From the NCBI RefSeq assembly GCF_054482525.1, contig NZ_JBTHVG010000003.1: a stretch of DNA of 64,000 bases; one strand, 5' to 3'. The stretch's first letter is position 1. Each line of letters starts with the position of its first letter. The position numbers and the translations under genes are program-made. This document shows, piece after piece, positions 1 through 64,000 of the stretch. This DNA comes from a plasmid. The notes below the pieces were generated by a model. That model saw nothing but the letters and a program-made list of their open reading frames with translations. It searched no databases and was not told where the DNA came from.

Positions 1-13
1 TATTAATTACACT

Positions 14-352
14 ATGGCCAAAAACATACCCCTCTTACTTTATCAGTCCATTTTCCGGTGGAACTTAATCCTGGGGTGGCTAATCGTTTTTCTGCCCTAT
101 CTATTTGCCATGCTAGCAGATGGAATGTACCAGTGGAAATTGAAGAGGTACGTATTTGGTAAGGTTACAGTTCAGTTTTATCGTATTTGGTTTCGAGCAT
201 TTTGGGTGATCAGTGCTTTAACGATGGTCTACCTGGTCATGCCGAATATGTCACTATTTAACAATATCGCTCAACTTTTCCCACCAGTCGCTTTATTGAT
301 ACTGGGAATTGCATTGAATCGCTTGTGGTCTAACTTTCAAAAACTCATGTAA
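14..352 (+). CDS. small integral membrane protein (hypothetical)
   Basis: ORF with several hydrophobic segments; followed at 11-bp and 2-bp gaps by two same-strand genes, suggesting an operon. Lies 13 bp from window edge so promoter not visible. Confidence 0.4.
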   Translation: MAKNIPLLLYQSIFRWNLILGWLIVFLPYLFAMLADGMYQWKLKRYVFGKVTVQFYRIWFRAFWVISALTMVYLVMPNMSLFNNIAQLFPPVALLILGIALNRLWSNFQKLM

Positions 353-362
353 AGGTGGTCAG

Positions 363-1544
363 ATGTTAAGCAGTAAAAAAAGGAAGTCCCCTACAAATAT
401 CAAAGAATCGCTCAATGATAACGCTGACCGTTTTTATAAGATGTTTCGCATTCATACCACGGCAAAAGTTGCTATGTCGCTAATTGCCATGACCGCTGTA
501 GGGTTTTCTTTCTACAATCTTTACGAACAATGGCAGGACGCTGAAGGGAAGAAAGACCATATAGCTGTAATACGGATTTCTGGCGAGATGGGTACCGGCT
601 CGGAAACGGGCGATGGAACAGTGATCGCAACAGCTCTTGCCAAAGCTTACAATAATCCCCATGCCAAAGCAGTTATTATCGAGGCAGAGTCAGGTGGTGG
701 TGGTCCCTCTGACGCCATCATTATTTACCGCCAGATAAACGCGCTTAAAAACCACCAGCCACAGATTGAACGCGTATCAGATGCCGGTTGCTCTCTTTCA
801 TCTGTAGCCGCTGACAAGAGTAACAAAACCGGGAGCACAGAACGTGGCGATGAAGCACGGTCGAAGCAAAACTCCCTCGAAGTACTCTCCAGCGGTACCG
901 GTCGTTTTTTCTCTGATATCGCAGACTCATATAAACCAATCATCGTTAGTGTGAAAGGCATATGCGCATCCGCATGCTATTACGCGGTATCGCCCGCTGA
1001 TGCAATTTATGCCGACAGTAATGCCCTGATCGGTTCTATCGGTGTGCGTATGGACCACTGGAATCTGTCAGAGATCATGAGCACAGTAGGCGTCAAGAAT
1101 GAGCCCCTTACGGCCGGTGAGTTCAAAGATGCTCTTGACCCCTTCCACCCATTGTCCGATTCAACGAGGGAGTTCATGCAGAAGGAGATCCTGAACACGA
1201 TGCATGAAAAATTTATAACTGATGTTGAACTTGGACGGGGTAAAAAGCTTCTCTCGCGTCATGATGCCGATGCTGTTTCTCTCTATTCAGGCCGTGTATG
1301 GCCAACACCTCAGGCAGTTAAGTACGGCCTGGTGGATGGAGATCTTACGTCAGTAGAGATCCGTACACGTCTTTCAAAAATGTACTCCACTGACACGTTC
1401 AAAAACTACAATGAGCCTCATCGTAATCTCCGTTCTGCACTCGGCATGCTGATGAGCCTGTCTTCAAATATTGAGAGCCTTACCGGTACCACTACCCGCT
1501 TGGTAGAATCTGTTAATGCCACCAGCTACCCCTCTGTGAGGTAA
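363..1544 (+). CDS. S49-family (SohB/SppA-like) serine peptidase
   Basis: Translation aligns by eye to SohB/SppA core ('KGICASACYYAVS...ALIGSIGV', 'PQAVKYGLVDGDLTS'); N-terminal hydrophobic anchor; ~55-aa insertion before the Ser motif. Confidence 0.5.
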   Translation: MLSSKKRKSPTNIKESLNDNADRFYKMFRIHTTAKVAMSLIAMTAVGFSFYNLYEQWQDAEGKKDHIAVIRISGEMGTGSETGDGTVIATALAKAYNNPHAKAVIIEAESGGGGPSDAIIIYRQINALKNHQPQIERVSDAGCSLSSVAADKSNKTGSTERGDEARSKQNSLEVLSSGTGRFFSDIADSYKPIIVSVKGICASACYYAVSPADAIYADSNALIGSIGVRMDHWNLSEIMSTVGVKNEPLTAGEFKDALDPFHPLSDSTREFMQKEILNTMHEKFITDVELGRGKKLLSRHDADAVSLYSGRVWPTPQAVKYGLVDGDLTSVEIRTRLSKMYSTDTFKNYNEPHRNLRSALGMLMSLSSNIESLTGTTTRLVESVNATSYPSVR

Positions 1545-1545
1545 C

Positions 1546-2277
1546 ATGGATGCTTTCAATCTGCTGTGGAGCATTACGGGGGTAGCTTTCATTATCCTTA
1601 TTTTCGTCGTGTTGCTGTGTCTGTTGGGTTTTATGACCTCTGCCATAGCGGAACGGCGGACTGCAAAGGCAATTGAATCTGGGCTTCCTGAAGAAGCTCA
1701 GGGGCTACTTAGTGATCTCACCTTTCAGTTGTCGGCTCATAGCACTACTCAGGTTGATCACATTCTCGTAGCCCCACATGGTATATACGTCATAGAGCAG
1801 AAAAACTACGTAGGCAAGCTCTACGGTACTCTGGAGGAAAGCCACTGGCGGAAATGGACTCAGTCCCGAACCCTCAAGTTGCAGAACCCGTTTAAGCAAA
1901 ACCAGGGGCACATCAGGGCTATTCAGTCTGCTCTTAAGGCTAGAGAACTGGAATGTATCAATGTCGTCATCATAAACGGACGTTGTAAGTTTGATGGCAT
2001 CAAGCCGGAATGGTTATGTATGGGGATGGACGATTTTATCCATAAAGTCAAACAACGACGAGGGCTACGGTTGTTCACACCGGAGTCTGTTCAGCACATC
2101 TGTTCGGTGTTGAAGTCAACAAGGAAGTCGCCAGGGCTCTATACGGACCTTACTCATATTCACAACATAACGACAAAGTACAAAGCCCCGATGAAATTCG
2201 AGCAACGAGTAACATACATTCTGCTCAACTTTATCCATTATCTGTGGGCAAGTCTGTTCACTAAGCAGAAGCCTTAG
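1546..2277 (+). CDS. NERD (nuclease-related domain) protein, membrane-anchored
   Basis: N-terminal TM helix followed by NERD-like signature 'VDHILVAPHGIYVIEQKNYVG'. Confidence 0.55.
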   Translation: MDAFNLLWSITGVAFIILIFVVLLCLLGFMTSAIAERRTAKAIESGLPEEAQGLLSDLTFQLSAHSTTQVDHILVAPHGIYVIEQKNYVGKLYGTLEESHWRKWTQSRTLKLQNPFKQNQGHIRAIQSALKARELECINVVIINGRCKFDGIKPEWLCMGMDDFIHKVKQRRGLRLFTPESVQHICSVLKSTRKSPGLYTDLTHIHNITTKYKAPMKFEQRVTYILLNFIHYLWASLFTKQKP

Positions 2278-2563
2278 CGCTCTATCATTGGTAAGGCTGT
2301 AAAATGTCTGCAAAAGGCCCCATCGGTAAATTGTTGGGGCTTTTTCTTTGCGTAGTTCTGATACGGTTTATCCTGTGGAGCATTATGGCCACCAGCCAGC
2401 TGGTGACTGGCCAACGCTTTGTATGACGTAGCCTACTCAGGGCAGGCTATTTTAGAGGGACCGATTTTTATCCGGGCTAATTTAGAAAGAGATAATTTGA
2501 ACTTAGGCGGGCTGACCACCAGCAGAGAGGTAAATCACTAGCCGGTGATATTGACAGAAGTCG

Positions 2564-2926
2564 TCAGGGGTTTAACGCCGGAATATTTTGCCAGGCCTCC
2601 TGCAAGGTCTGCAAGACTTCTACAAGTGATAGTGACGGCCACAGGACTGTTTCCGTCATTATCACTCCAGGTGGCTCGCACTCTACTGGTACCAGAATTA
2701 AAACAACACGAGTTCCTTTTACCTGGTAGGCAAGGTTTACTGCCGGTTGGCGGTAGGAGGCCAGTACACCCTCACCATATTGAGCAGGGTTACTTGCCCA
2801 GTTCCGCACCATTGCATACACCTGAGGCATATACCGACTATCCAGATCCCCTTTGGGCCGTCTGAACGGCACGATTTCTTCTGAGCGGTAGGTGGTCGTT
2901 GTTGTATTGGTTGTCATCTTTGTCAC
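2564..2926 (-). CDS. hypothetical protein
   Basis: ORF, co-directional with neighbours; Thr-rich N-terminus. Confidence 0.3.
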   Translation of the reverse strand: MTKMTTNTTTTTYRSEEIVPFRRPKGDLDSRYMPQVYAMVRNWASNPAQYGEGVLASYRQPAVNLAYQVKGTRVVLILVPVECEPPGVIMTETVLWPSLSLVEVLQTLQEAWQNIPALNP

Positions 2927-2982
2927 CTCCCCTGTTCGTCCATTTAGAGTTTTAAGCTGCTTTACACATCACACTCAACTGA

Positions 2983-3267
2983 TTATTTAAGCTGGTCATC
3001 GTCTCTGGCCAGCATAGCCCAACCATTCGACTGGTTTTCGCGGGAGTAAGGATTCATTTCAAAATAACTATCTACCGCGTCGCTGTCCGCAACAGAACTG
3101 TTGTTAGCTCTCTTTGAACCCTGAACCACTACAGCATCAACCTCTGCGGCTTTCCCGTTGCGCTGTACCAGGATTTTAACCGTCTTGGGCTTACGTCTTG
3201 CGAGCAGTTTGTTGGCGATAAAAAGCACAACAATCCAGGCCAAAAGCACGTATAAAAATTTATTCAT
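2983..3267 (-). CDS. small membrane-anchored hypothetical protein
   Basis: ORF with N-terminal hydrophobic helix; palindromic motif copy ~165 bp upstream. Confidence 0.35.
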   Translation of the reverse strand: MNKFLYVLLAWIVVLFIANKLLARRKPKTVKILVQRNGKAAEVDAVVVQGSKRANNSSVADSDAVDSYFEMNPYSRENQSNGWAMLARDDDQLK

Positions 3268-3428
3268 AATGCCCTCCTTTGTATGTGATTATTATACCTG
3301 CTTCCATTGCAGGCCAAACAGGTTCGGTGTATGAAAAATAGACTTCTCTCCGGCGTATAGCAATCTACTTACTGATCTGTTTTCGTATCAAACTGTATGG
3401 CATAACCGAGGGGCGTACGTGGTGAGTC

Positions 3429-3444
3429 AGAAAGTTACTTTTCC
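3429..3444. promoter_or_regulatory. palindromic motif copy (agaaagttacttttcc)
   Basis: Read directly; 5' of gene 2983-3267. Confidence 0.4.
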
Positions 3445-3623
3445 GTAATAGTTAATTTCAGATCCTTCTTCCAGTTACGCTTCAGTATAAAACCGATACC
3501 CTCTAATTCAGCATCCTTCACGTTTAATACGCTTCACTTTAAGGCAGGGCTTTTCGGTTGATATGAATTCTTTTTCCGGTTGCTGGACATGGGTTTCATC
3601 CTGATAGTTAAAATTGCAGGCTA

Positions 3624-3926
3624 TCAGTCACCACCACCACCTCCTCCTCCTCCTCCTCCACCGCCACCATCACAACCACCAGCTATGCTATTTTCACCAT
3701 TACAATCACCTCCGAGGGGGTTCAAATGGCTGCTCCCCTGTAGATGGTGTCCTTGCCAGATCGAACCCGAACCAGCGCCTCCTGAGCGTCTTTGCTTGCC
3801 CTGAGGCAATTGTGCAGGCTCACCAGCACCGGCGGTCCCAAAAATGTCCCGGGCAATTTTATAAAGAAGGTAAAAAGGTACGCCCAGCATCATAAAAAAG
3901 ATTCCTGAAAATATTACACGTTCCAT
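3624..3926 (-). CDS. Gly-rich hypothetical protein with C-terminal poly-Gly tail
   Basis: ORF with hydrophobic N-terminus and terminal Gly run encoded by a (CCN)n tract. Confidence 0.3.
   Translation of the reverse strand: MERVIFSGIFFMMLGVPFYLLYKIARDIFGTAGAGEPAQLPQGKQRRSGGAGSGSIWQGHHLQGSSHLNPLGGDCNGENSIAGGCDGGGGGGGGGGGGGD
3628..3680. repeat. (CCN)n trinucleotide simple-sequence tract
   Basis: caccaccaccacctcctcctcctcctcctccaccgccacca read directly; codes poly-Gly on minus and poly-Pro on plus. Confidence 0.8.
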
Positions 3927-4358
3927 TGATGATCTCCTGTCTTGTGAGAGACCAGTTATATCAGGGTGATTCAGTATTTCCGTTTAGAAAAGAGTACTAA
4001 TTTGGCCCTGTTCGATCTTAATTTGCCATCCGGGAAAAAGTCATAGGGATAGGCCTGCCAGAGTCAATAACTTCCAGTGATCTGGAGGAGACCCCGGCTC
4101 TCTGAGCCCTCATGGATGGTACGGCTTTACCCCCTGTAAACAGATTCACGTTCCGCAGGACAAACATCGACTACTGACGTCTCATATTTGCTGACGCTAA
4201 TCCGACGTCTCATTGCCGTCTGCTTGTTTTCTTTAAAGGGTGTATTAGACGAATATCAAATCGGAATGGTAGGGGATGTGTGGGCACCATGCCCGGCCCT
4301 CTTTGAGCATCTGAGAGATTGGAGACCTAGCCGGGTAAGATAGCTACTTTCTTACGGG

Positions 4359-4727
4359 TTACCCTTCAAATCCAAAGACGAAACGGACGCTGCCGTTCTC
4401 CACGTGGAGACGCTTTACTTCTTCGACAAATTCCTGGATCACCTCTCCGGCGTTATCGGGTGGTATGGCTGACAAAATTTCTTCCGAAGTCAGCCATGAG
4501 TATGAATGTTCACCGAATAAATCATCATCTTCGGACGGTATATCATCAGGTAATCCGCGTAATGCGTGGATAAAAACTGCTGATGTGCTCGCCCTTTCAC
4601 GATCTACATCAAATCCGAGCCAGGCAAAGTGGAGATATGATCGGTCCCCTTTATAATTGCTTGATAAATTAATCCATTTACCAGGCTTTTCTTCCCTTTG
4701 AAATCGCCAGCAGATATCAACGCCCAT
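4359..4727 (-). CDS. hypothetical protein
   Basis: ORF, co-directional block. Confidence 0.3.
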   Translation of the reverse strand: MGVDICWRFQREEKPGKWINLSSNYKGDRSYLHFAWLGFDVDRERASTSAVFIHALRGLPDDIPSEDDDLFGEHSYSWLTSEEILSAIPPDNAGEVIQEFVEEVKRLHVENGSVRFVFGFEG

Positions 4728-4891
4728 TAAGAAACTCCATTACTATCGTTCGTATGAGATAACTATCATTTCAGAATACTATGACTTCTTCCCGTATAGA
4801 ACTAATCGCTCACGCCAACTGGGCGAAGCCAACCGGTTCCGCCACTTCGCTCATTGGTTTTTAGGCGTAAGCACTGAAGCCAGTCTCCATG

Positions 4892-5434
4892 CTAACTGGC
4901 GAGCCTGCGAAAGTCAGACTCGTTGTTATAAAGCGGCATATCGTAAGCGGTGTCTGAAATGAACATGCGGATCTGCTCAAGCGTCATGCCACAATGAAAA
5001 CGGTTTACGCTCACATTGGCCCGGGGGAAGTCAGCACAAAACGCATTCAAAACATTTTCATGGACAATGCCAATGTTGATCAACGCAGCTGGCCCGTTGT
5101 CACGGAAGGATACGACACGGAATCCCCCATACCAGCCTGAATGGGAGAAAAATGAAAATGCGCCGGATGCCAGACCATTAGACAGGTCATAGCGCAATTT
5201 CCCGCACAGAGACTGGCTGTCTTTGCTGTACACGCGATTAATGAAAATACCGGGACCAACTTCTACCGGCTGCTTGTTGCTTGCTAAACACGGAAAGCCC
5301 ACCAGCGAAACCTCCCTTTCTCCTGACCAGTTTACCTGATACCCGGCAGTGAGAAAGTCCGTCAGTTCTACGCCAGAAAGAGCATTAATGGCCGCGATAT
5401 CGGTAGTCAAAATATTTACGTTTTTCATATTCAT
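4892..5434 (-). CDS. hypothetical protein
   Basis: ORF, co-directional block. Confidence 0.35.
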   Translation of the reverse strand: MNMKNVNILTTDIAAINALSGVELTDFLTAGYQVNWSGEREVSLVGFPCLASNKQPVEVGPGIFINRVYSKDSQSLCGKLRYDLSNGLASGAFSFFSHSGWYGGFRVVSFRDNGPAALINIGIVHENVLNAFCADFPRANVSVNRFHCGMTLEQIRMFISDTAYDMPLYNNESDFRRLAS

Positions 5435-5495
5435 CTCATCTTTATTCTAAAGTGCGTTTTTTGTCTATCAGCCCGAGGATTGAAAATTTGAATAT

Positions 5496-5933
5496 TTAAT
5501 GTGACAGATAAATACCTGTCACTTTTTCAAAAACAGCCTGTAATTGAATATCGAGAGAGTTCATTTTAAAATCCACCAGCTCAGCTTTATTATCGCAAAC
5601 CAAATAAAAATAGGAGTCAAATGCGTCTGTATCTTCATCTTTAAAAATACGGAAGGAATTAATTTTATCATGCCCTTCAAATTCGGCATGAATACCATAG
5701 CGAACCGAGCCGTCATCGAACTGAACAACCCGTCGTACAGAATTAATCCGGACGTACTGTTTTAAGGCCCTCGCGAAATCGGCATTTAACGCCAACGCTC
5801 GTAAGATTGAATCAGCGGTTTCATTCTGCTTTTTACGATCGTATTCAAATATCCCACAGCCGGTGTTACGAAAGACCGGCTGAAGAGCATTAACCAGGTT
5901 GAAGGAATCCACGTTTCTGTCGTTTCTGTACAT
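5496..5933 (-). CDS. hypothetical protein
   Basis: ORF, co-directional block. Confidence 0.35.
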   Translation of the reverse strand: MYRNDRNVDSFNLVNALQPVFRNTGCGIFEYDRKKQNETADSILRALALNADFARALKQYVRINSVRRVVQFDDGSVRYGIHAEFEGHDKINSFRIFKDEDTDAFDSYFYLVCDNKAELVDFKMNSLDIQLQAVFEKVTGIYLSH

Positions 5934-5977
5934 GAGATATCTCCTGCCCCTCCGCTATACGAAGGGGCTTGATAGGG

Positions 5978-6274
5978 TTACTGCCAGGCTGCGATCACTT
6001 CTTCGCACTGGAAATGAGATAAGCACTGCTGGAGTAGAAGAGCCAGCACCGCTGTGTTAGGGACGCGATTGTTACACCACGCGTTGAAAAGCAGCTGCCA
6101 TGGACCGGCATAATACCCGGCCAGTTTCTTTTTTTGTTTAGCTGTACGGCAGCGGGAAATGGCCTGCTGATAAAGGCTTTCATTCTCATCACCAGCCCGT
6201 TTTTGCAGAGTGCGATAAATATACGAATAAAGACTGTCAGAACAGTTTGAAGCGTACGCCAGTTGTTTTTTCAT
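5978..6274 (-). CDS. hypothetical protein
   Basis: ORF; GGTTATTAG-type box ~45 bp upstream. Confidence 0.3.
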   Translation of the reverse strand: MKKQLAYASNCSDSLYSYIYRTLQKRAGDENESLYQQAISRCRTAKQKKKLAGYYAGPWQLLFNAWCNNRVPNTAVLALLLQQCLSHFQCEEVIAAWQ

Positions 6275-6315
6275 AATACCTCCTGTTTAGAAGTATTATA
6301 TGTAAACAGCCTCAG

Positions 6316-6332
6316 CGGCTAATAACCCGTAG
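6316..6332 (-). promoter_or_regulatory. GGTTATTAGCC-type box
   Basis: ctacgggttattagccg ~45 nt 5' of start 6274. Confidence 0.3.
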
Positions 6333-6394
6333 CAATATAATTTGCATTTTTTCTATTTCTGAAGACGCTTTTTAAATTAATATTTACTGAGTTA

Positions 6395-6673
6395 TCACAA
6401 CTTATTATTCTTCCCGTCTGCTGTTTTATTAATCCCCCAGTTAGTAATCACGCCAAGTCGGCGCAATTTTTCACGTTGTTCATAAATAAAAAAATCGCCA
6501 AGGCAGTCTTTTAAAACTTCACTATCCTGATATTTTATTTTTTGAAGCATCCTCGCAACTATGGCGCGTTTCAGGAATATGGCTGCATCAGACTCAAGCA
6601 TTTGTGAGGACTGTCTGACGGTCTCCTGCATGTCGACGATACTGCTGAGCTTTCGTCTGACCACGCTTAGCAT
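6395..6673 (-). CDS. hypothetical protein
   Basis: ORF. Confidence 0.3.
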   Translation of the reverse strand: MLSVVRRKLSSIVDMQETVRQSSQMLESDAAIFLKRAIVARMLQKIKYQDSEVLKDCLGDFFIYEQREKLRRLGVITNWGINKTADGKNNKL

Positions 6674-6857
6674 AGTGTCCGGGAACCGCTTAGCGGCTGA
6701 ATGTAACCCGCAACAACGTTACGCATTGTTTTACTCACTGCAATTTTCCATTTAAGTCTGTTTGTTCCACCAGCTGCTAACATCAGCGTTATTCATCCTG
6801 AGGTTTCGCCCGCGATTGACAGATCAGAGGCAGCATGGATGAAATTGCCAGAGTAGA

Positions 6858-7139
6858 TCACTGCATACGCGAATAGTGGTTTGTATTCAGTTCTGCGTTT
6901 GCCTGCTTTTCCAGTGCTGTCATAACCCGGCGGAGCATCGCCAGAGCCTGAACAGGCGAGCTCCCAAACTGCACTTTCACTTCAGCCGTATCATGATCCT
7001 GAATCAGGTCGAGTATATTCACTTCGATCCCTGCCCCGTTTTCATCTTTTGCCGTGCACTGAATACTTACCCGGGTCACCGAATCCGTCAGGACTGGCAG
7101 TGGGTTAGTTTTGTCTACGTTGATAACAGCCTTCTTCAT
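6858..7139 (-). CDS. hypothetical protein
   Basis: ORF immediately downstream of a ParB-like gene. Confidence 0.3.
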   Translation of the reverse strand: MKKAVINVDKTNPLPVLTDSVTRVSIQCTAKDENGAGIEVNILDLIQDHDTAEVKVQFGSSPVQALAMLRRVMTALEKQANAELNTNHYSRMQ

Positions 7140-7204
7140 TGCCCTGTTTCCCCTTGTCCTGAAAAAGTTACCGACCCGTCCGGATGGAGGGGTCGGTCAG
7201 AAAA

Positions 7205-8389
7205 TCATGACTGTCCCTTGTTCATCTTATCAGCATGCTTACGCAGGTACTCTTTCAGGTCAGCATGAGCGTTGATGATATCGTTCATTTCATCATTGGT
7301 CAGAACAAGCGTGTAAGTATCAGTACTGACAGATTCACCTTCTTTAAGCTTGGCTTCTTCAGCAATACGTTCAAAAATCGGGATCGCGGTGTCTGCAATG
7401 ACGGTCACAGTCTTTTTGTTCAGAACGCTGGACATGGAAGGTGCTTTACCTGCCGGGTTCTGTTTAGGAGCGCTGTCCTTTGGAGCTGGAGCCGGTTCCT
7501 GTACCGGTGGCGTATCCAGCGTCTCCGTATTGCTTTCATCGTTCAGTTGATCCGGTACCGGGGTGTTATCGGTAGTATCATCTGCCGGTTGCTCAGCACC
7601 GATGTTTTCCGGAGTCTGCGGATCTGCCATGCGCTCTTCTACCTTGGCAGCTTTGACGAATTTCAGCGTGTTTTTCGTCGCCTTGCCATAGATGGAGATC
7701 GCTTTGTTGATGTTATCTACCGCATCCTCACCGCTGTACATATACTCGTCCAGTGCAACGTACATGCTCACCTGATCGCTCACAAGCATGGTCTGTAGTT
7801 CAGAAGGCAGGTCCAGTACGCGAACCATCTGGCGAAGATGCTGCTCTGATTTACCACGTTTTTTTGCCAGTTCCGCAAAGGTCTTAGGCTCTTCTTTATC
7901 TTCAACCAGACGCTTAATTGAAAGCGCTTCAGCTACGACAGACAGCGCCAGGTTGGAGTTGCCGGTCAGGGTGAAGAGTTCTGCTTTTGAAGCGCTACCG
8001 CGAAACTCTTCGCAGCGAATACGAGTAATGCGTTCACGCCCTTCTGCTTCCAGCTGGCGGTTTGCAATAGCGATGGAACGGATACGGCAAGCCCCCTGAC
8101 GCAGTACAGGTACGCCATTAACCATCTGAACAACGATAGGCGTCACGCTGAACGGGTCTTCCATGTAGGCATCGGCCAGGCTGTTCAGGTGTTCCACAAC
8201 GTGAGGCATTGAATAGTAGAGCTCGCCCATACCGGCCGTGCGGGTGTTAAAGCCTTCCTGCTCTACAACAACCGAAGGGTCAATGATAAGGCCGTTGCCT
8301 TTACGGGCACCGTTACCAGTGCGTTCCAGGTAACCACGAAGGCTGATTTCGTTGCTGTTGTTTTTTACTTCAGTTTCGATTGCGGACAT
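7205..8389 (-). CDS. ParB-like nuclease-domain protein (paralog 1)
   Basis: ParB/Srx-type N-terminal motif 'VLRQGACRIRS', HTH-like segment, acidic Pro-rich C-terminus; ~400-bp upstream leader with two palindromic motif copies. Confidence 0.6.
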   Translation of the reverse strand: MSAIETEVKNNSNEISLRGYLERTGNGARKGNGLIIDPSVVVEQEGFNTRTAGMGELYYSMPHVVEHLNSLADAYMEDPFSVTPIVVQMVNGVPVLRQGACRIRSIAIANRQLEAEGRERITRIRCEEFRGSASKAELFTLTGNSNLALSVVAEALSIKRLVEDKEEPKTFAELAKKRGKSEQHLRQMVRVLDLPSELQTMLVSDQVSMYVALDEYMYSGEDAVDNINKAISIYGKATKNTLKFVKAAKVEERMADPQTPENIGAEQPADDTTDNTPVPDQLNDESNTETLDTPPVQEPAPAPKDSAPKQNPAGKAPSMSSVLNKKTVTVIADTAIPIFERIAEEAKLKEGESVSTDTYTLVLTNDEMNDIINAHADLKEYLRKHADKMNKGQS

Positions 8390-8476
8390 TTTTGTTCTCT
8401 TTTTTGGTTGGTTGTTTAACTGCGCTACAACACAACAATACCAGGTTCGACATTTTTCCTAATAGGTTGCGGAGAA

Positions 8477-8493
8477 GAAAAAGTAACTTTTTT
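8477..8493. promoter_or_regulatory. palindromic motif copy (gaaaaagtaactttttt)
   Basis: Read directly; 5' of ParB-like gene 7205-8389. Confidence 0.4.
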
Positions 8494-8603
8494 TAAAAAT
8501 TTTCCTGAGGCAATACTACTCGATCCGTCCGTTTTAAATCTTCACAACAGTGGGCCGTTTTTACGTTTAAGCAAAATAACTGGTTCAGAAGGTGACTCAG
8601 AGA

Positions 8604-8619
8604 GAAAAGTTACTTTTCC
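8604..8619. promoter_or_regulatory. palindromic motif copy (gaaaagttacttttcc)
   Basis: Read directly; second copy in same leader; preceded by ggtgactcag as at 3421. Confidence 0.4.
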
Positions 8620-9490
8620 GGTTGTCTGGGCCAGTGATGGGAGAGTGGCAGGACAGGAATGGCTAAACCGGTGCGGGTCTCTTGTAAGTCGCAGGGGATT
8701 CAGGAGATATAGAGGTAAACTGGTACGTTCAGTTTTTGGATTGAGCCGGGCTTTTGGCCCGGGCTTAAGGAAGCAGAAATTTGAACGAACTGGCAGGTAA
8801 TGCTTTATGCCGCCGACAGCTGGCCGTCAGTGCTTTGCTGTTCTGGTTTGACAGTTGGGGGATAACCGGCAGTTAGCCGCTGGCATTCCGCATCACAGAA
8901 AGCCCTGAGGTTGCTGAAGACGGACTCCATGAAATCAGCATGAGCATACGAGTCTACAGGACGTGTCTTGTTATCTTTCATCTTGTTCTCCTCAATCATT
9001 ATTAAAACCAGCGGATTTAGTTTCTGGCGCTCCATCTGCTGACCGGCTTTCCCAGAGAGCAGCGATGTGTCGGGTTCTTTTTCTCATTTTATCGTTTTCA
9101 TCGGGCCCATCCGGGCGTATAAGAGACCGATTTGGCATGTTTAGGAAACGTACTGGCGTAATTAAAAGCTGAGGTTGGATTTGGAATAAAAGGATGCTTT
9201 TCCCGTTTGTCGGGTCTTTCGCCACCGCTGCACGATGATTCTGTCAGGCATTCTGCGCCCTCCCAGGCTGCACATCTGGAAACAAGCGTTGGGATGTTCC
9301 CTTCCCCTGCTCACCGTAGAAAGATCGGCAAGTCCCGACGGTCGTTCCGTACGAGCCGGGTCCAAATAATGAATAAATAAAACGCCGCTTCAATTGTATT
9401 GACAATAGAAGTCAGGAGGATCATAGTGTCATTCATGGTGCGGCTTTCACACCACCGCCCCGGCGGTACCGGGCAGAACTGGAGTACCTC

Positions 9491-10435
9491 ATGAAACTTT
9501 CCCGTCAGACGACTTCTGATACTTCTGTTGATGGCCGTTCACGCGCATATGCCTGGGGCCGTGTCCATTATTTCATTATCGAACATGCACCAATGGCTGA
9601 GCTGGTCGCTATTGACGAGCTGCTGGAAAAAGCTGGCTGGAGCAATGACGGCTGTCCGAACTATGAGAAAGATGACGAGTTTGGTAATGCTGGTTACAGC
9701 TGTGGTTACTGGATCGATATTGACAGCGTGGGAAGCTTCAAGGCTGACTACAAACGTCTTAAGGGGGAGATTAGTGCGCATATCGCCTCAAAGGCGGCAG
9801 AGGTGGAGATCCGCGTACTGGACTCGATGTCCGACAAAGAATGTAAAGATGTTGCCTCGGTGGCATCTACTGTTCGCCGTGACTTACGTACGCAGTCCGA
9901 ATCGCTTCATTCACTGCGTACAATCGTAACGGTTGATCATTACAATCCCTATGTGACCACCAGCCGCCCGCTGAGCATTTCCGCCTGGACACTTATCCAC
10001 GACTGTCTGAAAACAGGCACCATCAATGACGTCTGTTCACGGTTGAGTTCATTAATCCTGCACTCTGAAGCCGCGATTGCCCGTTGTAAGGGAAGCTCCG
10101 ACTACTCTTCGGAACACGCTCAGCTATCGTTTTTTGCTGGTAACGACTATGTCACCAGACGCACCCTTGTTGATGCAGCTCACGAAGAGGCTCTGCGAAT
10201 GAACCGCCGCTTTGATGAACGCATTGCAATGAACGCGGATTCTGATGCCAGAAGGCTCCAGTGCGAATTCAACCTTAGCAACCATGTCGTACAGCGTAGG
10301 ACCGTTGAATCTGCTCATATCCAGGCACTCAATGAAGACGTCACCCGTTCACAGGCGGAACCACGCTGCCCTGGAAAGCTTCTTCTGAATATGACCAGTC
10401 ATGAGGAAGTGCGGGACTCACTGAGCGCCTGTTAG
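9491..10435 (+). CDS. hypothetical protein
   Basis: ORF in a plus-strand block of four genes. Confidence 0.35.
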   Translation: MKLSRQTTSDTSVDGRSRAYAWGRVHYFIIEHAPMAELVAIDELLEKAGWSNDGCPNYEKDDEFGNAGYSCGYWIDIDSVGSFKADYKRLKGEISAHIASKAAEVEIRVLDSMSDKECKDVASVASTVRRDLRTQSESLHSLRTIVTVDHYNPYVTTSRPLSISAWTLIHDCLKTGTINDVCSRLSSLILHSEAAIARCKGSSDYSSEHAQLSFFAGNDYVTRRTLVDAAHEEALRMNRRFDERIAMNADSDARRLQCEFNLSNHVVQRRTVESAHIQALNEDVTRSQAEPRCPGKLLLNMTSHEEVRDSLSAC

Positions 10436-10531
10436 TCCAGCGACACCCCCTGCGGCTCTACTACCGGGCCGCAGTCTGCTCCTGCCCAGATGGTGCCAGT
10501 GGTGTAATGAATTTGTTTAATAAGGCTAAGT

Positions 10532-11134
10532 ATGATGAATAAAGAACAACTAATCGACAAACTGGAACGCGTGGTATGTGGTCAGTACTCCTACGAAATG
10601 CAGGAGCTTGCGTATTCGGCCCTCTGCTGCATTAAAGGCACCCCGGACGACTGCGCTAAGTTCCCTGTTACGCGTCCGCTGCCTGACACCTTAGTGGACG
10701 TATGGGACGAAATCGGGCAATACCTTGGCACAGGCAAAGCCATTGAAACTCGCAGTTGCGGCGTTTCGCTTCTGCTTCATGGACACTGCTACGATTCAAA
10801 TCATGTGCTTTACTGGCGCAATGCTGGCGCACTTCCAGCAGCTTGCGATACGCCACTGGCTGGTGGGTCTCGCAAACTGTTCACCTGCTCAGCCTGTGGA
10901 GTGGACGGTCTGGATGAACCACCTGAAACCAGTTGCCACTGCTGCACAGAGGGGGCCCACTGGGTTGAGAGCAGGCTCTTCACCTCCGGGCAGGCAGACC
11001 CTGAAGAATTTAGACCCGTGGCGGTCGTGAAAGAGTGTGCAGGCTCAACGCCGGATGATCGGCTTATCTGGAGTGTGATTGAACAGCTCAACGGCGAACT
11101 GGCGGAAGGCGATAAACTATTTAAGCGACGCTGA
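10532..11134 (+). CDS. Cys-rich hypothetical protein
   Basis: ORF with several CxxC-like pairs. Confidence 0.35.
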   Translation: MMNKEQLIDKLERVVCGQYSYEMQELAYSALCCIKGTPDDCAKFPVTRPLPDTLVDVWDEIGQYLGTGKAIETRSCGVSLLLHGHCYDSNHVLYWRNAGALPAACDTPLAGGSRKLFTCSACGVDGLDEPPETSCHCCTEGAHWVESRLFTSGQADPEEFRPVAVVKECAGSTPDDRLIWSVIEQLNGELAEGDKLFKRR

Positions 11135-11187
11135 CAGATCACGGCAGCATTTATAACAGACGAACTCCAGAATAATTTAAAGCAACC

Positions 11188-11544
11188 ATGAACATGAAAA
11201 AGCCCAAAGCTGCATTACAGAATGCCATGAAAGAAGATGTGCCAGCTGTGACACAGATTCAGATGCGATCTACGGTTTCCAGAAAGGTTCGCTATGTAAA
11301 ACAGGCAAATCGAGAGGGTCTGAAATTATCTGAGTGGATGTCGCGGCATCTCGACGCTGTCTGTGATACCGCAGATGAGATTCATAAAGGCAAACGCTCA
11401 ACTCCGGTTGCGCCTGGGAAGATTCCCCCAGAGGTATACCAGGTGATATACGATCAGTGCGGCGGGTTCGTGGAGTGTGATGCTAATGCCCAGGTTATCT
11501 GGGAAGCCTGCCGTAATGCCATTCTTAACGGAGACAAAGGGTAA
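11188..11544 (+). CDS. hypothetical protein
   Basis: ORF. Confidence 0.3.
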   Translation: MNMKKPKAALQNAMKEDVPAVTQIQMRSTVSRKVRYVKQANREGLKLSEWMSRHLDAVCDTADEIHKGKRSTPVAPGKIPPEVYQVIYDQCGGFVECDANAQVIWEACRNAILNGDKG

Positions 11545-11574
11545 ACGGCAGGTATCGCCTGTCATTTTACCCTT

Positions 11575-11793
11575 GTGAGGACAATACTGATGAACCATGA
11601 GAGCCGAACTGTATACCTGAACACGGCCATTGAGGCCCTGCTGAAAGCTGAGGCGGCTCTGAACGATCTGGCATTAGCCTATGAGCTTAAACCTGATGAA
11701 AAGGCAAGCGCATGCCATCCCAGAACCGGCACACTTTCCACTGCGTCCCAGGTAAAAAAACTCCGCCGTGTCCTTGAGAAGCAGAAGGTATGA
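11575..11793 (+). CDS. hypothetical protein
   Basis: ORF. Confidence 0.25.
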   Translation: MRTILMNHESRTVYLNTAIEALLKAEAALNDLALAYELKPDEKASACHPRTGTLSTASQVKKLRRVLEKQKV

Positions 11794-12199
11794 AGGGCTG
11801 CATCAGCCAGGCCCGGATATAAATACATGCTCTGCCAGGTGAGTACCACTGCCCGGTAGCCGAATGATAAGTTTTGATTTCACGGTTGCAATTTCTCCCT
11901 CTGGCATCACTGCTCCACGATGCACCCCGATCAGCTTAGCGTCTGAAAATGAAGATGCACCGGACCTGCATGAAGCGGAACGGTGCCCAGCTGAGTGTTT
12001 GTGGGCACAATGAACCGCAATTTCATGATGGGAATGAAAGATGGCTGGTGGCCCGCTGATATGAACGCTTACCCTGCATAACGTTACTAACCACAATCTT
12101 TTCACTAAAAGAAAAAAGGGTTCCTCCGCTTTAGAGGAACCCTTTCAAAAGGTGCCGATGGCATACTAATCCACACCCTGAAAAGAGGGGGGTTGCCCC

Positions 12200-13538
12200 C
12201 ATAAGCGCTAACTTAAGGGTTGTGGTATTACGCCTGATATGATTTAACGTGCCGATGAATTACTCTCACGATAACTGGTCAGCAATTCTGGCCCATATTG
12301 GTAAGCCCGAAGAACTGGATACTTCGGCACGTAATGCCGGGGCTCTAACCCGCCGCCGCGAAATTCGTGATGCTGCAACTCTGCTACGTCTGGGGCTGGC
12401 TTACGGCCCCGGGGGGATGTCATTACGTGAAGTCACTGCATGGGCTCAGCTCCATGACGTTGCAACATTATCTGACGTGGCTCTCCTGAAGCGGCTGCGG
12501 AATGCCGCCGACTGGTTTGGCATACTTGCCGCACAAACACTTGCTGTACGCGCCGCAGTTACGGGTTGTACAAGCGGAAAGAGATTGCGTCTTGTCGATG
12601 GAACAGCAATCAGTGCGCCCGGGGGCGGCAGCGCTGAATGGCGACTACATATGGGATATGATCCTCATACCTGTCAGTTCACTGATTTTGAGCTAACCGA
12701 CAGCAGAGACGCTGAACGGCTGGACCGATTTGCGCAAACGGCAGACGAGATACGCATTGCTGACCGGGGATTCGGTTCGCGTCCCGAATGTATCCGCTCA
12801 CTTGCTTTTGGAGAAGCTGATTATATCGTCCGGGTTCACTGGCGAGGATTGCGCTGGTTAACTGCAGAAGGAATGCGCTTTGACATGATGGGTTTTCTGC
12901 GCGGGCTGGATTGCGGTAAGAACGGTGAAACCACTGTAATGATAGGCAATTCAGGTAATAAAAAAGCCGGAGCTCCCTTTCCGGCACGTCTCATTGCCGT
13001 ATCACTTCCTCCCGAAAAAGCATTAATCAGTAAAACCCGACTGCTCAGCGAGAATCGTCGAAAAGGACGAGTAGTTCAGGCGGAAACGCTGGAAGCAGCG
13101 GGCCATGTGCTATTGCTAACATCATTACCGGAAGATGAATATTCAGCAGAGCAAGTGGCTGATTGTTACCGTCTGCGATGGCAAATTGAACTGGCTTTTA
13201 AGCGGCTCAAAAGTTTGCTGCACCTGGATGCTTTGCGTGCAAAGGAACCTGAACTCGCGAAAGCGTGGATATTTGCTAATCTACTCGCCGCATTTTTAAT
13301 TGACGACATAATCCAGCCATCGCTGGATTTCCCCCCCAGAAGTGCCGGATCCGAAAAGAAGAACTAACTCGTTGTGGAGAATAACAAAAATGGTCATCTG
13401 GAGCTTACAGGTGGCCATTCGTGGGACAGTATCCCTGACAGCCTACAAAACGCAATTGAAGAACGCGAGGCATCGTCTTAACGAGGCACCGAGGCGTCGC
13501 ATTCTTCAGATGGTTCAACCCTTAAGTTAGCGCTTATG
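12200..13538 (+). mobile_element. IS186 (IS4 family), complete
   Basis: Transposase recognised from memory as IS186; terminal inverted repeats cataagcgctaacttaaggg / cccttaagttagcgcttatg; flanked by duplicated GC-rich gggggttgccccc target. Ends +/- a few bp. Confidence 0.85.
12249..13367 (+). CDS. IS186 transposase
   Basis: 372-aa ORF 'MNYSHDNWSAILAHIGKPEELD...' with IS4-family 'YRLRWQIELAFKRLK' motif. Confidence 0.85.
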   Translation: MPMNYSHDNWSAILAHIGKPEELDTSARNAGALTRRREIRDAATLLRLGLAYGPGGMSLREVTAWAQLHDVATLSDVALLKRLRNAADWFGILAAQTLAVRAAVTGCTSGKRLRLVDGTAISAPGGGSAEWRLHMGYDPHTCQFTDFELTDSRDAERLDRFAQTADEIRIADRGFGSRPECIRSLAFGEADYIVRVHWRGLRWLTAEGMRFDMMGFLRGLDCGKNGETTVMIGNSGNKKAGAPFPARLIAVSLPPEKALISKTRLLSENRRKGRVVQAETLEAAGHVLLLTSLPEDEYSAEQVADCYRLRWQIELAFKRLKSLLHLDALRAKEPELAKAWIFANLLAAFLIDDIIQPSLDFPPRSAGSEKKN

Positions 13539-13561
13539 GGGGTTGCCCCCCTCTTTGTCAG

Positions 13562-13720
13562 CTACTTACCGGATTCGTAGGCCAGGATAGCAAATACCTC
13601 CCTTGTTCCGTCTTTCATCCGCAACTCGCAAAGCGAGTTTCGTGTGAGCCAGGTGAATATCAACAGCGTTAAACAAACTATTAATATGCACAAAACAATG
13701 GGTTGGTTCGGCATTTTCAT
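13562..13720 (-). CDS. hok: Hok/Gef-family type I toxin
   Basis: 52-aa product '[52 protein letters not shown]' closely resembles Hok/FlmA; an overlapping mok-like extension reaches 13777. Confidence 0.75.
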
Positions 13721-13818
13721 GGCCTTCTTCTCCTTGCATTTAAGCAGGCAAGAGGCTACGCTGTGTGTGACTAGCATACAGGGGCCTCGGGTTGTACTGA
13801 CCCCAGAAAGTTGGACAG

Positions 13819-14670
13819 TTAAACACGAGGCATATAGGTCTGATTCCGATATTCAATTGGAGTCAGACCTTTTAATTTCAGGCTAATTCTTCTGCTGTTG
13901 TAGTATTCAATATATTCCGTAACAGCATCCTTCAGCTCGCTTATATTACTGAACTCATCAAGATAAAAACACTCCGACTTTAAGGTTCCAAAGAAACACT
14001 CCACCACAGCATTATCCAGACAATTGCCTTTTCTGGACATGCTTTGTTTAATACCATGTTCTTTAAGGATATTTTGATATCTTCTCATACGATACTGCCA
14101 TCCCTGGTCAGAGTGCAGAACAGGATGCTCGTGAGGATTAAGCTTTTTGAATGCCTGATCGAGCATATTCTCGACCATGTTCATCACTGGTCTTTCCGAA
14201 AGGCTGTAAGAAATAACTTCGTTGTTGAAGAGATCTATTACTGGAGACAAATACAGCTTGCGCCCATTGACTGCAAATTCAGTAACATCGGTAACCCACT
14301 TCTCGTTTGGCCGCGTAGCCTTGAAATCTCTTTGGAGAACATTGGGGGCGGTTTGCCCTACCTCTCCTCTGTAAGAGCGGTATCGCTTGACCTTAATCGC
14401 TGCCTTCAGTGAGAGGATTCCCATCAGGCGCTGAACAGCTTTATGGTTAATCTGTTTCCCTTCTCGATGAAGAGACAGCGTTACCCTACGGTATCCGTAT
14501 CGGCCTCTATTCTCATGATAAATCTCACCAATACGCTTTTTAACGTCCGCATACTTGTCAGGCTTGCTGAGAGCCTTTAGATGGTAATAAAACGTACTGC
14601 GCGGTATCTCCGCAGCCCTGAGAAGCTCATCAAGAGGATAAAACTGCCTTAGCTCGTTGAGTACTTTCAC
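13819..14670 (-). CDS. IS150 OrfB (IS3-family transposase catalytic part)
   Basis: 283-aa ORF overlapping orfA end; DDE integrase-like. Confidence 0.8.
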
Positions 14671-15188
14671 TTTTTCGTGGGATGAGCTAAGGCTTTCAGC
14701 TTTTTTAGATACACAAGCCGCGTTTCAAGAAATCGAACTTGCCTTTCAAGATCCTCAATGCGTCGGTCTTTTGACAGCTCCAATGCTGATGCCGCTTTTT
14801 CTGGATCAACTGATATTGCAATGTTTCTTTTGGTGCCAATCTTGAGCGCGCGTAAACCAGCTTCTCCGCGCTCTTCATAAACCTTCAGCCACCTGGCTAC
14901 AGAACCACTACCAGCAAGCATAAAGTGAGCAGCAGCCTGATTAAGGGACATGTGCTGCTCGATCACCGCTTTCACGACCTTAATACGCAACTCAGGATCA
15001 GCACTAACACCTTTAGGTTTGGGAATTAAACCTTTTTCTCCATGTTTTTCATAGAGGGCAACCCATGTCCTGACCTGGGTTCGGGGGACACCAAAACGTG
15101 CCGAGATGATCCTGTAACCATCATCAGTAGTGAAGTAGTGATTCACGACTTCAAGGCGCTTTTCAAAAGGGTATTTTGGCTTTGACAT
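14667..15188 (-). CDS. IS150 OrfA (IS3-family transposase N-terminal HTH part)
   Basis: 173-aa ORF inside IS150. Confidence 0.8.
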   Translation of the reverse strand: MSKPKYPFEKRLEVVNHYFTTDDGYRIISARFGVPRTQVRTWVALYEKHGEKGLIPKPKGVSADPELRIKVVKAVIEQHMSLNQAAAHFMLAGSGSVARWLKVYEERGEAGLRALKIGTKRNIAISVDPEKAASALELSKDRRIEDLERQVRFLETRLVYLKKLKALAHPTKK

Positions 15189-15520
15189 ATCAGGGGCTAT
15201 TCCATTTCATCGTCCAACAAAATGGGTGCAGTACAGGTTAATTGAAAAATTACTCGGGGCTTTCTGCTTTTACCACAGTCAAACAGTGTTACCGCTGGCT
15301 GGGGCAAAAGCCTCCAGCACCAGCGTCATTATATCACTCTGCCCTGATCAGCCAAACACCCTGCCTGCATAAATCATTGATTTATAATTTATTTGACATG
15401 AGTCACTTCCGGTTGTCGGAGACAGTCTTTTTACACTAAAGAAAAGGGTAACGGGCAGCTGCTTGGTCGGAACATACAGTGCAGTTCCTGCCCGTTTAAT
15501 TTCCGGATGCAATGGTAGGA

Positions 15521-16126
15521 TCAGGAGGCACTGGTTCCGTTGATTAGGGAAAGCTTATGTGCCTGAATACGGCTGTATTCGAGATGGGATGGAATATTAC
15601 AGATGCGCTCCAGTCGATCATGCAGCCTCGTGTAGGTCAGTCGATGAATACCGGACATTTCATCAAGTAGCCAGCGCTTGATGTAAGGGTTACAGGAAAG
15701 CCGGGCAAGATCGTCGTCATCCACTTCGTCAAAGAACCAGTACTGCTCCATCGGGACTACCTGAAATATCCACGGCCGGGGATAGTCCCCTGTGACAACC
15801 AAAAACCATGCGAGAAAGCATAGACACAGCTCAACGATCATCAGCATCGAAAATTGCGAATAACTTAGACCAGGCACATAGGGTGAACTATCCGCAACAT
15901 ACCCCCTGAACAATTCCGCCACAAGGTAGCCCAATAGCGACAAGGCCAGCATCAGGGTCAGGATTAATCCCCCATTAAACGCTACCGAAGCCTTTTGAAC
16001 CCGATCAGGTGCTGTCCGGCTGCGATAGTTGGTCACTACTCTTTCTACAAGTGCCCTTATGGCAGCCTGTTCTTTACTGACATCAGCTCCGGAAAAACCG
16101 GACGGGCTTTTATTTAATTCAGTCAT
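15521..16126 (-). CDS. integral membrane hypothetical protein
   Basis: ORF with several hydrophobic helices. Confidence 0.4.
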   Translation of the reverse strand: MTELNKSPSGFSGADVSKEQAAIRALVERVVTNYRSRTAPDRVQKASVAFNGGLILTLMLALSLLGYLVAELFRGYVADSSPYVPGLSYSQFSMLMIVELCLCFLAWFLVVTGDYPRPWIFQVVPMEQYWFFDEVDDDDLARLSCNPYIKRWLLDEMSGIHRLTYTRLHDRLERICNIPSHLEYSRIQAHKLSLINGTSAS

Positions 16127-16341
16127 ACCCCACTCCTGTTATGTGCTCTACTGAACAAACACGTAGATCATACAGAGCTCACGGACGCACTCCTGCCAGA
16201 TAAAGGAGGGAATTTGGCTGTAAGACGGTTAGCCAACAGTTCAGGTTATGCGTGGGATCCGGCCAGTCAGAAAGGATTCCGTTATTAACAGGCAAGGTTA
16301 AAGGCAGATGGACGTTGAAATTGTGGATGCTAAAAGGGGTA

Positions 16342-16623
16342 TTACTCTTTTTCCTGCATAGCGGCTTTTTCAGCCCGGGTGGCCAGGCGAGCATTTCCGA
16401 AAGGTTCACGGACAAGCAGGGGCTTCTCCTTCTTCCAGCCCCTGATAGCCGTTTCTCCAAAACGACGTGGTGCATTGCCGTTCCAGCGAGCAATCACATG
16501 ATTATCATGAATTTCTATAATGACAACGGGGTGGACAATGACCGTTGTAATGGTGGTATTTCCCATTTTGGTACGGGTTACAGACCAAACCTGCATCCCG
16601 GATTCCAGCTGGCTGATTTTCAT
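16342..16623 (-). CDS. hypothetical protein
   Basis: ORF. Confidence 0.3.
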   Translation of the reverse strand: MKISQLESGMQVWSVTRTKMGNTTITTVIVHPVVIIEIHDNHVIARWNGNAPRRFGETAIRGWKKEKPLLVREPFGNARLATRAEKAAMQEKE

Positions 16624-16997
16624 ATTATATCCTTAAGCCAACACGAACTGCGCCACAAAAATTAATGTGGCGCAATTTACCATAAACAATAAACATCAGA
16701 TACCCGTGAAGAGATTTCCCTTTATTTTAAAATTCTTCTGGAGAAAAAATGATATTTCCAGAAGAAGTCAGCGAAATTCAGAAACGGCCATCACAATGGT
16801 GCTGCGCTGACGCTGGCGTTCTGCCTTGCGCTGCCTGCGGCGATAGATCTATTTTGCGCTGACGTAAGGGCAGTCCTCACGGGTATACCAGCAGCAGCCG
16901 CAAGGTTCGGGCCGGGGTTTTCCGGCAAGTCCAAATGGTTTCATCAAGTCACCTTTTTAATATTTTTAATGGCAAGATACTTCCCTAACACATTGTT

Positions 16998-17309
16998 TTA
17001 TCGCATATAACGCTGTTGCATAAACAGATACAGATAACCCTCAGGAGAAAACATGCAAAGGTTATCAGTGATAACCGCATCCAGATACCGAGTGTCAGTC
17101 TGTAAACGTTTTATCACCAGAAAATGTGCTGCCGCAGCCTTAATGCCAGAACTACCGTTTACAACATTATGTATACCCGCTTCGAATAACGAACGAGCAT
17201 GAATTACCTTTTCCCGGGCCGCTTCGATCTCCGCATTAATAACGCATTGCCGCGCCTGGATGACTGCCTCTCCGGTTAAATCGCGGAAATTCATTAGAGA
17301 TGTGATCAT
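16998..17309 (-). CDS. hypothetical protein
   Basis: ORF; GGTTATTAG-like box upstream. Confidence 0.3.
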   Translation of the reverse strand: MITSLMNFRDLTGEAVIQARQCVINAEIEAAREKVIHARSLFEAGIHNVVNGSSGIKAAAAHFLVIKRLQTDTRYLDAVITDNLCMFSPEGYLYLFMQQRYMR

Positions 17310-17531
17310 GATTAACTCTCCAGATTATGTGGAATCATTATAACAACTGGCATCCCGCCACAAATAACCTGAGAAAAATTCTTTGAAATATTCCTATATA
17401 TAAGGAATTACAGTCGGAAAAGAAACGATGAAATAGCGCCGACCGCTTAAAATCGATAAATTAAAATGGACGGCACTGGAATGAAAAACTGAAAGTAGTA
17501 AGACCGTAATTATCCTTCACGGATGTAAGCT

Positions 17532-17732
17532 TTATAAGAGGAGTACTGGCAAAGCTTTGCCAAGTACTTCGGCGGTTGTGTCTACGATTTTACGGATGTC
17601 ATCGATCTGCGAAGGCTTATTCAACACCACCGTAAAAAGCTCTCCTTCGTTATCAGCCTGCTCGCAGTTTCCGTATCGGCTCCCGTCGTACAGCTGCACA
17701 ATACGTGACATAGAAGACTTTGTTTGTTTCAT
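17532..17732 (-). CDS. hypothetical small protein
   Basis: ORF directly downstream of small paralog A. Confidence 0.3.
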   Translation of the reverse strand: MKQTKSSMSRIVQLYDGSRYGNCEQADNEGELFTVVLNKPSQIDDIRKIVDTTAEVLGKALPVLLL

Positions 17733-17771
17733 GGCTTTGCACCTGCTTTTAGGCAGTTTGGTTACTGGTTA

Positions 17772-17996
17772 TCAGAAGCTGGTTTCATGCGCTTCCGGCT
17801 GGGACACGAACTGGTATTTGACGCCGCCAGGCACACCTACTGCTTCGGCAATAGAGTCGCAAAGCCGCGATAAATCATTTAGTGTCATCGGATATTCAAT
17901 ATCTACAGAATATAAAGCACCTGCATTTTCAGCATCTTCGATGTTTTTATACTGGGCACTAAATATAGCAATGGTCTGAATTTCGTGGTTATGCAT
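17772..17996 (-). CDS. small conserved protein, paralog A of 22961-23200
   Basis: Shares 'D(I)E(Y/H)PMTLNDLS(R/L)LC(D/E)S(I/V)A(E/D)AVG(V/A)PGG(V/I)KY' with the 22961-23200 product. Confidence 0.45.
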   Translation of the reverse strand: MHNHEIQTIAIFSAQYKNIEDAENAGALYSVDIEYPMTLNDLSRLCDSIAEAVGVPGGVKYQFVSQPEAHETSF

Positions 17997-18050
17997 GAAC
18001 CGGTCCTTATTAAATTATAAAAGCCACCCGAGAGTGGCCTGAGTTGAAAC

Positions 18051-18254
18051 TTAAATCTGTGAAGTATTTTTGAGAGATTTTTTGCGATCCAGATGCCGGG
18101 CAACAATGGTTCCGATAACAAGTAGCATGATGACCGCACTGAAGAAGGTGCTGTCAGGGACGCCCTGGAAAAAATCACTGAAACTGTAAACAATAAAAAT
18201 CAATGCGCAAAAATAGAAAACGATACGAACATAAGGGGTAAAAAACATTTTCAT
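18051..18254 (-). CDS. small membrane protein (hypothetical)
   Basis: ORF with two hydrophobic helices; palindromic motif ~140 bp upstream. Confidence 0.35.
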   Translation of the reverse strand: MKMFFTPYVRIVFYFCALIFIVYSFSDFFQGVPDSTFFSAVIMLLVIGTIVARHLDRKKSLKNTSQI

Positions 18255-18390
18255 CGGTTGCCTTCCATTCAGGGAGAATTCTCAGTAATTACATCACACC
18301 TGAAGAGAAACTATTTTCGTATAAATGAGCATTTTCGACATATCAGAGGGGGGGTTTACTCATAAATGAGGTAGTAAGGGTCACACTTGA

Positions 18391-18407
18391 GGTGAAAGTT
18401 ACTTTCC
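18391..18407. promoter_or_regulatory. palindromic motif copy (ggtgaaagttactttcc)
   Basis: Read directly; 5' of 18051-18254. Confidence 0.4.
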
Positions 18408-18806
18408 TGGCTGCGAACGAACTATCTCAAATGTTAGAGGTGTGCGTTCGCCTTGAGAGCCTCATGCCCTGAGGAGCTCAACTTGAGCCGATAGTATAAA
18501 CCTGGCTCCAGATGGCTTGCTGGCTGGCATAACTCCACGAGGCCGAGCCGGAACAGGACCGGAGAGCTCCTGCACGTCACATCATCAGGATTCCCCATAA
18601 ACGTACGCCGTTCTCTGGCCCGTCTGAAATTGCCAGAGATATCATAGACCGTGCCGGATGCCATCCGTCGTAACACGTAAATCTGTGCCATTGTAAGCTT
18701 CTGGGCGGAACTGCTTAAACCTGACATACCTTCCCCTCCTTATATAAAACAATCCGCCAGCAGCTCGACTGGCGGACAATGTTTGACTGGCAACAGCAAG
18801 GACATA

Positions 18807-19298
18807 CTATTTAGTGACAAGTTTGATCTTGGTTTCACTCATTCGAAGTCGAAACTCCTGAAAACCCTGCTCTACCGCTAACTCCAGCCACTCAACGGGA
18901 ATGGTATAGCTACAATCAGACCCACCCAAAGCGGCATCACAAGCGTAATCCCAGTCCTCATCCAGTTTTGGATTCATCCCCTGGGCGTAAGCCACAGTAT
19001 CGCGGGATGCGGGAGAGCCCTCAAGCTCAGCATTAGTGATCAGGTATACACCATGACTGTGCGCGAGAAGCACTTTTGGCACCAGATGTGTGCTGGCAAT
19101 TTTTGAGGATGAGGGAAAGAAAACCCTACCAGCTTTACGCGCCTCTTCTTCAGTCTGTCCCTCAGCGTTAAGGAGGGCTCCCCCCGGATAGCATGCCGGG
19201 TCATAGATCTGATCTGCGGTGACCGAAAACGTTTTTGCGGTGCGAATTTCTTCGATCAGTTTATTAATATCCGCCATTTCAAATACGAGAGTGGTCAC
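18807..19298 (-). CDS. hypothetical protein
   Basis: ORF; probable GTG start coupled to upstream gene. Confidence 0.4.
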   Translation of the reverse strand: MTTLVFEMADINKLIEEIRTAKTFSVTADQIYDPACYPGGALLNAEGQTEEEARKAGRVFFPSSSKIASTHLVPKVLLAHSHGVYLITNAELEGSPASRDTVAYAQGMNPKLDEDWDYACDAALGGSDCSYTIPVEWLELAVEQGFQEFRLRMSETKIKLVTK

Positions 19299-19302
19299 AG
19301 GC

Positions 19303-19614
19303 TTACTCTCCCTCTTCAGTGGACAACATCAGATACTTTGTTGCCAGCAGAAGCTCTCCCACATCCTTGAGGGACAATTCAGCTTTGCCTTCTACGGCAA
19401 GCTGCAAGCGCTGTCGAATTGCATGAACAGAATCTGAAGATAAAGATGCCATTTTGCGCAAAACGGCATTAGCCTTTTCTACAGCAGGATACAGAATTTC
19501 TGAGTTGGTATTATCTTCGTCATTATCAAAGATAATTTCAGAATCCATATTGATGTTATCTTCAAGCCAGCTTGAAAGCACTTCAAGTAATGACATCACC
19601 TTTTCAATTTGCAT
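19303..19614 (-). CDS. acidic hypothetical protein
   Basis: ATG at 19614 with GGAGG 7 bp upstream; the ORF-track start at 19650 is a TTG extension. Confidence 0.4.
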   Translation of the reverse strand: MQIEKVMSLLEVLSSWLEDNINMDSEIIFDNDEDNTNSEILYPAVEKANAVLRKMASLSSDSVHAIRQRLQLAVEGKAELSLKDVGELLLATKYLMLSTEEGE

Positions 19615-19660
19615 ATCGCCTCCTCTGTTAATGTGAAACAAATATAACAAAGTGGCTTAC

Positions 19661-19677
19661 CCGGCTAATAACCTGAG
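19661..19677 (-). promoter_or_regulatory. CTCAGGTTATTAGCC-type box
   Basis: Gene-orientation sequence ctcaggttattagccgg, ~50 nt 5' of ATG 19614. Confidence 0.35.
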
Positions 19678-20129
19678 CAGAAAGTTTTCGCACTTTGTTT
19701 GAAAACAACTTTTCTGCTCAGGTTAATGTTAAAGTCGCTGTGTAAAAGATAAAGGGCACTAAAGATGATTTAAGCATCAAACAGACTAAATCGGATTCCG
19801 TCTTTTATATCGCTTTTAAAATAGAATGAATGAAATATAAATTTAGCGTTTATGATTGAACGCTGTAGAGGTTGATTTATCCAGTGATATTCAGTTTGGG
19901 GCCTTAAAAAGGTTTTATTTTGGATTCGAATTACAAAGGGAGCACCGACATTTTTCTGGGGGCTCCCGCAGAGAAAAAGCGGTGAGGCTATGAAGACGAA
20001 GAGGAGGTATTCGACGAAATACTGTATGGCCACAGGAGAGCTTCAGCACCCATATCCTGCCGTCTCGCTCGCCTGTAATGATTTCAACATGTACAACGTC
20101 ATACCACGTAGTTGTATTTCTCACTTTGT

Positions 20130-20450
20130 TTATGCTTCCTGACACCGTGTGAACGCAATCTTCGTCTGGATGCGTTCATAGATGGAAAACTGCCTTTCAA
20201 TGGAACCGGCATTAGACAGTAATTCATGAAGCTCAGCAGAGTCTGTATCGGGAACGATAGCTACAGAAACTCCATATCTCCGTCCAATTTTGATTAGGTG
20301 CGCAAGCTGTTCTTTTTCGGATTCTGTGAGCATTGCCAGATCTCTTCCGGACACCTGCTCTATAAACGAACCAAGGTTTTTGGGAAAAAAGGGTTCGGCA
20401 TCAGAGTTATGTGCTGGGCGCGTCTGCGGCTTATCGAAGCTATTGGGCAT
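20130..20450 (-). CDS. hypothetical protein
   Basis: ORF; palindromic motif ~150 bp upstream. Confidence 0.35.
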   Translation of the reverse strand: MPNSFDKPQTRPAHNSDAEPFFPKNLGSFIEQVSGRDLAMLTESEKEQLAHLIKIGRRYGVSVAIVPDTDSAELHELLSNAGSIERQFSIYERIQTKIAFTRCQEA

Positions 20451-20599
20451 GAATAGAACCTATACAGTTAGAGAACTGGAGAATGGATAAAGACTCTATG
20501 AAAATCAGTTGTGCTACACTCGAATGCTAATCAAGCTTTATGATGGCTTTAGTAGGGATGGCCGTCAACTTAAACCGATAAGAAGGGAGCCATTTATCG

Positions 20600-20614
20600 T
20601 TAAAGTAACTTTCC
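20600..20614. promoter_or_regulatory. palindromic motif copy (ttaaagtaactttcc)
   Basis: Read directly; 5' of 20130-20450. Confidence 0.4.
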
Positions 20615-20629
20615 CGGATGATGCTCTTT

Positions 20630-20857
20630 TTACGAAATAAGTTTCTCACACTCCTGTATAAGAGTCGCCCTGGAACGAGATCGACTGGCTTTGCTTAATG
20701 AAGAGCGTAGTTGATGTTCATCAACCCCATCAGCGATAAACTGACCGATTTTTGTTTCAAGCCGCTGCATTGCCTCGTAAAGCTTGGCATCCGCATTATT
20801 TTTAAGAAACCTCAGTATATAATCAGCAATAATTTGGACGGGAGTGAACTTATACAT
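20630..20857 (-). CDS. hypothetical small protein
   Basis: ORF. Confidence 0.3.
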   Translation of the reverse strand: MYKFTPVQIIADYILRFLKNNADAKLYEAMQRLETKIGQFIADGVDEHQLRSSLSKASRSRSRATLIQECEKLIS

Positions 20858-30436: not shown

Positions 30437-31057
30437 TTAATCAGCCTCAAGATTCTGGAACTCAATGAGCTTTTGCTCACACTCCTCCCTGCCCCACGAT
30501 CCCTGCCAGTCACAGATGTCCCGGTACTTACTTTCCAGCTTATCCATCTGTGCGAGATTAGCTGTTGCGAAGTCTGTCCATATGTCATGCCAGCAAGCGT
30601 TGTACGTAACGCCAGCTGGTGGACAATACTCCATTGCATCAGCATTAATAATTTCAACGCGAAGATCGGTTGCAAACGAGGCTGCAACGAGGTTAATAAC
30701 ATCCTGTTCTTTTTCGATTACCGTGACATGGGTTACATCGTCTTTCTGAAGAATGGCGTGGAGCACCATACCAAGACCAAGACCATTAATGAGCACCCGC
30801 CCGGTGGCTCGCTCTATAAAATCCTGGCAGGTTCGGATCTCCATCGGGGTATTGGACATCACCACATCCCAGCCGTTGGACAAGCGGCGATATCTACCGG
30901 GCGGGATAAACTCATCTGTATTACCAGTACACTCGGCACGAAGGGCGAGGGTCAGCGCCTTATCTGTGGTAATTTCGAAAGTGTCCAGTTTCCAAGTTCC
31001 GGACTTGCCGTCTTTAACGGGTAAATCAGAAAAGCAGCTCTTCATCGAGGCAACCAA
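30437..31057 (-). CDS. class I SAM-dependent methyltransferase (substrate unknown)
   Basis: Gly-rich SAM loop 'VLINGLGLGMV' and downstream acidic motif. Confidence 0.5.
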   Translation of the reverse strand: MVASMKSCFSDLPVKDGKSGTWKLDTFEITTDKALTLALRAECTGNTDEFIPPGRYRRLSNGWDVVMSNTPMEIRTCQDFIERATGRVLINGLGLGMVLHAILQKDDVTHVTVIEKEQDVINLVAASFATDLRVEIINADAMEYCPPAGVTYNACWHDIWTDFATANLAQMDKLESKYRDICDWQGSWGREECEQKLIEFQNLEAD

Positions 31058-31200
31058 AATTCCAGTAGTTTTGTTACGCTGAACCTACCACAAACCCGCT
31101 CTTAATGAAGGCATCAGGAGCGATAGCGATCTTTGAGGCATCGTTTAAAACAGCGGCATCCTGTAACAGACACCCGATATTTTTTTTAATGCCGCAGGTG

Positions 31201-31458
31201 TTAAAGGTAGCGTTGCAAAGTTGCAACATCTTCAGGGGCAACCTCCACGCAGCTCCTGACACTGTAGTGATTTTCGCCGTTGTAGTCATAAACCCCACCG
31301 TCTTCAAAACTCAGCTGTTCAACCTCGCCAGCACACTCGGAAATCAGTGCCGTCTGGCAAGCATTTTTCTCACAATCGCTGACGAGTATACGAACATAGC
31401 TTTTCTCATGGTCGCCGTTACGGTTCTGGATCTTTACGATAAAGTGTTTTTCAGACAT
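31201..31458 (-). CDS. hypothetical small protein
   Basis: ORF. Confidence 0.3.
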   Translation of the reverse strand: MSEKHFIVKIQNRNGDHEKSYVRILVSDCEKNACQTALISECAGEVEQLSFEDGGVYDYNGENHYSVRSCVEVAPEDVATLQRYL

Positions 31459-31522
31459 TTGTGCCTCCAGCTCAGGTTGAGGTTAATTTAGCGTTGCCCC
31501 GGTTCACCGGGGCAAGAATAAA

Positions 31523-31951
31523 TCAACCCTTAATGAAATTGTGCCCCCAGGTGTTAGGCTTAAATGCCTGCTCTTTGATATATGTTTTCATTACCTTGCA
31601 GGTTTTTTTCAGGGCTTTGGTATTGGCATCGGTTACTGGGATAAAATGGCGAGAATGACGGTTTTCCCGGTACTGCTTATCAGCGTTTGGGTCAATTGCT
31701 TCGCTTTGCAGGAGCCCTTCGTGCCTGCCAATTACTATTACGTAGTTCATTTCACCTGAAACACGATCCGTGAGTAATTGAAGGGAAATATCAGCTGCTC
31801 GCGTGGCCTGGCTTGCAGATATTTTTGCATGCAAGAAAGCCCCCTTTCTGAATTTGGCCGGAGTTAGCCCTGTAATATCCTCAACACTAAAATTAAGTGA
31901 GGAAAGAATTGAAAATAAGTCGCAGCTAATGACTTCAGTATTATTAGGCAT
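31523..31951 (-). CDS. hypothetical protein
   Basis: ORF; GGTTATTAG-like box upstream. Confidence 0.35.
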   Translation of the reverse strand: MPNNTEVISCDLFSILSSLNFSVEDITGLTPAKFRKGAFLHAKISASQATRAADISLQLLTDRVSGEMNYVIVIGRHEGLLQSEAIDPNADKQYRENRHSRHFIPVTDANTKALKKTCKVMKTYIKEQAFKPNTWGHNFIKG

Positions 31952-32045
31952 TTTACCCGTCCCCGTCCATATTCATGATACGGTAATGATACCAGGTCGA
32001 TATCATTACCTAATAACTTGGTGAAAGAAAATCTGTAATTTTTAG

Positions 32046-32423
32046 TTAACTAAAATTAATAGTCTCAATACTGCTCAAGAATTCTTTTTTTACGTCCGGT
32101 GTAAAAGGTATACGTTCAATGTATTTATAAAGTGTCGCAAATGTTTTGGGTTCAATGTTTCGGGAGATAATGTCATCAATCGGATCTTCGAACATATTGA
32201 TAAAGATATCGACATGCTGCTCTCCGCTTTCTGATGCCTTTGAAAGAAGACTGACCACTTCAATGTAGCGATTATCCTGCTCTGCAATGAACAACCAGTG
32301 CCCTTCGTTAAAGGCGGGTGCAGCGCTGTAGCGTTTAACAACAATTTCTGAAAGATTATATCCTGCCTGATTCAGCAGATTATTAAAGTTGAGTTGAGTT
32401 GAAATCACGTCTAACGTTTTCAT
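32046..32423 (-). CDS. hypothetical protein
   Basis: ORF; both upstream motifs present. Confidence 0.35.
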   Translation of the reverse strand: MKTLDVISTQLNFNNLLNQAGYNLSEIVVKRYSAAPAFNEGHWLFIAEQDNRYIEVVSLLSKASESGEQHVDIFINMFEDPIDDIISRNIEPKTFATLYKYIERIPFTPDVKKEFLSSIETINFS

Positions 32424-32469
32424 AAAACCTCCTTTTCATCTGTACTTATTATACTGTTACCCAACCCCC

Positions 32470-32487
32470 AGCTAATAACCTCCCAGC
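32470..32487 (-). promoter_or_regulatory. GGTTATTAGC-type box
   Basis: ctgggaggttattagctg ~50 nt 5' of start 32423. Confidence 0.35.
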
Positions 32488-32590
32488 AAATTTTCAGAAA
32501 AAAAACACCGCCTTTTATTTAAGATTGAACACATCCTTTTTAAATACCAACAATGATTATGAAACCACAATGTAAGTGAAGCGCCATTAT

Positions 32591-32606
32591 GGAAAAGTAA
32601 CTTTTG
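32591..32606. promoter_or_regulatory. palindromic motif copy (ggaaaagtaacttttg)
   Basis: Read directly; 5' of 32046-32423. Confidence 0.4.
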
Positions 32607-32830
32607 TGCAGCTCATAAATTTTATTTATTAGTTACGTTCCTTTGTCTTGTGGTCGAAGTTCATCAGGCGAGGCCTAAGAAGAATATGTGTGGTTTCAGC
32701 CAATGCGGTGATCGGGCATTATAATTTGGTCGGGCTATTATACGTGGGTAAAGGTAGTGGTAGGGAGAGGATCAGGTTAAATTGCATTTTCCCGGTTGCC
32801 TTCCCTGGCCTACCGGTTTCAGGTCAGACG

Positions 32831-33874
32831 CTAAGACCAGCGGTAATACTTAAAGTAGTCCTCATTTACAGCCAAAAACTCCCTTAAACCGTTCATTAAT
32901 CCCTTTTCAAACGCTGTAACGATAAACCGGTATCCGTCCAGTGTTTCAATGTAGTAGATCCCGCCCGGTGTTATTCCAACATGCAACACCTCGGCTGTCA
33001 TCATAAACTGGCCTTCCGGAAAATCATGCGACAGGTATATAAAACCCGTCGTGGCCGGTGCGGGTGTGGCATTCACTAAGACACCGTTAAACTGCTGCCC
33101 GTGCCTCGCCGGTACAAGCTCACTTCCCCTGGTTGACTTATCGAGCAGCCCCTTAACATCTTTTTGCTCTTTAGATGAGGTATAGCCCCGCACATCACTC
33201 CCATCACCTGGGCGAGAGCCGGTGCCGACATGTGCAAGACGACGGTAAGCGCTGCGCATATTGATGTGGCAGGATGCCCCGGCTCTACCCTGAAGCCTTA
33301 CGCCAAAATCTTCGCAAAGTAATAAAATCTGACGTAGCTGGTGTTCATACACGGACGCAGAAAGTGAAAGGTTGAAACTGGAAAAGGTCAGTTCTAAAAC
33401 CTTTTCCCGTTTGTCATTGAAATGTGCTTCCAGCCTGATGATTGGCTTTTCCGACATTGCAAAAGCTTTGTCCGTTGCTCTGTACCGGCATTCATCTCCG
33501 AAACATTCTTCAACAACGCTGGCTATAACCGTGTCGTGATCGCCATCTTCCGGAGCTGGCACAAAGATTTCAAATTGTGCCGGTGTCTCCGGCTCCAGCA
33601 GAACGGGATATAAACGCGGAGAATTAAGCAATGCGCATTCAGAATTAATGAGCTTAACCCAGGCGCTTTTGTCGTCCGGATCCTTAAGCTGCTGTCCAAG
33701 GTTATCGCAAAAGTCTACTATCTGACGGGTATGCTCATCCGTGACTGCACAGATCAGGTTAAGACCATGCGTGGCCATACTCAATTCCCGGGTTCGGGAC
33801 TGGGAATTGATCGACCAGGGGTTAAGTGAAAGCGAAATAGGGCTTATGGAAGGGACGACCGTCTCATTCTGCAA
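32831..33874 (-). CDS. hypothetical protein
   Basis: 347-aa ORF downstream of higB-like gene; no HTH recognised. Confidence 0.4.
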   Translation of the reverse strand: MQNETVVPSISPISLSLNPWSINSQSRTRELSMATHGLNLICAVTDEHTRQIVDFCDNLGQQLKDPDDKSAWVKLINSECALLNSPRLYPVLLEPETPAQFEIFVPAPEDGDHDTVIASVVEECFGDECRYRATDKAFAMSEKPIIRLEAHFNDKREKVLELTFSSFNLSLSASVYEHQLRQILLLCEDFGVRLQGRAGASCHINMRSAYRRLAHVGTGSRPGDGSDVRGYTSSKEQKDVKGLLDKSTRGSELVPARHGQQFNGVLVNATPAPATTGFIYLSHDFPEGQFMMTAEVLHVGITPGGIYYIETLDGYRFIVTAFEKGLMNGLREFLAVNEDYFKYYRWS

Positions 33875-34020
33875 ATCTGTAAGCTGGCAGTTCGCAGTAG
33901 GCTTCGGGGAAAGGGTACTAAATATGTAACTTGCCTATTGTTTAGTACTGGCCTGGATATAAAACATCGCGTCCATGCTTGTATCCCGGGATGAAATTGA
34001 AAATAGCTTCATTTTTAACC

Positions 34021-34317
34021 TTAATGGATGAGCGATTTATAGTCATGTGCTGACAAATGGACATTATGTGCGCCATCATTCCATTCAAAGAATAATCGAT
34101 ACTTAGAGTTTACTCGAATGGAGGAATAACGGTTTGACGTCATTCTTAAGCGTTCATAACGCAAGCTGTTGGATAATAACTCCCGCTCACTCTGGACATT
34201 ATCCAGCGTTTCGAGTCGACACAGAATCGCGTTAATAATTTCAGAAGGAATACCTGCCGTTGTTTTTCCATTACGGAAGAACTTTTCAAGCCGTCTGTCT
34301 TTAAATGAATGGATCAT
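34021..34317 (-). CDS. higB: HigB-like toxin (RelE/ParE superfamily)
   Basis: 'FKDRRLEKFF...IPSEIINAILCRLETLD...SIRVNSKYRLFFEWNDG' aligns by eye to HigB toxins. Confidence 0.6.
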   Translation of the reverse strand: MIHSFKDRRLEKFFRNGKTTAGIPSEIINAILCRLETLDNVQSERELLSNSLRYERLRMTSNRYSSIRVNSKYRLFFEWNDGAHNVHLSAHDYKSLIH

Positions 34318-34366
34318 AGTTCCTCCGTAATAATTGACCTTAAAATTAAATTAAAAGGGCTTTGAA

Positions 34367-34837
34367 TTAATGAATCCCTAAAATGCGGGCGGCGACTGCC
34401 AGCTGCTTATCACTTAACTGACGCTGGTGGGTTAAAGAAGACTTAAGGCTTTCCAGAAAATTATTACTGCTGGATTGCTGGGTGATTGCATCAACCATTT
34501 TTTGATGAGATCTGCACCATGCATTGAACGCAGAGTTGTGGGCGTTTTCAGTCCTCAAACGCTCGTTTTGCAAGGATGCTGACACTTTGCGGGCAGCTTG
34601 AGCATTAATGCGGTACAGCGCATTCAGCGTGTAAGCAGTGCGGGTCGTTTCGAGGCTGTAACCCGTGGCTTTACAAGCCATACAGCGACTTCTATAAAAA
34701 TGCTTACGCTCTCCCCGACCATTGCATTTATCGCAAAGAATACGAAAAGTATATTCCGCAGTACCTTTTACAGAATCAACACAGCGGATTTTTGCGCTGG
34801 AGATTTCAATTCCACTGCGATCATAATATTTGGTCAT
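34367..34837 (-). CDS. hypothetical protein with Cys-rich zinc-ribbon-like segment
   Basis: 'CDKCNGRGE...CMACKATGY'; both upstream motif types in its leader. Confidence 0.4.
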   Translation of the reverse strand: MTKYYDRSGIEISSAKIRCVDSVKGTAEYTFRILCDKCNGRGERKHFYRSRCMACKATGYSLETTRTAYTLNALYRINAQAARKVSASLQNERLRTENAHNSAFNAWCRSHQKMVDAITQQSSSNNFLESLKSSLTHQRQLSDKQLAVAARILGIH

Positions 34838-34888
34838 AATGTGATTCCTCCGGTTAGTTCTGGAGTAATCATGACAGAATGAATCTAC

Positions 34889-34905
34889 TGGCTAATAACC
34901 TGAGA
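34889..34905 (-). promoter_or_regulatory. CTCAGGTTATTAGCC-type box
   Basis: ctcaggttattagccag ~55 nt 5' of start 34837. Confidence 0.35.
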
Positions 34906-35271
34906 GTAAATATTTTAAAAAAACATTGAGAGAGGGTCTGCAAATTTATACACGAAGGATTCAAATATAATTTTGTTTAAAAAATTAAGAGCATTCTGAA
35001 GTAAAAGTGCATCAAAAAGCATTCATGGATAAATCATGTACTGGTGCCAGCCATTTAAACGCGGGCATTGTTCCGGAGTGATTAAACGGTTTAGCATCAT
35101 AGATTAAAACCAAAAGGAAGGCGTCCTTCCCGTCTCGGGAATATTACTTTCCCGTTTGCAATTTAAGAGCCACTTAATGAGAAAGTAATAATTAAGTCAT
35201 GCTCAACTCTACATATTACATTGAGGATGGCGTAACAGGGTACGGCATACTACCGCACCCTTCTGAAGAGC

Positions 35272-37662
35272 TTATGTTTGAGGGAATTCTATAGCAAATG
35301 TGGCCGTGCCAGATTGACCACTTACAGCGGGAGTAACGGGATACGTGCGCTCTTCACCATTACCAAGATCCAGTGACAGCGATTTAGTTTCACCAGGCTG
35401 GACCGTAACTCCGGCAACCGTAACGCCGAACTGGGCATTTTTCTGAACAGTCAGGGTTCCGTTTAACTGTCCGGTAATGATAGAACCGTCCTGACGCCGC
35501 AACACACTGGTTCGGATGATGGCCAGCGGCGTGTTGTCCGTTGCTTTCAGTGCTACGGCTGTGGCCAGCGTCTTGAGATTATCCAGCATAATCAGATTCG
35601 CAGGCTGGTAGGTAAAATTAAGCGTTTTAGTGGTCCGGTTACCTGATTCGTCAATAGCCAGTGCCTCCAGATGATACATCTGTCCCGATTCGTCAGTGTT
35701 GGGGAAGATTCTGGGGTATTCCGGAATAAAGACATCCTTGGATAACGGCGTGAATGCCAGGGTGACCTTTTCAGAGTTAGGTCCACCAGCGAGCTGAAGC
35801 GATGTCAGGGAAGCATCCCCAGAGGCATCAGTAACGCTTATGCGAAGGTTCTCAAGCCCTTTAACCAGTTTTCCTTCTGCGTCTGCGCCATTAAAACTGA
35901 ACGCGATAACCGGAAGCGTTGAGTCAATTTTCAGCGGTGCATTAAGCGTTTTGGTTCCGGTGTTTCCAACAAGATCCGTGGCAGAGACGCTAACCACCGT
36001 ATAATCCCCGTCCGGTAGACCAGCGTATGAGAAGGTGGCGTTTTTGGTTTTATAATCGCTTTCACTGACGGTCACAGGCTTCAGCGTGAAAGGTTCCCCC
36101 CGGGCATTTTTAAGGGTGGCTTCGAAAACTTTGGTATCCCAGTAGCTGATGTTCCAGGCGTTGACGCGATCATTATCGGTGGCCGTCATAGTGATTGTCT
36201 TGGAGGCCTTGTTTACCTGAGCGACATTAACCACCGGTGGGTTGTTATCCCAGATAACCGTAAAATTACCAGCAAGCGCATCGAATATGCTGTCACCATC
36301 TTTTCCCGAGTAAAGGTGCAGATACTCAAATCCTTTGTCACTGGTGTAGTTGAAGTTAACCGTCATCTCGCATGAACTTTGTCCGATAGGTATAGTGCAG
36401 AACCAGGCTGCATTTTTTACCGTTCTGAACTTTTGCACGTATGGTCGGGGTTCAGCGGTTACCTTTATGCGGCTAATGGTGGCGGTTTTAACGCTGATTG
36501 AGGCCTGAGTTAACCACTCACTGGTATCACTCCGGTACATCTCTTTAGCCACTATCTTCGGGGCTATTTCCATCGCCGGGGCTGGAGTGAAGTTGAGGGA
36601 GTTATGATGAATTCGTCTTACTCCTCCTGCCAGAGTCTGGAATTCATGATAAGTATCCCCCACATTGGGATATATGTATTTGAAAGTATAAATATTATAA
36701 GTGCTATCGGACGTCTGGAAATTCGAGTCCGCCCAGCCATATTTGGAACCGTTAACAGCAGTAAAGTCACTTTTTTTCCTTAATACCCGTACGGAAATAG
36801 GGTTCTGGAAGACGGTCATGCCAGACTGATAAGTGACCCATGATCCGGTAGTGGCGTCCTGCACCTGGATGATATCGTCAGGCTTAACCCGATCAATTAC
36901 GCTTCGGCGGCTTAGTTCGATCCTGTTTCCCGCTTTGTCATAAAGGTAGATCCCCACTTTATATTCAGAGCGGTTTTCCGGTGCCAGGGCATTGCTGCTT
37001 GCGTCGGCGACTTGAACGGTTACGCTACCTTCCACTGTATTAATTTCCGCTGGCTTTTTACGCTCCACTCCAGCGGCATCGGTTATGAAATATTCAGCAT
37101 TAGCAAGCCCGGAACCTTTATCACTCAGTCCATTAAAGACCAGTGCCTGGACGCTGGCGTACTGCATACCGGCTGGTACTGAAGTGAAGATCGCTTCGCT
37201 GCCAAAGTTCCACCCGTTTCTCGTATAACTTATGGTACCCGTTGCCGGAGGCGTTCGGTCAATTGCAAGCGGGTAATCCTGCCGGGAGACCTCCTTCCCT
37301 TGCAAGTCGGTAATCACCTCTCTGAGGGTGAAGCTATCTTCTCCCATCGCTGGTACGGTCAGAGTCTTGCCGTAATAATCAAAGCCTGTCGAAGATGTGG
37401 TACGGTCATCTACGGTAACCAGGCTGCTTTTCGTGCTCCAGATGAGGCTCCCGTCACTTTTCAGCAGACTGAGCGTAATATAACGGTCCAGACCGGAAAT
37501 AACGGCAACGTCAAAGCTCGTTACCGGATTAATCCATACGGATGCAGGCGATACGGTCTTTTTAACGTTCAGGGTATCTTTAAAGCTGAATTCTGCGATT
37601 TCAGCGGAAGCTCCTGCGCTGAAACCTGCAAATGCAATAAGCAGGGCTAGTTTGATTTTCAT
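35272..37662 (-). CDS. large secreted protein, paralog A
   Basis: Signal peptide 'MKIKLALLIAFAGFSAGASA'; probable start 37662 with AGGAG RBS (ORF-track start 37689); ~800 aa sharing N-terminal 'FKDT..ISGLDR', 'LENLRI' and 'PEYPRIFPN' blocks with paralogs B and C. Confidence 0.6.
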   Translation of the reverse strand: MKIKLALLIAFAGFSAGASAEIAEFSFKDTLNVKKTVSPASVWINPVTSFDVAVISGLDRYITLSLLKSDGSLIWSTKSSLVTVDDRTTSSTGFDYYGKTLTVPAMGEDSFTLREVITDLQGKEVSRQDYPLAIDRTPPATGTISYTRNGWNFGSEAIFTSVPAGMQYASVQALVFNGLSDKGSGLANAEYFITDAAGVERKKPAEINTVEGSVTVQVADASSNALAPENRSEYKVGIYLYDKAGNRIELSRRSVIDRVKPDDIIQVQDATTGSWVTYQSGMTVFQNPISVRVLRKKSDFTAVNGSKYGWADSNFQTSDSTYNIYTFKYIYPNVGDTYHEFQTLAGGVRRIHHNSLNFTPAPAMEIAPKIVAKEMYRSDTSEWLTQASISVKTATISRIKVTAEPRPYVQKFRTVKNAAWFCTIPIGQSSCEMTVNFNYTSDKGFEYLHLYSGKDGDSIFDALAGNFTVIWDNNPPVVNVAQVNKASKTITMTATDNDRVNAWNISYWDTKVFEATLKNARGEPFTLKPVTVSESDYKTKNATFSYAGLPDGDYTVVSVSATDLVGNTGTKTLNAPLKIDSTLPVIAFSFNGADAEGKLVKGLENLRISVTDASGDASLTSLQLAGGPNSEKVTLAFTPLSKDVFIPEYPRIFPNTDESGQMYHLEALAIDESGNRTTKTLNFTYQPANLIMLDNLKTLATAVALKATDNTPLAIIRTSVLRRQDGSIITGQLNGTLTVQKNAQFGVTVAGVTVQPGETKSLSLDLGNGEERTYPVTPAVSGQSGTATFAIEFPQT

Positions 37663-38157
37663 GGGTTGTCTCCTGATCAGGTTCCCCATGATACTTTTTC
37701 AGTGTTCGAGATCTTTTCGGGAAAATAGCTAATTTTAATGTTTTTCTTTTCTGCCCGGCGGGACCTGTTTTGTTCCATTTTTATCAGTGAATGTAATGAG
37801 ACCGATTCGTCCACTGTTAACAGTGTAAAAGCGAGGTTGAAAGCCAGCTTTGAGAAGGTTTTCAATAGCTGAAAAAAAATCTTTTTTGAGCATTGGTTTC
37901 AAGATGGTTTTCCTTTTATGCCCGGTGCCGCCGGGACGGTGGCATTAAATATACGCCATGTAAGTAAATTAATTTTTACCCATTTGATTGTCAATACAAA
38001 CAAAAAATAAACCATGTTTATTATTTTACCAGCGATGCTATTTTAAAGTCCGTCTAAAATAAAAAACCAAAAAGTTAAATTTGAAGCCATCCTTCCTAAA
38101 TTCATTTCTTGCGCATATTAGCCCCTGCTTTAAGTATATAATTTTTGAAAAAGTTGT

Positions 38158-38176
38158 CTGGAGGTTATTAGCTCGT
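38158..38176 (+). promoter_or_regulatory. GGTTATTAGC-type box (plus-strand gene)
   Basis: ctggaggttattagctcg ~50 nt 5' of ATG 38223. Confidence 0.35.
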
Positions 38177-38222
38177 GCATCTGGATTGTTAATATAAAGC
38201 CAACACAGAAAAGGAAAACAAA

Positions 38223-38987
38223 ATGTATAAATTAGTATCTCCTCGTGAACTGACTGAGATTATTACCGGTTTACTGCTTAAACCTGAACTCCTTGGTGAG
38301 CTGGACTCACCAGAAAAGCATCGGATGTTTATGGCAGATTTAGGCCGGGTGGTGGCAGAACATTGTGGAGGTCTGGTAAACAGCGTCGTCTTGCCAGGAG
38401 CTGAAGTTACAGTGCCGGATGGGTTACCGCTTAACGGCCAGCCAGTACGTTATCTCGGAATCAAAGAGAGCATCCCTCACCTCCTTGTAGAGCCTGATGC
38501 TTCCTTACCTTCGCTCGCTAAAAACGTCTGGATGTATGCAGATCCTGAAGGCTGGAAAGAACATTTTGGAGCTGAGGAAGACTGCCTTACTCATGAAATG
38601 ATGCAGCTGTTCCGTAAAGGTATCCAGGCTCTTCAGAAGGAGCATGATACCCCTGAAATTAGCCTCACACTTCAGGACTGGCGCCTGGAGGAGGAAACAC
38701 TGAGAGAAGAGGACAGTCAGGCCTATCAGGTCAGCGTTACCGGCCAACATAACATCCACTGTGAAGTTGTTAACAAGGAAGGTAACCCCTGTTTTGGTGT
38801 CATGTTCGAAATCGATCAGGGTGTGCCTGCCTTACACATCAACACCGGCGGGGATATGTTGCTCCACATTCATTGCGCCCATAACGGACTCGTTCTGACC
38901 CCTGATGCAAGCGGTCAGCGATTTGAGAAGGCTCCCGTTGACCGCTTCGCTTATAACAGCCCATCCCTGCTGTTGTCTGCCGACTAA
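38223..38987 (+). CDS. hypothetical protein
   Basis: ORF; GGTTATTAG box ~50 bp upstream on plus strand. Confidence 0.4.
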   Translation: MYKLVSPRELTEIITGLLLKPELLGELDSPEKHRMFMADLGRVVAEHCGGLVNSVVLPGAEVTVPDGLPLNGQPVRYLGIKESIPHLLVEPDASLPSLAKNVWMYADPEGWKEHFGAEEDCLTHEMMQLFRKGIQALQKEHDTPEISLTLQDWRLEEETLREEDSQAYQVSVTGQHNIHCEVVNKEGNPCFGVMFEIDQGVPALHINTGGDMLLHIHCAHNGLVLTPDASGQRFEKAPVDRFAYNSPSLLLSAD

Positions 38988-39004
38988 CCAAGGCCAAATC
39001 TGAA

Positions 39005-39829
39005 TTGTCCTGTTTAAGTAACCAACCCGCTGCCGCCAGGCGGGTAAATCCTCTTAATGGAGTTTTAATGCAAATCTCAACTGAAGTTCTGAACGTCTTA
39101 TCTCGCTGCCGTGCTGAAGGGAACTTTCTTTTCCTGGCCGACCAGCTCGACCGCAGCATTTATGTTAAGACAAACAAAGTGCTGGAAGCTGCCGGTGGCA
39201 AATGGAACCGAAAAGAGCAGGCACATATTTTTACGGCGGATGCAGCTGAGCGTATCGAGCAAATCATTCTGACAGGTTCGGTCGACATCCCACGTGATTT
39301 GTTCAATTTCTTCCCTACCCCTGAGAATTTAGTCACAGATATGGTTCTACGCGCTGAACCAGCTGCCGGGGAACGTGTTCTGGAGCCTGAGTTTGGTGAT
39401 GGCCGCATTCTGAAAGCCTTAAAACTGGCGGCTCCGGATGCATTGATTACCGGGATCGAATTGAACGATGAGCGATTCCTTGCAGTGAAGAACGATAGTG
39501 TCCTTAGCACAGGGGCCGAGCTGGTGCATACCGACTTTCTTGGGTACCAGCCCGATGAAACTTTTGATGTTATCGTTATGAATCCACCATTCCTTAAACG
39601 CTCTGACGTTAAACATGTCATGCATGCCATCGCAATGCTCGCTAAGCGAGGTCGCTTACAGGCCATTCTGTCAGCTGGGGTATTGTTCCGGGAAGACACA
39701 CTGACAAAAGCGCTCAGGGAGCGAGTCAAACAACTTGGCGGACAAATTTCGCCTCTTCCGGATGATACATTTAGGGAGTCCGGAACAAAGGTCAAAACAG
39801 CCCGCCTTGAAATTGATCTTCGCCGCTAA
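39005..39829 (+). CDS. N6-adenine DNA methyltransferase-like protein (short form)
   Basis: SAM motif 'VLEPEFGDG', motif IV 'VIVMNPPF'; core paralogous to C-terminus of 56156-57847 (shared 'ITGIEL'). Confidence 0.6.
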   Translation: MSCLSNQPAAARRVNPLNGVLMQISTEVLNVLSRCRAEGNFLFLADQLDRSIYVKTNKVLEAAGGKWNRKEQAHIFTADAAERIEQIILTGSVDIPRDLFNFFPTPENLVTDMVLRAEPAAGERVLEPEFGDGRILKALKLAAPDALITGIELNDERFLAVKNDSVLSTGAELVHTDFLGYQPDETFDVIVMNPPFLKRSDVKHVMHAIAMLAKRGRLQAILSAGVLFREDTLTKALRERVKQLGGQISPLPDDTFRESGTKVKTARLEIDLRR

Positions 39830-39922
39830 CTGACAAGCAACCGGAAAGAAATCTTAATACGAGTAGCCGGTTAAAGTTACCTGACCGGCTTAACTGACTA
39901 AATCAATAAAGAGTGAACAGAA

Positions 39923-40186
39923 ATGACGCATACTGCCGTTTCTCAGGCTAATAGTGCTTTGCAGCTACCCACGCTGGAGCATGTCTACGCACTTCTGAAA
40001 GCAAATTGTAAACCTGACCGCTTTGACGGGCGTGACGGACCCGTGTGGGGCCAGGAATACTCGTGGAATCTGGCAAAAGATCGCTTACAGGATCTGGAGA
40101 AATACGGTAAGGCATATGTCTCCCGTCATGAAGACCGTATGGGGGAAGGATTTAGTTTTGGTCCTGACCTGTTAATTATTCGCTAA
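39923..40186 (+). CDS. hypothetical small protein
   Basis: ORF. Confidence 0.3.
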   Translation: MTHTAVSQANSALQLPTLEHVYALLKANCKPDRFDGRDGPVWGQEYSWNLAKDRLQDLEKYGKAYVSRHEDRMGEGFSFGPDLLIIR

Positions 40187-40206
40187 CGCTCTTAAGGCCT
40201 GATGAT

Positions 40207-40818
40207 ATGGTAAGCACAACTGGAAAAAATATGTTTTCAAAGCCTATGACCACTTTCACACCAGAACGTATTGAACAAATTTTGGAATTTTCCGAGGGTA
40301 GTAACCCAAGCGAAGCAATGAGTCTTAGAGCTGACGAAGTTGCTGTACTGGCACGTATTGGAAAGGCAGTTATGTCGATTGCGCCTGTTTATCAGTGCGA
40401 GTTTTGCCACCATGACGCAACCGGGCAACTTCAGTGGCACTGGGAAGATGTGAACAAAGCTTTTTATGATAAATACGATCCAGACAGACGCGGAAGACGT
40501 CGAATCCTCTATACCGCCCCGCCGATGCCTTTAGTTTCGGCTGACCTGCTTAACATGGCTTCATCTGCTATTGAAGACTTGCTCACTAACAAAGACAGAA
40601 GTGGTGCGGGAATGTGGAATGACATTCCAGAACAGCTACGACGCGCAGCAGAACTGGTAATGGATAATAGCCGGGCCGCTGAAATAGAAGCGATGCTGAT
40701 GCGTCTTTATGTAGAATGTGACACCGGTGAGCGCAGAGGCAACGGCAGTCAATCTGGCGTAGCAATGCCTTCGTGGCAAACCGTTGAAGAGGCACGTGTG
40801 TTGCTGGGGGTGAAATGA
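40207..40818 (+). CDS. hypothetical protein
   Basis: ORF. Confidence 0.35.
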   Translation: MVSTTGKNMFSKPMTTFTPERIEQILEFSEGSNPSEAMSLRADEVAVLARIGKAVMSIAPVYQCEFCHHDATGQLQWHWEDVNKAFYDKYDPDRRGRRRILYTAPPMPLVSADLLNMASSAIEDLLTNKDRSGAGMWNDIPEQLRRAAELVMDNSRAAEIEAMLMRLYVECDTGERRGNGSQSGVAMPSWQTVEEARVLLGVK

Positions 40819-41282
40819 TGCAGTTCTCGCCAGGGCAGTTTGTAATTCACAACAAGAAGCGCCTTGCGGAACGAAGGTAGACGTACTGACTGAGGTTCAC
40901 TCCCCTCTCGACTGGTGGCGTAATACCGCCAGGTTTTGATTCATATATGCCGTCCGTTAACGCATTTATATCTGTCATACCTAATTTATCCTGATTCTTT
41001 TTTACACAAAGTAAAAGCATCACTTAATGCGATATGTGGATGCCGATAGTTTCAGGCTAATGTTATAAGTTTTGCAATCGTTGCCAGTTTGGATACCACA
41101 GCAATGTCAGATGTAATTCCAAAAAGAAAGATTTACGTCCTGAACGCACAATAAGGTTTGTCGAAAGGCAAATTATAGATTTGTAATTTCGAGCACCATA
41201 TGGAGAAGTTTTTTATACTTTTACGAACATAGTGACCTTTAGGAAAAGCTTAAAATAACACCAAACCTAAAGGGGAATAAGA

Positions 41283-43703
41283 ATGAAACATCTCGCTTTT
41301 ATTACTGCTGTAGCCGGACTCGGTATGTCTGTTCAGGCCCCAGCTCAGATATATGAATCGGCCTTTAAGGACACGAACGGTATTGAGATCCACGCCCCGT
41401 CTTCTCGTCTTATGCTTAATCCGGCATCACCGGTAACTTTGACACTTATTTCAGGTCTTGATCGTTTCGTTAATGTCAAAGTCACGAAAGACACTGGAAC
41501 TGTCATTCTTAATACTACGACTACACGGACGGGTGTATCAGACCGACTAACAGCTGCTGACGGTAGTGAGTTCTACGGCAAAAAAGTAACTTTGCCTGCT
41601 TTGGGTGAAGGCAAATTTGTCGTTCAGATAAACGTGTTAGATCTCAATCAGAAGCCTGTAGCGACCTATAACTATAACTGGCTAATTGATGTCACCCCTC
41701 CAGCGGCAAATGCTCTTACCGCTAATACTGGTTCTGGCTCTACCGCTGGTGACGTGTGGAAGCTTGGATTAGAGGCAACGGGGCAGTATGACTTCACCTC
41801 TTCGGGCGTAAGTGATGCAAATGGTATTGATAAGGGCCTAATATATATTTACAGGCAGGACGGTAGCCTCTACAGCACTACACAGATGCAGTATGACGTA
41901 TCCGGCCAAAAGATGTACCACACTTACTCTAAGAATTCAGTTAAGGGAACCGGAATACCAGACAGCAACCTGGATGAAGACTTTACTGCAAAAGTTGTTA
42001 TCTTCGATAACGCAGGTAATAGCCGAACGCTGCCAACTCAAAAATTTCGCTACGACAACACGCTGGGTGAGATGACACTGTGGGCCGTTCATGATCCAAA
42101 TACGTCTTCCAGCGTCGTACCCGGGGTTTCTAATTATCCGGCTTACAAAGCCGGTATGGTCGTTAACGAAAACCCTATTCGATTAGTCTACCGGATCCCA
42201 AAATCTAACTACCGTGCTTATTCAGAAGGTGGGCTTCAGTTCATCAATCAATATTCCGCCCCCAAAGAGATAGCTGTAGACAGCACTTATGCTTATGTTG
42301 AAATGACTCTTCCCTATGGCTCAATTAATGGGGATATGGCTCGTATGGCGAACTTTGGCCAGTGGGGAGGGTATTATCCGTCATACAGCCTCGTTCTAAA
42401 CCCATCTGCAAACCAAACGCCTGCATTTGCGGGTACCTGGGTAGATTTCCTCGATGATAAGGGGAACTGGGTTAAGTGGAAGGATTTTGAGAGTGTGGCT
42501 TCATCACGACTGCCAATTAAAATTTCCCGACTTCGTTTTAACGTTGAAGCCCGGCCCTTTGCACAGGAGATCGGCGGTAAGGCGACCTGCACCATTCCGG
42601 CAGGAAAAACCTCGTGTGAAGCGCCTGAGACGTTTGATATGGCCTTGGGTACCCAGGGCTACAATAGAATCCTTTACTTCGTTCGCAGCATCAGCAATCC
42701 CATTTTGCGGTCTGAGCAATGGATTATGACACGCTGGAACAATAAACAACTGCCGGTAATAAACTCGATATCATATGACGAGACTAACAAGCAGCTGGAT
42801 GTACTGGCGTCACTTGAAGGCGATGGTAACTGGTTCGACTCGGTCTCATTGAGGGAATTTTATCTTTCCGATAAGAACACCGGTACCCGGATGTCACCAA
42901 CAGGCGTAATCAAATCTCGTATCTCAGGTAACTACACGATTGCTTATGATTTATCCCGTCAGTCTGAAGGAAAATACAACGTTGAGGTCAACATCAGGGA
43001 CTTCTTCCAGAACCAGACCAATAAAACTTTCGGAGAAATTGCTCTGGATAACACTCCTCCGACAGTGGCCATAACATTCGACGGAAAGCCGGTAAAAGAC
43101 GATACGGTAGTGTACGGCCTGGAGAACCTCAGGATCGCTCTGGCAGATAATCTGACAACCCCGAGGATAACCCGTCTTCAGCTCGTAGGTGGCCCCACAG
43201 CTGATAACGTTGAGCTTACGTGGTCACCGGCAGGCAAAGATACATACATGCCTGAGTATCCGAGGCTGTTCCCAAATTTCGAACCATCTGAAAATTATTC
43301 AATTAGCGTAACAGTTGCCGATAGTCAGTCGAATACCAAAACCTATACTCAGAAGTTCAGTTATCTACCGAATAACCTTGTGCAGTTACATAATCTACGC
43401 ACATTGTCGGTCAGTTCACCTCTCAAAACGACAGATGGCGTACCACTTGCGTACCTGTCCACTAACGTTCTGCGTAAGACAAATGGAGAAATTGCTAAAG
43501 GGGTCCAGAACGCAACGCTGACTGTGCGGAAGGATGCAGCCTTCGGTATTAAATTTAATGGGGCACAGGCGGCTCCAGGCGAGTCAGTTGAGGTGCAAAT
43601 AGATATGGGCCAGGGGGATAATCTTCTGTTACCCGTTTATCCTTCCGAAAATGGGAAAGTTGGCACCTCAGAATTCATGATTCAGATCGACGAGTTGAAG
43701 TAA
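41283..43703 (+). CDS. large secreted protein, paralog B
   Basis: Signal peptide, 806 aa, conserved blocks shared with paralogs A and C; ATG with AGGGGA RBS. Confidence 0.6.
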   Translation: MKHLAFITAVAGLGMSVQAPAQIYESAFKDTNGIEIHAPSSRLMLNPASPVTLTLISGLDRFVNVKVTKDTGTVILNTTTTRTGVSDRLTAADGSEFYGKKVTLPALGEGKFVVQINVLDLNQKPVATYNYNWLIDVTPPAANALTANTGSGSTAGDVWKLGLEATGQYDFTSSGVSDANGIDKGLIYIYRQDGSLYSTTQMQYDVSGQKMYHTYSKNSVKGTGIPDSNLDEDFTAKVVIFDNAGNSRTLPTQKFRYDNTLGEMTLWAVHDPNTSSSVVPGVSNYPAYKAGMVVNENPIRLVYRIPKSNYRAYSEGGLQFINQYSAPKEIAVDSTYAYVEMTLPYGSINGDMARMANFGQWGGYYPSYSLVLNPSANQTPAFAGTWVDFLDDKGNWVKWKDFESVASSRLPIKISRLRFNVEARPFAQEIGGKATCTIPAGKTSCEAPETFDMALGTQGYNRILYFVRSISNPILRSEQWIMTRWNNKQLPVINSISYDETNKQLDVLASLEGDGNWFDSVSLREFYLSDKNTGTRMSPTGVIKSRISGNYTIAYDLSRQSEGKYNVEVNIRDFFQNQTNKTFGEIALDNTPPTVAITFDGKPVKDDTVVYGLENLRIALADNLTTPRITRLQLVGGPTADNVELTWSPAGKDTYMPEYPRLFPNFEPSENYSISVTVADSQSNTKTYTQKFSYLPNNLVQLHNLRTLSVSSPLKTTDGVPLAYLSTNVLRKTNGEIAKGVQNATLTVRKDAAFGIKFNGAQAAPGESVEVQIDMGQGDNLLLPVYPSENGKVGTSEFMIQIDELK

Positions 43704-43804
43704 CTACCCGGAGCCGACAGTAAAACTGACGGCTTCAATTTTACTGCCCTCCTCGACTCCGATCAGCCAGTACGTCTTCAGAGATTCGCAAGGAAGAACC
43801 GAAA

Positions 43805-43817
43805 GAAAAGTTACTTT
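43805..43817. promoter_or_regulatory. palindromic motif copy (gaaaagttacttt)
   Basis: Read directly; 3' of paralog B, next to iteron field. Confidence 0.3.
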
Positions 43818-43868
43818 AATCGTACGTTTCCAGCGATGCTTTCAAAAGACAATGCATACTCGTTGATT

Positions 43869-44350
43869 ACGACAATGGGAGTGAGTGTCGAACCCCTTGA
43901 GTAAGGATACCTGGTAAATATACAGCCCCGGGGATTCTCTTCCTTCAACCGGGGATGACAACGGGAGTGAGTCCGGCAACTCACACCTGTTGTCACTTCT
44001 CTGACATATCGTCATACGAGCTTACTCAAGCGCATCCACAAAGATGGGATCGTTTTGAATCTAAACTGGTACTGGTTAGCCAGTCACTTGCATCTACTCC
44101 CCCGTCGATATTTAAGTGACAATTGTAGTGATCTGCAATACTGGTGTCTCAGAAACACTGACGACGGTAGAGACTCAATACCCTAACCCCTGACAACAGA
44201 AGTGAGCTTAGAGGTGTTACGCTGCTGTCACCTAATGCTTGGGAATTGCCTGACTCACAACCATTGTCATCCGGAGCTACTGATTAACGTTGAACCGCTG
44301 GACTTTAATGACAGTGGTAGTGATGGATAGGCTCATTTCCATTGTCGTCA
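43869..44350. repeat. iteron-like palindromic repeats (distal part of the repA downstream repeat field)
   Basis: At least five units with gacaaYRRgagtga half-sites, the same core as the 46076-47320 array. Confidence 0.55.
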
Positions 44351-44354
44351 TTTT

Positions 44355-46055
44355 ATCGGAGAACCACGGCAGCCTGGCGGCTGCAAATTGAAAACCGCCC
44401 CGGTTCGTCCTGTTGTTGCCGCACGCCCCGCAGAATATGTATGCTCTGAGGACCTGTTTTATTAAGGACTCATCCCCTTATGTTGACCCGCAAAAGTATC
44501 GATACAGTTCTGCTCTCTGTTGGTGCTGAGAAGCTCTCACAACGAGAATGGGACTGGATGAAAATGCTCAAACCCATGGACCCACCACCTGCGATGGTGA
44601 CGACCTCCATCCTGAAGCGCCGTGGCGATACAGCAGCCCTTACCCTGCTACAGGATACCGGGGTTTAATCCATCCTCATGTTGTCCGGTTTTACTCCCCG
44701 CCCTCTGAAACGTCTGTTCACAGCCAACCAGTGCTGGACGTCCTTCCTGGATGCGGGCGGTCTGCGCGATATCGAGGTTGAAGCCGTCACCAAAATGCTG
44801 GCCTGCGGCACACGGATACTGGGTGTAAAAGAGTTCGGGTGTGATAACCCGGACTGTCAGCACGTAAAGTACCTGACCAACTCATGCGGCAGCCGTGCCT
44901 GCCCGTCCTGCGGAAAGAAGGCCACAGACCTGTGGACAGCAACACAGCTGAATCGTCTTCCTGACTGCGACTGGGTACATCTGGTCTTCACCCTGCCGGA
45001 CACGCTGTGGCCGGTGTTCGAAAGCAACCGCTGGCTGCTGAATGACGTGTGCCGTCTGGCGGTGGAGAATCTGCTGTATGCCGCCCGAAAACGGGGGCTG
45101 GAACCCGGTATCTTCTGCGCCATCCACACGTATGGCCGTCGTCTCAACTGGCATCCGCATGTACATGTGTCTGTAACCTGTGGAGGTCTGAATAAGCATG
45201 GTCAGTGGAAAAAGCTGAGCTTCCTGAAAGACGCGATGCGTTCACGGTGGATGTGGAATATGCGGCAGCTGCTTCTGAAAGCGTGGTCAGAGGGGATGGC
45301 AATGCCGGAGTCGTTGTCACATATCACGACGGAATCACAGTGGAGAAGCCTGGTGCTGAAATCCGGCGGAAAATACTGGCATGTGTACATGTCGAAGAAG
45401 ACAGCCGGAGGGCGGAATACGGCACGCTACCTGGGTCGTTATCTGAAGAAGCCACCAATAGCGGCTTCCCGACTGGCTCATTACAACGGAGGGGCAAGCC
45501 TGAGCTTCCGTTACCTGGACCACAAAACGGGAGAAACGGCGACGGAAACGCTGACACAGCGTGAGCTGGTCGCGAGGCTGAAACAGCACATCCCGGAGAA
45601 GTTTTTTAAGATGGTGAGGTACTTCGGGTTCCTTGCCAACCGTGTGTGTGGAGAGAAGCTGCCGCAGGTGTACCGTGCACTGGGGATGGATAAACCGGAA
45701 CCAGTGGCGAAAGTGTGCTATGCACAAATGGTGAAACAGTTCCTGAGTCGTGACCCGTTCGAATGCGTGCTGTGTGGCTGCCGGATGGTATACCGCCGGG
45801 CCATTGCGGGGCTGAATGTATCAGGGCTGAAGAAAAACGCGCGGGATATCAGTCTACTGAGGTATATGCCGGCCTGACACAGGCTAAGTGTGCCCGGGAA
45901 TCGGTGAAAGTATAAAAAACAGCCTGTTACGGTATAAAAATCGACCATACAGAGAGGGAAACCACCGGAGTGGTGGGAAAAGCAGAAAGGCTCACGTGGC
46001 ATAAGGCGTGGACAATGGTATCGACTGGTTTTTCAATTTCCTATACGTCAAGCCT
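44355..46055 (+). mobile_element. IS91-family insertion sequence (IS1294-like); ends approximate
   Basis: Rolling-circle transposase gene plus small upstream ORF; no inverted repeats; right end near '...tttttcaatttcctatacgtcaag'. Interrupts the iteron field. Confidence 0.6.
44678..45877 (+). CDS. IS91-family rolling-circle (HUH/Y2) transposase
   Basis: N-terminal Zn-binding 'CQHVKYLTNSCGSRACPSCG', HUH-like 'WHPHVHV', C-terminal Tyr-containing region. Confidence 0.75.
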   Translation: MLSGFTPRPLKRLFTANQCWTSFLDAGGLRDIEVEAVTKMLACGTRILGVKEFGCDNPDCQHVKYLTNSCGSRACPSCGKKATDLWTATQLNRLPDCDWVHLVFTLPDTLWPVFESNRWLLNDVCRLAVENLLYAARKRGLEPGIFCAIHTYGRRLNWHPHVHVSVTCGGLNKHGQWKKLSFLKDAMRSRWMWNMRQLLLKAWSEGMAMPESLSHITTESQWRSLVLKSGGKYWHVYMSKKTAGGRNTARYLGRYLKKPPIAASRLAHYNGGASLSFRYLDHKTGETATETLTQRELVARLKQHIPEKFFKMVRYFGFLANRVCGEKLPQVYRALGMDKPEPVAKVCYAQMVKQFLSRDPFECVLCGCRMVYRRAIAGLNVSGLKKNARDISLLRYMPA

Positions 46056-46075
46056 CTTCGTCCTACAGGTTTAAG

Positions 46076-46925
46076 CTGACAATGGTAGTGATTGGATGAT
46101 CTCACTACTGTTGTCACTCAGTTCTTTGAGCGGACCCTTCCCTCGGTTGGTCGGCATTAACAACGGTAGTGACTCGATTGGCTCACTGCCATTGTCATCG
46201 TGTAAATGACGTACCTTATCAGCTCAGCTGAAAGCAATGACAACGGTAGTGACTCTAATTGCTCACTGCCATTGTCGTCGTGTCTATTGAGAGCCTTATC
46301 AGTGCACCTGAAAAGCAATGACAACGGTAGTGATTCTAATGGCTCACTACCGTTGTCACCGTGTGTATTGAGAGGATGGTCCACTTAACTGGACGTATAT
46401 GACAATGGTAGTGACTTTAATAGCTCACTACCATTGTCGGTGTGTGAATTGAGAGGATGAGCAGCTCAGCTGTACGTCCATGACAATGGTAATGACTTAA
46501 TGAGCTCACTACCGTTGTCACCCTGTTAATTAAGAGGCTCATCTGCTCTTCTGGAAGGCTATGACAACGGAAGTGACTTGCTGGGCTCACTGCCATTGTC
46601 GCCGTATGAATTGAGAGGATCATCCGCTCTTCTGGATGGCAATGACAACGGTAATGACTTAATAGGCTCACTACCATTGTCACCCTGTGAATTGAGAGGA
46701 TGATCTGCTTAACCAGACGGCCATGACAACGGTAGTGACTTTCTGGGCTCAATACCGTTGTCACCCTGTGAGTTAAGAGGTTGACCCGCTCTACTGGACG
46801 GCCATGACAACGGTAGTCACTTTCTGGGCTCACTACCGTTGTCGCCATATAGAATGAGAGGAGCATCAGCTCAACTGAACGGCAATGACTACAGTAATGA
46901 GCTGGATGAAGCATAACCATTGACA
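46076..46925. repeat. tandem array of ~81-bp units, each containing a palindromic iteron pair
   Basis: Unit starts read at ~46076, 46157, 46236, 46318, 46399, 46480, 46561, 46642, 46723, 46804, 46885; unit core atgacaacggtagtgac-N-gctcactaccgttgtcac; degenerate copies continue to ~47320. Confidence 0.8.
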
Positions 46926-47388
46926 TCTGGCCCAACCGGAAGCCGTATTCGCCAATCCAATCGAGATTCACAATGGCCGTGACTCGCCGCATTAAGTTCC
47001 GGTGTCCTCCCAAAGCTGAACGCACACTCGGAGGACAATGACAATGCCAGTAAGGTACACATCATTACCATTGTCACTATAGCTACCAGAGAAGCCGGGA
47101 TTTGAATGTCGATGGTAGTGAGTGGGTCAACTCACTGCCATTGTCACCCCGTTACGATATTTTCCGTTGGATGTACTGGCCAATGAAGTAAAGCGTAGAA
47201 ACCGGGTGTTAACAGGTGACTCAGGAGAAAGCGTTGAATTTCGCAATCTCGATCTACATAGGGTGGTAGAGAACAATGACAACGGTAATGACTTTTGACT
47301 CATTACCGTTGACGTGAAAGAGCGGGCTGGGACTAACGAAAATCGAAGAAGTAATTTAGCACCCGGAGCCTAAACCGCCGGGTTAACT

Positions 47389-48477
47389 TTAGCTGGCGTT
47401 GCTGTTCTTTTTCTGGCTTCGAAGACTACGAATATAGCGCAGTTCTTCAGCGGTTAAATCATGGACGGTAAGAACATCATCGCCGTCAATCGGGTCAGCT
47501 GGTGGGCATAACTCACCTTCTAAAACAGAAGACCCTGAGTTCTCTTCTTCATCTTCAACCACTTCTAAAGGAGGCTGAGTATTGTTCAAATTCAGATCGG
47601 GATCCCGCTTATGAATCTGGAAGTATACTTTTCCGTCTTTCTTAATTTCGGTGTACTTGAGGTATCCTATCGATGCCAACTCTTCAAGAGCCTTTCTCAC
47701 GGTAGCATTCTGACTATTTGCTCGTGTTTTGAGGTTCAGACGATTTTTCAGCCGAGTAAGGGATATCGGTATAGGATTTGGCGGTAATGACTCTATGAAC
47801 GTATAGAGAGCCTGGGCGCTTTCCTTCTTGGCCAACTCCTTAATTGCCTTCAGCTGCATCAAAACCTTATGATCGTATTGATAGAGCTCGAAAATCTTAG
47901 GATCAACCTGAAGGACAACCTGATCTGATTCCGGGTCTAACAGGGCAGACTGTACCAGATGCGTTGTATAGACTTTGGACGAGTTATTACTGGTGAACGA
48001 CAAGGTAACGGATGCTAACCTGCGTAAGGAGGCGTCTATACGTTTTCTGGACGCTGTAGATGAGCGATAATTTTCAGGCGTACATAGCTTGAGGAATTCA
48101 GTGAATTTTAAGCTTATCGTGTCATTGTTAATCGGATGATTGGCATAGGTTCGAATGATGCCCATCCACGTCTTAAAATCTACTGACATATTAAGACGCT
48201 CACCGACAATTGAAATATTGGTGAACCCCTCGCTCTCCATTAAAGAGAGCGTCTGTAACTCTTTCGTTGCGTCAAAGCCAACCGTTTTATATTCCCGATT
48301 TTGACGCCCCACACTCTTTGGTGATGGGACGAACAGCCCGAGCCGCATCAAAGCAATAGACTGCACCGTACGGTTGCTGTTAGGACGCAAAATGATGTCT
48401 TTACCTGATTCTTTCTCTCTAACAGAGAAAGCCCTGGTGACCAGGTCCTGCTGCTCAGTATCTTTCTCTTTAGTCAT
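47389..48477 (-). CDS. repA: iteron-type replication initiator RepA (P1/RepFIB group)
   Basis: Segments 'NRTVQSIALMRLGLFVP', 'DFKTWMGII', 'AQALYTFIESLPPNPIPISLTRLKNRLNL' match my recollection of P1 and RepFIB RepA; flanked by iterons on both sides. Confidence 0.75.
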   Translation of the reverse strand: MTKEKDTEQQDLVTRAFSVREKESGKDIILRPNSNRTVQSIALMRLGLFVPSPKSVGRQNREYKTVGFDATKELQTLSLMESEGFTNISIVGERLNMSVDFKTWMGIIRTYANHPINNDTISLKFTEFLKLCTPENYRSSTASRKRIDASLRRLASVTLSFTSNNSSKVYTTHLVQSALLDPESDQVVLQVDPKIFELYQYDHKVLMQLKAIKELAKKESAQALYTFIESLPPNPIPISLTRLKNRLNLKTRANSQNATVRKALEELASIGYLKYTEIKKDGKVYFQIHKRDPDLNLNNTQPPLEVVEDEEENSGSSVLEGELCPPADPIDGDDVLTVHDLTAEELRYIRSLRSQKKNSNAS

Positions 48478-48548
48478 AATAAGTTATCACTGAATGTGTA
48501 AACAGATTGGTGAATAGTAAGCCCCAGCGAACTCTATGTCACTGGATG

Positions 48549-48719
48549 GATCATTGTGATGATCCATATCTGTGCATAAGTTCTACCTAAAAAAACGACT
48601 CCACTCATTAAAACTTGGCAAAAACTCTTTGCATACAATGACCTGCAACTCTTATCAACAACGGATCAGATCAAGTTAAAAAGATCTAATGAAAAGTCAC
48701 TACTATTGTCGCTCTGATC
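48549..48719. promoter_or_regulatory. repA promoter/origin-proximal region with six GATC sites and a palindrome
   Basis: GATC at 48549, 48561, 48664, 48669, 48683, 48716; palindrome ggatcattgtgatgatcc; DnaA-box-like ttatcaaca near 48652. Confidence 0.4.
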
Positions 48720-48800
48720 ACTACTGATGTCAAAAAACTCATTACCAACGTTATAATAATCACTACTAATGTCAAAATAATCACTACTGTTGTCACTGAT
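48696..48800. repeat. upstream iteron cluster 1 (five ~21-bp direct repeats)
   Basis: Repeats of cactacYRWTGTC at ~21-22 bp spacing, ~220 bp 5' of repA. Confidence 0.65.
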
Positions 48801-49108
48801 CACGTCTCAGGCCTTGTGCCGTCTGGCCTGGAGGCAGCGGGGATCTCTTTTGATCTATCAGGAACACTAAGGTACTAATTATTGGAACTACCTTGTGGAA
48901 AATGGGGATAAATAAATGCTTAGTTCTTATACAGGTCTCAACTTGCCTCCCTGATAAAAACTGTCGTCAAAGCTAAATCGCAGCCACAGGCATTTTCGGT
49001 GGATAAATTTTTGAGAAATAGAAGCATACATGCAGACTCGTGTCGCAAGTAATTGAAAGTAATGATTTATTTAAATAATGCGAGTCACCTTACCTCACAG
49101 TGGAAGTT

Positions 49109-49220
49109 TAAGTCTAACCTCACTACCATTGTCACTTAAAATCATTACCAACGTCGAAATAGTCTCTACCATTGTCTTTTAAGTCACTCCCGTTGTCACT
49201 TATGTCGCTACTGTTGTCAG
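49109..49220. repeat. upstream iteron cluster 2 (five ~21-bp direct repeats)
   Basis: cactaccattgtcac-like repeats at ~21-bp period. Confidence 0.6.
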
Positions 49221-49447
49221 TGACAATGCTCCAGCCCAGTAACCATGCGGCCTACAGCGTACCGGGATCTTCTTTGTACTCTCTGGCACCTTTGGGATCA
49301 TTTATTGGATCTACATGAGGGATAAAATCTTTTGACGATTTCGTAGTGCAGTTATACCAGCGACTTAGCAAGACAAAAGCTGCAATTTAGTGACGAGTTA
49401 CTAGTCTGCCCAACAAGAGCAATGCAGAGAAGATATGTGGTGAAATG

Positions 49448-49481
49448 ACCATGGTAGTGAGTCTAATCACTACCATGGTCC
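49448..49481. repeat. isolated palindromic iteron pair
   Basis: gaccatggtagtgagtctaatcactaccatggtc. Confidence 0.55.
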
Positions 49482-49584
49482 GCAGTAAGCGTTACTTACG
49501 CAATGAACGTCGGACTGATTTGCAACAACATGGGCTACGGCGCATCAGAAGGCGGCCGTTGTGCTTCAGCAAAACAGCCCTGCT

Positions 49585-52041
49585 TTATTTTAATTCTTCA
49601 ATGTTAATCATGAACTCAGATCTGCCAGTAAGGCCGGATACAGCAGGGAAAATAGGAAAGCTACGGCTGTCCCCGAGCCCCAAATCCAGTTGAAGCTCTT
49701 TGCTTTCACCTGGCATCGCAGAAACGCCATTTACAGTCACGCCGAATGCAGCGTCCTTACGGACAGTAAGCACTGCGTCCTGAAGCCCTGTAGCGATTGA
49801 ACCATCCTTTTTACGCAGCTGGCTGGCATACAGAACAGCCAGAGCAGTATTGTCAGATGTTTTGAGAGAAGCATTGACAGCTAAGGTTTTCAGATTCTCT
49901 AGCCTGACGAGATTGTTTGGAAGGTAGTTAAATTCGACTGAGCTTTCTTTAACGTTGTTCATCTCATCTTTGGCCTGAACTGTGAGAGTGTATGTTTCGC
50001 CTTCATTAAGAGACGGAAAGATCTTGGGATAATTAGGTGCATACAGGTTGTTTCCCAGATTCACCCAAGACAATTCCACCGCATCAGAAACAGGGCCACC
50101 GCGAAGAGTCATACGGCTTAAGGATGGTTTAGTTAGAGCATCGGTGAGCTGTATACGGACGTTCTCCAGCCCATATACTGTTACGTTTTTGCTGATCGGT
50201 TTTCCTTCGTAGCTAATACTTACAGATGGTGCTGTATTATCAACGACAACTGTTTGATAAGGGAGGTTACCGGTATTGTTGAATGTATCTTGGGCATTAA
50301 TCACCACGTTATAACTGCCTTCTGGTACCTCTTTCATGTTGAACTCATACGTGTAGTTCCCAGACGCCATATTTCTACCTGTTTGTTTGCCGGTTACGCT
50401 TATTTCTGCGTTGTTACGGTTTTTATCTGACAACCAAACTCGATTTACATAAACATGGTCGAAATATGAACCATCTCCAGGTTGATTCACGTAAACCTGG
50501 AGAATGTTGGTGGTTTCATTGTAATCAAATCCAGTGACGGAGGGACCCAGTGTATGCCAGGCTATATTCTCCCATATAGGGGCAAAGAAGGTTGCTTCGG
50601 TGGTTGACCTTACTTCATAGCCACTATGAAGATAACCGGTAGTGCCATTTATAATATCCTGGGGCAAAGAGACGGTACAGGTTGTTGAGCCAGCTGGAAT
50701 ACTGCATGTTGCTCCGCCAGTGATTTTTTGATCATATGGCCTGGCCTGTACATTGAATCGGATATTAGTAAGTTTTATAGGCATATCAGATGCCTTGAAC
50801 AGGTTCCAGTTTACGCTGTTGAACCATGTTCCATCAGCCTTTTGTCGTTCTATGGGTGAACTTCCCCAAGCCGGACTCTTTACAGAGGCAGGATCCCAGT
50901 TGAGCCAGCTGGCATACTGACCAAGATCTCCTCCAGACCATTGATATGTATTCACAGGTCTATAGTAGTTTCCATCTAAGGCACCCTGTGGCAGCTTAAC
51001 TTCCACGTAGACATAGGTGGCATCTTCGGAAAGGACCTGTACTCCGCCATAGTTATTGGTAATGCTCATGCCACCATTTCGATATGGCTTCCAGTTAGTT
51101 CTTGGGATACGTATAACCAACTTGTAGGGGTTTTCCAGCACTGTAAGGCCTCGTTTAAACGGGACGTATCCCGAAGAAATGCCGGGTACAACACTGGTGC
51201 TTACACGTGAGTCATGAACTGCAAATGGCGTAAATTCTCCCATTTGATCGTCATATAAAAACCGCTGGGGAGGAATGTTAAGCGTATTTCCTGCCAGGTC
51301 CGTAACGATGAAATTGAAGGTGAATTCTTCATCAAGATCACTTGAGGGCATGCCAGCCTGGGTGTTCATATCTTTAATCCACGGATAGACCGCACGTTTA
51401 TTGGCTGTGTCATAACTCAGGTTATTGTCGGAGACCACAGAACCATTACTTCGTTTAATGACAAGACGGATCTTGTCAATTCCACTAGCATCCTCAATAC
51501 CGTCTGCAAATATAGAAAACTGGCCACTACCGCCTCGGCCCAACTCCCAAAGTGGCCCAGAAAGTACCATGTCGTAACCTGCGTTTTGACTCGGATAAAT
51601 ACTCTTATAGCGTGGAGGAGTTGTATCAACGATGAAATGATAAGTAGATGTGCTCACTACAGTCTGGCGAATATCCAGAGTTTCATTGACTACAGTAAAG
51701 GTCCCTTCTCCGAGCGCCGGTAGAACCATATCCTTTCCATAGTATTCTGTTCCATCGGCAGCAACGATACGATCTGCAACGCTCGTTTTGGTCGAGACGG
51801 AGGAATACATAACCTTTTTATCGCTGTCTCGTGTGACCGTCACTCGCTCGTACCGATCAAGACCCGATATCAAGTTCAGAGTCAAAACACCAGCGGGATT
51901 AAGATATGTTTGTGTTGCAGGTTTGATATTCCGAACAGCCTTATTGGTATCTGTAAATGAGTAGCTAAATACCTGAGCATGTGCCGAAGATACAGTAGCA
52001 AGGGCAGTTGCAACCATGCAGCCAATTAGAGTTTTACGCAT
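49585..52041 (-). CDS. large secreted protein, paralog C
   Basis: Signal peptide 'MRKTLIGCMVATALATVSSAHA', 818 aa, blocks shared with A and B; ATG with GGAG RBS; two palindromic motif copies 150-235 bp upstream. Confidence 0.6.
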   Translation of the reverse strand: MRKTLIGCMVATALATVSSAHAQVFSYSFTDTNKAVRNIKPATQTYLNPAGVLTLNLISGLDRYERVTVTRDSDKKVMYSSVSTKTSVADRIVAADGTEYYGKDMVLPALGEGTFTVVNETLDIRQTVVSTSTYHFIVDTTPPRYKSIYPSQNAGYDMVLSGPLWELGRGGSGQFSIFADGIEDASGIDKIRLVIKRSNGSVVSDNNLSYDTANKRAVYPWIKDMNTQAGMPSSDLDEEFTFNFIVTDLAGNTLNIPPQRFLYDDQMGEFTPFAVHDSRVSTSVVPGISSGYVPFKRGLTVLENPYKLVIRIPRTNWKPYRNGGMSITNNYGGVQVLSEDATYVYVEVKLPQGALDGNYYRPVNTYQWSGGDLGQYASWLNWDPASVKSPAWGSSPIERQKADGTWFNSVNWNLFKASDMPIKLTNIRFNVQARPYDQKITGGATCSIPAGSTTCTVSLPQDIINGTTGYLHSGYEVRSTTEATFFAPIWENIAWHTLGPSVTGFDYNETTNILQVYVNQPGDGSYFDHVYVNRVWLSDKNRNNAEISVTGKQTGRNMASGNYTYEFNMKEVPEGSYNVVINAQDTFNNTGNLPYQTVVVDNTAPSVSISYEGKPISKNVTVYGLENVRIQLTDALTKPSLSRMTLRGGPVSDAVELSWVNLGNNLYAPNYPKIFPSLNEGETYTLTVQAKDEMNNVKESSVEFNYLPNNLVRLENLKTLAVNASLKTSDNTALAVLYASQLRKKDGSIATGLQDAVLTVRKDAAFGVTVNGVSAMPGESKELQLDLGLGDSRSFPIFPAVSGLTGRSEFMINIEELK

Positions 52042-52194
52042 ATGATGCTCCGGGAATAGGTTATAGCCTTATTCTACGGATTCAGCCTACAAGGTCCGGT
52101 CGGATAAAGTGATAATTTGCCTGTTAAAAGAGACATCAAGTGAGAAAGCAACCAACGTACAGAATGCAAAATGGCGGCAGTGCATCTGGATGAC

Positions 52195-52211
52195 GCAAAA
52201 GTAACTTTTTG
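52195..52211. promoter_or_regulatory. palindromic motif copy (gcaaaagtaactttttg)
   Basis: Read directly; 5' of paralog C. Confidence 0.4.
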
Positions 52212-52259
52212 TATCCACTTTTTTGGATTTTAGCCTTCAAAATGAGTATTCAACCAATC

Positions 52260-52275
52260 ATAAAAGTAACTTTTG
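52260..52275. promoter_or_regulatory. palindromic motif copy (ataaaagtaacttttg)
   Basis: Read directly; second copy 5' of paralog C. Confidence 0.4.
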
Positions 52276-52535
52276 ATAGACGCTGCTCCTTTATGTTTGC
52301 CAATTGTGCTGATATGTTTGTAAATTCAAGGAAGCGAGATTTTAAAAGCATCTGTTGAGTCAAATTTATGTAAAATAACAGGGAAACCATCACTTCTAGG
52401 TTGAGGAAACCCAATGTTATACATGCTCTTATGCTGTTTTCTGATAGACTGGCCCCCTGAATCTCCAGACAACCAATATCACTTAAATAAGTGATAGTCT
52501 TAATACTAGTTTTTAGACTAGTCATTGGAGAGCAG

Positions 52536-52901
52536 ATGATTGATGTCTTAGGACCGGAGAAACGCAGACGGCGTACTACACAGGAAAAGATCGCTATTGT
52601 TCAGCAGAGCTTTGAACCGGGAATGACGGTCTCCCTTGTTGCCCGGCAACACGGTGTGGCAGCCAGCCAGTTATTTCTCTGGCGCAAGCAATACCAGGAG
52701 GGAAGTCTTACTGCTGTGGCCGCAGGAGAACAGGTCGTTCCTGCCTCTGAACTTGCTGCTGCCATGAAGCAGATTAAAGAACTCCAGCGCCTGCTCGGCA
52801 AAAAAACGATGGAAAATGAACTCCTTAAAGAAGCCGTTGAATACGGGCGTGCAAAAAAGTGGATAGCGCACGCGCCCTTATTGCCCGGGGATGGGGAGTA
52901 A
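52536..52901 (+). CDS. insC: IS2 InsC (OrfA)
   Basis: '[26 protein letters not shown]...' recognised as IS2 OrfA. Confidence 0.85.
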
Positions 52902-53764
52902 GCTTAGTCAGCCGTTGTCTCCGGGTGTCGCGTGCGCAGTTGCACGTCATTCTCAGACGAACCGATGACTGGAAAGATGGTCGCCGCAGCCGTCACTCAG
53001 ATGATACGGATGTGCTTCTCCGTATACACCATGTTATCGGAGAGCTGCCCACGTATGGTTATCGTCGGGTATGGGCGCTGCTTCGCAGACAGGCCGAACT
53101 TGATGGTATGCCTGCTATCAATGCCAAACGTGTTTACCGGATCATGCGCCAGAATGCGCTGTTGCTTGAGCGAAAAACCGCTGTACCGCCATCGAAACGG
53201 GCACATACTGGCAAAGTGGCCGTGAAAGAAAGCAATCAACGATGGTGCTCTGACGGGTTCGAGTTCCGCTGTGATAACGGAGAAAAACTGCGAGTCACGT
53301 TCGCGCTGGACTGCTGTGACCGTGAGGCACTGCACTGGGCAGTCACTACGGGCGGCTTCGACAGTGAAACAGTACAGGACGTAATGCTGGGAGCGGTGGA
53401 ACGCCGCTTCGGCAACGAGCTTCCGGCGTCTCCAGTAGAGTGGCTGACGGATAATGGTTCATGCTACCGGGCTAATGAAACACGGCAGTTTGCCCGGATG
53501 TTGGGGCTTGAACCGAAGAACACGGCGGTGCGGAGTCCGGAGAGTAACGGCATAGCAGAGAGCTTCGTGAAAACGATAAAGCGTGACTACATCAGTATCA
53601 TGCCTAAACCAGACGGGTTAACGGCAGCAAAGAACCTTGCAGAGGCGTTCGAGCATTATAACGAATGGCATCCGCATAGTGCACTGGGTTATCGCTCGCC
53701 ACGGGAATATCTACGGCAGCGGGCCAGTAATGGGTTAAGTGATAACAGGTGTCTGGAAATATAG
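52859..53764 (+). CDS. insD: IS2 InsD (OrfB)
   Basis: 301-aa ORF overlapping insC 3' end; recognised as IS2 OrfB. Confidence 0.85.
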
Positions 53765-53918
53765 GGGCAAATCCATCTGATGCTCAACAGTACATTCGTT
53801 ATGTTCAGAGCAATGTCTGCAATAAGTAAAGGATCCGCTAAAGAAAACCGGTCTGAAATATCGCTGATAGTCCTAGCAACACTTGGAATCGCATCACCAT
53901 TCAGGTAATGACTCCAAC

Positions 53919-54422
53919 TTATTGATAGTGTTTTATGTTCAGATAATGCCCGATGACTTTGTCATGCAGCTCCACCGATTTTGAAAACGACAGCGACTTC
54001 CGTCCCAGCCGTGCCAGGTGCTGCCTCAGATTCAGGTTATGCCGCTCAATTCGCTGCGTATATCGCTTGCTGATTACGTGCAGCTTTCCCTTCAGGCGGG
54101 ATTCATACAGCGGCCAGCCATCCGTCATCCATATCACCACGTCAAAGGGTGACAGCAGGCTCATAAGACGCCCCAGCGTCGCCATAGTGCGTTCACCGAA
54201 TACGTGCGCAACAACCGTCTTCCGGAGCCTGTCATACGCGTAAAACAGCCAGCGCTGGCGCGATTTAGCCCCGACGTATCCCCACTGTTCGTCCATTTCC
54301 GCGCAGACGATGACGTCACTGCCCGGCTGTATGCGCGAGGTTACCGACTGCGGCCTGAGTTTTTTAAGTGACGTAAAATCGTGTTGAGGCCAACGCCCAT
54401 AATGCGGGCGGTTGCCCGGCAT
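53919..54422 (-). CDS. insB: IS1 InsB
   Basis: 167-aa ORF overlapping insA end. Confidence 0.85.
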
Positions 54423-54616
54423 CCAACGCCATTCATGGCCATATCAATGATTTTCTGGTGCGTACCGGGTTGAGAAGCGGTGTAAGTGAACTGCAGTTGC
54501 CATGTTTTACGGCAGTGAGAGCAGAGATAGCGCTGATGTCCGGCGGTGCTTTTGCCGTTACGCACCACTCCGTCAGTAGCTGAACAGGAGGGACAGCTGA
54601 TAGAAACAGAAGCCAC
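54341..54616 (-). CDS. insA: IS1 InsA
   Basis: 91-aa '[43 protein letters not shown]...'. Confidence 0.9.
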
Positions 54617-54688
54617 TGGAGCACCTCAAAAACACCATCATACACTAAATCAGTAAGTTGGCAGCATCACCCACCATTCATTGTCGCA

Positions 54689-55153
54689 ATGATTACTATT
54701 AATGAAAGTATGACATCTAAAACAGTAACAGATTTTTCTTTGGGTGCTCAGTGGTACGGAATGGTTTCAGCGGTAGCGCTAATGGGGTTATATGCTCGAC
54801 GCGTTTGGAAAGAGAAGAAGTCCTTATTTACTGGCGCTTTCCTGGCCTCTTCCTTAATGGCCTTTATTTTTACTGACAGCCTTGTTTTCGTATCCCAGAA
54901 GGACACCGGCGTTCTGGCTACTTTCGTACTCGATAAAAACGCTGGAGATATTGATTGTAGTCGCCCGGCTATGATTGTCCATTACAGTAAAGGTGTTCCA
55001 ACGGACTGGCGTTGCCCAACCAGTATCATGTTGATGGCGTATTCTTCATATCCTTTTTTACCCTGGCCTGAGTATAGCCATGGTACCAGCCAGTCTCTTA
55101 CGGTTGTTATTGATACATTTATGGAAAACGCTGTTAATCTCAGCCAAAAATAA
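54689..55153 (+). CDS. membrane hypothetical protein (ORF begins 18 bp after IS1 end)
   Basis: ORF with hydrophobic helix; followed by hairpin terminator; 5' region may have been disrupted by IS1. Confidence 0.35.
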   Translation: MITINESMTSKTVTDFSLGAQWYGMVSAVALMGLYARRVWKEKKSLFTGAFLASSLMAFIFTDSLVFVSQKDTGVLATFVLDKNAGDIDCSRPAMIVHYSKGVPTDWRCPTSIMLMAYSSYPFLPWPEYSHGTSQSLTVVIDTFMENAVNLSQK

Positions 55154-55157
55154 AAAA

Positions 55158-55185
55158 TAAACCTCACTAGTGAGAGGTTTTATAA
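55158..55185 (+). terminator. rho-independent terminator-like hairpin
   Basis: aacctcactagtgagaggtt stem followed by tttat. Confidence 0.45.
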
Positions 55186-55210
55186 ACCTGAGCCACCAAT
55201 CTAATTAACT

Positions 55211-55492
55211 CTATATTTTTGTTTTAGCTTTTTTAAAGATAGACTTACCGAATAAAACAGCAATTATAGAGCAAAGGCCTGGCGTTAGGACAAAAGCTAA
55301 TAATGCACTGCCAAAACTTGTCATTTCAGGCACCAGGAACCAGCTGATAGGCCACGTCAGGGCTGGTAAATTTAGCGGATCATAAAGCGCATGTAGAGCG
55401 CTTAACACACAGTAAAGTGCTAAAAAGCAAACTAGATAAACAACGATCCACATTTTAATTTGCTCAGCAATTTCAAATTTTGGACTGCCCAT
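55211..55492 (-). CDS. small membrane hypothetical protein
   Basis: ORF with hydrophobic helices. Confidence 0.35.
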   Translation of the reverse strand: MGSPKFEIAEQIKMWIVVYLVCFLALYCVLSALHALYDPLNLPALTWPISWFLVPEMTSFGSALLAFVLTPGLCSIIAVLFGKSIFKKAKTKI

Positions 55493-55934
55493 GCTTTACC
55501 TCAGTGGCTGAATATTGATGGTTAATATCTTTAATCACCCGTAAGCACTTAGTGCATACCTTAGTTCGATTTGTCTGCTTGTCCAGAGTGTATTTAACTT
55601 CAAGTTGACCTCCAGCATTAAGCAAAGTGAGCATCTCATCTTCTAACACGCTTCGGTAAATGGTCTTGGCCGAGAGTGTGCCCGGTAACGAGTACTCAAC
55701 ATAATTGTTTGAAACTCTTACCGATTTAGGGATTTTACCACTGAGCTGGGTTTCATTCGTTGAAGGCATTACAGTTACTTTAATCACAGTTGCCGGTGAC
55801 CAGAAATCCTGATAACGCACTTTATGAATTTTATCAGCTCTAAGGCCTAACCACACATTTCCGGCGATAAGAACAATAAGCAATCCATAAACTGATCGTC
55901 GAATGTTACGCCTTTTAATCACAATGTCCCCCAT
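55473..55934 (-). CDS. membrane-anchored hypothetical protein
   Basis: ORF with N-terminal TM. Confidence 0.35.
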   Translation of the reverse strand: MGDIVIKRRNIRRSVYGLLIVLIAGNVWLGLRADKIHKVRYQDFWSPATVIKVTVMPSTNETQLSGKIPKSVRVSNNYVEYSLPGTLSAKTIYRSVLEDEMLTLLNAGGQLEVKYTLDKQTNRTKVCTKCLRVIKDINHQYSATEVKHGQSKI

Positions 55935-56155
55935 CCCTCAAATATCATTCTAAATAACTGCACCAGGATATCATGAGCGTAATTAATAGAATTCTTCATA
56001 ACCGGGGTTTTCAGTTGAGTTTGCGGACTCTTTACTTTGCGGTTTCTCACCCTCTAGTTGAGTATCCCTGACAGGCTTGGATTTACCCATGCTCCTCTGA
56101 AAGGTATCCATAACAAACTCAATATCTTCTTCTGGCAGGCTGGTGGGTTGGTTGC

Positions 56156-57847
56156 TCATAGGACTTCCTCTTGTTGAATACGTTCGGCGTACAGGATGCG
56201 AACCGAAACGGTCGTGTTTTCAAACTCGTTCTCAAAAACGTCCATCCATTCCGTCCGGAATTCTTCCCCCAAAAGGTTATCGAGCCCCTGAAGAGATAAT
56301 GGAAGAACGGCTGCTAGAGATCCCCCGGCTGCGAGATGAGATGCAGCTGCCTGGAGATGCAGCCTGGCCCGGTTATCGGCAAAAGGTGGGTTCATCACGA
56401 CATAATCAAACTTCTTCTGTTGATTAGACTTAGACCATGTGAGGAAGTCAGCTTCTGTCGTATCGTATCCCTTAGCCCGGGAGATAAGGCAATTCAAAGT
56501 ATCAAGCTCGATGCCAGTAACGATCACACCGGCAGGGAATGATTTAAGCAAATCCGCATGGCCAATATTAGGCTCCAGGAGGGTATCCCCTTCCCCTGCA
56601 CCAAGCAGGGAAGATACATATTCGCTGATTCGGCAAGATGAAGGGTAAAACTGATGCGATACAATATCAGGCATCTCCCCTATCTGGCCGATGTAACGAA
56701 TAACCTCACACGGATCATAGGAAAATGTCACATCGTATTTTGTTACTGTTGCCCCTAAGAACCGAAGGGTGTCAGCGGCAACACTCGAAGATTTGCGTTC
56801 GGCGAGAGACCCTAAAGATGTCCAGCAACTCCATTTATTGTCCCCGTCATTTTTAAACATCAGTTCAGAAAGCTGCATCCGGGTATCAAAGTCGATGCAC
56901 TGCTTAAGTACAGGGAATGCCTCCAAAGATTTCTTGCTATGAGCCATACGGTCGGCAGGTAATGCCAGCGGTACGATAGCTGATAAAATATTGTTAAGCC
57001 GCTCGGCGATATCAGGGTGGACGTCAATATGCATTGATCCATTTTTGTAAACCCTGAAACGAATACTGTTGCCATCGATGCAGATCCATTTTCTGAACCC
57101 CTCATGTTCGACCAACGCCTCAACCAATGATTTGGTGTTATGGATCGCCTTCACCTGTTCGCCACGGAAGAATGCGCATATAACGCGGAGCTCGCTCAGC
57201 GGTGAAATGCCAGACTCTTTAAAATCCACCCTTAATTTCTGCCAGGGGTATTTAGACGGCTCGCAAACTCCGGTAGTGATCATGCGGGTGGAGAACCCAA
57301 AAGCTTTGTTTGTCTTGTGACTGCGGCTCAGAGACTGGAAGACGTCGTAAACCCTTTCTTTAATAAATTGATTGCGGTCATTAAGCAAAGCAACGACTGT
57401 GCCCACTACAGCGTCAGCTGTGAAATCAGGGATCACCTGAGGCGGCATAATATAACGGTCGGCCGTAAACTGCTTATCCCATTCGTTACGTTTGGCATCC
57501 GACATGATAGGCAAAACATCAGTGAGTGCCATAACGCATTTCCAGTATTCTGATCTCAGAGCGTTTTCTGCGAACAAAGCATCCGCTTCTGAGATGCTGT
57601 GGTTGTAGCCTGAGAGATAAGAATAAAGTTTCTGGTGATTGTGGGTTTTGAACTGGACAGCCATGAGTTTCAACAAGCAGAGTTCATCATTATAGGACTC
57701 AACAAGATCCGCGATAATGCCGAGCTCTTTGCGCATATCTGGAAGAAATGTTTCAGGAGAGCTAACCACCAGGCTATGAGAGGTTGTTAAAGCCAGTACG
57801 CTGTGACCTGCATTATCGGGTTTAGCTTCAGAATCAAGAGATGACAT
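56156..57847 (-). CDS. N6-adenine DNA methyltransferase-like protein with ~380-aa N-terminal extension (long form)
   Basis: C-terminal 'ITGIEL' and 'DYVVMNPPF' motifs paralogous to 39005-39829. Confidence 0.6.
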   Translation of the reverse strand: MSSLDSEAKPDNAGHSVLALTTSHSLVVSSPETFLPDMRKELGIIADLVESYNDELCLLKLMAVQFKTHNHQKLYSYLSGYNHSISEADALFAENALRSEYWKCVMALTDVLPIMSDAKRNEWDKQFTADRYIMPPQVIPDFTADAVVGTVVALLNDRNQFIKERVYDVFQSLSRSHKTNKAFGFSTRMITTGVCEPSKYPWQKLRVDFKESGISPLSELRVICAFFRGEQVKAIHNTKSLVEALVEHEGFRKWICIDGNSIRFRVYKNGSMHIDVHPDIAERLNNILSAIVPLALPADRMAHSKKSLEAFPVLKQCIDFDTRMQLSELMFKNDGDNKWSCWTSLGSLAERKSSSVAADTLRFLGATVTKYDVTFSYDPCEVIRYIGQIGEMPDIVSHQFYPSSCRISEYVSSLLGAGEGDTLLEPNIGHADLLKSFPAGVIVTGIELDTLNCLISRAKGYDTTEADFLTWSKSNQQKKFDYVVMNPPFADNRARLHLQAAASHLAAGGSLAAVLPLSLQGLDNLLGEEFRTEWMDVFENEFENTTVSVRILYAERIQQEEVL

Positions 57848-57978
57848 TTTACCGGTCCTTTAGAAAAAACTTTTACCAGGATAGCAACGTCGCTCAGTAA
57901 CCTAATAGGTTCAGTGACACGAAAAAGTTTTTTATGTCTCTGAATAAAACTTAAAGATGTCAACTCATAGAAAGAAGC

Positions 57979-58008
57979 AAAAAAAAAGCCCCGCATAAAC
58001 GGGGCAAG
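57979..58008 (-). terminator. rho-independent terminator (minus strand)
   Basis: gccccg-cataaa-cggggc stem followed on the minus strand by a T-run, 3' of the ParB-like gene. Confidence 0.55.
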
Positions 58009-58094
58009 AACGATACATGGAGGTTTAAAAAAGGCGGGCAAAAAGCCTGAATCCTTAATGACTCTGACAAAACCAGCACTTTGCCAAAAGTAAA

Positions 58095-59258
58095 TTATTC
58101 TGCGTCCGGCTGTGGGTCAGTATCCTGATCGGTCTCTTCCCCTGCCTTCTTAGCATTTTTTTTACGTGGGTATTTTGGCTTCTCACCATTAAGTTTTGCC
58201 TGACGATTCTCCGCACGGCGAAGCTGCTTGTTCTCTGATTCTGTGATCTCTTTTGAAAGATTTCTCAACATCTCCAGAGTACTGCGGTTCAACGTAATGT
58301 TGATTTCTTCGTCAGCACTTGAATCTGTCAGCTCCGGCAATTCAATATCCCCCAGTTTCTGTAATAAGCTGGTGGTGATGAGTTTGACGCCTTCTACGGC
58401 TTTTGTGGCAATAACCGGCGGAATCCGTGCTGGCTTGAAGTCTGAAGGTCTGACTCGTACCTGACCATGTTGGGTTTTTTTCACCGTGATGCCATTCGCA
58501 TCGGCCTGCTCAAGTTCTGCGATCATCTTCTTGATACGTGAAATTGCTTCTGTTTCGCCGAGCTCATCGATCAGTGAAAGCACGTTAACATACGAAATAG
58601 CGTCAGCATGAATCCATTTCTTGATAACAACAGAACAGGTTGTCAGGCGGATAAGAGAACTGATGGTCGTCGGGCTTTTATTTTCACGTTGAGCAATTCG
58701 TTCGAGTGACCAGCCAGCAAGAGAATGTAGGCGACGATAGGACTCGCCAAGCGCAACAGGAGAAAGCGCAAGACCACGGTTACCATCAATGGTCGCGAGC
58801 TCACAGCCAATTTCATCTTCTTTAATCTCAACGCAAAGGATTGTGATGTCATGATCTTCATCACATGCCATCATTGCGGCTTTTAAACGGCAGTGCCCCT
58901 GGCGAACAAAAGGTACCCCATCAATGACACGTACTCGGATAGGGTCTACATAGTCACCTCGAATGTAGGCATTCTTGATGTTGTAGATGTGTTCTTCAAC
59001 CTCAGGGAGCTTATAGTAATCGTCACCCATTCCCATTTCGCGGGAGTTGAAGCCTGGCGTGACCTGAATTACTGAAGGGTGGATAGCCCATGCTTTCTGG
59101 TCACTTACTTCAGTACAAAGTTCAGGGTTTGCATCACGGAACTGTTTAAGCCCAGTGACGTAACGGCCTGTGCCAGTAACTACTGAAAAGGCAACATGGG
59201 CCGTTTTAAAGACCTTGTCATTAGCTTGCTGTGTAGGTTCTGTCAGTAAAACACTCAT
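58095..59258 (-). CDS. ParB-like nuclease-domain protein (paralog 2)
   Basis: 'VPFVRQGHCRLKAA' ParB/Srx motif, HTH-like segment, basic/acidic C-terminal tail. Confidence 0.6.
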   Translation of the reverse strand: MSVLLTEPTQQANDKVFKTAHVAFSVVTGTGRYVTGLKQFRDANPELCTEVSDQKAWAIHPSVIQVTPGFNSREMGMGDDYYKLPEVEEHIYNIKNAYIRGDYVDPIRVRVIDGVPFVRQGHCRLKAAMMACDEDHDITILCVEIKEDEIGCELATIDGNRGLALSPVALGESYRRLHSLAGWSLERIAQRENKSPTTISSLIRLTTCSVVIKKWIHADAISYVNVLSLIDELGETEAISRIKKMIAELEQADANGITVKKTQHGQVRVRPSDFKPARIPPVIATKAVEGVKLITTSLLQKLGDIELPELTDSSADEEINITLNRSTLEMLRNLSKEITESENKQLRRAENRQAKLNGEKPKYPRKKNAKKAGEETDQDTDPQPDAE

Positions 59259-59535
59259 AGGGGCTCCGTTACATTTTTCTGCTTACTTTCTGCGTAGCGG
59301 GGATACTACCGAAAAAAAAATTCATAATTTTTCGCAAAAAAGGTACTTTTTGAGCCTATTCTGATTTTTTACAAAAAAAGGTGGCTCCCCATTACTTGTG
59401 ATGGCATAAAAATCGCTTCATAAACAAATACATAAATCCAAAACATAAAGTTCAGGTATAAGTGAGGAAAAATCTTATAAATCCGAAATGCTGAAAGTCA
59501 AAACTGTGCGTCTTAAACAACTTTTTTTTGCTCCC

Positions 59536-59550
59536 TAAGTTATTAGTTAA
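59536..59550 (+). promoter_or_regulatory. box variant (ctaagttattagtta) upstream of Dam-like gene
   Basis: ~60-75 nt 5' of the Dam-family gene start. Confidence 0.3.
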
Positions 59551-59606
59551 AGCCCGTGGTTAGGTACGATACCAGCACCTAAATTTCTCTCTCAGGTATA
59601 GACACT

Positions 59607-60440
59607 TTGACTCGACATCTCAGACACATGCCGATAATCAAATGGGCTGGTGGAAAAACGAAACTGATGCCTTTCATCAGCCATCACTACCCACACGATC
59701 ATAGTTGCCGGTGGGTAGAACCCTTTATAGGCGGTGGTGCCGTTTTTCTGAACATGTTTGCACAAAATGCATTGCTTGCAGATAGCAATCCAGACTTGAT
59801 CAACCTATACAGGACTATTCAAAGACAGAAAACTAACTTTATAAATCAGGTCCAAAACTTGGCGGATAAAACCTTTGTCGAAAAGGACTACTATGAGATG
59901 AGGGACCGTTTCAACAAAACCTGTATTTCTGGTCAATCGCTTCAAAGAGCGGCTTTGTTTTACTCCCTGAATCGCCTGGGCTATAACGGTATGTGCCGCT
60001 ATAACTCAGAAAGAATCTATTCAGTGCCGTGGGGGAAACATACAGAACTGAAGCTTGACCTCAATAAAATAGACTACCTTTCATTTCGTCTTTCAGGTAT
60101 TGAACTGATCACCGCTGGTTTTGAGGAGACTCTGGCCGCAACCGGTGAAGGAGATCAGATTTACTGTGATCCGCCATATGACAAAACAAGCAAAACTAGT
60201 TTTGTCAGTTACGATGGTAAACCGTTCAGCCAAAGCGACCACGTGCTGTTAGCAAATATGCTCGTTGACGCTCACAGAAAAGGCGCTGCTGTTGCGATAT
60301 CAAATAGCCTGACATCATTCACTTTGGGCCTCTATGAAGAGCGTGGATTCGTCATACACAGACTCAGCGCTTACCGATCCGTAGGAAGTAAGCCGAATAC
60401 ACGGAAAACGGAAACAGAAATACTGGCCGTGCTGAAATAG
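59607..60440 (+). CDS. Dam-family N6-adenine DNA methyltransferase
   Basis: 'IIKWAGGK' N-terminal motif and 'DPPY' motif IV; probable true start at internal Met (~59628). Confidence 0.7.
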   Translation: MTRHLRHMPIIKWAGGKTKLMPFISHHYPHDHSCRWVEPFIGGGAVFLNMFAQNALLADSNPDLINLYRTIQRQKTNFINQVQNLADKTFVEKDYYEMRDRFNKTCISGQSLQRAALFYSLNRLGYNGMCRYNSERIYSVPWGKHTELKLDLNKIDYLSFRLSGIELITAGFEETLAATGEGDQIYCDPPYDKTSKTSFVSYDGKPFSQSDHVLLANMLVDAHRKGAAVAISNSLTSFTLGLYEERGFVIHRLSAYRSVGSKPNTRKTETEILAVLK

Positions 60441-60448
60441 AGTAAATT

Positions 60449-61306
60449 CTAATCAACTAGGCTAATCCATTCCTCAAAAGTTAATACCTCAGGGTAAGTT
60501 CGTTGAACATAAGGTATAAACTGAAGCTCTTCTATTCTCCGGTCGCCCCTCTTTCCTTCGCAAATAAATGAAATGAGTCCTTGCTGAGAAAGGCCAGTAA
60601 GGACGCTCATAAGTCTTATATTTAGACTTTTAAGCTGTAAGTCGTTATTAATGTCCTCCACTTTATGAGAGCTCTGGCCTGAACGTTTAAGATACTCGTA
60701 AACCATGAAATTCGAATTTCGTCGTTTTAACAATTTTTCGGTTATGCATTCCTGAATGAAGTCGCCAAGAGCATCTAAAAGCGGACTGAGAACTACCGGG
60801 AAAGTTAATGTGTAACTTTGAGAAGTTTTAGACAAAGTGAATGAGTTTAGAAAGCTAAAGTTTAGTCTCTTTTTTGAATATGGAACATAAGCGACAAGAG
60901 TAGTCGACATAACAGTAAGTAAAGCTTCAAGATGGTTCACTGTTATTAAAGTGGTTTTATCTGTATTTCTAAGATTATGGAAATCAATAAACGCTACTCT
61001 TGAACGGCTAAGCCAATCTTGTACTTTAATGTCGATAGAAAATTGCGAGATATGATTTGAACATTCATTTTGGGTGATAGGGCATGCAGACGAAAGATGG
61101 TTATGGATTATCATGCATAGCACAAAAAAAGGAAAACGGCAGGCTGTGGGGCATTGAAAACCGGTTAAAGAAAGCTTAGACGTTTCATATGCGCTTACCG
61201 GAAAAGTAACTTTTCTTAACGTTGGCTTTGACGATGTTCTTGCATTTTTACAAATGAAACCGAGACCCAGATCATTGTGCATTTTAAAGTCCATCTCCAT
61301 CATCAC
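60449..61306 (-). CDS. hypothetical protein (true start probably internal)
   Basis: Low-GC ORF; a palindromic motif copy lies inside the annotated N-terminus. Confidence 0.3.
   Translation of the reverse strand: MMMEMDFKMHNDLGLGFICKNARTSSKPTLRKVTFPVSAYETSKLSLTGFQCPTACRFPFFVLCMIIHNHLSSACPITQNECSNHISQFSIDIKVQDWLSRSRVAFIDFHNLRNTDKTTLITVNHLEALLTVMSTTLVAYVPYSKKRLNFSFLNSFTLSKTSQSYTLTFPVVLSPLLDALGDFIQECITEKLLKRRNSNFMVYEYLKRSGQSSHKVEDINNDLQLKSLNIRLMSVLTGLSQQGLISFICEGKRGDRRIEELQFIPYVQRTYPEVLTFEEWISLVD
61197..61216. promoter_or_regulatory. palindromic motif copy (ccggaaaagtaacttttctt)
   Basis: Read directly; inside annotated 5' end of 60449-61306. Confidence 0.35.
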
Positions 61307-61537
61307 CTTTTAGCCTTAACTGTATGGTATTGGTATACAAAAAATTAAAATTATAATTAATAAGATTATCATTTTTTTACAATAGAAAAGGTTCTGATAG
61401 AGGGGAATTTAAATGTAAAAGATTTATACTCGCAGATCTTTATGAGGGATAAAACCCATTGCGTAAGCAACAATATTACGTGAGTGAGTCCTAACGACAG
61501 TTAAAGTCTTGGCTCTATATTTAAGCAGCAAAAACAT

Positions 61538-62254
61538 TTAACTGTCTTGGAGTTTATTTAACTTAAAAACTGTTATTGCAGCATAATTTTTCGAATCAAA
61601 TTCATAGAATTTTCTGACTTTTCCAGTCAAATGATAACGTTCACCCAATAAAATGTGATCCTGTTTATCGGCCGTTAAAGCGATCCCGTCATTTCTAACT
61701 TTACCAGTAAATGTAAAAAAATAACTCCCTTTACTTTTTGCGTACGCGGCCCTGACTTCAGTAAATGTTAGTTCAATGCTTATGACCTGGCCGATATTGT
61801 AGCTATGTTTTAAAATTTCTTGTTCATTTTCCGGAGTTTCAGACAACATCACATCAAAAGTTGTAAATAAACAATCCAGCTGGCGTTCTGTCAAGAAACG
61901 GTTATTGTCTAATTGCGCCAATATACTATTAGAAAACTTAGTGTTAGCCTTTTTTGCTTTCTCAATAAGGACGTGGTTTCTGGATTTCCATGCTTCGAGT
62001 GTTGGGTTAACACGCAGTTCCGGAATGTTATCGAGAAAGGTAATTGGCTCTAGTGCCACTAATTTTTCAATAATGGGTCCAACTGTTTGTACCCCATGAC
62101 ACTTTTCACATAAATCAGCCCCTTTGTGGCCTGTGCCCGCACATTCGTTACATTCTCTTTCGATAGGTGCATAATAATTTCCATCTCCGTTAAGTGATAC
62201 ATTCACTGAGGCTGGTACCATATGACCATCAAGAGTAAAGAAAAGAGATTTCAT
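61538..62254 (-). CDS. hypothetical protein with Cys-rich segment
   Basis: 'CNECAGTGHKGADLCEKCHG'. Confidence 0.35.
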   Translation of the reverse strand: MKSLFFTLDGHMVPASVNVSLNGDGNYYAPIERECNECAGTGHKGADLCEKCHGVQTVGPIIEKLVALEPITFLDNIPELRVNPTLEAWKSRNHVLIEKAKKANTKFSNSILAQLDNNRFLTERQLDCLFTTFDVMLSETPENEQEILKHSYNIGQVISIELTFTEVRAAYAKSKGSYFFTFTGKVRNDGIALTADKQDHILLGERYHLTGKVRKFYEFDSKNYAAITVFKLNKLQDS

Positions 62255-62451
62255 TTTCGAAACACCTCCAAACGTGCCTCTACGATTGCTACAGCTTCTT
62301 TCACAGTTTTTTCATAGTGGTCATGCCCTTCAGGAAATTGATCAAAACGTTTACCGTGTTCTAACTCTTCCATGTTGCGTTTAAGGACTTCATGAGTTAG
62401 AAGCAAATCACTATAATTATCGATAAGAGTCAGCTTTATAGGTTTAATCAC
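62251..62451 (-). CDS. hypothetical small protein
   Basis: ORF overlapping next gene by 4 nt. Confidence 0.3.
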   Translation of the reverse strand: MIKPIKLTLIDNYSDLLLTHEVLKRNMEELEHGKRFDQFPEGHDHYEKTVKEAVAIVEARLEVFRK

Positions 62452-62468
62452 TCAACTAATCCTCGTTT

Positions 62469-63524
62469 TTAATATTCCTTAAGGAGATCTCGAATTTCCA
62501 GAAGCTCTTCTAATTTTGGTTTAGAAACAATGATTGCTGTATTTTCGTCGTTAAGTAAAGACAATAAAATATTTAGCTTTTCATCATTCAAGATTATTTG
62601 AACACCATCATTGGAAAATATTACATTATTACTATTAACATTTTTGAACAAGTGTGCACTATCTCTACCAAATTTTAGTTCTGTTTGAGTATTCGTTATA
62701 GATTCCGTATGTGTACTTTCCACAAGCTCAAGAAATTCAGATTTTAGCCGTTCTGTTTTCTTATGCGAGAGGCGCTTAATACCCAAAGTCTTACGAGTGA
62801 CTGCCGAATTTTTCTTTTCTGGTCCGCCTTTATTTAAGGTGTCTGGTCCTGCTCCAGCTGCATTGTGTTCAGGTATGCCTACAATTTTGCTCGTTGTAGT
62901 CTCAATATTCTTAACGCCAGGTAAGAAACCTTCTATATGTTTTAAAACCATTTTGTGATCGTTGGAATATTTTAACATTATTTCAATGGCGAGCGTTTTT
63001 TTGATTAGATTTAGGCTAATCAAACGTTGAAGCTCTAATGGCATATCAAGGATTTTTAGCATATTACGAATTGCGGTAGTTGATCGTTGATATCGCATTG
63101 CTAGTTCTTCAACCGAATACCCGAGACTAACAGCATGAGCTAATGCATGAGCTTGCCCAACCGGATTTAGCCCATTGCTTCTGTTACCATCGAGGTTCTC
63201 AAGGTATTCTTCAATTTCGTTTTTATAATCGATTAGGATAACAGATAATTTTGGAATATTAGCACCTTCAGAAATTGCTAATTTTAAGCCATGAAAACGA
63301 GTATGACCTTGACGAACTAAATATTTACCTTTTCTTTTTACGACCTTGATCATATCAACCTGCCTTCCTTCCTTAAAGGCTTGTTTGATTGACACAATCA
63401 TCGACTTGACAGGTTCTTGTTCGTAACACAAATCTCCGATTACCGCCTCTCGGGGATTAAATCCCTTTTCAATTTCAACTAGATTAGTATCCACTTCAAT
63501 GACTGTATGTTTGCTGTTGTTCAT
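62469..63524 (-). CDS. ParB-like nuclease-domain protein (paralog 3, low GC)
   Basis: 'YLVRQGHTRFHGLKLA' ParB/Srx motif and HTH-like segment. Confidence 0.6.
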   Translation of the reverse strand: MNNSKHTVIEVDTNLVEIEKGFNPREAVIGDLCYEQEPVKSMIVSIKQAFKEGRQVDMIKVVKRKGKYLVRQGHTRFHGLKLAISEGANIPKLSVILIDYKNEIEEYLENLDGNRSNGLNPVGQAHALAHAVSLGYSVEELAMRYQRSTTAIRNMLKILDMPLELQRLISLNLIKKTLAIEIMLKYSNDHKMVLKHIEGFLPGVKNIETTTSKIVGIPEHNAAGAGPDTLNKGGPEKKNSAVTRKTLGIKRLSHKKTERLKSEFLELVESTHTESITNTQTELKFGRDSAHLFKNVNSNNVIFSNDGVQIILNDEKLNILLSLLNDENTAIIVSKPKLEELLEIRDLLKEY

Positions 63525-64000
63525 ATCTTCCTCCTGTTTACTACATGATACATGAACCTCAAATTTGCCAAATAGGGCTGATACATCTAAAAGGTAAACT
63601 CAAAAAATTTGCTTAATAAAATTAAAATAAAAACTGTCTTGAATAAAACAATGATAGTAGACCCTCGTTCATTTCCGTTTGCGATCTGTAGATATTGTTA
63701 AAGGAGCGCTATTCCTTGTTTTATATGGACTTATCATTGTTTTCAACAGGATAGATCAATTCTTTAGATCACTAAAGATCAATAGAGTTCAAGTAAAGAT
63801 CACGGCATCTTTAACTCATTGATTATAGTGACTTTATGAAAGGATCCGGCATTCGGATGCATGCGAAAAGCATTTGAATGAATAAGGAAGGCATTTACTG
63901 GAATGCTTATGGCATTTAGGTTAATGCGTAAAAAGCATTTGCAAGAATATGTTATAAACAGTTTGCCAAATGAAAATCTTATCACCGACGAGTTAAGTTA

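Follow-up and report, generated by a model that had tools for sequence, protein, structure and literature searches.

We analysed a 64,000-nucleotide stretch of plasmid DNA (the window; NCBI RefSeq assembly GCF_054482525.1, contig NZ_JBTHVG010000003.1) and find that it is the conserved core (backbone) of a common IncHI2 resistance plasmid. It encodes three orphan ParB-like paralogues and four DNA methyltransferases, which fall into three classes and for which no restriction partner was detected. We see about an even chance that the interval holding these genes (positions 7205 to 63524) is a transfer-associated establishment region of the conserved IncHI backbone, with methylation in donor and recipient and non-partition roles for the ParB-like proteins.

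Results

A preliminary description from the sequence alone had called the interval an accessory array or island of unusual density. The genes it listed are there, but the interval is not an accessory island. Within the IncHI backbone the interval spans from the Tra1 relaxosome operon to Tra2, a 24-kb test segment is covered to at least 80% by 788 plasmid records, and the gene order is syntenic with that of the IncHI1 plasmid pHCM1. The repHI2 replication initiator gene (47389..48477, minus strand, by annotation) lies inside the interval, which is therefore core backbone, and a second replicon adjoins the window; a RepB-family initiator gene begins just past the window end. A high density of methylase and ParB genes characterises large MOBH plasmids as a family (IncHI1, IncHI2 and IncC) and is not peculiar to the present copy. 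The left edge of the window holds the 3' end of the Tra1 relaxosome (H) operon (14..2277, plus strand), with a DUF4400/TraJ-like gene, an S49 peptidase and a NERD protein (annotation of the collinear record NZ_CP082955.1; NERD Pfam E 2e-21). The start of the operon is outside the window and is annotated in the same record in the order mobI-orf-mobH(traI)-traD. Past this operon, the backbone consists of many short, mostly co-directional units with long leaders, as had been noticed: 54 of 64 genes (84%) are on the minus strand, the median gene length is 123 aa at a coding fraction of 74%, and 24 of the 61 gaps between co-directional neighbours reach 200 bp or more.

Family profile searches match the earlier descriptions of five methyltransferase-like genes, giving four credible DNA methylases and one generic methyltransferase. 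MT1 (29018..30268, minus) is a beta-class N6/N4 DNA methyltransferase with an N-terminal Mrr_N winged helix (Pfam N6_N4_Mtase E 1e-21, Mrr_N E 2e-6; PADLOC MTase_II E 1e-46), has the motifs TSPPY and DPFAG, and shares 50% identity from end to end with the IncC backbone methylase. MT2 (30437..31045, minus; phrog_15480 E 5e-34) is a class I SAM-dependent methyltransferase-like protein whose substrate is not assignable because it has no DNA-methylase motif IV, (D/N/S)PP(Y/F); it has no PADLOC match and just weak aminopropyltransferase/KsgA matches in NCBIfam. MT4 (56156..57847, minus), a homologue of R0043 of plasmid R27, fuses DUF4942 to a C-terminal gamma-class NPPF methyltransferase of the YdiA type (Pfam DUF4942 E 2e-21; phrog_6263 over the full length, E 1e-111). 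At least 5000 plasmid records contain DUF4942 homologues, and on an IncI plasmid a DUF4942 gene is two genes off nikA, on the leading side near oriT. MT3 (39068..39829, plus, in an ORF from 39005; phrog_9133 E 6e-45, PADLOC mad2/MTase_II E 4e-14) is a second gamma-class NPPF DNA methyltransferase, and its short sequence is paralogous to the C-terminal catalytic domain of MT4 (27% identity, E 5e-12). MT5 (59628..60440, plus), a homologue of R27 R0041, is a Dam-family (alpha-class, DPPY) adenine methyltransferase (TIGR00571 E 2e-67, above cut-off; Pfam MethyltransfD12 E 1e-48); its assignment stands, with the start moved from an upstream TTG at 59607 to 59628.

The absence of an adjacent cognate restriction endonuclease holds for the whole window, in which none is detectable with Pfam and PADLOC. 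Apart from NERD, the 48 unassigned ORFs match no nuclease family in Pfam, and the ten largest of the unassigned ORFs give no restriction-enzyme match in PADLOC. An HNH ORF (21808-22341) weakly matches PtuB-type HNH models in PADLOC. A 794-aa DndC-like protein of the PAPS-reductase family (23450..25834, minus; TIGR03183 DndC E 6e-34, below cut-off; PADLOC DndC E 4e-38) has a long C-terminal half without family assignment; its neighbours matched no assignable family, and no DndA/B/D/E gene was found near it. A 277-aa ORF (60449..61282, minus) lies tail-to-tail with the Dam gene across an 8-bp gap. Its candidacy as the restriction partner of Dam found no support: its best folds are RepE/RepA winged-helix domains and none is a nuclease, so that, on an AF2 model with a pLDDT of 65, it looks like a winged-helix protein. 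The ORF belongs to no family in Pfam, NCBIfam, PHROG or PADLOC and has just 14 homologue clusters, whose long contigs and named sources resemble IncHI-type plasmids.

All three ParB/Srx-like genes are confirmed by agreeing profile and structure alignments, and all are on the minus strand. The proteins are mutual paralogues (22–28% identity) with the common core GFNxR...VRQGHxR; each matches phrog_1033 'ParB-like partition protein' (E 2e-21 to 3e-28), Pfam HTH_ParB and, under the cut-off, TIGR00180 parB_part (E 3e-8 to 5e-7). Their joint profile aligns to solved ParB/Spo0J/Noc structures over the N-domain and HTH (E 2e-10), and the GERR CTP box is degenerate across the three, with G(H/A)(C/T)R in its place. 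ParB1 (7205..8389; phrog_1033 E 2e-21, TIGR00180 E 5e-7, HTH_ParB E 1.5e-5) joins a ParB/Srx N-domain and ParB HTH to a proline/acidic-rich C-terminal extension, reads GACR at the expected GERR box, and heads a run of nine small minus-strand ORFs (2564-7139); neighbour annotation gives no ParA gene beside it. ParB2 (58095..59258; phrog_1033 E 3e-28), the homologue of R27 R0042, heads a gene pair with MT4 and is divergent from the Dam gene; its identity is 74% in IncHI1, 36% in IncHI1B-type plasmids and 30% in IncC. ParB3 (62469..63524; phrog_1033 E 2e-25, TIGR00180 E 3e-8 over residues 6-179) is divergent from the RepB-family initiator gene, is followed by a small ORF and then a Zn-finger-like ORF, and holds the same position in IncHI1.

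A 13-bp palindrome, AAAAGT-N-ACTTTT, is approximately 400-fold over-represented across IncHI backbones, with 23 perfect copies in the backbone against 0.06 expected, and it is kept in IncHI1 and IncHI1B-type plasmids. It marks many leaders and tra promoters and clusters at the Tra2/htdA promoters. In the window, 11 of 14 copies are in spacers (P 6e-5), 10 of them 96–227 bp upstream of a start codon. Operator-like copies of the AAAGT-N-ACTTT core lie 96 bp (8480..8490) and 222 bp (8606..8616) upstream of ParB1. Further copies lie 169 bp upstream of ORF 2983-3267 (3431..3441), 146 bp upstream of ORF 18051-18254 (18395..18405), 157 bp upstream of ORF 20130-20450 (20602..20612), 138 bp upstream of ORF 22961-23200 (23333..23343, just past the 3' end of the DndC-like gene), 212 bp upstream of ORF 27849-28175 (28382..28392), and 176 bp upstream of ORF 32046-32423 (32594..32604), the last being the nearest upstream copy for the run holding MT2 and MT1. 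Two copies (52198 and 52263; 52198..52273) precede Ig-like gene 3 by 162 and 227 bp. A variant (AAAAGGTACTTTT; 59339..59350) occupies the divergent ParB2/Dam promoter region, with the same variant in the same place in IncHI1, and a copy within the 5' end of the 277-aa ORF (61203..61213) is also kept in IncHI1. As binding proteins for the palindrome, HtdA or TrhR/TrhY are no worse candidates than the ParB-like paralogues.

Transcriptomics of an R27 htdA mutant found R0037-R0042 up 3.4- to 18.6-fold, including the highly expressed ParB2 homologue R0042 (up 3.4-fold). On these R27 data, homologues of window genes belong to the HtdA conjugation regulon and are de-repressed along with the transfer genes. 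In wild-type R27, R0041 (Dam) and R0043 (the DUF4942 methylase) are weakly expressed without induction at 25 °C, and most non-tra genes have higher expression at 37 °C. Deletion of R0040-R0043 leaves R27 stable, making these homologues dispensable for vertical stability.

The oriT falls outside the window, approximately 8 kb beyond its left end and upstream of a true mobI (PF19456 over the full length, E 5e-22), and in R27, too, oriT adjoins mobI (PMC10838148). The general rule places relaxase genes on the lagging side, transferred last (Samuel et al. 2024, PMC11541004), whereas for a MobI-type oriT the one experiment to have measured polarity directly found that transfer 'progresses downstream of mobI' (PMC7449626). 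On that result, transfer would start with mobI and the window would follow the relaxase operon into the recipient, on the early-entering side. Extrapolation of this polarity to IncHI is uncertain because MOBH nicking geometry is atypical; in IncA/C plasmids the nic site could not be mapped (PMC5587640). If IncHI transfer starts with mobI, the entering strand would be the template for 84% of genes (the 54 of 64 above). On the trhR side of oriT there are just genes for mating-pair functions and repair, most of which point the 'wrong' way. Most methylases are 37–68 kb from oriT, farther out than the first approximately 28 ORF positions, by which Samuel et al. delimit the leading region. No ssb, psiB, ardA, klcA or acr gene was found among the window ORFs, and the window has no Frpo-like long hairpins or ssDNA promoter structures and no Rfam match.

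IncF/IncI-type leading regions (Samuel et al. 2024, PMC11541004) resemble the window in adjoining the relaxosome/oriT module and in their many small co-directional genes with the entering strand as template. Shared gene kinds are orphan methyltransferases, a ParB-family protein, a DUF4942/YdiA methylase, the PAPS-reductase family, and hok and RelE toxin-antitoxin genes; the ParB-family, YdiA-type DUF4942 methylase and PAPS-reductase entries are leading-region families of other MOB types in Supplementary Table 1 of that study. In contrast, the window is 64 kb long, contains replicons, and is without ssb, psiB/psiA, ardA, klcA or detected Frpo/ssi-type hairpin promoters, and in IncHI the relaxase operon itself would go first, the opposite order to F/I. 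The ParB-family protein of IncF/I leading regions is not orthologous to the window paralogues, whose strong plasmid-search matches are IncHI-type and IncC. The IncC/IncA backbone downstream of oriT-mobI (for example pPV835TEM24, NZ_MN148427) shares the MOBH relaxase and MobI-type oriT, and has an MT1 orthologue (50%) behind a ParB-like homologue (30%), along with extra N6 and C5 (Dcm) methylases, a PAPS-reductase gene, an S49 peptidase, a thermonuclease, RelE and Ig-like proteins, all within approximately 50 kb downstream of mobI. Unlike in IncHI, mobI is apart from traI there, the genes are co-directional with mobI and hence oriented the 'wrong' way for the entering strand to be their template, the AAAAGT-N-ACTTTT palindrome is replaced by a separate dispersed one (ACTTTCACA|TGTGAAAGT), and regulation is by AcaCD instead of TrhR/TrhY/HtdA.

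Discussion

KorB of the IncP plasmid RK2 is a global regulator of the ParB family whose 13-bp palindromic operator is dispersed. The IncHI backbone is similar in having ParB-family proteins with an HTH and a single 13-bp 6-1-6 palindrome across the whole backbone, mostly promoter-proximal and tying transfer to other backbone functions. However, the three IncHI paralogues have a degenerate CTP (GERR) box and no IncC/ParA partner, their profile does not significantly match KorB structures (E 0.4), and palindrome binding is a candidate role only. Orphan methyltransferases of phages and plasmids, such as phage Dam-type enzymes, pre-empt host restriction, and the alpha-, beta- and gamma-class methylases of the window likewise stand alone on a mobile element, with no cognate endonuclease. 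Provided that IncHI follows MobI-type polarity, the region would enter the recipient directly after mobI-traI-traD. In our reading the methylases would act twice on plasmid DNA, first in donor cells competent for transfer and then, in the recipient, on the newly made duplex, and DNA thus hemi- or fully methylated would escape several type II specificities. For the ParB-like proteins we propose a DNA-binding role in regulation or in organising incoming DNA, as opposed to partition.

A less probable but serious alternative is general backbone housekeeping unlinked to entry order, in which relaxase and region enter last, the methylases are epigenetic or regulatory (for example Dam control of nearby replicons and promoters) and the ParB-like proteins are transcription factors or nucleoid organisers in the established state. 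The lagging-side rule for relaxase genes (PMC11541004), the absence of classical leading-region markers and ssDNA-promoter structures, the two replicons inside or beside the region, the higher expression of most non-tra R27 genes at 37 °C with R0041 and R0043 low in the wild type, and the failure of the orientation argument in IncC all favour it, but the MobI-type polarity experiment (PMC7449626) points the opposite way, the trhR side offers no comparable set of genes, the gene kinds match leading-region families, and mutation of htdA de-represses the module together with the tra genes.

It is very improbable that the methylases and nuclease-like genes (HNH, NERD and DndC-like) are parts of a plasmid-borne defence (restriction-modification, Dnd or MADS/BREX-like) that shields the host from phages or rival plasmids. 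In its favour are matches of MT1 and MT5 to type II methylase models, of MT3 and MT4 (weakly) to MADS mad2, of the DndC-like protein to DndC and of NERD to the MAD6 and PglW N-termini, together with the HNH gene. Against it, no complete system was found with Pfam and PADLOC (restriction enzyme, DndA/B/D/E, PglZ/BrxC and MADS partner not found), the candidate partners are kilobases apart in separate transcription units, and the sole ORF in the classic convergent position with Dam has a winged-helix-like predicted fold. Similarly improbable, in our view, is that the three ParB-like proteins are partition (centromere-binding) proteins for several replicons, with the methylases as unrelated passengers. 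ParB-family homology over the N-domain and HTH, the placement of ParB3 beside the RepB-family replicon and of ParB2 within approximately 10 kb of repHI2, and the R27 annotation of R0042 as 'partition protein' would fit this. However, none of the three has ParA or ParM for a neighbour, the plasmid separately encodes a canonical ParA-ParB pair and ParM inside Tra2, the GERR box is exchanged, R27 is stable without R0040-R0043, and a repeat search found no clustered centromere-like repeat beside any of the three genes, whereas the canonical parAB of an IncHI1B-type plasmid is flanked by its own clustered palindrome arrays.

The anti-restriction, leading-region reading of the preliminary description survives in part. 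The proximity of oriT, the MobI-type polarity (extrapolated to IncHI), the gene orientation, the leading-region families and the R27 regulon speak for it; the missing classical markers and Frpo-like structures, the distance of the methylases and the reversed orientation in IncC speak against it. If the interval is a transfer-associated establishment region, it likely helps the plasmid survive entry into a new cell.

Results

The window belongs to a conjugative plasmid of the IncHI2 group (R478-type), whose relaxase is of the MOBH class and whose mating-pair system is F-type. To its left, outside the window, lie the minus-strand genes trhG-trhH-trhF...trhY-trhR, then a 759-bp presumed oriT gap with three AAAGTGACCCTATG/CATAGGGTCACTT hairpins between the trhR side and mobI, and then the plus-strand run mobI-orf-mobH(traI)-traD-orf-DUF4400-S49 peptidase-NERD, the last three genes of which occupy window positions 14-2277. 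The NERD gene is followed, within the window, by a long run of small genes that includes repHI2 (47389-48477); a RepB-family initiator gene starts just past the window end, with Tra2 after it. Small co-directional genes with long leaders are indeed the rule, as the preliminary description had it: the minus strand carries 54 of the 64 backbone genes, the median product is 123 aa long, 74% of the sequence is coding and 24 of 61 co-directional gaps measure at least 200 bp. The window is collinear with the reference plasmid NZ_CP082955.1 except for an IS91-family insertion at ~44-46 kb and an IS1 at ~53.8-54.6 kb. A 24-kb test segment matched 1189 plasmid records; in 788 of them the match spans 80% or more of the segment, almost always at 95-100% identity, and the first 20 kb of the window gave the same match pattern.

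Conservation extends to gene order. The region had been described as an accessory island; the IncHI1 plasmid pHCM1 keeps the identical order (RepB-family rep, ParB3-like, small ORF, Zn-finger-like, 273-aa ORF, Dam, ParB2-like, DUF4942 methylase, Ig-like), so it is not an island. IncC plasmids encode a ParB-like homologue (30% identity) and, within ~1 kb of it, an orthologue of the methylase MT1 (50% full-length identity), and they further share an N6 methylase, Dcm, a PAPS-reductase gene, an S49 peptidase, a thermonuclease and RelE. Direct comparison rejected orthology of MT2 with the IncC 211-aa N6 methylase, and of the DndC-like protein with the IncC PAPS reductase. Given the IncHI1 synteny and the IncC homologues, the density of methylase and ParB-like genes is a family trait of large MOBH plasmids.

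Several other features of the backbone were recorded. The last gene of the relaxosome operon encodes the NERD protein (1546-2277), which shows similarity to the N-terminal parts of two proteins, the MADS kinase MAD6 (E 8e-11) and BREX PglW. The IS91-family element (~44000-46100) is GC-rich (53%), carries a transposase ORF at 44678-45877 (NF033538, E 3e-92), sits inside the repHI2 repeat array and is missing from NZ_CP082955.1. More backbone insertions (IS421, IS150, an IS3-family element and IS1) fall within 12255-15188, 52536-53764 and 53800-54650, segments that also hold the hok toxin gene; the IS1, a 777-bp difference from the reference, splits a 198-aa ORF, leaving a remnant at 54689-55153. 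The repHI2-side tandem array (46149-46934) has about ten units of 81 bp, each bearing the palindrome TGACAACGGTAGTGA-N9-TCACTACCGTTGTCA, and single units recur at 43956, 44151, 46077, 47107 and 47269. Upstream of repHI2, 21-bp iteron-like repeats (48672-48800 and 49138-49224) have a half-site in common with the array palindrome, and these repHI2-side repeats are probably RepHI2 iterons or copy-control sites. A 93-aa hypothetical ORF (16342-16623) carries the PLSDB/RGI resistance-gene label 'Brucella suis mprF' at 100% identity, which looks like a spurious database annotation.

All eight genes flagged earlier, three ParB-like and five methyltransferase-like, are genuine and correctly placed. 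The ParB-like genes (ParB1, 7205-8389; ParB2, 58095-59258; ParB3, 62469-63524; all minus strand) are divergent, as claimed, and are paralogues with 22-28% mutual identity. Each product matches phrog_1033 (E 2e-21 to 3e-28) and Pfam HTH_ParB, with TIGR00180 below its cut-off. A profile of the three aligns through the N-terminal domain and HTH to solved ParB/Spo0J/Noc structures (E 2e-10), 4umk and 6sdk included, and the paralogues combine the ParB N-terminal domain with the ParB-type HTH found in ParB/KorB clamps. The GERRxR box for CTP binding and hydrolysis is not conserved; because the aligned positions read GACR, GHCR and GHTR, canonical CTPase chemistry is doubtful on sequence grounds. Scans for promoter and terminator consensus sequences ahead of the ParB1 and ParB2 genes yielded nothing informative.

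The ParB-family homology might suggest plasmid partition. No partner ParA/IncC ATPase is adjacent to these genes, no local repeat cluster of the parS type lies beside them, and a canonical ParAB pair sits elsewhere on the plasmid. Functional data come from plasmid R27, in which R0037-R0043 are homologues of part of the window and are co-regulated with tra genes. In an R27 htdA mutant at 25 C, transcripts of R0037, R0038, R0039 and R0040 rose 4.2-, 7.0-, 5.0- and 18.6-fold, R0041 (Dam) 7.8-fold and R0042 (ParB2-like) 3.4-fold, the R0042 transcript being among the highest signals on the plasmid; R0043 (DUF4942 methylase) rose just 1.5-fold (PMC7366339). Deletion of a block including R0040-R0043 left vertical stability unchanged (PMC4853401), and the R27 data hence speak for a role linked to transfer and against one in partition.

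Four of the five putative DNA methyltransferases carry catalytic motifs I and IV, as in the methyltransferase of a type II restriction-modification system. MT1 (29018-30268, minus) is a beta-class N6/N4 methylase with SPPY; extensions of several members had seemed unassignable, and that of MT1, at its N terminus, is resolved by Pfam as an Mrr_N winged helix. MT4 (56156-57847, minus) is an NPPF methylase fused with a DUF4942 domain, MT3 (39068-39829, plus) is a short paralogue of its catalytic half, likewise with NPPF, and MT5 (59628-60440, plus) is a Dam-family enzyme with DPPY that scores above the curated cut-off. The fifth, MT2 (30437-31045, minus), is a class I SAM methyltransferase that lacks the DNA-methylase motif IV. 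A 794-aa DndC-like PAPS-reductase protein (23450-25834) fits the same DNA-modification theme; its DndC-like domain scores 117.6 bits against a TIGR03183 cut-off of 290.4, and Pfam found no DndA/IscS, DndB, DndD or DndE among its gene's neighbours that would complete a Dnd system.

The methylases were said to lack an adjacent cognate restriction endonuclease, and this was borne out: among 48 unassigned ORFs the NERD protein gave the sole Pfam nuclease-family match, and PADLOC found no restriction enzyme among the ten largest unknown ORFs. PADLOC did match an HNH ORF weakly to PtuB-type HNH models, and it detected no complete defence system in the window. Outside the window the plasmid has one more DUF4942 gene and a methylase of the Dcm type, and no obvious endonuclease accompanies these either. 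The weakest point of the orphan case is a 277-aa ORF (60449-61282, minus) tail-to-tail with the Dam gene. The ORF belongs to a narrow family (14 clusters), seemingly restricted to IncHI-type plasmids; its AF2 model is mediocre (pLDDT 65), with RepE/RepA winged-helix domains as best folds and no nuclease. A restriction-enzyme identity is not supported by this low-confidence model, whose weak fold matches are consistently RepE/RepA-like.

A 13-bp palindrome (6-1-6, AAAAGT-W-ACTTTT) is dispersed through the backbone, with 24 strand matches in the window versus 0.5 expected. Plasmid-wide there are 42 sites with at most one mismatch (0.9 expected), all in the backbone, and the first 55 kb of NZ_CP082955.1, comprising resistance and mer modules, has zero. 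In an unbiased scan it was the single strongly over-represented palindrome (23 perfect copies versus 0.06 expected; 49 copies of its 11-bp core versus 0.5 expected), and the idea that each ParB paralogue has an enriched palindrome of its own was rejected, only one being over-represented. Core copies lie at window positions 3431, 8480, 8606, 18395, 20602, 23333, 28382, 32594, 36763, 41583, 43807, 52198, 52263 and 61203, with a variant at 59339. Eleven of the 14 are in spacers (P 6e-5), and for ten of these a minus-strand start codon follows at a distance of 96-227 bp; two of the ten precede ParB1 and two the Ig-like gene at 49585-52041. Two more copies flank the oriT gap, in the trhR and mobI promoter regions. 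The three paralogous Ig-like-domain proteins of ~800 aa (35272-37662, minus; 41283-43703, plus; 49585-52041, minus) differ in this respect, two of the genes carrying a copy inside and the third having its two upstream; IncHI1B-type plasmids have four such proteins in tandem.

Across IncHI backbones (IncHI2, IncHI1 and IncHI1B-type) the palindrome is over-represented roughly 400-fold. IncHI1 is equally enriched (12 sites in 41 kb), and in a distant IncHI1B-type Klebsiella plasmid the enriched copies cluster upstream of Tra2 and around htdA. The arrays around the canonical parA-parB of that plasmid are made of a different palindrome, AACAAC-N3-GTTGTT, whose flanking clusters (25152-26459 and 30150-30216 of the examined segment) look like the parAB centromere, distinct from the dispersed IncHI palindrome. 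The IncHI palindrome is absent from IncC, which has a dispersed intergenic palindrome of its own, ACTTTCACA/TGTGAAAGT, with 6 copies in 41 kb versus 0.002 expected (3444, 3903, 9227, 12563, 33022 and 36437 of the examined pPV835TEM24 segment); as one copy is found immediately ahead of parA and a KorB-domain gene, a KorB-type operator is possible. Full-text searching with the IncHI palindrome sequence retrieved no plasmid paper describing it. The simplest reading is that it is an operator of the IncHI conjugation circuit (TrhR/TrhY/HtdA), with a ParB paralogue as an alternative candidate binder; for the putative operator sequence AAAAGTWACTTTT the candidates are ParB1-3, HtdA and TrhR/TrhY.

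The proposed likeness to leading regions holds at the level of gene families. Families enriched in leading regions (Samuel et al., Supplementary Table 1) include a ParB-family regulator (family 5), a PAPS-reductase family and two 'DUF4942; methyltransferase; YdiA' families, 24 and 76 (PMC11541004), and the window has orphan methylases, ParB-family, DUF4942/YdiA and PAPS-reductase genes. At least 5000 plasmid records contain homologues of the DUF4942 portion of MT4; in an IncI plasmid one such gene, found on the leading side two genes from nikA, is transcribed in the direction of oriT. The hallmark genes ssb, psiB/psiA, ardA, klcA/ardB and acr were found neither by Pfam among the 48 unassigned ORFs nor with PHROGs and NCBIfam, and Rfam at gathering thresholds gave no match in the whole window, not even Sok RNA beside hok. 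No Frpo/ssi-like long hairpins were found in the leaders, where inverted repeats of at least 16 nt are all short or part of the repHI2 repeat array. By shuffling, the excess of structure in spacers over coding controls is modest (mean z -1.2 versus -0.2, p 0.004), and the best-folding spacers form several small stems rather than a single long hairpin. Within the first ~28 ORF positions, the leading region of Samuel et al., only the ParB1 gene run is found; the methylases lie 37-68 kb from oriT. We also observed a hairpin at 19667-19727 (stem roughly 25-30 bp) built on AATAACCTGAG, in the spacer upstream of DUF957/DUF3085 genes; AATAACCTGAG recurs in two other spacers, at 17363 and 34894, and is weakly enriched (6 matches versus 1.3 expected).

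Locating oriT and the relaxase, on which the preliminary description had hung its leading-region claim, placed oriT ~8 kb left of window position 1, upstream of mobI. The product of the first relaxosome-operon gene is a genuine MobI: Pfam matched it to PF19456 (E 4.8e-22, positions 1-115 of the 116 in the model), with no NCBIfam match, and mobH lies 0.7 kb downstream, the arrangement of a MobI-type MOBH oriT module. In R27, SXT and Rts1, oriT adjoins mobI (PMC10838148). Three consecutive hairpins, AAAGTGACCCTATG-N-CATAGGGTCACTT (NZ_CP082955.1 ~69080-69215, ~8 kb left of the window), occupy the presumed oriT gap, and their outer half resembles the palindrome half-site.

Samuel et al. define 'leading' as the side opposite the relaxase (PMC11541004), and if this rule is applied the window enters last. 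MOBH relaxases are atypical, however, nic of the gonococcal island lying 5' of the inverted repeat (PMC6736028). The only direct polarity test of a MobI-type oriT is that of MGIVchHai6 mobilised by an IncC plasmid, in which transfer runs downstream of mobI and genes upstream of oriT are last in (PMC7449626). For IncA/C plasmids, Hegyi et al. failed to map nic (PMC5587640), and neither reviews nor the IncA/C relaxosome preprint state a transfer direction. By homology with the MobI-type oriT of MGIVchHai6, the IncHI2 order of entry is probably mobI, traI, traD and then the window, with the plus strand transferred. Orienting by relaxase, as large surveys do, would call the IncHI trhR-trhG side 'leading', opposite to the polarity that this sole direct experiment indicates. 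The transferred strand would then be the template for the 84% of genes on the minus strand, an orientation that suits a leading region only given mobI-first polarity; taken alone it is a weak argument, since the homologues in IncC face the other way.

Discussion

With gene identities, orphan status, conservation, layout, a shared palindrome (a putative operator) and, in R27, co-regulation with tra genes established, we hold at even confidence that the region is an early-entering establishment region of IncHI. It would enter the recipient early; its methylases would protectively modify the plasmid in transfer-competent donors and then the newly made duplex in recipients, and the ParB-like proteins would regulate or organise DNA. 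The main rival, in which the region is last to enter and has general regulatory or epigenetic functions, follows the relaxase rule and runs against the MGIVchHai6 experiment; we consider it somewhat unlikely. A defence system is very improbable with no complete system in the window, and partition is very improbable too, the ParB-type domains notwithstanding, given the stability of the R27 deletion.

A more far-reaching and rather unlikely possibility is a KorB/VirB-like global circuit, in which at least one ParB paralogue with its G(H/A)(C/T)R box binds the ~50 AAAGT-N-ACTTT sites scattered over the backbone and couples an early establishment regulon to the tra operons. That regulon would comprise the orphan methylases, the DndC-like enzyme, dozens of small ORFs and the Ig-like proteins and, because MobI-type oriTs send the relaxase operon first, would be the true IncHI leading region, misoriented in relaxase-last surveys.

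Neither the sequence nor its bare annotations are new, and the concept of leading-region anti-defence islands is well established. The apparent novelty lies in arguing that the IncHI inter-Tra backbone is a leading region that follows relaxase-first polarity, and in the IncHI-wide palindrome as a putative operator.

The IncHI2 group counts among the major carriers of mcr-1, ESBL and metal-resistance genes, and its backbone annotation is mostly 'hypothetical'. As a defined cis element, the palindrome gives access to the TrhR/TrhY/HtdA circuit or to a ParB-like regulator. For MobI-type MOBH elements (IncHI, IncC/A, IncT, SXT/R391 and their mobilisable islands), taking the relaxase as the marker of the lagging side may mislead, in which case their leading regions would be misplaced in comparative surveys. 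If the region is an early-entering module co-regulated with transfer, candidate host-range determinants could be sought among its orphan methylases and ParB-like proteins, which would also be possible targets against plasmid spread.

Follow-up and report, generated by a model that had tools for sequence, protein, structure and literature searches.

The hok/sok (parB) locus of plasmid R1 is intact and experimentally proven. It is composed, in order, of a promoter, the tac region, the Sok target with the mok Shine-Dalgarno (SD) sequence, overlapping mok and hok frames, a GC hairpin, the fbi element and a terminator (R1-type DNA was verified in sequence L004). In E. coli K-12, the chromosomal hokA, hokC and hokE loci are regarded as inactivated by insertion sequences (IS) (Pedersen & Gerdes 1999, as cited in PMC7232551 and PMC12214031). 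In hokC (gef)/sokC, IS186A lies in a GC hairpin 19 bp past the hokC stop codon, between the ORF and an fbi-like 3′ end, and in hokA/sokA, IS150 interrupts mokA/sokA. The hokE/sokE locus has the architecture IS150-hok-IS186: K-12 carries IS186B, and XL1-Blue and many natural isolates also carry sokE::IS150, which was described in more than 400 isolates (PMC11551753). During experimental evolution, IS150 inserted repeatedly beside hokC, hokE and mokB (PMC5419217). For IS186, recurrent, orientation-independent insertion is known at a site in a promoter, with 10-11 bp duplications; the target consensus is GGGG(N6/N7)CCCC (quoted in PMC6925257). Of the 5426 complete E. coli genomes covered here, 379 carried the IS150-hokE-IS186 sandwich. 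Parallel IS150 insertions at hokB/sokB reportedly arose in the long-term evolution experiment; literature searches for hokB/sokB with IS150 returned nothing, and no paper treating IncHI2, hok and IS150 jointly was found.

An IncHI2A plasmid hok/sok locus flanked by IS186 and IS150

The window (the whole 64,000-nt stretch of DNA analyzed) contains the order IS186-hok-IS150 at 12182-15238 on an IncHI2A resistance plasmid (Table 1). A first-pass annotation had described this region as a hok-type toxin locus sandwiched between the two elements, and every feature that it described was found at its coordinates. The hok ORF was intact, as claimed, with no frameshift. It matched NCBIfam NF007279 'Hok family toxin' over its full length (122.8 bits, cut-off 73; 1-52/52) and Pfam PF01848 (7e-18), and its product was 69% identical to R1 Hok. 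Together with the upstream extension it forms a 71-aa ORF (13562-13777), in which mok overlaps hok in frame, as in K-12 mokC/hokC. No second hok copy and no further IS186 or IS150 copies were found in the 64-kb window.

Table 1. Features of the interrupted hok/sok locus, with positions in the window
Feature	Position	Strand	Remarks
Intrinsic-terminator-like hairpin and T-run	12114-12146	-	14-bp stem, 6 GC pairs, tail TTCTTTTAGT
fbi-like 3′ element	12151-12161	-	hok sense CCAUCGGCACC; complementary to hok mRNA 5′ end
GC-rich inverted repeat, left arm	12182-12199		includes left IS186 duplication (12189-12199)
IS186	12200-13538	+	IS4 family (IS421 family in public records); 1339 bp, 23-bp terminal inverted repeats
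IS186 transposase ORF	12249-13367	+	within IS186
Right IS186 duplication and right inverted-repeat arm	13539-13557		duplication at 13539-13549; former hairpin half
hok toxin ORF	13562-13720	-	52 aa, without stop or frameshift
mok-like upstream extension	13721-13777	-	in frame with hok
Probable sok promoter	13734-13762	+	TTGCAT-17 nt-TACGCT; position-for-position homology; retained beside hok
Sok 5′ ~24 nt, putative target-recognition end	13769-13792	+	sokC/sokE homology; now runs into IS150
mok SD sequence	13785-13789	-	CGAGG; directly adjoins IS150
IS150	13793-15235	-	1443 bp, co-oriented with hok
IS150 orfB	13819-14670	-	283 aa
Hairpin and T-rich tail in IS150 end	13836-13870	+	Sok strand; 15 pairs, -22.5 kcal/mol, z = -6.6
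IS150 orfA	14667-15188	-	173 aa
Displaced 3′ part of sok	15239-15271	+	rest of terminator hairpin and U-run; contiguous with 13769-13792 in intact allele
Displaced 5′ part of hok mRNA leader	15239-15322	-	Rfam RF01794 match
tac region (5′ end of hok mRNA)	about 15310-15321	-	inside displaced leader part
hok promoter-like site	15328-15355	-	TTGGCT-16 nt-TATAAT, upstream TG; 10/12 consensus matches

When both elements were removed in silico, the resulting sequence was 100% identical to, and contiguous in, 70 other plasmids (IncHI2A), and is, judged from its sequence, a complete hok/sok locus. The interrupted arrangement was found identically over 3.9 kb in 65 independently sequenced plasmids; together with the clean empty-site alleles, this rules out chance or misassembly. 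Two simple transpositions are indicated by the clean target duplications and the intact elements. We consider it likely that the locus is the native hok/sok type I toxin-antitoxin locus of the IncHI2 plasmid, left in three pieces by these two transpositions into insertion hot spots, with the module most likely disarmed.

The core claim of the first-pass annotation, a plasmid hok/sok-type locus interrupted by IS elements like the K-12 chromosomal loci, was borne out. IS186 occupies the equivalent GC hairpin 3′ of the stop codon in hokC and hokE, and IS150 the equivalent leader position in chromosomal hokE. With both elements flanking an intact ORF at positions homologous to those in hokC, hokE and sokE::IS150, the locus falls into the IS-interrupted hok class as described in papers citing Pedersen & Gerdes (1999). 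Double IS decay of IncHI2 hok/sok is thus real and well precedented, and is another case of an IS-interrupted hok locus. As in the window, IS150 in hokE of strain W60 lies 72 nt 5′ of the ATG, co-oriented with the gene and immediately 5′ of an SD-like motif, with a 3-bp duplication. The hokE IS186, too, occupies a hairpin that directly follows the stop codon; its target is GGGG(N6)CCCC and its duplication is 10 bp long. In contrast, the window carries the IncHI2 backbone hok, whereas hokE is a paralogue on the chromosome whose Hok sequence and leader are quite different. IS186 points the same way as hokE, but in the window it converges with hok. The duplications also differ (CCC and GGAGTAATCC in hokE, GGT and GGGGTTGCCCC in the window), and the events are therefore independent.

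The hokC and hokA loci are like the window in that the elements lie near the toxin ORF and not inside it, but each has a single element where the window locus has two. The hokA IS150, unlike that in the window, has the opposite orientation, is not flanked by a target duplication and stands just 32 bp away from the ATG, features that point to an associated deletion. The order of elements in R1/IncF hok/sok is shared by the window locus, and IncF copies carry IS150 at the same spot. The R1 locus differs in being uninterrupted, in having mok out of frame with hok, and in a 3′ hairpin (GGCGGGC...GCCCGCC) without the GGGG(N6/7)CCCC motif.

IS150 splits the putative sok gene and displaces the hok promoter-like site

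The element 5′ of hok is a 1443-bp IS3 family element with orfA and orfB, bounded by imperfect terminal inverted repeats and flanked by a duplicated 3-bp target (GGT at 13790-13792 and 15236-15238), and it was identical to K-12 IS150 at 1426 of 1443 positions (98.8%). Its location 5′ of the hok start had been reported correctly, the distance being 72 nt instead of 73. IS150 parts mok/hok from the hok promoter and the 5′ leader (15239-15355), so that the promoter-like site is now 1.4 kb away. On the uninterrupted allele, Rfam RF01794 scored 81.1 bits (gathering score 59). In the window, the conserved structured hok leader was found only as two separated halves, scoring 46.7 bits at 15322-15159 and 34.4 bits at 13872-13718; model positions 1 to about 78 match the displaced leader (15239-15322) and positions about 80-157 match 13792-13718. 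The insertion would have moved the leader's initial ~83 nt, tac included, away from mok/hok.

The putative sok gene is split by the same insertion. Its promoter was assigned by homology with the R1-type TTGCGC-17-TATCCT and the annotated K-12 sokC and sokE starts; a consensus promoter scan did not call it at 13734-13762. The K-12 sokC start lies 6 nt inside mokC, and by homology Sok starts here near 13769. The reconstructed 57-nt Sok folds as a 5′ tail plus a terminator hairpin. IS150 splits this hairpin and would have entered its ascending arm, a point which on the other strand would lie immediately 5′ of the mok SD, taking the terminator half away from Sok. The sok promoter had been placed at the IS150 site in the first-pass annotation, but homology puts it outside the element, and it probably persists next to hok together with ~24 nt from the 5′ end of Sok (13734-13792). 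An overlooked sok promoter and leader within 13721-13792 had been named there as what would overturn its reading; the promoter and the Sok 5′ end are probably indeed retained in that interval.

No damage is seen in the hok and mok ORFs, the putative sok promoter or the recognition end of Sok, and read-through from the co-oriented IS150 into hok is possible; both observations run counter to disarming.

IS186 separates hok from its 3′ end

The second element was identical to K-12 IS186A (1339/1339) and is flanked by a direct 11-bp target duplication, GGGGTTGCCCC, at 12189-12199 and 13539-13549. Removal of IS186 and one duplicate gave AAAGAGGGGGG-TTG-CCCCCCTCTTT. The arms (11 nt) are perfectly complementary, as the first-pass annotation had noted, but the 3-nt spacer makes the sequence a perfect inverted repeat and not a strict palindrome. 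It was seen intact as AAAGAGGGGGGTTGCCCCCCTCTTT in sequence L007. This hairpin fits the IS186 target GGGG(N6/N7)CCCC and is the sole such site in the 64-kb window. In the known case the target is a promoter, whereas here the target DNA encodes a conserved RNA hairpin, which would explain why one gene family is hit repeatedly.

The inverted repeat had been taken for the original transcript-end hairpin. It is instead an internal hairpin of the 3′ UTR, starting 5 nt past the hok stop codon, as the fbi element and the terminator (12114-12161) lie past IS186. The terminator-like hairpin is contiguous with hok in the intact allele and, on the fold prediction, is the ancestral transcription stop of hok. 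In an in silico fold of the reconstructed 375-nt hok mRNA, nt 1-8 paired with nt 368-375, which places IS186 between the ORF and fbi. Closure of the 5′ and 3′ ends was also predicted for R1-type, pKAM576, hokC and hokE reconstructions, and the differences from locus to locus were compensatory. The tac-fbi pairing, with covarying pairs over the five loci, was found for the reconstructed mRNA only; in the window the two partners are 3.2 kb apart, with two IS elements between them. By entering the GC-rich hairpin that closely follows the stop codon, IS186 would have detached fbi and the terminator, elements that normally would hold the full-length mRNA as a stable reserve that cannot be translated.

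Recurrence of the insertion sites

Four allelic states were found in IncHI2 plasmids: intact (70), IS150-group only (about 480, ISKpn8 alleles included), IS186 only (65) and both (65), approximate counts obtained with coverage thresholds on junction-specific queries and including related lineages. A broader 'intact' count of 400 includes an IncHI1-type homologue. Among the records of the lineage with at least 99% identity, IS-interrupted alleles made up about 500 of about 580. Such counts ignore shared ancestry, and it is the number of independent events, not the raw frequency, that is informative.

In a second IncHI2 lineage, of 96% identity, IS186 was found in the equivalent hairpin with a 10-bp duplication, in a copy differing by 2 nt. 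A single IS186 insertion common to both lineages was rejected on the 10-bp versus 11-bp duplications and the 2-nt difference between the elements. The same lineage carries ISKpn8 at the corresponding point of the leader, and the duplication is again GGT; this copy was 1442/1443 identical to an IncF-borne copy and 94.4% identical to the window IS150. One ancient IS150 insertion in both lineages was thus also rejected, the ISKpn8 insertion being a separate recent event. Further IS150-group events at the equivalent leader position were found in the IncF plasmids pCA28 and p_dm728, in pKAM576_1 and in the chromosomal hokE of W60. All of these IS150-group events had the same orientation, and the element was co-oriented with hok in 6/6 examined events with a target duplication. 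These insertions recurred within 1-3 nt in loci only ~80% identical.

These comparisons of loci show that each element sits at a site used repeatedly in diverged hok loci and that the positions are not accidental. We infer that the recurrence is caused by hot-spot targeting: the IS186 hot spot would be the GGGG(N6/7)CCCC palindrome, and the IS150-group hot spot the Sok hairpin/mok SD junction. The DNA for two conserved hok/sok RNA hairpins would then coincide with preferred targets of IS186 and the IS150 group, a mechanistic reason for the link of hok with the same two elements. This may turn a K-12 anecdote into a testable rule and provide a defined natural target for the study of IS150 site and orientation selection.

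A bolder form of hot-spot targeting seems rather doubtful to us. IS150-group elements (IS150 and ISKpn8) would home in one orientation to the Sok terminator hairpin/mok SD junction of plasmid and chromosomal hok/sok, and the insertion would be constructive: the element would bring a new Sok terminator, and AUGCCUCGUG, complementary to the mok SD region, would sequester the SD in read-through RNA, making the killer locus a silent safe harbour on stable replicons. If true, an IS family and a toxin-antitoxin family would have become adapted to each other.

Predicted consequences for the killing module

The disarming of the killing module proposed in the first-pass annotation is plausible, on grounds that differ somewhat from those it gave: the promoter and tac are displaced, Sok is split and fbi is displaced. 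Loss of killing would follow from these three changes, and post-segregational killing by this module has most likely ceased. What would remain are the ORFs of the toxin and of mok, the sok promoter and the 5′ end of Sok; among the regulatory elements named as possible survivors, the sok promoter probably stands beside hok, whereas tac and fbi are cut off from it. An R1-like circuit of long-lived inert hok mRNA and short-lived Sok could no longer be produced, and with it post-segregational killing would be lost. That the intact IncHI2 allele carries out such killing is itself an assumption drawn from sequence.

It is also conceivable, if unlikely, that the locus has been rewired and keeps some toxin-antitoxin behaviour, at least in the IS150-only allele. 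IS150 or the displaced hok promoter would read through into mok/hok, and the sok promoter would give a chimeric Sok-IS150 antisense RNA ending at the hairpin and T-run in the IS150 end, a possible terminator; toxin and antidote would still be made and interact. The intact hok and mok ORFs and the uniform co-orientation in the six events are consistent with this. Moreover, the predicted chimera retains 15 unpaired nt as a 5′ tail, acquires a strong terminator-like hairpin and would be fully complementary to any read-through hok RNA, and Sok is reported to act via its 5′ single-stranded leader (Thisted et al. 1994). However, IS186 here also removes fbi and the terminator, and delayed killing lacks the stable pool of inert mRNA that forms in R1. 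In the predicted read-through RNA, IS150 sequence pairs with the mok SD and hides it in a hairpin, which favours silence over expression, and the terminators and promoters were called from consensus matches or predicted folds.

Least probable is that selection against a costly or host-incompatible toxin, not target preference, mainly fixed the insertions, recurrence arising because only insertions that silence hok without first removing Sok function are viable: interrupted alleles dominate the lineage of at least 99% identity, Durrant et al. (10.1101/527788) read hok/sok-adjacent insertion hot spots as possibly adaptive, and IS150 insertions near hok loci recur in evolution experiments (PMC5419217), but resistance plasmids spread clonally, which confounds their frequencies in sequence collections, no site in the window other than that of IS186 fits the established target motif of that element, and the IS150-group precision exceeds what loss-of-function selection needs. 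Selection and target preference are not mutually exclusive.

IncHI2 plasmids play a major part in carrying mcr, ESBL and metal-resistance genes. They have other stability systems and remain stable (PMC6306219). With hok/sok interrupted in most sequenced members of the lineage, stability is better credited to other systems (for example partition and hipAB) and not to the annotated "Hok family toxin".

Structure of the interrupted hok locus

Reading of the sequence over 10.5-16 kb together with the ORF listing bore out the locus and coordinates described in the first-pass annotation, namely an intact hok gene between IS186 and IS150 (see table of features). The hok product scored 122.8 bits against NCBIfam NF007279 (cut-off 73) and matched Pfam PF01848 at 7e-18. 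Sequence comparison found the IS186 identical at every base to K-12 IS186A; it is named 'IS421 family' in the public annotation and has the direct repeat GGGGTTGCCCC on either side. The IS150, with intact orfA and orfB, was 98.8% identical to the K-12 copy, was flanked by the direct repeat GGT and lay 72 nt from the hok ATG.

In most plasmid records, PGAP gives hok as a 39-aa product of 120 bp (3133-3252 in L007, a record with the intact IncHI2 allele, and 3263-3382 in L011, a further record of the same gene), whereas the end-to-end match to the Hok family model is the 52-aa ORF. Public records of this gene leave both the in-frame upstream mok-like ORF and sok without annotation.

Features of the hok locus in the window
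Feature	Position	Strand	Location	Description
hok ORF	13562-13720	minus		52 aa, full-length Hok family toxin (ORF listing, profile search)
IS186	12200-13538		left of (3' of) hok	1339 bp, 23-bp terminal inverted repeats
IS150	13793-15235	same orientation as hok	right of (5' of) hok	1443 bp
hok promoter-like site, strong	15355-15328	minus	far side of IS150	TTGGCT-16-TATAAT with extended TG (consensus scan)
hok mRNA 5' end	about 15321	minus	far side of IS150	GGUGCUGGAGG
fbi-like element	12161-12151	hok sense	far side of IS186	CCAUCGGCACC
terminator-like hairpin and T-run	12146-12114	minus	far side of IS186	

Separation of hok and sok from their regulatory elements

When each element was removed together with one copy of its duplication, the rebuilt locus proved to exist as a contiguous, 100% identical stretch in 70 other plasmids, one of them the IncHI2A plasmid pM160133_p1. 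The whole window was 100% identical to IncHI2A plasmids of approximately 250 kb from E. coli, Salmonella and relatives. RF01794 scored 81.1 bits on the uninterrupted allele (gathering score 59). In the window it was found as two halves, each below threshold (model positions 1 to ~78 at 15322-15239 and ~80-157 at 13792-13718), indicating that the leader is bisected by IS150.

Folding of the reconstructed 375-nt hok transcript paired nt 1-8 with nt 368-375, and 5'-3' closure was also present in the folds of the rebuilt R1-type IncF, pKAM576_1, K-12 hokC and K-12 hokE loci, with compensatory differences between loci. Such a lock between the mRNA 5'-end element tac and the 3' element fbi is a known feature of hok mRNAs, from the R1 system. 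Thisted et al. (1994) state in their title that Sok and the hok mRNA 3' end compete for the mok initiation region. The GC-rich palindrome holding IS186 had been taken for the end of the transcript; the fold showed it to be an internal hairpin directly past the hok stop codon, with fbi and the terminator beyond IS186. IS186 splits the hok ORF from both.

The earlier placement of the sok promoter at the position of IS150 was probably wrong. Homology to the R1-type sequence in the IncF record L004 (promoter TTGCGC-17-TATCCT) and to K-12 sokC and sokE (annotated starts 6 nt inside mokC and 44 nt 5' of hokE, respectively) indicates that the putative sok promoter and the first ~24 nt of Sok are still beside hok, between it and IS150. 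The candidate promoter is TTGCAT-17-TACGCT at 13734-13762, with a probable Sok start near 13769; it was not called by the consensus promoter scan, and its placement is thus one that we infer. The rest of Sok, with the terminator hairpin and U-run, was found at 15239-15271, and the rebuilt 57-nt Sok was predicted to fold as a 5' tail followed by the terminator hairpin.

The best-supported reading is that two insertions at hot spots have disabled a post-segregational killing module: IS150 has left hok without promoter and tac, IS186 has left it without fbi and terminator, and Sok has been deprived of its terminator.

RF01794 is named 'sok antitoxin (CssrC)', yet its matches fall on the hok-sense strand (window 13718-13872 and 15159-15322, minus; L007 3289-3447), running from the 5' end of the hok mRNA to the hok AUG; the family effectively represents the hok leader, not the antisense RNA. 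Homology with the hok locus breaks off ~14 bp upstream of the hok ATG in many R478-like IncHI2 plasmids (3258-3860 in pKOX100_1, an IncHI2A plasmid of the second, 96% lineage; ~13734 in the window), and a relE/relB type II toxin-antitoxin pair comes directly after the break. The hok leader and promoter were not found in the next 3 kb. This arrangement is a third, IS-independent route to leader loss by the same hok gene.

Recurrence of IS186 in the hok hairpin

The likeness to the IS-hit hok loci of K-12 was upheld, since IS186 hits the same hairpin in hokC (IS186A, 19 bp past the stop, within GGCGGGGATCACTCCCCGCC) and hokE (IS186B, 18 bp past the stop, within GCGGGGAGTAATCCCCGC), each with a 10-bp duplication. 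The 96% lineage (~96% identical in the flanks) also carries IS186 in this hairpin; the 10-bp duplication and an element differing at 2 positions indicate an independent event. The published IS186 target, quoted in PMC6925257 as GGGG(N6/N7)CCCC, was matched by K-12 hokC and hokE and by the hairpins of both IncHI2 lineages, and its only fit in the 64-kb window was the hok hairpin.

The sole other near-match within the window was GGGGATAGTCCCC (GGGG-N5-CCCC, 15778-15790), unoccupied, inside a 201-aa hypothetical ORF (15521-16126). In the E. coli chromosome NZ_CP180604.1, a Hok/Gef gene (1015601-1015942), 86.5% identical to the hokE region, is directly adjoined by IS421/IS186, which may be a further independent association.

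Recurrence of IS150-group elements in the leader

Insertion sites of IS150-group elements, in hok sense, with the duplication in brackets and a slash at the insertion point
Locus	Element	Site
window (IncHI2)	IS150	CAATTA[ACC]/CGAGGCC
96% IncHI2 lineage	ISKpn8	site and duplication as in window
IncF pCA28	IS150	AACCA[CCA]/CGAGGCAT
IncF p_dm728_NDM5	IS150	TTAAC[CCA]/CGAGGCC
pKAM576_1	ISKpn8	TTAA[CCCA]/CGAGGCC
chromosomal hokE, strain W60	IS150	ATCAA[CCC]/TGGGGC, 72 nt 5' of ATG

The ISKpn8 of the 96% lineage was identical at 1442/1443 positions to ISKpn8 on an IncF plasmid, and so inserted recently, in an event of its own. IS150 lay 13 nt farther upstream, in the hairpin loop, in one IncF plasmid. 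Wherever a target duplication was present (six insertions), it was the orfB end that adjoined hok; in K-12 hokA, in contrast, IS150 has the opposite orientation and no duplication, and ~40 bp are apparently gone. Strain W60 also has IS186 3' of hokE, and the full IS150-hokE-IS186 sandwich was present in 379 of 5426 complete E. coli genomes. By manual count on L001, the sequence used for hokC mapping, the hokC insertion position 16,972 of PMC5419217 is the homologous CC/CGAGG spot.

In pMB8072_1 (1795-3319), another hok/sok copy has ISKpn8 at the CCA/CGAGG site. The other side of this element adjoins the extreme hok mRNA 5' end (GGCGCTTGAG) without target duplication, and the hok ORF, annotated 'FlmC family protein', is truncated beside IS26. 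This copy represents the same type of event at a more advanced stage of decay.

Disabled or rewired locus

Under a less likely reading, the locus would be rewired instead of disabled. The sok promoter would yield a chimeric Sok-IS150 RNA whose 15-nt 5' tail is free and which is predicted to end at a strong hairpin and T-run in the IS150 end (13836-13870), and mok/hok could be carried by read-through from IS150. When the read-through RNA was folded, however, IS150 GCCUCG was predicted to pair with the mok Shine-Dalgarno (SD) sequence CGAGGC, and the IncF read-through RNA gave a predicted 10-bp pairing of AUGCCUCGUG with CACGAGGCAU; pairing of the mok SD with IS150 would silence translation. These RNA-structure predictions suggest why the site and orientation may be tolerated.

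Target preference could account for the recurrence, as could selection for safe disarming, and the two may also act together. We favour a strong role of target preference, because IS186 matches a single motif and the IS150-group insertions recur at nucleotide level in constant orientation. A possible rule is that IS186 and IS150-group elements have as their natural targets two hok/sok segments encoding conserved RNA hairpins.

Close to its end (13823-13832, ~31-40 nt from the IS end), IS150 carries in IS sense the sequence ATGCCTCGTG, which matches 10 nt of R1-type Sok exactly and can hence pair with the R1 mok SD region CACGAGGCAT. Once the element is inserted, this sequence and the mok SD (window 13785-13791; L004 junction) are predicted to pair into a hairpin that spans the junction, on both strands. 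The match could be due to chance (roughly 0.1 expected for a 10-mer within the whole IS, and far less for the position at hand) or related to target choice.

Known interruptions of hok loci and distribution among plasmids

Insertion elements are regarded as inactivating K-12 hokA, hokC and hokE (Pedersen and Gerdes 1999, as cited in PMC7232551 and PMC12214031), and the present locus is an IncHI2 plasmid example of this known type. sokE::IS150 was reported in XL1-Blue and >400 natural isolates, with sokA likewise disrupted by IS150 (PMC11551753), and an evolution experiment yielded repeated IS150 insertions next to hokC, hokE and mokB (PMC5419217). Across species, insertion hot spots of mobile elements are located close to hok/sok genes (10.1101/527788). 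Our literature search found no paper linking IncHI2, hok and IS150. PCR addiction typing gave 'no' addiction system for plain IncHI2 plasmids (PMC4855149), and the stability of an mcr-1 IncHI2 plasmid was credited to parAB and hipAB (PMC6306219).

Junction-specific queries gave approximate counts, as raw records with shared ancestry ignored, of 65 for the allele with both elements, about 480 with the IS150-group element only, 65 with IS186 only, and 70 for the intact allele in the lineage of at least 99% identity.

What the first reader, a model, noticed from the sequence alone, without database searches (positions are those of the whole stretch)
34021..34317. HigB-like toxin gene without a recognisable cognate antitoxin
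The 98-aa product has a clear HigB/RelE-family signature, but the 146 bp downstream are non-coding and the next gene is a 347-aa protein with no HTH I can see. The upstream neighbour is a Cys-rich 156-aa protein. Either the toxin is a decayed orphan or it pairs with a non-canonical antitoxin, possibly the upstream zinc-ribbon protein.
Basis: partly seen in the sequence, partly recalled or inferred. Interest (0 to 1): 0.5.

Follow-up and report, generated by a model that had tools for sequence, protein, structure and literature searches.

The report
HigB toxin gene, partner gene broken
The HigB-like toxin gene is real and intact, but the "non-coding" DNA after it is the start of its conserved 393-codon neighbour, cut short here by a single stop-codon mutation, so this is a non-standard three-gene plasmid cassette rather than a lone decayed toxin.

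Summary
The window is IncHI2 plasmid backbone. The 98-aa gene at 34021..34317 (- strand) is a genuine HigB-like (PF05015) gene, identical in about 1000 plasmids and under strong purifying selection.

The 146 bp "non-coding" stretch is not intergenic. In R478, R27, a Pantoea plasmid and five more distant relatives, a 391-396-aa gene starts 8-15 nt after the higB stop. In this window the same ATG (34012) is followed at codon 26 by TAG instead of CAG. That is one C>T change, and it is the only difference from plasmid pHXY0908 over 5,061 bp. The TAG allele is in 294 of 1023 IncHI2 plasmids and the intact allele in 727.

The zinc-finger gene, higB and the 393-aa gene stay together as a unit while their flanks change.

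No HTH or HigA-type antitoxin exists in either neighbour or anywhere on a complete plasmid of this lineage. The 393-aa protein has no Pfam, NCBIfam or structural relatives, and its "flavin reductase" label is unsupported.

Best reading: a non-canonical toxin-partner cassette whose downstream partner is truncated here. Which neighbour neutralises HigB, or whether it needs neutralising at all, is unresolved. Moderate interest.

The parts
34367..34837 (-). First gene of the cassette: a 156-aa Cys-rich protein with one DnaJ-type zinc centre (CDKCNGRG ... CMACKATG) and a helical C-terminal half. Candidate regulator, co-factor or alternative antitoxin.
   Evidence: ORF. Pfam DnaJ_CXXCXGXG E=1e-3. 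PHROG 4046 (unknown function) E=3.9e-12. The four Cys are conserved in 13 homologues (three invariant, one in at least 90%). Syntenic with higB in all 9 loci examined. dN/dS 0.09-0.28.
34318..34366 (-). 49-nt spacer between the Cys-rich gene and higB. It carries a GGAGG Shine-Dalgarno sequence 6 nt before the higB ATG.
   Evidence: Read directly from the sequence. The spacer is 29-63 nt in relatives.
34021..34317 (-). higB-like gene: 98 aa, RelE/ParE-superfamily fold, intact.
   Evidence: PF05015 E=6.2e-18. Matches P. vulgaris HigB structures. dN/dS 0.04-0.12. 100% identical protein in about 996 plasmids.
32831..34012 (-). Partner gene: 393 codons plus the stop codon in the intact allele. It starts 8 nt after the higB stop (TAAGGTTAAAAATG). 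In this window it is interrupted by an amber codon at codon 26.
   Evidence: Alignments with IncHI1, Pantoea and IncHI2 pHXY0908. Intact 393-aa CDS annotated in pHXY0908 and R27. AF2 model pLDDT 80.7. No Pfam, NCBIfam or PDB relatives. dN/dS 0.11-0.32.
33935..33937 (-). Premature TAG (codon 26 of the partner gene). It is CAG in 727 IncHI2 plasmids including R478, and TAG in 294.
   Evidence: It is the only difference from pHXY0908 in 5,061 bp.
33776..33778 (-). In-frame ATG (codon 79), a possible restart site giving a 315-aa N-terminally truncated product. RefSeq uses this start for its 'flavin reductase' CDS.
   Evidence: RefSeq CDS in pTB-nb4. Upstream anti-SD duplex is -4.3 kcal/mol, against -3.9 for the native start.
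33872..33874 (-). TTG (codon 47). It has no Shine-Dalgarno sequence.
   Evidence: duplex +1.2 kcal/mol.
35115..35131 (-). Terminator-like hairpin after the upstream Ig-like gene. It suggests that the three-gene unit has its own promoter somewhere in 34838..35114.
   Evidence: Consensus scan only. No sigma-70-like hit on the minus strand, so the promoter is inferred and not located.

Best explanation
This is a conserved three-gene cassette of the IncHI plasmid backbone. Its gene order is a DnaJ-type zinc-finger protein (156 aa), a HigB-like RelE-fold protein (98 aa), and a 393-aa protein of unknown fold.

Shown:
- higB is intact and under strong constraint.
- The downstream gene normally starts 8-15 nt after the higB stop.
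- In this window that gene carries one nonsense mutation (CAG>TAG, codon 26). That mutation makes the toxin look orphaned.
- The TAG allele is derived and is present in about 29% of sequenced IncHI2 plasmids.
- No canonical HigA exists on the plasmid.

Inferred:
- The HigB-like protein is a ribosome-dependent mRNA endonuclease, as are characterised PF05015 members.
- It is held in check by direct binding of the closely spaced downstream protein. This follows the toxin-first arrangement seen in canonical higBA relatives, but with a swapped, non-HTH partner.
- The zinc-finger protein serves as a regulator or helper.
- In this window, the partner is either made as a 315-aa product restarting at Met79, which would still neutralise HigB, or the cassette is expressed too weakly for the loss to matter.

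The confidence given (0.45) is for the inferred mechanism. The anatomical points listed under 'Shown' are near-certain.
For: Partner gene anatomy:
- Alignments show the ATG 8 nt after the higB stop and a single in-frame TAG.
- The intact allele is found in R478, R27, the Pantoea plasmid pPSP-a3e and five other loci.

Allele counts:
- 294 plasmids carry TAG and 727 carry CAG, out of 1023.

Cassette unity:
- The same three genes are adjacent in all 9 loci. This holds down to 30% partner identity and while the flanks differ.

Selection:
- All three genes are under purifying selection. higB is the most constrained.

Toxin-first logic:
- Relatives at 36-38% identity have a HigA-family gene in the same downstream position.
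- The Klebsiella clade at 42-44% identity has yet another partner with no recognisable domain in that position.

No antitoxin in trans:
- No HigA was found anywhere on a complete plasmid of this lineage.
Against: - No direct evidence that the 393-aa protein binds or neutralises HigB. The AF2 run on a HigB-linker-partner fusion was of low confidence (pLDDT 56, pTM 0.48).
- The nonsense allele spread to 294 plasmids in at least three genera. It did so with no other change in higB, the zinc-finger gene or the promoter region. That is hard to square with an essential full-length antitoxin.
- The partner is far larger than usual antitoxins and has no DNA-binding domain.
- Stand-alone relatives of its C-terminal domain are never next to a recognisable toxin.
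- Deleting the whole cassette from R27 (Del4) did not reduce plasmid stability (PMC4853401).
- The residue matching the catalytic His54 of P. vulgaris HigB is Glu here.
Confidence: 0.45

Rival explanations
1. The upstream zinc-finger protein is the real antitoxin or repressor, in the antitoxin-first order common in RelE/ParE systems. The 393-aa protein would then be an accessory sensor or effector whose loss is harmless.
For: - The Cys-rich gene is always first in the unit, 29-63 nt before higB, and has the same narrow distribution.
- The amber allele of the downstream gene is tolerated with no compensating change.
- The zinc-finger and helical architecture could bind DNA or protein.
Against: - No HTH, RHH, AbrB or known antitoxin domain is detected.
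- PF05015 toxins are toxin-first, and relatives carry their antitoxin downstream (PMC11980606, Table 1).
- The Klebsiella clade has no such upstream gene but keeps a closely spaced downstream partner.
Confidence: 0.2
2. The HigB-like protein is not a free-standing poison in this cassette. It would be a RelE-fold component of a three-protein plasmid function, such as establishment, defence or anti-defence. It would be silent or harmless unless triggered, so no dedicated antitoxin is needed.
For: - Truncation of the partner is tolerated in 294 plasmids.
- R27 lacking the cassette is as stable as wild type (PMC4853401).
- The cassette sits in a 35-kb one-direction array of small unknown genes. 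That array includes orphan DNA methyltransferases, a PAPS-reductase-family protein, an HNH endonuclease and hok.
- Stand-alone relatives of the partner's C-terminal domain lie in similar arrays next to PAPS-reductase proteins.
- TA genes and orphan methyltransferases are enriched in plasmid leading regions (PMC11541004).
- The cassette is AT-richer (39-41% GC) than its surroundings.
Against: - Strong conservation of the active-site-bearing half of HigB.
- The motif pattern is the same as in HigA-paired relatives (Glu at the His54 position, H-D-Y-K/R at the C-terminus), which argues for a working RNase.
- No PADLOC match for any of the proteins.
- The cassette is about 40 kb from mobI and the relaxase gene, so its place in the leading region is not established.
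Confidence: 0.25
3. This is a decaying orphan toxin, a remnant of a higBA pair that lost higA.
For: No HigA is present. The downstream ORF is interrupted in this window.
Against: - higB dN/dS is 0.04-0.12 and the protein is identical in about 996 plasmids.
- There is no trace of higA sequence downstream. The DNA there is homologous to the 393-aa gene in all relatives.
- The nonsense mutation is a single recent SNP in the partner gene, not in higB.
Confidence: 0.03
4. HigB is neutralised in trans by a canonical HigA encoded elsewhere, on the plasmid or in the host chromosome.
For: Several papers list a 'HigB-HigA system' on IncHI2 plasmids from automated annotation (PMC6978640, PMC8092524).
Against: - No HigA-family CDS is annotated on the complete plasmid pTB-nb4, and tblastn with two HigA queries gave no hit at E<=0.1.
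- The plasmids live in many genera, so a chromosomal partner would not be dependable.
Confidence: 0.03

Closest known systems
higBA of plasmid Rts1 (Proteus vulgaris HigB, Pfam PF05015) and HigA-paired plasmid relatives such as pMCR_BE2-5
   Same: - Same toxin family, by profile match and 30-38% identity.
- Same toxin-first order, with the next gene starting a few nt after the toxin stop.
- Plasmid-borne.
   Different: - The downstream gene is not a ~100-aa HTH HigA. It is a 393-aa protein with no detectable domain or structural relative.
- An extra conserved zinc-finger gene lies upstream.
- P. vulgaris His54 and His92 correspond to Glu55 and Lys94 here. The HigA-paired relatives share that pattern.
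Tripartite toxin-antitoxin systems: TAC higB-higA-secB, and (from my own knowledge) paaR-paaA-parE, pasABC and omega-epsilon-zeta
   Same: Three co-oriented, co-inherited genes around a RelE/ParE-superfamily toxin. The third component could be a regulator or chaperone (PMC11980606 describes the TAC modules).
   Different: - No SecB-like chaperone and no HTH or RHH regulator is detectable.
- The gene order (zinc finger, toxin, large protein) matches none of these systems.
- No component apart from the toxin is homologous.
Partner-swapped type II TA pairs (the combinatorial TA network of Ernits et al. 2023, PMC10440598)
   Same: A known toxin fold combined with an unrelated neighbour in the antitoxin position. 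Sister clades of the same toxin carry different partners.
   Different: Neutralisation is untested here. The candidate partner is 4-5 times larger than typical antitoxins, and its truncation is tolerated in nature.
HigB-like gene plus ~105-aa unknown partner on Klebsiella IncHI1B/IncFIB-type megaplasmids (e.g. pKP-14-2-131-NDM-1)
   Same: Nearest outgroup of this HigB clade (42-48% identity, depending on the alignment). Toxin-first, with the partner 6-11 nt downstream and no Pfam domain.
   Different: - The partner is unrelated in sequence and size.
- There is no upstream zinc-finger gene.
- The toxin's C-terminus lacks the D-Y-K motif.

Membership tests
HigB-like toxin family (Pfam PF05015, RelE/ParE superfamily) | Significant match to the family profile over most of its length | tested here: met
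   E=6.2e-18, model positions 2-88 of 91. PHROG 3066 E=8.9e-18. phmmer to P. vulgaris HigB chains E=7.5e-6.
HigB-like toxin family (Pfam PF05015, RelE/ParE superfamily) | Catalytic residues of P. vulgaris HigB (His54, Asp90, Tyr91, His92; PMC5027501) | tested here: inconclusive
   The HMMER alignment gives Glu55, Asp92, Tyr93, Lys94. MAFFT instead aligns His91 with His92. HigA-paired plasmid relatives share the Glu and the H-D/K-Y-R ending, so the pattern is normal for this subgroup. Most of these positions are invariant across the IncHI clade; Glu55 and Asp92 are each replaced in one of the two most distant members.
HigB-like toxin family (Pfam PF05015, RelE/ParE superfamily) | Ribosome-dependent mRNA cleavage and growth inhibition | not testable with these tools
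   Needs expression and cleavage assays.
Canonical higBA type II toxin-antitoxin module | HigA-family HTH (XRE-type) antitoxin gene directly downstream of the toxin | tested here: not met
   The downstream gene has no Pfam or NCBIfam hit. tblastn with two HigA proteins found nothing in the window or in the whole plasmid.
Canonical higBA type II toxin-antitoxin module | Toxin-first bicistron with closely spaced start of the second gene | tested here: met
   Spacing of 8-15 nt in 8 loci. The Shine-Dalgarno-like AAGG overlaps the higB stop.
Canonical higBA type II toxin-antitoxin module | Contribution to plasmid maintenance (post-segregational killing) | tested here: inconclusive
   Published R27 Del4 (60,355-67,055) removes the cassette (64,810-66,827) with no loss of stability (PMC4853401). 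R27 has redundant stability systems, so this does not exclude a minor role.
Toxin-antitoxin-chaperone (TAC) tripartite modules | SecB-like chaperone gene as third component | tested here: not met
   Neither neighbour matches SecB. The upstream protein only resembles the DnaJ zinc-finger motif.
Flavin reductase (the RefSeq product name of the downstream gene) | Match to a flavin-reductase / FMN-binding split-barrel profile or structure | tested here: not met
DnaJ-type CXXCXGXG zinc-finger domain (upstream protein) | Paired CxxCxGxG motifs forming a zinc centre | tested here: inconclusive
   Motifs CDKCNGRG and CMACKATG are present. The four Cys are conserved in 13 homologues (three invariant, one in at least 90%). 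The profile match is weak (E=1e-3; PDB profile E=0.11), and only one zinc centre is present.

The most novel reading that the evidence does not exclude
IncHI plasmids carry a previously undescribed tripartite toxin module. In it, a HigB-like ribosome-dependent RNase is controlled by a fold-orphan 393-aa multi-domain protein together with a DnaJ-type zinc-finger protein, and not by an HTH antitoxin. The module may act in plasmid establishment or in conflict between mobile elements. The widespread natural amber allele would then be a ready-made partial loss-of-function variant.
Probability: 0.35. Interest if true: 0.55.

Novelty: new variant of a known kind. Interest (0 to 1): 0.4.

Why it matters
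IncHI2 and IncHI1 plasmids are major carriers of mcr-1, mcr-9, ESBL and carbapenemase genes. Papers routinely list a "HigBA system" on them from automated annotation (PMC6978640, PMC8092524).

This work shows that no HigA is present. The conserved unit is three genes, two of them of unknown function and fold. The RefSeq name "flavin reductase" has no support.

About 29% of sequenced IncHI2 plasmids carry a one-base nonsense allele of the putative partner. The rest of the 5-kb locus is identical where compared. That is a natural isogenic pair for testing what the partner does and whether this HigB is toxic.

If the 393-aa protein does neutralise HigB, it would add a new and unusually large antitoxin type to the RelE/ParE partner repertoire. 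If it does not, the case is a useful caution against reading "toxin" from a Pfam hit alone.

Tried and rejected
- **Complex prediction.** AF2 on a HigB-(G4S)6-partner fusion with 8 paired sequences gave pLDDT 56 and pTM 0.48. The HigB part scored 31-50, so the run was uninformative.
- **Profile and sequence searches for the partner.** Pfam, NCBIfam, PHROGs, PADLOC and PDB sequences all gave nothing.
- **Rfam on 31.5-35.5 kb,** looking for an RNA antitoxin: no match.
- **Paralogues of higB or the partner in the window:** none.
- **HigA in trans:** none.
- **Broad catalytic-residue statistics.** The word-indexed search returned only the narrow IncHI clade. I compared with four plasmid relatives instead.
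- **Literature.** A search on R27 ORF numbers R0063-65 returned irrelevant MRI papers. The IncHI comparative-genomics preprint does not mention toxins. The R27 Ig-like-protein paper does not mention these ORFs.
- **Decayed pseudogene reading:** rejected on dN/dS.
- **Metagenome or genome-collection scan for the partner family:** considered but not run. The exhaustive representative search showed the family is tiny, with 24 representatives that are mostly fragments.

Full report
**Where this is**

The 2.5 kb around the finding is 100% identical to about 250 large E. coli plasmids. In PLSDB the HigB protein is 100% identical in roughly a thousand IncHI2-type plasmids of Escherichia, Salmonella, Enterobacter, Klebsiella and others. 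The window also carries repHI2 and three Ig-like-protein genes typical of IncHI backbones. All genes discussed here lie on the minus strand.

**The observation**

The ORF at 34021..34317 (-) encodes 98 aa. It matches Pfam HigB-like_toxin PF05015 at E=6.2e-18, PHROG 3066 'toxin of TA system', and the solved Proteus vulgaris HigB at E=7.5e-6. The upstream 156-aa Cys-rich ORF and the downstream 347-aa ORF exist as described. Neither has an HTH or any antitoxin domain. So the gene call and the absence of a canonical antitoxin hold up.

**The 'non-coding 146 bp' is the start of the next gene**

- I aligned the region with the IncHI1 plasmid pYUYZMPE54 and the Pantoea plasmid pPSP-a3e. Both have a 393-codon ORF whose ATG lies 8 nt after the higB stop (TAAGGTAAAAAATG).
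- The window has the same ATG at 34012..34010. The single interruption is TAG at codon 26 (33937..33935), where the others have CAG.
- The IncHI2 plasmid pHXY0908 has CAG and an annotated 393-aa CDS.
- Over 5,061 bp, the window differs from pHXY0908 at this one base only. That stretch covers the end of the Ig-like gene, the promoter region, all three cassette genes and the two genes after them.
- A 61-bp probe centred on the site matches 294 PLSDB plasmids exactly in the TAG form. It matches 727 in the CAG form, including the prototype R478. The amber allele is therefore derived and sits in about 29% of sequenced IncHI2 plasmids, in at least three genera.
- RefSeq annotates the remainder from Met79 as a 315-aa 'flavin reductase'. 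That ATG has a weak Shine-Dalgarno-like element, about as good as the native one.

**A three-gene cassette**

The partner family is tiny. There are 17 clusters in the 5.8-billion-protein index, and 24 representatives, mostly fragments, in an exhaustive HMMER scan of 1.84 billion proteins. The zinc-finger and HigB clades are equally narrow.

In every locus I could read, the order is zinc-finger gene, then higB, then partner. These loci were IncHI2, IncHI1 (including R27), the Pantoea plasmid and five metagenomic or genomic contigs, with partner identity down to 30%. The spacers are 29-63 nt and 8-15 nt.

The flanks differ between loci. In IncHI2 an Ig-like gene lies upstream. In L012 it lies downstream. 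In IncHI1 and L013 the upstream genes are divergent. L011 and L013 lack the 127- and 140-aa genes that follow the cassette in IncHI2. So the three genes travel as a unit.

All three are under purifying selection. dN/dS is 0.04-0.12 for higB, 0.09-0.28 for the zinc-finger gene and 0.11-0.32 for the partner. The toxin is therefore not decaying.

**What the neighbours are**

The 393-aa protein gives a confident AF2 model (pLDDT 80.7, pTM 0.69). The model shows four strand-strand-helix modules and a C-terminal five-stranded domain followed by two helices. Searches with it gave the following:
- Foldseek against AFDB50 and BFVD finds only its own family and a few small uncharacterised proteins.
- No Pfam, NCBIfam, PADLOC or PHROG family matches. 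The 'flavin reductase' name is unsupported.

Its C-terminal ~100 residues occur as stand-alone 115-140-aa proteins. These sit in one-direction arrays of small unknown ORFs, twice beside large PAPS-reductase proteins, and never beside a recognisable toxin.

The zinc-finger protein has conserved CxxCxGxG-type motifs and a helical tail, but no detectable DNA-binding domain.

**Is there a hidden canonical antitoxin?**

No. Rfam finds nothing in the region. tblastn with two HigA proteins finds nothing in the window or in the complete 254-kb amber-lineage plasmid pTB-nb4. That plasmid's annotation lists only hipA with an HTH gene, and hok. Reports of 'HigB-HigA' on IncHI2 plasmids appear to rest on automated labels.

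**Catalytic residues**

P. vulgaris HigB needs His54, Asp90, Tyr91 and His92 (PMC5027501). The HMMER alignment puts Glu55, Asp92, Tyr93 and Lys94 at those positions. The alignment of the C-terminus is ambiguous, because His91 could instead pair with His92. Plasmid relatives that do have a HigA partner show the same Glu and an H-D/K-Y-R ending. The pattern is therefore normal for this subgroup and does not show inactivation. The C-terminal half is almost invariant across the clade.

**Which neighbour, if either, is the antitoxin?**

*For the downstream gene.* PF05015 modules are toxin-first (PMC11980606). Relatives at 36-38% identity have HigA in exactly that position. The next clade out (42-44% identity, Klebsiella megaplasmids) has a different domain-less ~105-aa gene there and no upstream zinc-finger gene. 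The 8-15-nt spacing is conserved.

*Against the downstream gene.* The amber allele is tolerated with no compensating change. The protein is large and has no DNA-binding domain. Relatives of its C-terminal domain are not linked to toxins.

*What I could not settle.* I could not test binding. An AF2 run on a linker fusion with eight paired sequences was of low confidence throughout. Published work shows that R27 lacking 60,355-67,055 (Del4) is as stable as wild type (PMC4853401). That deletion contains the cassette at 64,810-66,827. The cassette is therefore not a major maintenance determinant under those conditions.

**Context**

The cassette lies in a ~35-kb run of co-oriented, mostly unknown small genes. 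The run includes two orphan DNA methyltransferases, a PAPS-reductase-family protein, an HNH endonuclease, DUF957 and DUF3085 proteins, and hok. It lies between repHI2 and the traD/mobH/mobI block. Such content resembles the establishment and anti-defence regions described for other plasmids (PMC11541004). However, the cassette is about 40 kb from mobI, so I do not claim that it lies in the leading region. The cassette is somewhat AT-richer (39-41% GC) than its neighbours.

**Verdict**

The finding is real but misdescribed. higB is intact. Its apparent orphan state in this window comes from a single nonsense mutation in a conserved, closely spaced downstream gene, and the true unit is a three-gene cassette with no canonical antitoxin.

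I rate the anatomical conclusions near-certain. My estimates for the functional readings are:

| Reading | Confidence |
|---|---|
| The downstream protein is the neutralising partner | about 0.45 |
| The zinc-finger protein is the neutralising partner | about 0.2 |
| HigB needs no dedicated antitoxin here | about 0.25 |

This is a new variant of a known kind and of moderate interest. It comes with an unusually clean natural allele pair for experiments.

Noticed in passing
window 35272..37689 (-), 41283..43703 (+), 49585..52041 (-): Three paralogous ~800-aa Ig-like proteins (DUF4165, Big_3_2, Big_3_3 domains), only 28-29% identical to each other. They flank repHI2. One of them is the usual upstream neighbour of the cassette in IncHI2, but lies downstream of it in L012. 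Ig-like proteins of IncHI plasmids are known to matter for conjugation (PMC6764697).
   Followed up: partly
window 32831..33778 (-); RefSeq WP_164846946.1 and relatives: The product name 'flavin reductase' has spread through RefSeq and UniProt for this family. It has no support from any profile, sequence or fold search run here.
   Followed up: yes
window ~18800..37700 (-); L014 13.5-48.3 kb: A ~35-kb run of co-oriented, mostly unknown small genes. It includes two orphan DNA methyltransferases (one at 29018..30268), a 794-aa PAPS-reductase-family protein (23450..25834), an HNH endonuclease, DUF957 and DUF3085 proteins, and hok. It looks like an establishment or anti-defence island, but its position relative to oriT was not worked out.
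   Followed up: partly
L004 2001..2642; L017 1501..2141: Klebsiella IncHI1B/IncFIB-type megaplasmids (several hundred records) carry a HigB-like gene 42-44% identical to this one. It is followed 6-11 nt later by a ~105-aa protein with no Pfam or NCBIfam match. This is a second non-canonical HigB-partner pair. The toxin there ends in AHAHA and lacks the D-Y motif.
   Followed up: partly
L008 3718..4411; L024 762..4184; L028 1..3366: Stand-alone relatives (121-140 aa) of the partner's C-terminal domain occur in unrelated contigs, in arrays of small one-direction ORFs. Two of these are beside large PAPS-reductase-domain proteins. One overlaps by 8 nt a small CxxC...CxxxC protein upstream. This may be a mobile-element domain of unknown role.
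   Followed up: partly
L023 (R27) 24811..26828 = record 64810..66827: R27 carries the intact cassette. It falls wholly inside deletion Del4 of Tassinari et al. 2016, which had no stability phenotype. Del18 (168.6-175.0 kb), the only deletion that could not be obtained, is elsewhere on the plasmid.
   Followed up: yes
hit H1 (NZ_JBTHVI010000002.1): In one mink E. coli plasmid the match to this 2.5-kb region is split into two pieces with an IS91-family transposase annotated between them. The cassette region has been hit by an insertion there.
   Followed up: no
window 35115..35141: Overlapping terminator-like hairpins on both strands lie between the Ig-like gene and the cassette. This may be a bidirectional terminator that separates the transcription units.
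   Followed up: no

What the first reader, a model, noticed from the sequence alone, without database searches (positions are those of the whole stretch)
35272..52041. Three paralogous ~800-aa secreted proteins bracketing the replicon
Genes at 35272-37662 (minus), 41283-43703 (plus) and 49585-52041 (minus) encode signal-peptide proteins of nearly identical length that share an N-terminal FKDT..ISGLDR block, a central cysteine-containing block and a C-terminal LENLRI..(Y/F)xPEYPRxFPN block, but are otherwise strongly diverged. Triplicated divergent surface or secreted proteins on a plasmid suggest an antigenically variable adhesin or receptor-binding family, and one copy carries the palindromic motif upstream. 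I cannot assign them to a named family.
Basis: seen in the sequence. Interest (0 to 1): 0.6.

Follow-up and report, generated by a model that had tools for sequence, protein, structure and literature searches.

The report
Three RSP2-like conjugation proteins, IncHI2 plasmid
The three ~800-residue secreted proteins are real, ancient paralogues of RSP2, an immunoglobulin-like protein that helps IncHI plasmids conjugate. This shows that IncHI2 resistance plasmids, which the literature says lack rsp2, carry three diverged copies of it.

Summary
ORFs A (35272-37662, -), B (41283-43703, +) and C (49585-52041, -) encode signal-peptide proteins that are homologous over their full length: A-B 29%, A-C 29%, B-C 41% identity, E 1e-84 or better.

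The window is IncHI2 plasmid backbone. B and C flank repHI2.

All three proteins have the architecture DUF4165 + Big_3_2 + Big_3_3. The AlphaFold model of B is a chain of about seven beta-sandwich domains with no enzyme domain.

They belong to a named, partly characterised family. R27 (IncHI1) RSP2/R0055 has the same architecture and aligns end to end (39/32/35% identity). RSP2 binds RSP, flagella and the conjugative pilus. Its deletion lowers R27 transfer about 100-fold in liquid at 25 C.

R27 has the same three-gene set, but its B copy is a frameshifted pseudogene and its C copy is cut by IS30. The triplication therefore predates the IncHI1/IncHI2 split.

The published statement that IncHI2 lacks rsp2 holds only at nucleotide level.

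The 1828-aa IncC Big protein joins an RSP2-like N-terminal module to an RSP-like C-terminal module. The two modules occur in almost the same number of plasmids, with near-identical genus counts.

Antigenic variation is not supported: each gene is at least 99% identical in more than 1000 plasmids.

Verdict: a new member of a known kind, of moderate interest.

The parts
35272..37662 (-). Gene A, 796 aa. An RSP2-clade paralogue and the closest IncHI2 relative of R27 RSP2. Domains: DUF4165 17-135, Big_3_2 137-256, Big_3_3 539-695.
   Evidence: BLASTP against R27 RSP2: 39% identity over 788 aa, E 1e-174. Sister to RSP2 with 100% bootstrap.
41283..43703 (+). Gene B, 806 aa. Domains: DUF4165 21-138, Big_3_2 139-259, conserved Cys436/Cys445, Big_3_3 549-705, disordered linker 701-715, C-terminal beta domain 721-803.
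   Evidence: 86% identical to the C-terminal fragment of the R27 pseudogene.
49585..52041 (-). Gene C, 818 aa, same architecture. Orthologue of the IS30-interrupted R27 gene at NC_002305 48925-51084.
   Evidence: 81% identity and 100% bootstrap with the R27 gene.
47389..48477 (-). repHI2 replication initiator, lying between B and C.
   Evidence: RefSeq annotation of the 100%-identical plasmid p8C59-NDM.
43866..44350 (.). Iteron-like repeats (GACAAyGGGAGTGAGT and its inverse) on the B side of repHI2.
48672..49224 (.). Iteron array with 21-bp period (TCACTACnnTTGTC) between repHI2 and the 3' end of C. A perfect 14-nt inverted pair lies at 49447-49480.
52197..52274 (.). Two copies of the palindrome AAAAGT-A-ACTTTT (52197-52209 and 52262-52274), 156-233 nt upstream of C. 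Candidate operator.
   Evidence: A copy sits 177 nt upstream of the R27 orthologue of C.
44678..45877 (+). IS91-family transposase, a strain-specific insertion between B and repHI2. Not part of the system.
   Evidence: Most IncHI2 plasmids cover only 90% of the query because they lack this insertion.
38223..40818 (+). Block of small backbone genes separating A from B. The first gene (254 aa) is 32% identical to R27 63174-63950.
35115..35131 (-). Terminator-like hairpin followed by a T-run, downstream of A.
   Evidence: This is a consensus match only; terminator-like sites are not enriched over shuffles.

Best explanation
A, B and C are three anciently diverged paralogues of the RSP2 family of plasmid-encoded bacterial Ig-like (Big) proteins. 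They are carried on the IncHI2 backbone around repHI2.

Shown here:
- Each protein has a Sec-type signal peptide followed by a rod of about seven beta-sandwich domains: DUF4165, Big_3_2, three unnamed domains, Big_3_3, a flexible linker and a conserved C-terminal domain. The second unnamed domain carries the only two cysteines.
- Each is homologous end to end to R27 RSP2.
- The same plasmid type encodes RSP in its Tra2 region.
- The RSP2-like and RSP-like modules co-occur across about 3000 MOBH/MPF_F plasmids and are fused into one polypeptide in IncC plasmids.

Inferred from the R27 experiments:
- The proteins cross the inner membrane by Sec and form one disulfide in the periplasm.
- They are released or displayed in a way that depends on the conjugative T4SS/pilus machinery (TrhC, TrhH, TrhA) and on RSP.
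- They associate with RSP and bind flagella, which lowers motility, and the H-pilus.
- The result is more mating-pair formation and more plasmid transfer, above all in liquid at temperatures of 30 C or below.

My reading of the conservation pattern is that the conserved N-terminal and C-terminal domains carry the shared interactions (export, RSP or pilus docking). The divergent middle would then give each paralogue its own target.
For: Identity of the replicon and partner gene:
- The region is 100% identical to IncHI2 plasmids; 725 or more records cover at least 80% of it.
- rsp is present on the identical plasmid p8C59-NDM at 9002-13306.

Membership of the RSP2 family:
- Pfam DUF4165 + Big_3_2 + Big_3_3 in A and B and in 9-11 of 11 relatives. 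R27 RSP2 is described with the same architecture and 794 aa (PMC8730810 section 5).
- BLASTP to RSP2: A 39% (E 1e-174), B 32% (E 5e-107), C 35% (E 3e-122), all full length.

Shared ancestry with R27:
- Same neighbourhood in both plasmids: DUF4942 gene, Ig gene, Rep, Ig gene, Ig gene, RelE/ParE toxin, PAPS reductase.
- Orthology: C with R27 Ig1 81%, B with the R27 pseudogene 86%, A and RSP2 sister with 100% bootstrap.

Structure:
- AF2 model of B has pLDDT 85.5 and is all-beta.
- Foldseek finds only multi-Ig/MG proteins and SiiE BIg domains.

Link to RSP:
- IncC 1828-aa protein: residues 1-800 match full-length B (32%, E 7e-114). Residues 822-1819 match RSP 371-1404 (E 1e-63).
- hhalign: RSP2-family profile columns 414-703 match RSP 171-499, probability 96%.
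- The RSP C-terminal module is in 2965 plasmids; the RSP2 module is in 3059, with near-identical genus counts.

Function of the characterised homologues (PMC8730810):
- RSP2 co-precipitates with RSP.
- Its export needs trhC and partly needs rsp.
- It binds flagella and pili.
- Deleting rsp2 lowers liquid transfer about 2 logs.
- The IncC homologue is needed for conjugation at 25 C.
Against: - No experiment exists for any of the three IncHI2 proteins.
- The only characterised member, RSP2, is 32-39% identical to them.
- A is not at exactly the RSP2 position. It lies on the other side of the ~3-kb small-gene block. Its dN to RSP2 is 0.66, against 0.06-0.22 for backbone genes. A may therefore be an old allele or paralogue rather than a strict orthologue.
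- R27 conjugates with its B and C copies inactivated, so B and C are not essential for transfer in that system.
- The published analysis states that IncHI2 lacks rsp2. That is explained by the absence of nucleotide similarity, but it means nobody has examined these genes.
- A cleavable Sec signal combined with T4SS-dependent release is mechanistically unresolved, even for RSP2.
Confidence: 0.8

Rival explanations
1. They are general adhesins or biofilm factors for host tissue or abiotic surfaces (fibrillar-adhesin type). They would be unrelated to conjugation and carried by the plasmid as an accessory colonisation trait.
For: - The model is an all-beta rod of Ig-like domains with weak similarity to the SiiE adhesin: PDB 2yn3, E 4.8e-6 by sequence profile and 16% identity by fold.
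- R27 does not need intact B and C copies to conjugate.
Against: - The family is confined almost entirely to conjugative MOBH/MPF_F plasmids: 2741 of 3059 records are conjugative.
- In IncC plasmids the gene sits between the pilin gene traA and dsbC/traC.
- The RSP2 module is fused to, or co-occurs with, the RSP module that is required for conjugation.
- There are no repeated identical BIg units, no T1SS signal and no autotransporter barrel.
Confidence: 0.1
2. They are an antigenically variable surface-protein family. The three divergent copies would let the plasmid-bearing cell vary its exposed epitopes and so evade immunity or phage.
For: - Three divergent paralogues whose central regions have only 5-30% identity.
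- The A/RSP2 lineage has diverged 3-7 times more than neighbouring backbone genes between IncHI1 and IncHI2.
Against: - Each gene is at least 99% identical in 1028 (A), 1079 (B) and 1107 (C) plasmids from many hosts and countries.
- No invertible segments, cassettes or tandem repeats were found near the genes.
- The B and C orthologues are 81-86% conserved across the deep IncHI1/IncHI2 split, like ordinary backbone genes.
Confidence: 0.04
3. They are degenerating, functionless duplicates of a single ancestral gene, carried passively next to the replicon.
For: R27 has lost two of the three copies, one to IS30 insertion and one to frameshifts plus an internal deletion.
Against: - All three IncHI2 genes are intact ORFs of 796-818 codons in more than 1000 plasmids.
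- dN to the R27 orthologues of B and C (0.085 and 0.127) is as low as for the conjugation gene rsp (0.097), while synonymous sites are saturated. That implies long purifying selection.
- Intact C orthologues exist in other IncHI1 plasmids, e.g. H107 and H108.
Confidence: 0.05

Closest known systems
RSP2 (R0055, R27_p055) of the IncHI1 plasmid R27 (Huttener et al. 2022, mSphere; PMC8730810)
   Same: - Similar length: 794 aa versus 796-818 aa.
- Signal peptide and DUF4165 + Big_3_2/Big_1 + Big_3_3 architecture.
- End-to-end homology (39/32/35% identity).
- Same plasmid neighbourhood, between the Tra regions and next to the replicon.
- rsp is present on the same plasmid.
   Different: - Only 32-39% identical, with no nucleotide-level similarity.
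- Three intact copies here against one intact copy in R27.
- A lies on the other side of a ~3-kb gene block relative to rsp2.
- None of the three has been tested experimentally.
IncA/C (IncC) 1828-1843-aa Big protein (pKAZ3 ALG87338.1; pNDM-EcoGN568 WP_000606835.1)
   Same: - Its first ~800 residues are a complete RSP2-like module with the same Pfam domains, 32% identical to B (26% for a second allele type).
- It is exported.
- It is needed for conjugation at 25 C (PMC8730810 section 12).
   Different: - It carries a ~1000-aa C-terminal extension homologous to RSP 371-1404. It is in effect an RSP2-like module and an RSP-like module in one chain.
- It is a single copy inside the tra operon, between traA and dsbC.
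RSP (R0009) of IncHI plasmids
   Same: - Big protein exported with the help of the conjugative T4SS.
- It shares a core with the RSP2 family, running from the Cys block (VEPRxYVQ..C..G..C) to Big_3_3: hhalign probability 96%, E 1.8e-9.
   Different: - About 1430 aa.
- It lacks DUF4165, Big_3_2 and the RSP2 C-terminal domain.
- It has a ~900-aa C-terminal module that is absent from A, B and C.
- Direct BLASTP of B against RSP is not significant.
SiiE and other fibrillar BIg adhesins
   Same: Rod of Ig-like beta-sandwich domains. There is weak sequence and fold similarity of the Big_3_3 region to SiiE BIg50-52 (PDB 2yn3).
   Different: - Seven heterogeneous domains rather than dozens of near-identical repeats.
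- A Sec signal instead of a T1SS C-terminal signal.
- Encoded on a plasmid next to conjugation genes.

Membership tests
RSP2 family of plasmid Big proteins (type member R27 R0055) | Full-length sequence homology to R27 RSP2 | tested here: met
   BLASTP against RSP2: A 39% (E 1e-174), B 32% (E 5e-107), C 35% (E 3e-122), each spanning both proteins.
RSP2 family of plasmid Big proteins (type member R27 R0055) | Architecture DUF4165, then Big_3_2 (Big_1 in CDD), then Big_3_3, in a protein of about 800 aa | tested here: met
   Pfam hits in B (E 9e-14, 6e-27, 3e-63) and in A. C aligns through all of these domains. The paper gives DUF4165 23-142, Big_1 143-254 and Big_3 537-693 for RSP2.
RSP2 family of plasmid Big proteins (type member R27 R0055) | Encoded on an IncHI-type (MOBH, MPF_F) conjugative plasmid that also encodes RSP, in the region between the Tra regions | tested here: met
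   p8C59-NDM is typed IncHI2A, MOBH and MPF_F. rsp lies at 9002-13306. The neighbourhood is shared with R27.
RSP2 family of plasmid Big proteins (type member R27 R0055) | Exported protein (periplasm and cell-free secretome) | tested here: inconclusive
   All three have a Sec-type signal sequence with an AxA site. The AF2 model has a low-confidence N-terminal helix at residues 1-19. Export itself cannot be tested with these tools.
RSP2 family of plasmid Big proteins (type member R27 R0055) | Interaction with RSP; TrhC-dependent release; binding to flagella and conjugative pilus; deletion lowers conjugation | not testable with these tools
   Only indirect support is available: the IncC fusion of RSP2-like and RSP-like modules, and the presence of the two modules in 3059 and 2965 plasmids with near-identical genus counts.
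RSP (R0009) orthologues | About 1430 aa with the ~900-aa RSP C-terminal module | tested here: not met
   A, B and C are about 800 aa. BLASTP of B against RSP gives E 0.1. Only a shared core is detected by profile comparison.
Fibrillar / giant BIg adhesins (SiiE type) | Many tandem near-identical BIg repeats and a T1SS C-terminal secretion signal | tested here: not met
   The model has seven dissimilar beta domains. Secretion signal is an N-terminal Sec peptide. Similarity to SiiE is only 16% identity.
Intimin/invasin or autotransporter adhesins | Outer-membrane beta-barrel anchor domain | tested here: not met
   No such Pfam or NCBIfam domain was found. The AF2 model has no barrel.
Phage tail fibre / receptor-binding proteins | Homology to phage structural families, or a phage gene context | tested here: not met
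   PHROGs: none for B or C, and one marginal hit for A (E 0.005, 17 bits) to a family of unknown function. The gene context is plasmid backbone.
Antigenically or phase-variable surface protein families | High allelic variability between isolates, or a local switching mechanism | tested here: not met
   At least 99% identity in 1028-1107 plasmids. No invertible or cassette repeats were found in the flanks.

The most novel reading that the evidence does not exclude
IncHI2 plasmids use a division-of-labour set of three RSP2-type adhesins that dock on RSP and the H-pilus through their conserved terminal domains. Their divergent middle domains would bind different targets, such as flagellin, pilin or recipient surface structures. 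In that way they would tune mating efficiency or recipient range, much as TraN variants do in IncF plasmids (from my own knowledge, not checked here). The long IncC protein would be the fused, single-chain version of the same machine. The fast-diverging A/RSP2 lineage would be the specificity-determining component.
Probability: 0.2. Interest if true: 0.6.

Novelty: new member of a known kind. Interest (0 to 1): 0.35.

Why it matters
IncHI2 plasmids are major carriers of mcr-1 and other last-line resistance genes. RSP-type Big proteins have been proposed and tested as vaccine and nanobody targets and as handles to block conjugation (PMC6764697, PMC11268884).

The literature treats RSP2 as specific to IncHI1 and studies a plasmid, R27, in which two of the three paralogues are dead. 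IncHI2 has three intact, highly conserved RSP2-type proteins that are predicted to be exported. This changes three things:
- which genes should be knocked out to understand IncHI2 transfer;
- the number of conserved candidate antigens on offer;

The RSP2-like/RSP-like fusion in IncC plasmids gives independent genomic support for the RSP-RSP2 partnership.

Tried and rejected
- NCBIfam gave no family. The only hit was a sub-threshold one to PorU: 19 bits against a cut-off of 420.
- PADLOC gave nothing. PHROGs gave nothing for B or C and one marginal hit for A (E 0.005, 17 bits), so phage and defence readings were dropped.
- A sequence-profile search of PDB found only SiiE, at E 5e-6.
- Foldseek with the whole model returned generic multi-Ig/MG proteins at TM below 0.2.
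- The promoter/terminator scan showed no enrichment over shuffles. It is used only to note a hairpin after A.
- dN/dS between IncHI2 and R27 could not be computed, because synonymous sites are saturated (pS 0.66-0.84). Only dN was compared.
- I first read A as a strict positional orthologue of rsp2. Checking the flanking small genes showed that it lies on the opposite side of the block, so that claim was weakened.
- A literature search for the palindrome sequence found nothing relevant.
- The C. freundii plasmid fetched as a diverged IncHI2 relative proved to be an IncHI1B/IncP mosaic and was not used for rate estimates.
- R27 loci fetched by accession were not exported to the scripting sandbox. 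Their DNA was passed through DNA alignment instead.
Full report

ORFs lie at 35272-37689 (-), 41283-43703 (+) and 49585-52041 (-). RefSeq annotation of a 100%-identical plasmid starts the first one at 37662. That start gives a canonical signal peptide. I call the three genes A, B and C.

The proteins are 796, 806 and 818 aa and align over their whole length. Pairwise BLASTP gives:
- A-B: 28.6% identity, E 1.5e-87
- A-C: 29.0% identity, E 5e-84
- B-C: 41.2% identity, E 0

A against 30 shuffles of B never exceeds 25 bits, versus 282 bits observed.

Each mature protein has exactly two cysteines, in a conserved C-x8-C block. All three N-termini look like Sec signal peptides with AxA sites.

Identity is highest in the first ~120 and last ~200 residues and falls to 5-30% in the middle.

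**2. Where is it?**

The 17.5-kb region is 100% identical to many IncHI2 plasmids of E. coli, Salmonella, Enterobacter and others. At least 725 records cover 80% or more of it.

- repHI2 (47389-48477) lies between B and C, with iteron arrays on both sides.
- A lies 3.6 kb beyond B, across a block of small genes.
- An IS91-family element (44678-45877) and an IS2-type element (52491-53764) are strain-specific insertions.

So only B and C bracket the replicon.

**3. What are the proteins?**

Pfam finds DUF4165, Big_3_2 and Big_3_3 in A and B and in nearly all relatives tested. NCBIfam and PADLOC find nothing meaningful. PHROGs gives only one marginal hit for A (E 0.005, 17 bits).

An AlphaFold2 model of B, built on a 33-sequence alignment, has mean pLDDT 85.5. 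It is an all-beta string of about seven sandwich domains. A disordered linker at 701-715 precedes a small C-terminal domain.

- Foldseek against PDB returns only multi-Ig/macroglobulin-type proteins and SiiE BIg domains.
- The DUF4165 domain modelled alone (pLDDT 94) is a generic Ig/FnIII-like sandwich.
- There is no enzyme domain.

**4. The named family**

The Juarez laboratory described two Big proteins of the IncHI1 plasmid R27.

*RSP (R0009, 155 kDa)* (PMC6764697):
- It is required for conjugation in liquid.
- It is exported with the help of the conjugative T4SS.
- It binds flagella.

*RSP2 (R0055)* (PMC8730810):
- It is 794 aa, with DUF4165 at 23-142, Big_1 at 143-254 and Big_3 at 537-693.
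- It co-precipitates with RSP.
- It needs trhC, and partly rsp, for release.
- It binds flagella and the conjugative pilus.
- Its deletion lowers liquid transfer by about 2 logs.

I fetched R27 and compared. RSP2 aligns end to end with A (39%, E 1e-174), B (32%, E 5e-107) and C (35%, E 3e-122). The three window proteins are therefore members of the RSP2 family by sequence, architecture and genomic setting. The same IncHI2 plasmid carries rsp in its Tra2 region.

**5. The triplication is old, and R27 is the degenerate case**

R27 has the same neighbourhood: DUF4942 gene, Ig gene 1, Rep, Ig gene 2, RSP2, RelE/ParE toxin, PAPS-reductase gene.

- Ig gene 1 is cut by IS30.
- Ig gene 2 is a pseudogene with frameshifts and an internal deletion of about 260 codons.

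In a neighbour-joining tree with bootstrap:
- C pairs with R27 Ig1 (81% identity, 100% support).
- A pairs with RSP2 (100% support).
- The surviving C-terminal fragment of Ig2 is 86% identical to B.

The three lineages thus predate the IncHI1/IncHI2 split. The only experimentally studied plasmid retains a single intact copy.

A Klebsiella IncHI1B-type plasmid has three paralogues in tandem next to parAB. Multi-copy sets are common: about 7670 matches in 3059 plasmids.

**6. Rates of divergence**

Synonymous sites between IncHI2 and R27 are saturated for every gene, so only dN is informative.

| Gene pair | dN |
|---|---|
| Backbone genes | 0.06-0.22 |
| rsp | 0.097 |
| B | 0.085 |
| C | 0.127 |
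| A vs RSP2 | 0.655 |

A also sits on the other side of the ~3-kb small-gene block relative to rsp2. A and rsp2 are each other's closest relatives. They may still be old alleles or paralogues rather than strict orthologues.

There is no nucleotide-level similarity between rsp2 and A, B or C. [quoted passage not shown] At protein level those statements do not hold.

**7. Link to RSP**

The ~1830-aa IncC (IncA/C) Big protein lies between traA and dsbC/traC. It is the homologue of pKAZ3 ALG87338.1, which is needed for conjugation at 25 C.

- Its first ~800 residues match full-length B (32%, E 7e-114).
- Its residues 822-1819 match RSP 371-1404 (E 1e-63).

A profile comparison shows that RSP itself shares a core with the RSP2 family, from the Cys block to Big_3_3 (probability 96%, E 1.8e-9).

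The RSP C-terminal module occurs once per plasmid in 2965 plasmids. The RSP2-like module occurs in 3059. Genus counts are near-identical:

| Genus | RSP C-terminal module | RSP2-like module |
|---|---|---|
| Klebsiella | 918 | 926 |
| Salmonella | 545 | 564 |
| Enterobacter | 329 | 333 |
| Citrobacter | 137 | 137 |
| Providencia | 51 | 51 |

In a library of 50%-identity representatives the family has 505 members at E 1e-30 or better. The best 150 fall into a ~780-860-aa class and a ~1750-1950-aa class. Among the full-length matches the RSP2-like module starts within the first ~35 residues of the protein.

Fusion in one lineage and matching distribution elsewhere are independent genomic support for the RSP-RSP2 partnership reported experimentally. 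They also support carrying that function over to A, B and C.

**8. Mechanism**

*Shown:* signal peptide, domain rod, conserved Cys pair, family membership, co-residence with rsp and with an MPF_F/MOBH transfer system.

*Inferred from R27 and IncC experiments:*
- Sec export and periplasmic disulfide formation. Plasmid DsbC/HtdT-type isomerases are encoded in the tra regions.
- Release or display that depends on pilus assembly and on RSP.
- Binding to flagella and the H-pilus.
- Reduced motility and better mating-pair formation at low temperature.

*My inference only:* the conserved termini mediate the shared docking steps, and the divergent middle domains give each paralogue a different target.

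**9. Rival readings**

- *Generic host or abiotic-surface adhesin.* Not excluded, but it fits the distribution poorly. The family is almost confined to conjugative MOBH plasmids and lies inside tra operons in IncC.
- *Antigenic variation.* Contradicted by at least 99% identity of each gene in more than 1000 plasmids and by the absence of switching elements.
- *Decaying duplicates.* Contradicted by intact ORFs in more than 1000 plasmids and by low dN for B and C.
- *Phage or defence roles.* No support.

**10. Side observation**

The palindrome AAAAGT-n-ACTTTT occurs 7 times exactly in the window, against 0.01 expected. With one mismatch allowed it occurs 13 times, against 0.32 expected.

Most of the exact copies lie 90-230 nt upstream of minus-strand backbone genes, including two copies upstream of C. 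R27 has 9 copies in 44 kb, one of them 177 nt upstream of the C orthologue. It looks like the operator of an unidentified IncHI backbone regulator. I found no description of it.

**11. Verdict**

The family is known and partly characterised, so this is a new member of a known kind.

What is new:
- IncHI2 carries three intact RSP2-type genes, contrary to the published statement.
- The three-gene set is ancestral to IncHI1 and IncHI2.
- R27 retains only one intact copy.
- The IncC protein is an RSP2-like/RSP-like fusion.

Interest is moderate (0.35). The result is useful to people who study or target IncHI conjugation, but it does not overturn a concept.

Noticed in passing
window 8479, 8605, 28381, 32593, 52197, 52262, 61202; L003 (R27) 2737, 18084, 21018, 26184, 39552: The 6-1-6 palindrome AAAAGT-n-ACTTTT is strongly over-represented: 7 exact copies in the window against 0.01 expected, and 9 copies with one mismatch or fewer in 44 kb of R27. 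Most exact copies lie 90-230 nt upstream of minus-strand backbone genes. The position upstream of gene C is conserved in R27. It is a candidate operator of an unknown IncHI backbone regulator, and I found no relevant literature.
   Followed up: partly
L004:7968-13454 (IncC plasmid pNDM-EcoGN568) and L005:7968-13499: The ~1830-aa IncC Big protein, located between traA and dsbC, combines two modules. Residues 1-800 are a full RSP2-like module, and residues ~822-1819 are an RSP-like module (E 1e-63 to R27 RSP 371-1404). This is a natural fusion of the two IncHI partners.
   Followed up: yes
L003:9630-11248 (R27, minus strand) and L003:2926-5085: In R27 the orthologue of B is a pseudogene split into four frame-shifted pieces, with an internal deletion of about 260 codons. 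The orthologue of C is truncated by IS30. Only RSP2 is intact in the model plasmid.
   Followed up: yes
window 43866-44350 and 48672-49224; 49447-49480: Iteron-like repeats with a 21-bp period (TCACTACnnTTGTC) lie on both sides of repHI2. A perfect 14-nt inverted pair lies just downstream of gene C.
   Followed up: no
window 44678-45877 and 52491-53764: An IS91-family transposase lies between B and repHI2, and IS2-type orfA/orfB lie ~450 nt upstream of C. Both are strain-specific insertions. Most IncHI2 plasmids lack the IS91 copy at this site.
   Followed up: partly
L006:16386-24941 (Klebsiella IncHI1B-type plasmid pZ0117KP0017-2): Three RSP2-family genes lie in tandem on one strand next to parAB. 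One is split by IS5, and the other two are 72% identical to each other. This is an independent multi-copy arrangement of the same family.
   Followed up: partly
window 35272-37662 vs L003:11499-13883: Gene A and R27 rsp2 have diverged far more (dN 0.66, 39% amino-acid identity) than every neighbouring backbone gene (dN 0.06-0.22). They also sit on opposite sides of a ~3-kb gene block. The cause is either accelerated evolution or allele replacement, and it is unresolved.
   Followed up: partly

Follow-up and report, generated by a model that had tools for sequence, protein, structure and literature searches.

Two anciently diverged methyltransferases of an IncHI2 resistance plasmid, one fused to a DUF4942 domain, as candidate orphan adenine methylases

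The window (the whole 64,000-nucleotide stretch of plasmid DNA that was analysed) is IncHI2 resistance-plasmid backbone and carries two genes, 16 kb apart, whose products are probably orphan gamma-class m6A DNA methyltransferases protecting the plasmid, one of them extended by an accessory DUF4942 module; judged from sequence, the probability of this reading is roughly 60%. The short gene (S) is found in 1,090 plasmid records and the long gene (L) in 1,114 (Table 1). As methylases both are ordinary; L is distinctive by its DUF4942 fusion.

Table 1. Positions of S, L, their assigned parts and neighbouring features in the window
Feature	Window positions	Residues	Strand	Remarks
S, short methyltransferase gene	39068..39829	253 aa	+	WP_001167416; ORF and RefSeq CDS of 762 nt
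S pre-domain	39068..39292	1-75	+	Invariant columns, hhalign, phrog_9133 match
S predicted minimal gamma-class N6-adenine methyltransferase core	39293..39826		+	Motifs I-IV
S FFPTP element		81	+	Precedes motif I
S motif I, LEPEFGDG		105-112	+	
S motif II, TGIEL	39449-39463		+	
S motif III, TDFL			+	
S motif IV, NPPF	39581-39592	172	+	
L, long gene	56156..57847	563 aa	-	WP_042634269; DUF4942, pre-domain and methyltransferase core
L DUF4942 domain	56951..57718	~44-299	-	Pfam match itself 96-290
L pre-domain	56663..56899	~317-395	-	Homologous to S 1-75 (hhalign)
L methyltransferase core	56159..56662	396-563	-	pLDDT about 90 in model
L FYPSS element		400	-	Precedes motif I
L motif I, EPNIGHA		425-431	-	
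L motif II, TGIEL	56507-56521		-	
L motif III, ADFL			-	
L motif IV, NPPF	56381-56392	486	-	
Terminator-like GC hairpin and T-run between ParB-like gene and L	57988..58005		-	Consensus scan only
ParB-like gene, directly upstream of L	58095..59258		-	TIGR00180 and phrog_1033
Dam-family methyltransferase, divergent from ParB-like gene	59628..60440		+	TIGR00571 at 2e-67, above cut-off

An ORF scan recovers both reading frames where a preliminary description had placed them, the short one probably over-extended at its 5' end. Translation of S almost certainly starts at ATG 39068, not at TTG 39005: GGAG lies 5 nt upstream of this ATG, its methionine is the N-terminus in 13 of the 15 aligned S homologues, and the RefSeq annotation at the locus agrees.

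The two products are homologous beyond generic SAM-binding motifs. In BLASTP, residues 44-222 of the short product align with 348-515 of the long one (183 aa, 27% identity, E 7e-12), and profile-profile alignment of the two families with hhalign (probability 99.9%, E 1.3e-32, 197 columns) pairs short 2-211 with long 317-525. The likeness is specific and goes beyond the Rossmann fold, since the S family meets solved methyltransferases more weakly and through motifs I-IV only (best matches 7vru, M.TaqI; E 6e-10 to 1e-8, ~95 residues). S and L have a two-part module in common: a pre-domain of ~75 aa and, after it, a minimal core of ~170 aa in which motifs I-IV follow the gamma order. Neither TGIEL nor (T/A)DFL varies within either family. 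The exact strings ITGIEL and VxVMNPPF, first described as shared, occur only in S; because L reads VTGIEL and YVVMNPPF, the truly shared strings are TGIEL in motif II and VMNPPF in motif IV.

Each protein belongs to a family of its own, and the two are not mutual closest relatives, as a recent in-plasmid paralogue pair would be. There are more than 1,900 clusters of ~250-aa S relatives (45-73% identity among the matches listed), and in PHROGs the methylase modules of giant phage proteins give S a stronger match (6e-45) than L's family does (2e-25). L combines DUF4942 and core in an architecture seen in at least 423 clusters (50% identity, E<=1e-30), nearly all 510-580 aa long, and also in phages of Pseudomonas, Aeromonas, Marinomonas and others. 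Because this architecture is fixed across so many clusters and such varied phages, the fusion long predates IncHI plasmids. Enterobacterial homologues of S and L show roughly matching divergence (73% and 70%; 53% and 58%). These sequence comparisons show S and L as anciently diverged members of separate, populous families. It is therefore hardly credible that L arose by duplication of S on this plasmid and later acquired a novel N-terminal domain, sensing or regulatory, which changed its specificity. The specific two-part module and the shared backbone would fit such a history, but an identity of only 25-27% and the two separate old families contradict it. Of the earlier proposal of domain accretion on a duplicated methylase, accretion survives in the evolutionary sense, as each half of L is also free-standing elsewhere; duplication as an in-plasmid event does not, and nothing was found in support of a sensing or regulatory module.

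The pre-domain is a family-specific feature. In S it contains the conserved block QLDRxLYxxTNKVLEAAGGKWNRKxKAHIF, it is common to L and to giant phage proteins, and the phrog_9133 match (S 11-245) includes it; no Pfam family covers it. In the structure model of L it is predicted to form a small alpha/beta unit. Ahead of motif I, where a TP motif caps an N-terminal helix in the module of Iyer et al. 2017, S reads FFPTP and L reads FYPSS; FYPTP is the L-family consensus, while FYPSS marks the IncHI clade that includes L, in which PSS replaces PTP and alanine takes the place of the second motif I glycine. NPP[FYW] is kept in 135 of 138 full-length L-family representatives, and phrog_6263 ('DNA methyltransferase') matches L over its full length (E 1.4e-111). 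Methylase activity of S and L is assumed here from sequence; for L, the PSS and Gly-to-Ala changes of the IncHI clade count against it.

Motif I precedes motif IV in both S and L, the gamma-class order; in both, motif II is acidic, motif III contains DF and motif IV reads NPPF. By sequence, M.TaqI and type I (EcoKI) HsdM-like enzymes are the best solved relatives. They share the I-II-III-IV order, (E)PxxG, GIEL, DF and NPPF, and the aromatic-Pro-Thr-Pro before the core is also present in S. The likeness is limited to ~95 residues (E 1e-6 to 1e-10), however, and in contrast to these enzymes S and L have a core of only ~170 aa, a pre-domain of their own at the N-terminus, and neither a C-terminal target-recognition domain nor an HsdS partner: both proteins end ~75-80 aa past NPPF, and no HsdS-like gene was found among their neighbours.

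S, L or both might instead methylate RNA or protein, as NPPF enzymes of the HemK/PrmC-, Erm- or METTL5-like kind. Weak NCBIfam matches of S to PrmC (2.8e-8) and Erm (5e-5), both far below cut-offs, point in this direction, as do the JGI label 'predicted RNA methylase' on S relatives and Foldseek searches with the full L model, which return many methyltransferases acting on RNA, protein or small molecules that score about as high as M.TaqI. Such a substrate is nevertheless improbable, given that M.TaqI and type I M subunits are the best sequence matches among solved structures, that members of the families occur only in phages, plasmids and islands, beside other DNA methylases and anti-restriction genes, and that both proteins show matches to the DNA adenine methylase module of DarB-type polyvalent proteins. 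DarB-type proteins carry a monophyletic EcoKI/TaqI-like methylase module with TP...NPP(Y/F) (Iyer et al. 2017, PMC5512222), and the matches of S and L in the giant PHROG families phrog_9133, 15406, 11358 and 10691 fall on the methylase segments. They differ from DarB-type proteins in being small and in lacking an SF2 helicase or other effector domains. The GxGU motif of LPD36 (PMC5512222) is not evident in the S/L pre-domain, and virion packaging or co-transfer of the DarB kind is not indicated for either protein.

Domain annotation of the N-terminal extension of L returns DUF4942 (PF13708; E 1.7e-21, 77 bits, model positions 3-186 of 190). The extension is unique to L, as first described, although shorter than the ~380 aa given for it: homology to S begins at about residue 317, which leaves ~315 aa. 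DUF4942 is found on its own as well, in YdiA/YgfB, a free-standing protein of ~280 aa that is not joined to a methylase, and L aa 44-299 align with YgfB from end to end (hhalign E 6e-21). W102, W123, S174, T179, N180, R265, H273 and N285 are invariant in both. YdiA/YgfB corresponds to family 24, a large uncharacterised oriT-proximal family of plasmid leading regions with a median ORF position of 1 (PMC11541004, supplementary file 3). Free-standing DUF4942 genes adjoin oriT in IncI plasmids, lie within the ssb/antirestriction cluster in IncL plasmids, and have anti-restriction genes (ardA, klcA-type) beside them. IncHI2 carries a divergent DUF4942 copy elsewhere. DUF4942 is thus, on sequence criteria, an autonomous module.

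A search against solved folds found no counterpart of DUF4942, and its conservation pattern includes no invariant acidic residue and no conserved metal-site residues. With this pattern and no known fold, it is most likely not an enzyme but an accessory module that targets DNA or a substrate. Its pI (6.8; whole L 5.5) is neutral to acidic and lends no electrostatic support to DNA binding. A narrower reading holds that DUF4942 is the missing target-recognition domain of L, placed at the N-terminus and with no role beyond reading sequence for the fused methylase. The early end of the core after NPPF is consistent with this, as is the invariably N-terminal position of DUF4942 and its constant pairing with the core throughout the L family; the conserved polar residues S174, T179, N180, R265, H273 and N285 could contact bases. 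This remains a minority possibility beside that of a broader accessory module.

The surroundings of S and L bear on whether restriction is involved. No nuclease or defence match was found among their neighbours in NCBIfam, PHROGs, PADLOC or Pfam, and no conserved nuclease appears in the contexts of five L and two S homologues. The only PADLOC models that S and L hit are those for type II, orphan and MAD2 methylases. Both therefore fit the definition of orphan methyltransferases, enzymes without a cognate restriction enzyme nearby. The Dam-family, ParB-like and DUF4942-methylase genes form a conserved block, also present in two homologue loci (L003 and L005). The terminator-like hairpin between the ParB-like gene and L suggests that L has a predicted promoter of its own in the 57848-57987 gap.

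A restriction or defence role for L, by itself or jointly with the ParB-like protein, is very unlikely, whether as a type IIG-like methylase-nuclease or as a ParB nuclease paired with a methylase. ParB-like domains can be nucleases (PMC5512222), the adjacency of the ParB-like gene and L is kept in IncHI-type plasmids, some phage homologues in GenBank are labelled 'RE endonuclease' or 'DNA restriction methylase', and the DUF4942 model contains a predicted beta-hairpin-helix element with the conserved H273 and N285. Yet a type IIG enzyme carries its nuclease domain (PD-(D/E)xK, HNH, PLD or the like) on the methylase polypeptide, and none is found in L: DUF4942 lacks invariant acidic residues as well as any PD-(D/E)xK or HNH signature, and the free-standing members do not keep H177 and H277 of L. 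The ParB-like protein and the other neighbours have no PADLOC match, the hairpin parts the ParB-like gene from L, and this gene is missing beside distant L homologues in phage contexts. The anti-restriction genes next to free-standing DUF4942 also place the domain on the invader's side of the conflict.

Distant L homologues occur in early or replication regions of temperate phages, beside other lone methylases, and further homologues are found in SSU5-type phage-plasmids; in a lambdoid prophage a relative of S lies between N and cIII. On plasmids, orphan methylases are a prominent class of leading-region genes (PMC11541004). S and L lie outside the first few tens of ORFs from oriT that define this region (Samuel and Burstein 2024). 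On pSTM6-275, L is found at 268 kb and MobI/MobH at 192-197 kb, and S and L both lie about 55-75 kb from MobI/MobH; no relaxase was found in the 30-135 kb stretch beyond Tra2 of this plasmid, and no Tra1 genes within the window. YgfB, by comparison, is oriT-proximal, two genes from nikA, whereas L is more than 70 kb from MobI/MobH. As S and L are not oriT-proximal, the model of early expression from a leading region is not directly transferable to them.

A core-only relative of S is found in IncF leading regions. It is a 187-aa 'class I SAM-dependent methyltransferase' with VTP...MNPPF (31% identity to S, 162 columns, hhalign E 1.7e-32), encoded between DUF3560 and ssb among anti-restriction, ssb and psiB genes. 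It has neither pre-domain nor DUF4942 and appears uncharacterised too. Functional precedent comes from M.EcoGIX and M.BceJIII, plasmid-borne, single-strand-specific orphan adenine methylases with promiscuous specificity, of which M.EcoGIX helps its plasmid to pass the restriction barrier (Fomenkov et al. 2020, PMC7736820). Like S and L as predicted, they are plasmid-borne adenine methylases without a nuclease partner; they differ in being leading-region enzymes of the beta class (DPPY), without homology in class to either protein. A 416-aa beta-class gene in the window (29018-30268) is the nearer relative of the M.EcoGIX kind. Nothing functional on S or L was found in the literature on IncHI2 methylases and methylomes.

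In the favoured reading as orphan m6A methyltransferases, S and L, expressed in the plasmid-bearing cell, would use SAM to methylate adenines to m6A in the DNA of plasmid and host. Alongside the plasmid's Dam-family and beta-class methylases, they would pre-protect the plasmid against the restriction systems of new hosts: the transferred strand would keep its methyl groups, and hemimethylated sites would be refractory to most type I and type II enzymes. As a conventional recognition domain is lacking, the sequence specificity is probably short or relaxed; it may come from the pre-domain in S and be modified by DUF4942 in L. From context, an anti-restriction role is plausible.

A bolder extension, put forward tentatively, is that DUF4942 is a new-fold DNA-handling module that loads or directs adenine methylation on plasmid or phage DNA, or shields such DNA in another way, and that free-standing YdiA/YgfB does the same in trans within minutes of entry by conjugation. 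If true, the DUF4942-methylase fusion would be a 'Rosetta stone' for the YdiA/YgfB family of IncF, IncI and IncL leading regions.

Two related methyltransferase genes lie in the window. S is a short protein (253 aa) with a pre-domain and a catalytic core; in L (563 aa) the same arrangement follows the domain DUF4942. Both open reading frames, 39005-39829 (+) and 56156-57847 (-), are present as the preliminary description had them, except that S almost certainly starts at ATG 39068, judging from a GGAG 5 nt upstream, the starts of nearly all homologues and a RefSeq CDS of 762 nt. The observation that the cores are related is real and specific. The two products share 27% identity over 183 residues (BLASTP, E 7e-12), and profile-profile comparison of family alignments (A3, 15 relatives of S; A1, 18 relatives of L) gives a probability of 99.9% and E 1.3e-32 over 197 columns, pairing S 2-211 with L 317-525. 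Among solved methyltransferases the S-family profile does no better than E 6e-10 to 1e-8 (7vru, M.TaqI), over only the ~95 residues that cover motifs I-IV. Because the S-L match exceeds this, homology limited to generic SAM-binding motifs can be set aside. The common module is a ~75-residue pre-domain plus a minimal catalytic core, and the part of L without a counterpart in S shrinks from the ~380 aa first proposed to ~315 residues. Of the two proteins, only S has the motif strings described as shared, ITGIEL and VxVMNPPF, to the letter; their equivalents in L read VTGIEL and YVVMNPPF.

Both proteins carry motif I EPxxG, an acidic motif II TGIEL, motif III (T/A)DFL and motif IV NPPF, in gamma-class order. 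M.TaqI is matched by sequence at E 1e-6 by S and weakly by L; PADLOC matches are confined to type II, orphan and MAD2 methylase models. Over its full length, L belongs to phrog_6263 'DNA methyltransferase' (PHROGs, E 1.4e-111). S best matches the methylase segment of giant phage proteins (phrog_9133, 6e-45, then phrog_15406 and phrog_11358) and scores lower against L's own family (2e-25). The PHROGs and motif picture fits the published DarB-type polyvalent proteins, with their monophyletic EcoKI/TaqI-like adenine methylase module, N-terminal TP motif and NPP(Y/F) (PMC5512222). Unlike M.TaqI, S and L have no C-terminal target-recognition domain, since both chains end ~75-80 residues past NPPF; lacking a conventional recognition domain, they may have a short or relaxed specificity. 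More reduced still is a 187-aa core-only relative (VTP...MNPPF), whose gene is flanked by DUF3560 and ssb in the leading regions of IncF plasmids and whose sequence matches the S family at E 1.7e-32 (hhalign). Members of L's IncHI clade have Ala in place of the near-invariant second glycine of motif I (EPNIGHA), and PSS instead of the family PTP element; relatives at <=47% identity retain GxG and PTP. Motif I of M.TaqI is likewise non-canonical in the alignment. S and L are nevertheless assumed here to be active DNA adenine methylases. A fold search of the catalytic domain cannot alone tell DNA from RNA or protein methyltransferases. A literature search on IncHI2 methylases and methylomes found no functional data, and none on the biochemistry of S or L. 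As methylases they are ordinary, already catalogued in RefSeq, Pfam and PHROGs but uncharacterised.

Features of the window and of L discussed in the text
Feature	Position	Strand	Remarks
SppA-like peptidase-domain protein	363-1544	+	
243-aa protein	1546-2277	+	After SppA-like gene; weak MADS6 protein kinase match, 8e-11, far below cut-off
ParB-like protein	7205-8389	-	
IS4-family transposase gene	12249-13367	+	
IS3-family transposase gene	13819-15188	-	
DUF3085 gene	18807-19298	-	Colinearity with pD90-1
DUF957 gene (small ORF)	~19300-19620	-	Colinearity with pD90-1
188-aa protein	21808-22374	-	Weak HNH-endonuclease signature (retron-type HNH, 2e-4)
794-aa protein	23450-25834	-	Residues ~60-360 DndC / PAPS-reductase; TIGR03183 6e-34, PADLOC DndC 4e-38
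416-aa beta-class (N4/N6-type) methylase	29018-30268	-	RefSeq 'site-specific DNA-methyltransferase'; PADLOC type II PDLC03323 1e-46
Ig-like (Big_3) protein, ~800 aa	35272-37689	-	
254-aa gene	38223-38987		Upstream of S
S	39068-39829	+	
87-aa gene	39923-40186	+	Downstream of S; phrog_11469, 5e-15 (phage family)
203-aa gene	40207-40818	+	Downstream of S; weak matches phrog_60, phrog_660
Ig-like (Big_3) protein, ~800 aa	41283-43703	+	
IS91 transposase gene	44678-45877	+	Between S and L
repHI2	47389-48477		
Ig-like (Big_3) protein, ~800 aa	49585-52041	-	
IS2 transposase gene	52859-53764	+	Between S and L
IS1 transposase gene	53919-54422	-	Between S and L
L	56156-57847	-	
Motif I of L (EPNIGHA)	56555-56575	-	
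PSS element of L	56645-56650	-	
ParB-like protein	58095-59258	-	
Dam-family methylase	59628-60440	+	TIGR00571 2e-67
ParB-like protein	62469-63524	-	

S and L are both IncHI2 backbone genes. The operon around S is present in 1,090 plasmid records, and the 4.5 kb around L is 95-100% identical to 1,114, most of them conjugative, from Escherichia, Salmonella, Enterobacter, Klebsiella and other hosts; Salmonella pD90-1, the record that was inspected, is typed as IncHI2A and has repHI2 between the two genes, with Tra2 transfer genes just outside the region matching the window. Relative to pD90-1, IS91, IS2 and IS1 add ~3.8 kb between S and L. The three Ig-like proteins surround S and repHI2; a related class of such proteins is reportedly needed for IncHI conjugation (PMC6764697).

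The preliminary description proposed a duplicated methylase to which one copy had added a domain. Duplication applies in a broad sense only, and the account of duplication plus accretion is superseded. Relatives of S form >1,900 clusters (90% identity), the ~250-aa full-length ones among 120 listed being 45-73% identical to it. A profile of the N-terminal 340 residues of L retrieves 2,002 clusters (50% identity), 423 of them at E<=1e-30; in the best 150, proteins are almost all of 510-580 aa with the domain N-terminal. NPP[FYW] is present in 135 of 138 full-length L-family representatives, and the short representatives look truncated. Phages of Pseudomonas, Aeromonas and Marinomonas, as well as SSU5-type phage-plasmids, also encode full-length L homologues. 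The DUF4942-methylase fusion is old and fixed. Other enterobacterial sequences hold homologues of both proteins at similar divergence (73% for S and 70% for L; 53% and 58%), and a Dam / ParB-like / DUF4942-methylase block is syntenic in L relatives at 47-58% identity (loci L003 and L005). Both genes were probably already in ancestral IncHI plasmids. S and L are two ancient members of one methylase-module family, and L is a long-established fusion with an autonomous DUF4942.

Domain annotation, proposed earlier as a check, identifies the N-terminal extension of L as Pfam DUF4942 (residues 96-290, E 1.7e-21). A reasonably confident AlphaFold2 model of L 1-340 (pLDDT 77, pTM 0.68) predicts a helical bundle followed by a mixed alpha/beta part with a terminal beta-hairpin-helix. 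Many weaker IncI and IncL/M matches (tblastn of plasmids, 26-27% identity) span only L ~70-315 and represent DUF4942 in free-standing form. In IncI1 plasmids, YgfB (282 aa) is encoded close to ardA and two genes away from nikA/oriT; it aligns with L 44-299 (hhalign E 6e-21), the alignment ending at the C-terminus of YgfB. A 286-aa member in pOXA-48 (IncL) is clustered with ssb, an anti-restriction gene, DUF1380, DUF3085 and a JAB/RadC-type gene. In chromosomal islands, a DUF4942 gene follows the yfjX(klcA)-yeeS-yeeU-yeeV cluster, adjoining DUF957 (PMC6980539). A third DUF4942 gene, divergent and free-standing, lies on IncHI2 itself outside the window (272 aa; NZ_CP019647.1 151485-152303, locus L021 1485-2303); together with S, it gives both halves of L free-standing counterparts on the same plasmid. 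It is not half of a split gene, as the overlapping downstream gene (401 aa) encodes a coiled coil and no methylase; a C5 cytosine methylase, a DUF1173 gene and a thermonuclease gene lie ~3 kb away.

Fused and free-standing members share the invariant residues W102, W123, P140, L173, S174, T179, N180, I190, L220, R265, G270, H273, N285 and P293, among which comparison reveals neither an acidic residue nor a nuclease-like signature. Charge is uninformative on DNA binding because the domains are neutral to acidic. Literature searches found no functional data on DUF4942, mentioned only incidentally, or on ydiA and ygfB. Free-standing DUF4942 does not always accompany a gamma core: in one IncF plasmid the core-only methylase is present and no DUF4942 is annotated between psiA and traM. 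One IncI1 plasmid has YgfB plus yfbB, a 'putative methylase' of ~227 aa, the size of M.EcoGIX. The best-supported statement is that DUF4942 forms an autonomous accessory module that recurs alongside DNA-modification and anti-restriction genes. As a hypothesis, it would target or load the methylase onto DNA.

The genes adjoining S or L gave no sign of a restriction nuclease or of a known defence component. A terminator-like hairpin separates L from the ParB-like gene. S is not the remnant of a split fusion: the 254-aa gene upstream has no Pfam match and is no divergent DUF4942 (hhalign probability 0.3%). The two small genes downstream share its strand, their PHROGs labels are function-less, and the 87-aa product is unrelated to the 87-aa ORF after a prophage relative of S, which discounts a conserved partner. 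In a lambdoid prophage, a relative of S is encoded between the genes N and cIII, the place that ral has in lambda. Distant L homologues occur in early/replication regions of temperate phages, beside lone Dcm-type and N4/N6-type methylases and PAPS-reductase-like genes, one small PAPS-reductase gene directly following an L homologue (phage contig L009, 9554-10315). These settings are typical for protective, orphan methylases. Such enzymes are an accepted class among the leading-region genes of plasmids, and M.EcoGIX is the example that has been tested (PMC11541004, PMC7736820). M.EcoGIX is beta-class, unlike the gamma-class S and L. A leading-region location of S and L is ruled out: pSTM6-275 has its MobI/MobH relaxase genes at 192-197 kb and L at 268 kb, so neither S nor L is oriT-proximal. 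Given this position and the settings of their relatives, S and L would act in the plasmid-bearing cell, pre-methylating the plasmid before transfer, and would not be early-entry genes.

The window encodes four adenine-type methylases, namely S, L, a Dam-family enzyme and a beta-class enzyme, and a C5 methylase lies elsewhere on the IncHI2 backbone. The beta-class enzyme matches CcrM and PRK13699 weakly at its C-terminus, with ~100 N-terminal residues lacking assignment; the Dam-family gene is divergent from the neighbouring ParB-like gene, whose product is one of three separate ParB-like proteins encoded in the window. In the 794-aa DndC-like protein, the other ~430 C-terminal residues have no assignment. 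The pD90-1 counterpart of the 188-aa protein is labelled 'HNH endonuclease signature motif containing protein' in RefSeq, and MADS6 is a protein kinase from a methylation-associated defence system. DUF3085 accompanies free-standing DUF4942 in the pOXA-48 ssb/anti-restriction cluster, as DUF957 does in E. coli/Shigella islands, which hints at a shared 'establishment' gene set scattered along the IncHI2 backbone.

Free-standing DUF4942 ranks among the largest uncharacterised leading-region families (PMC11541004). The link of the fusion to this YdiA/YgfB family is the single aspect deserving experiment, and a fixed fusion with its separate halves on the same plasmid offers a concrete, cheap experimental handle on DUF4942. 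Across Enterobacterales, IncHI2 plasmids rank among the major carriers of mcr-1, mcr-9, carbapenemase and metal-resistance genes. The targets of each IncHI2 methylase, once known, would help explain how large plasmids pass restriction barriers between genera.
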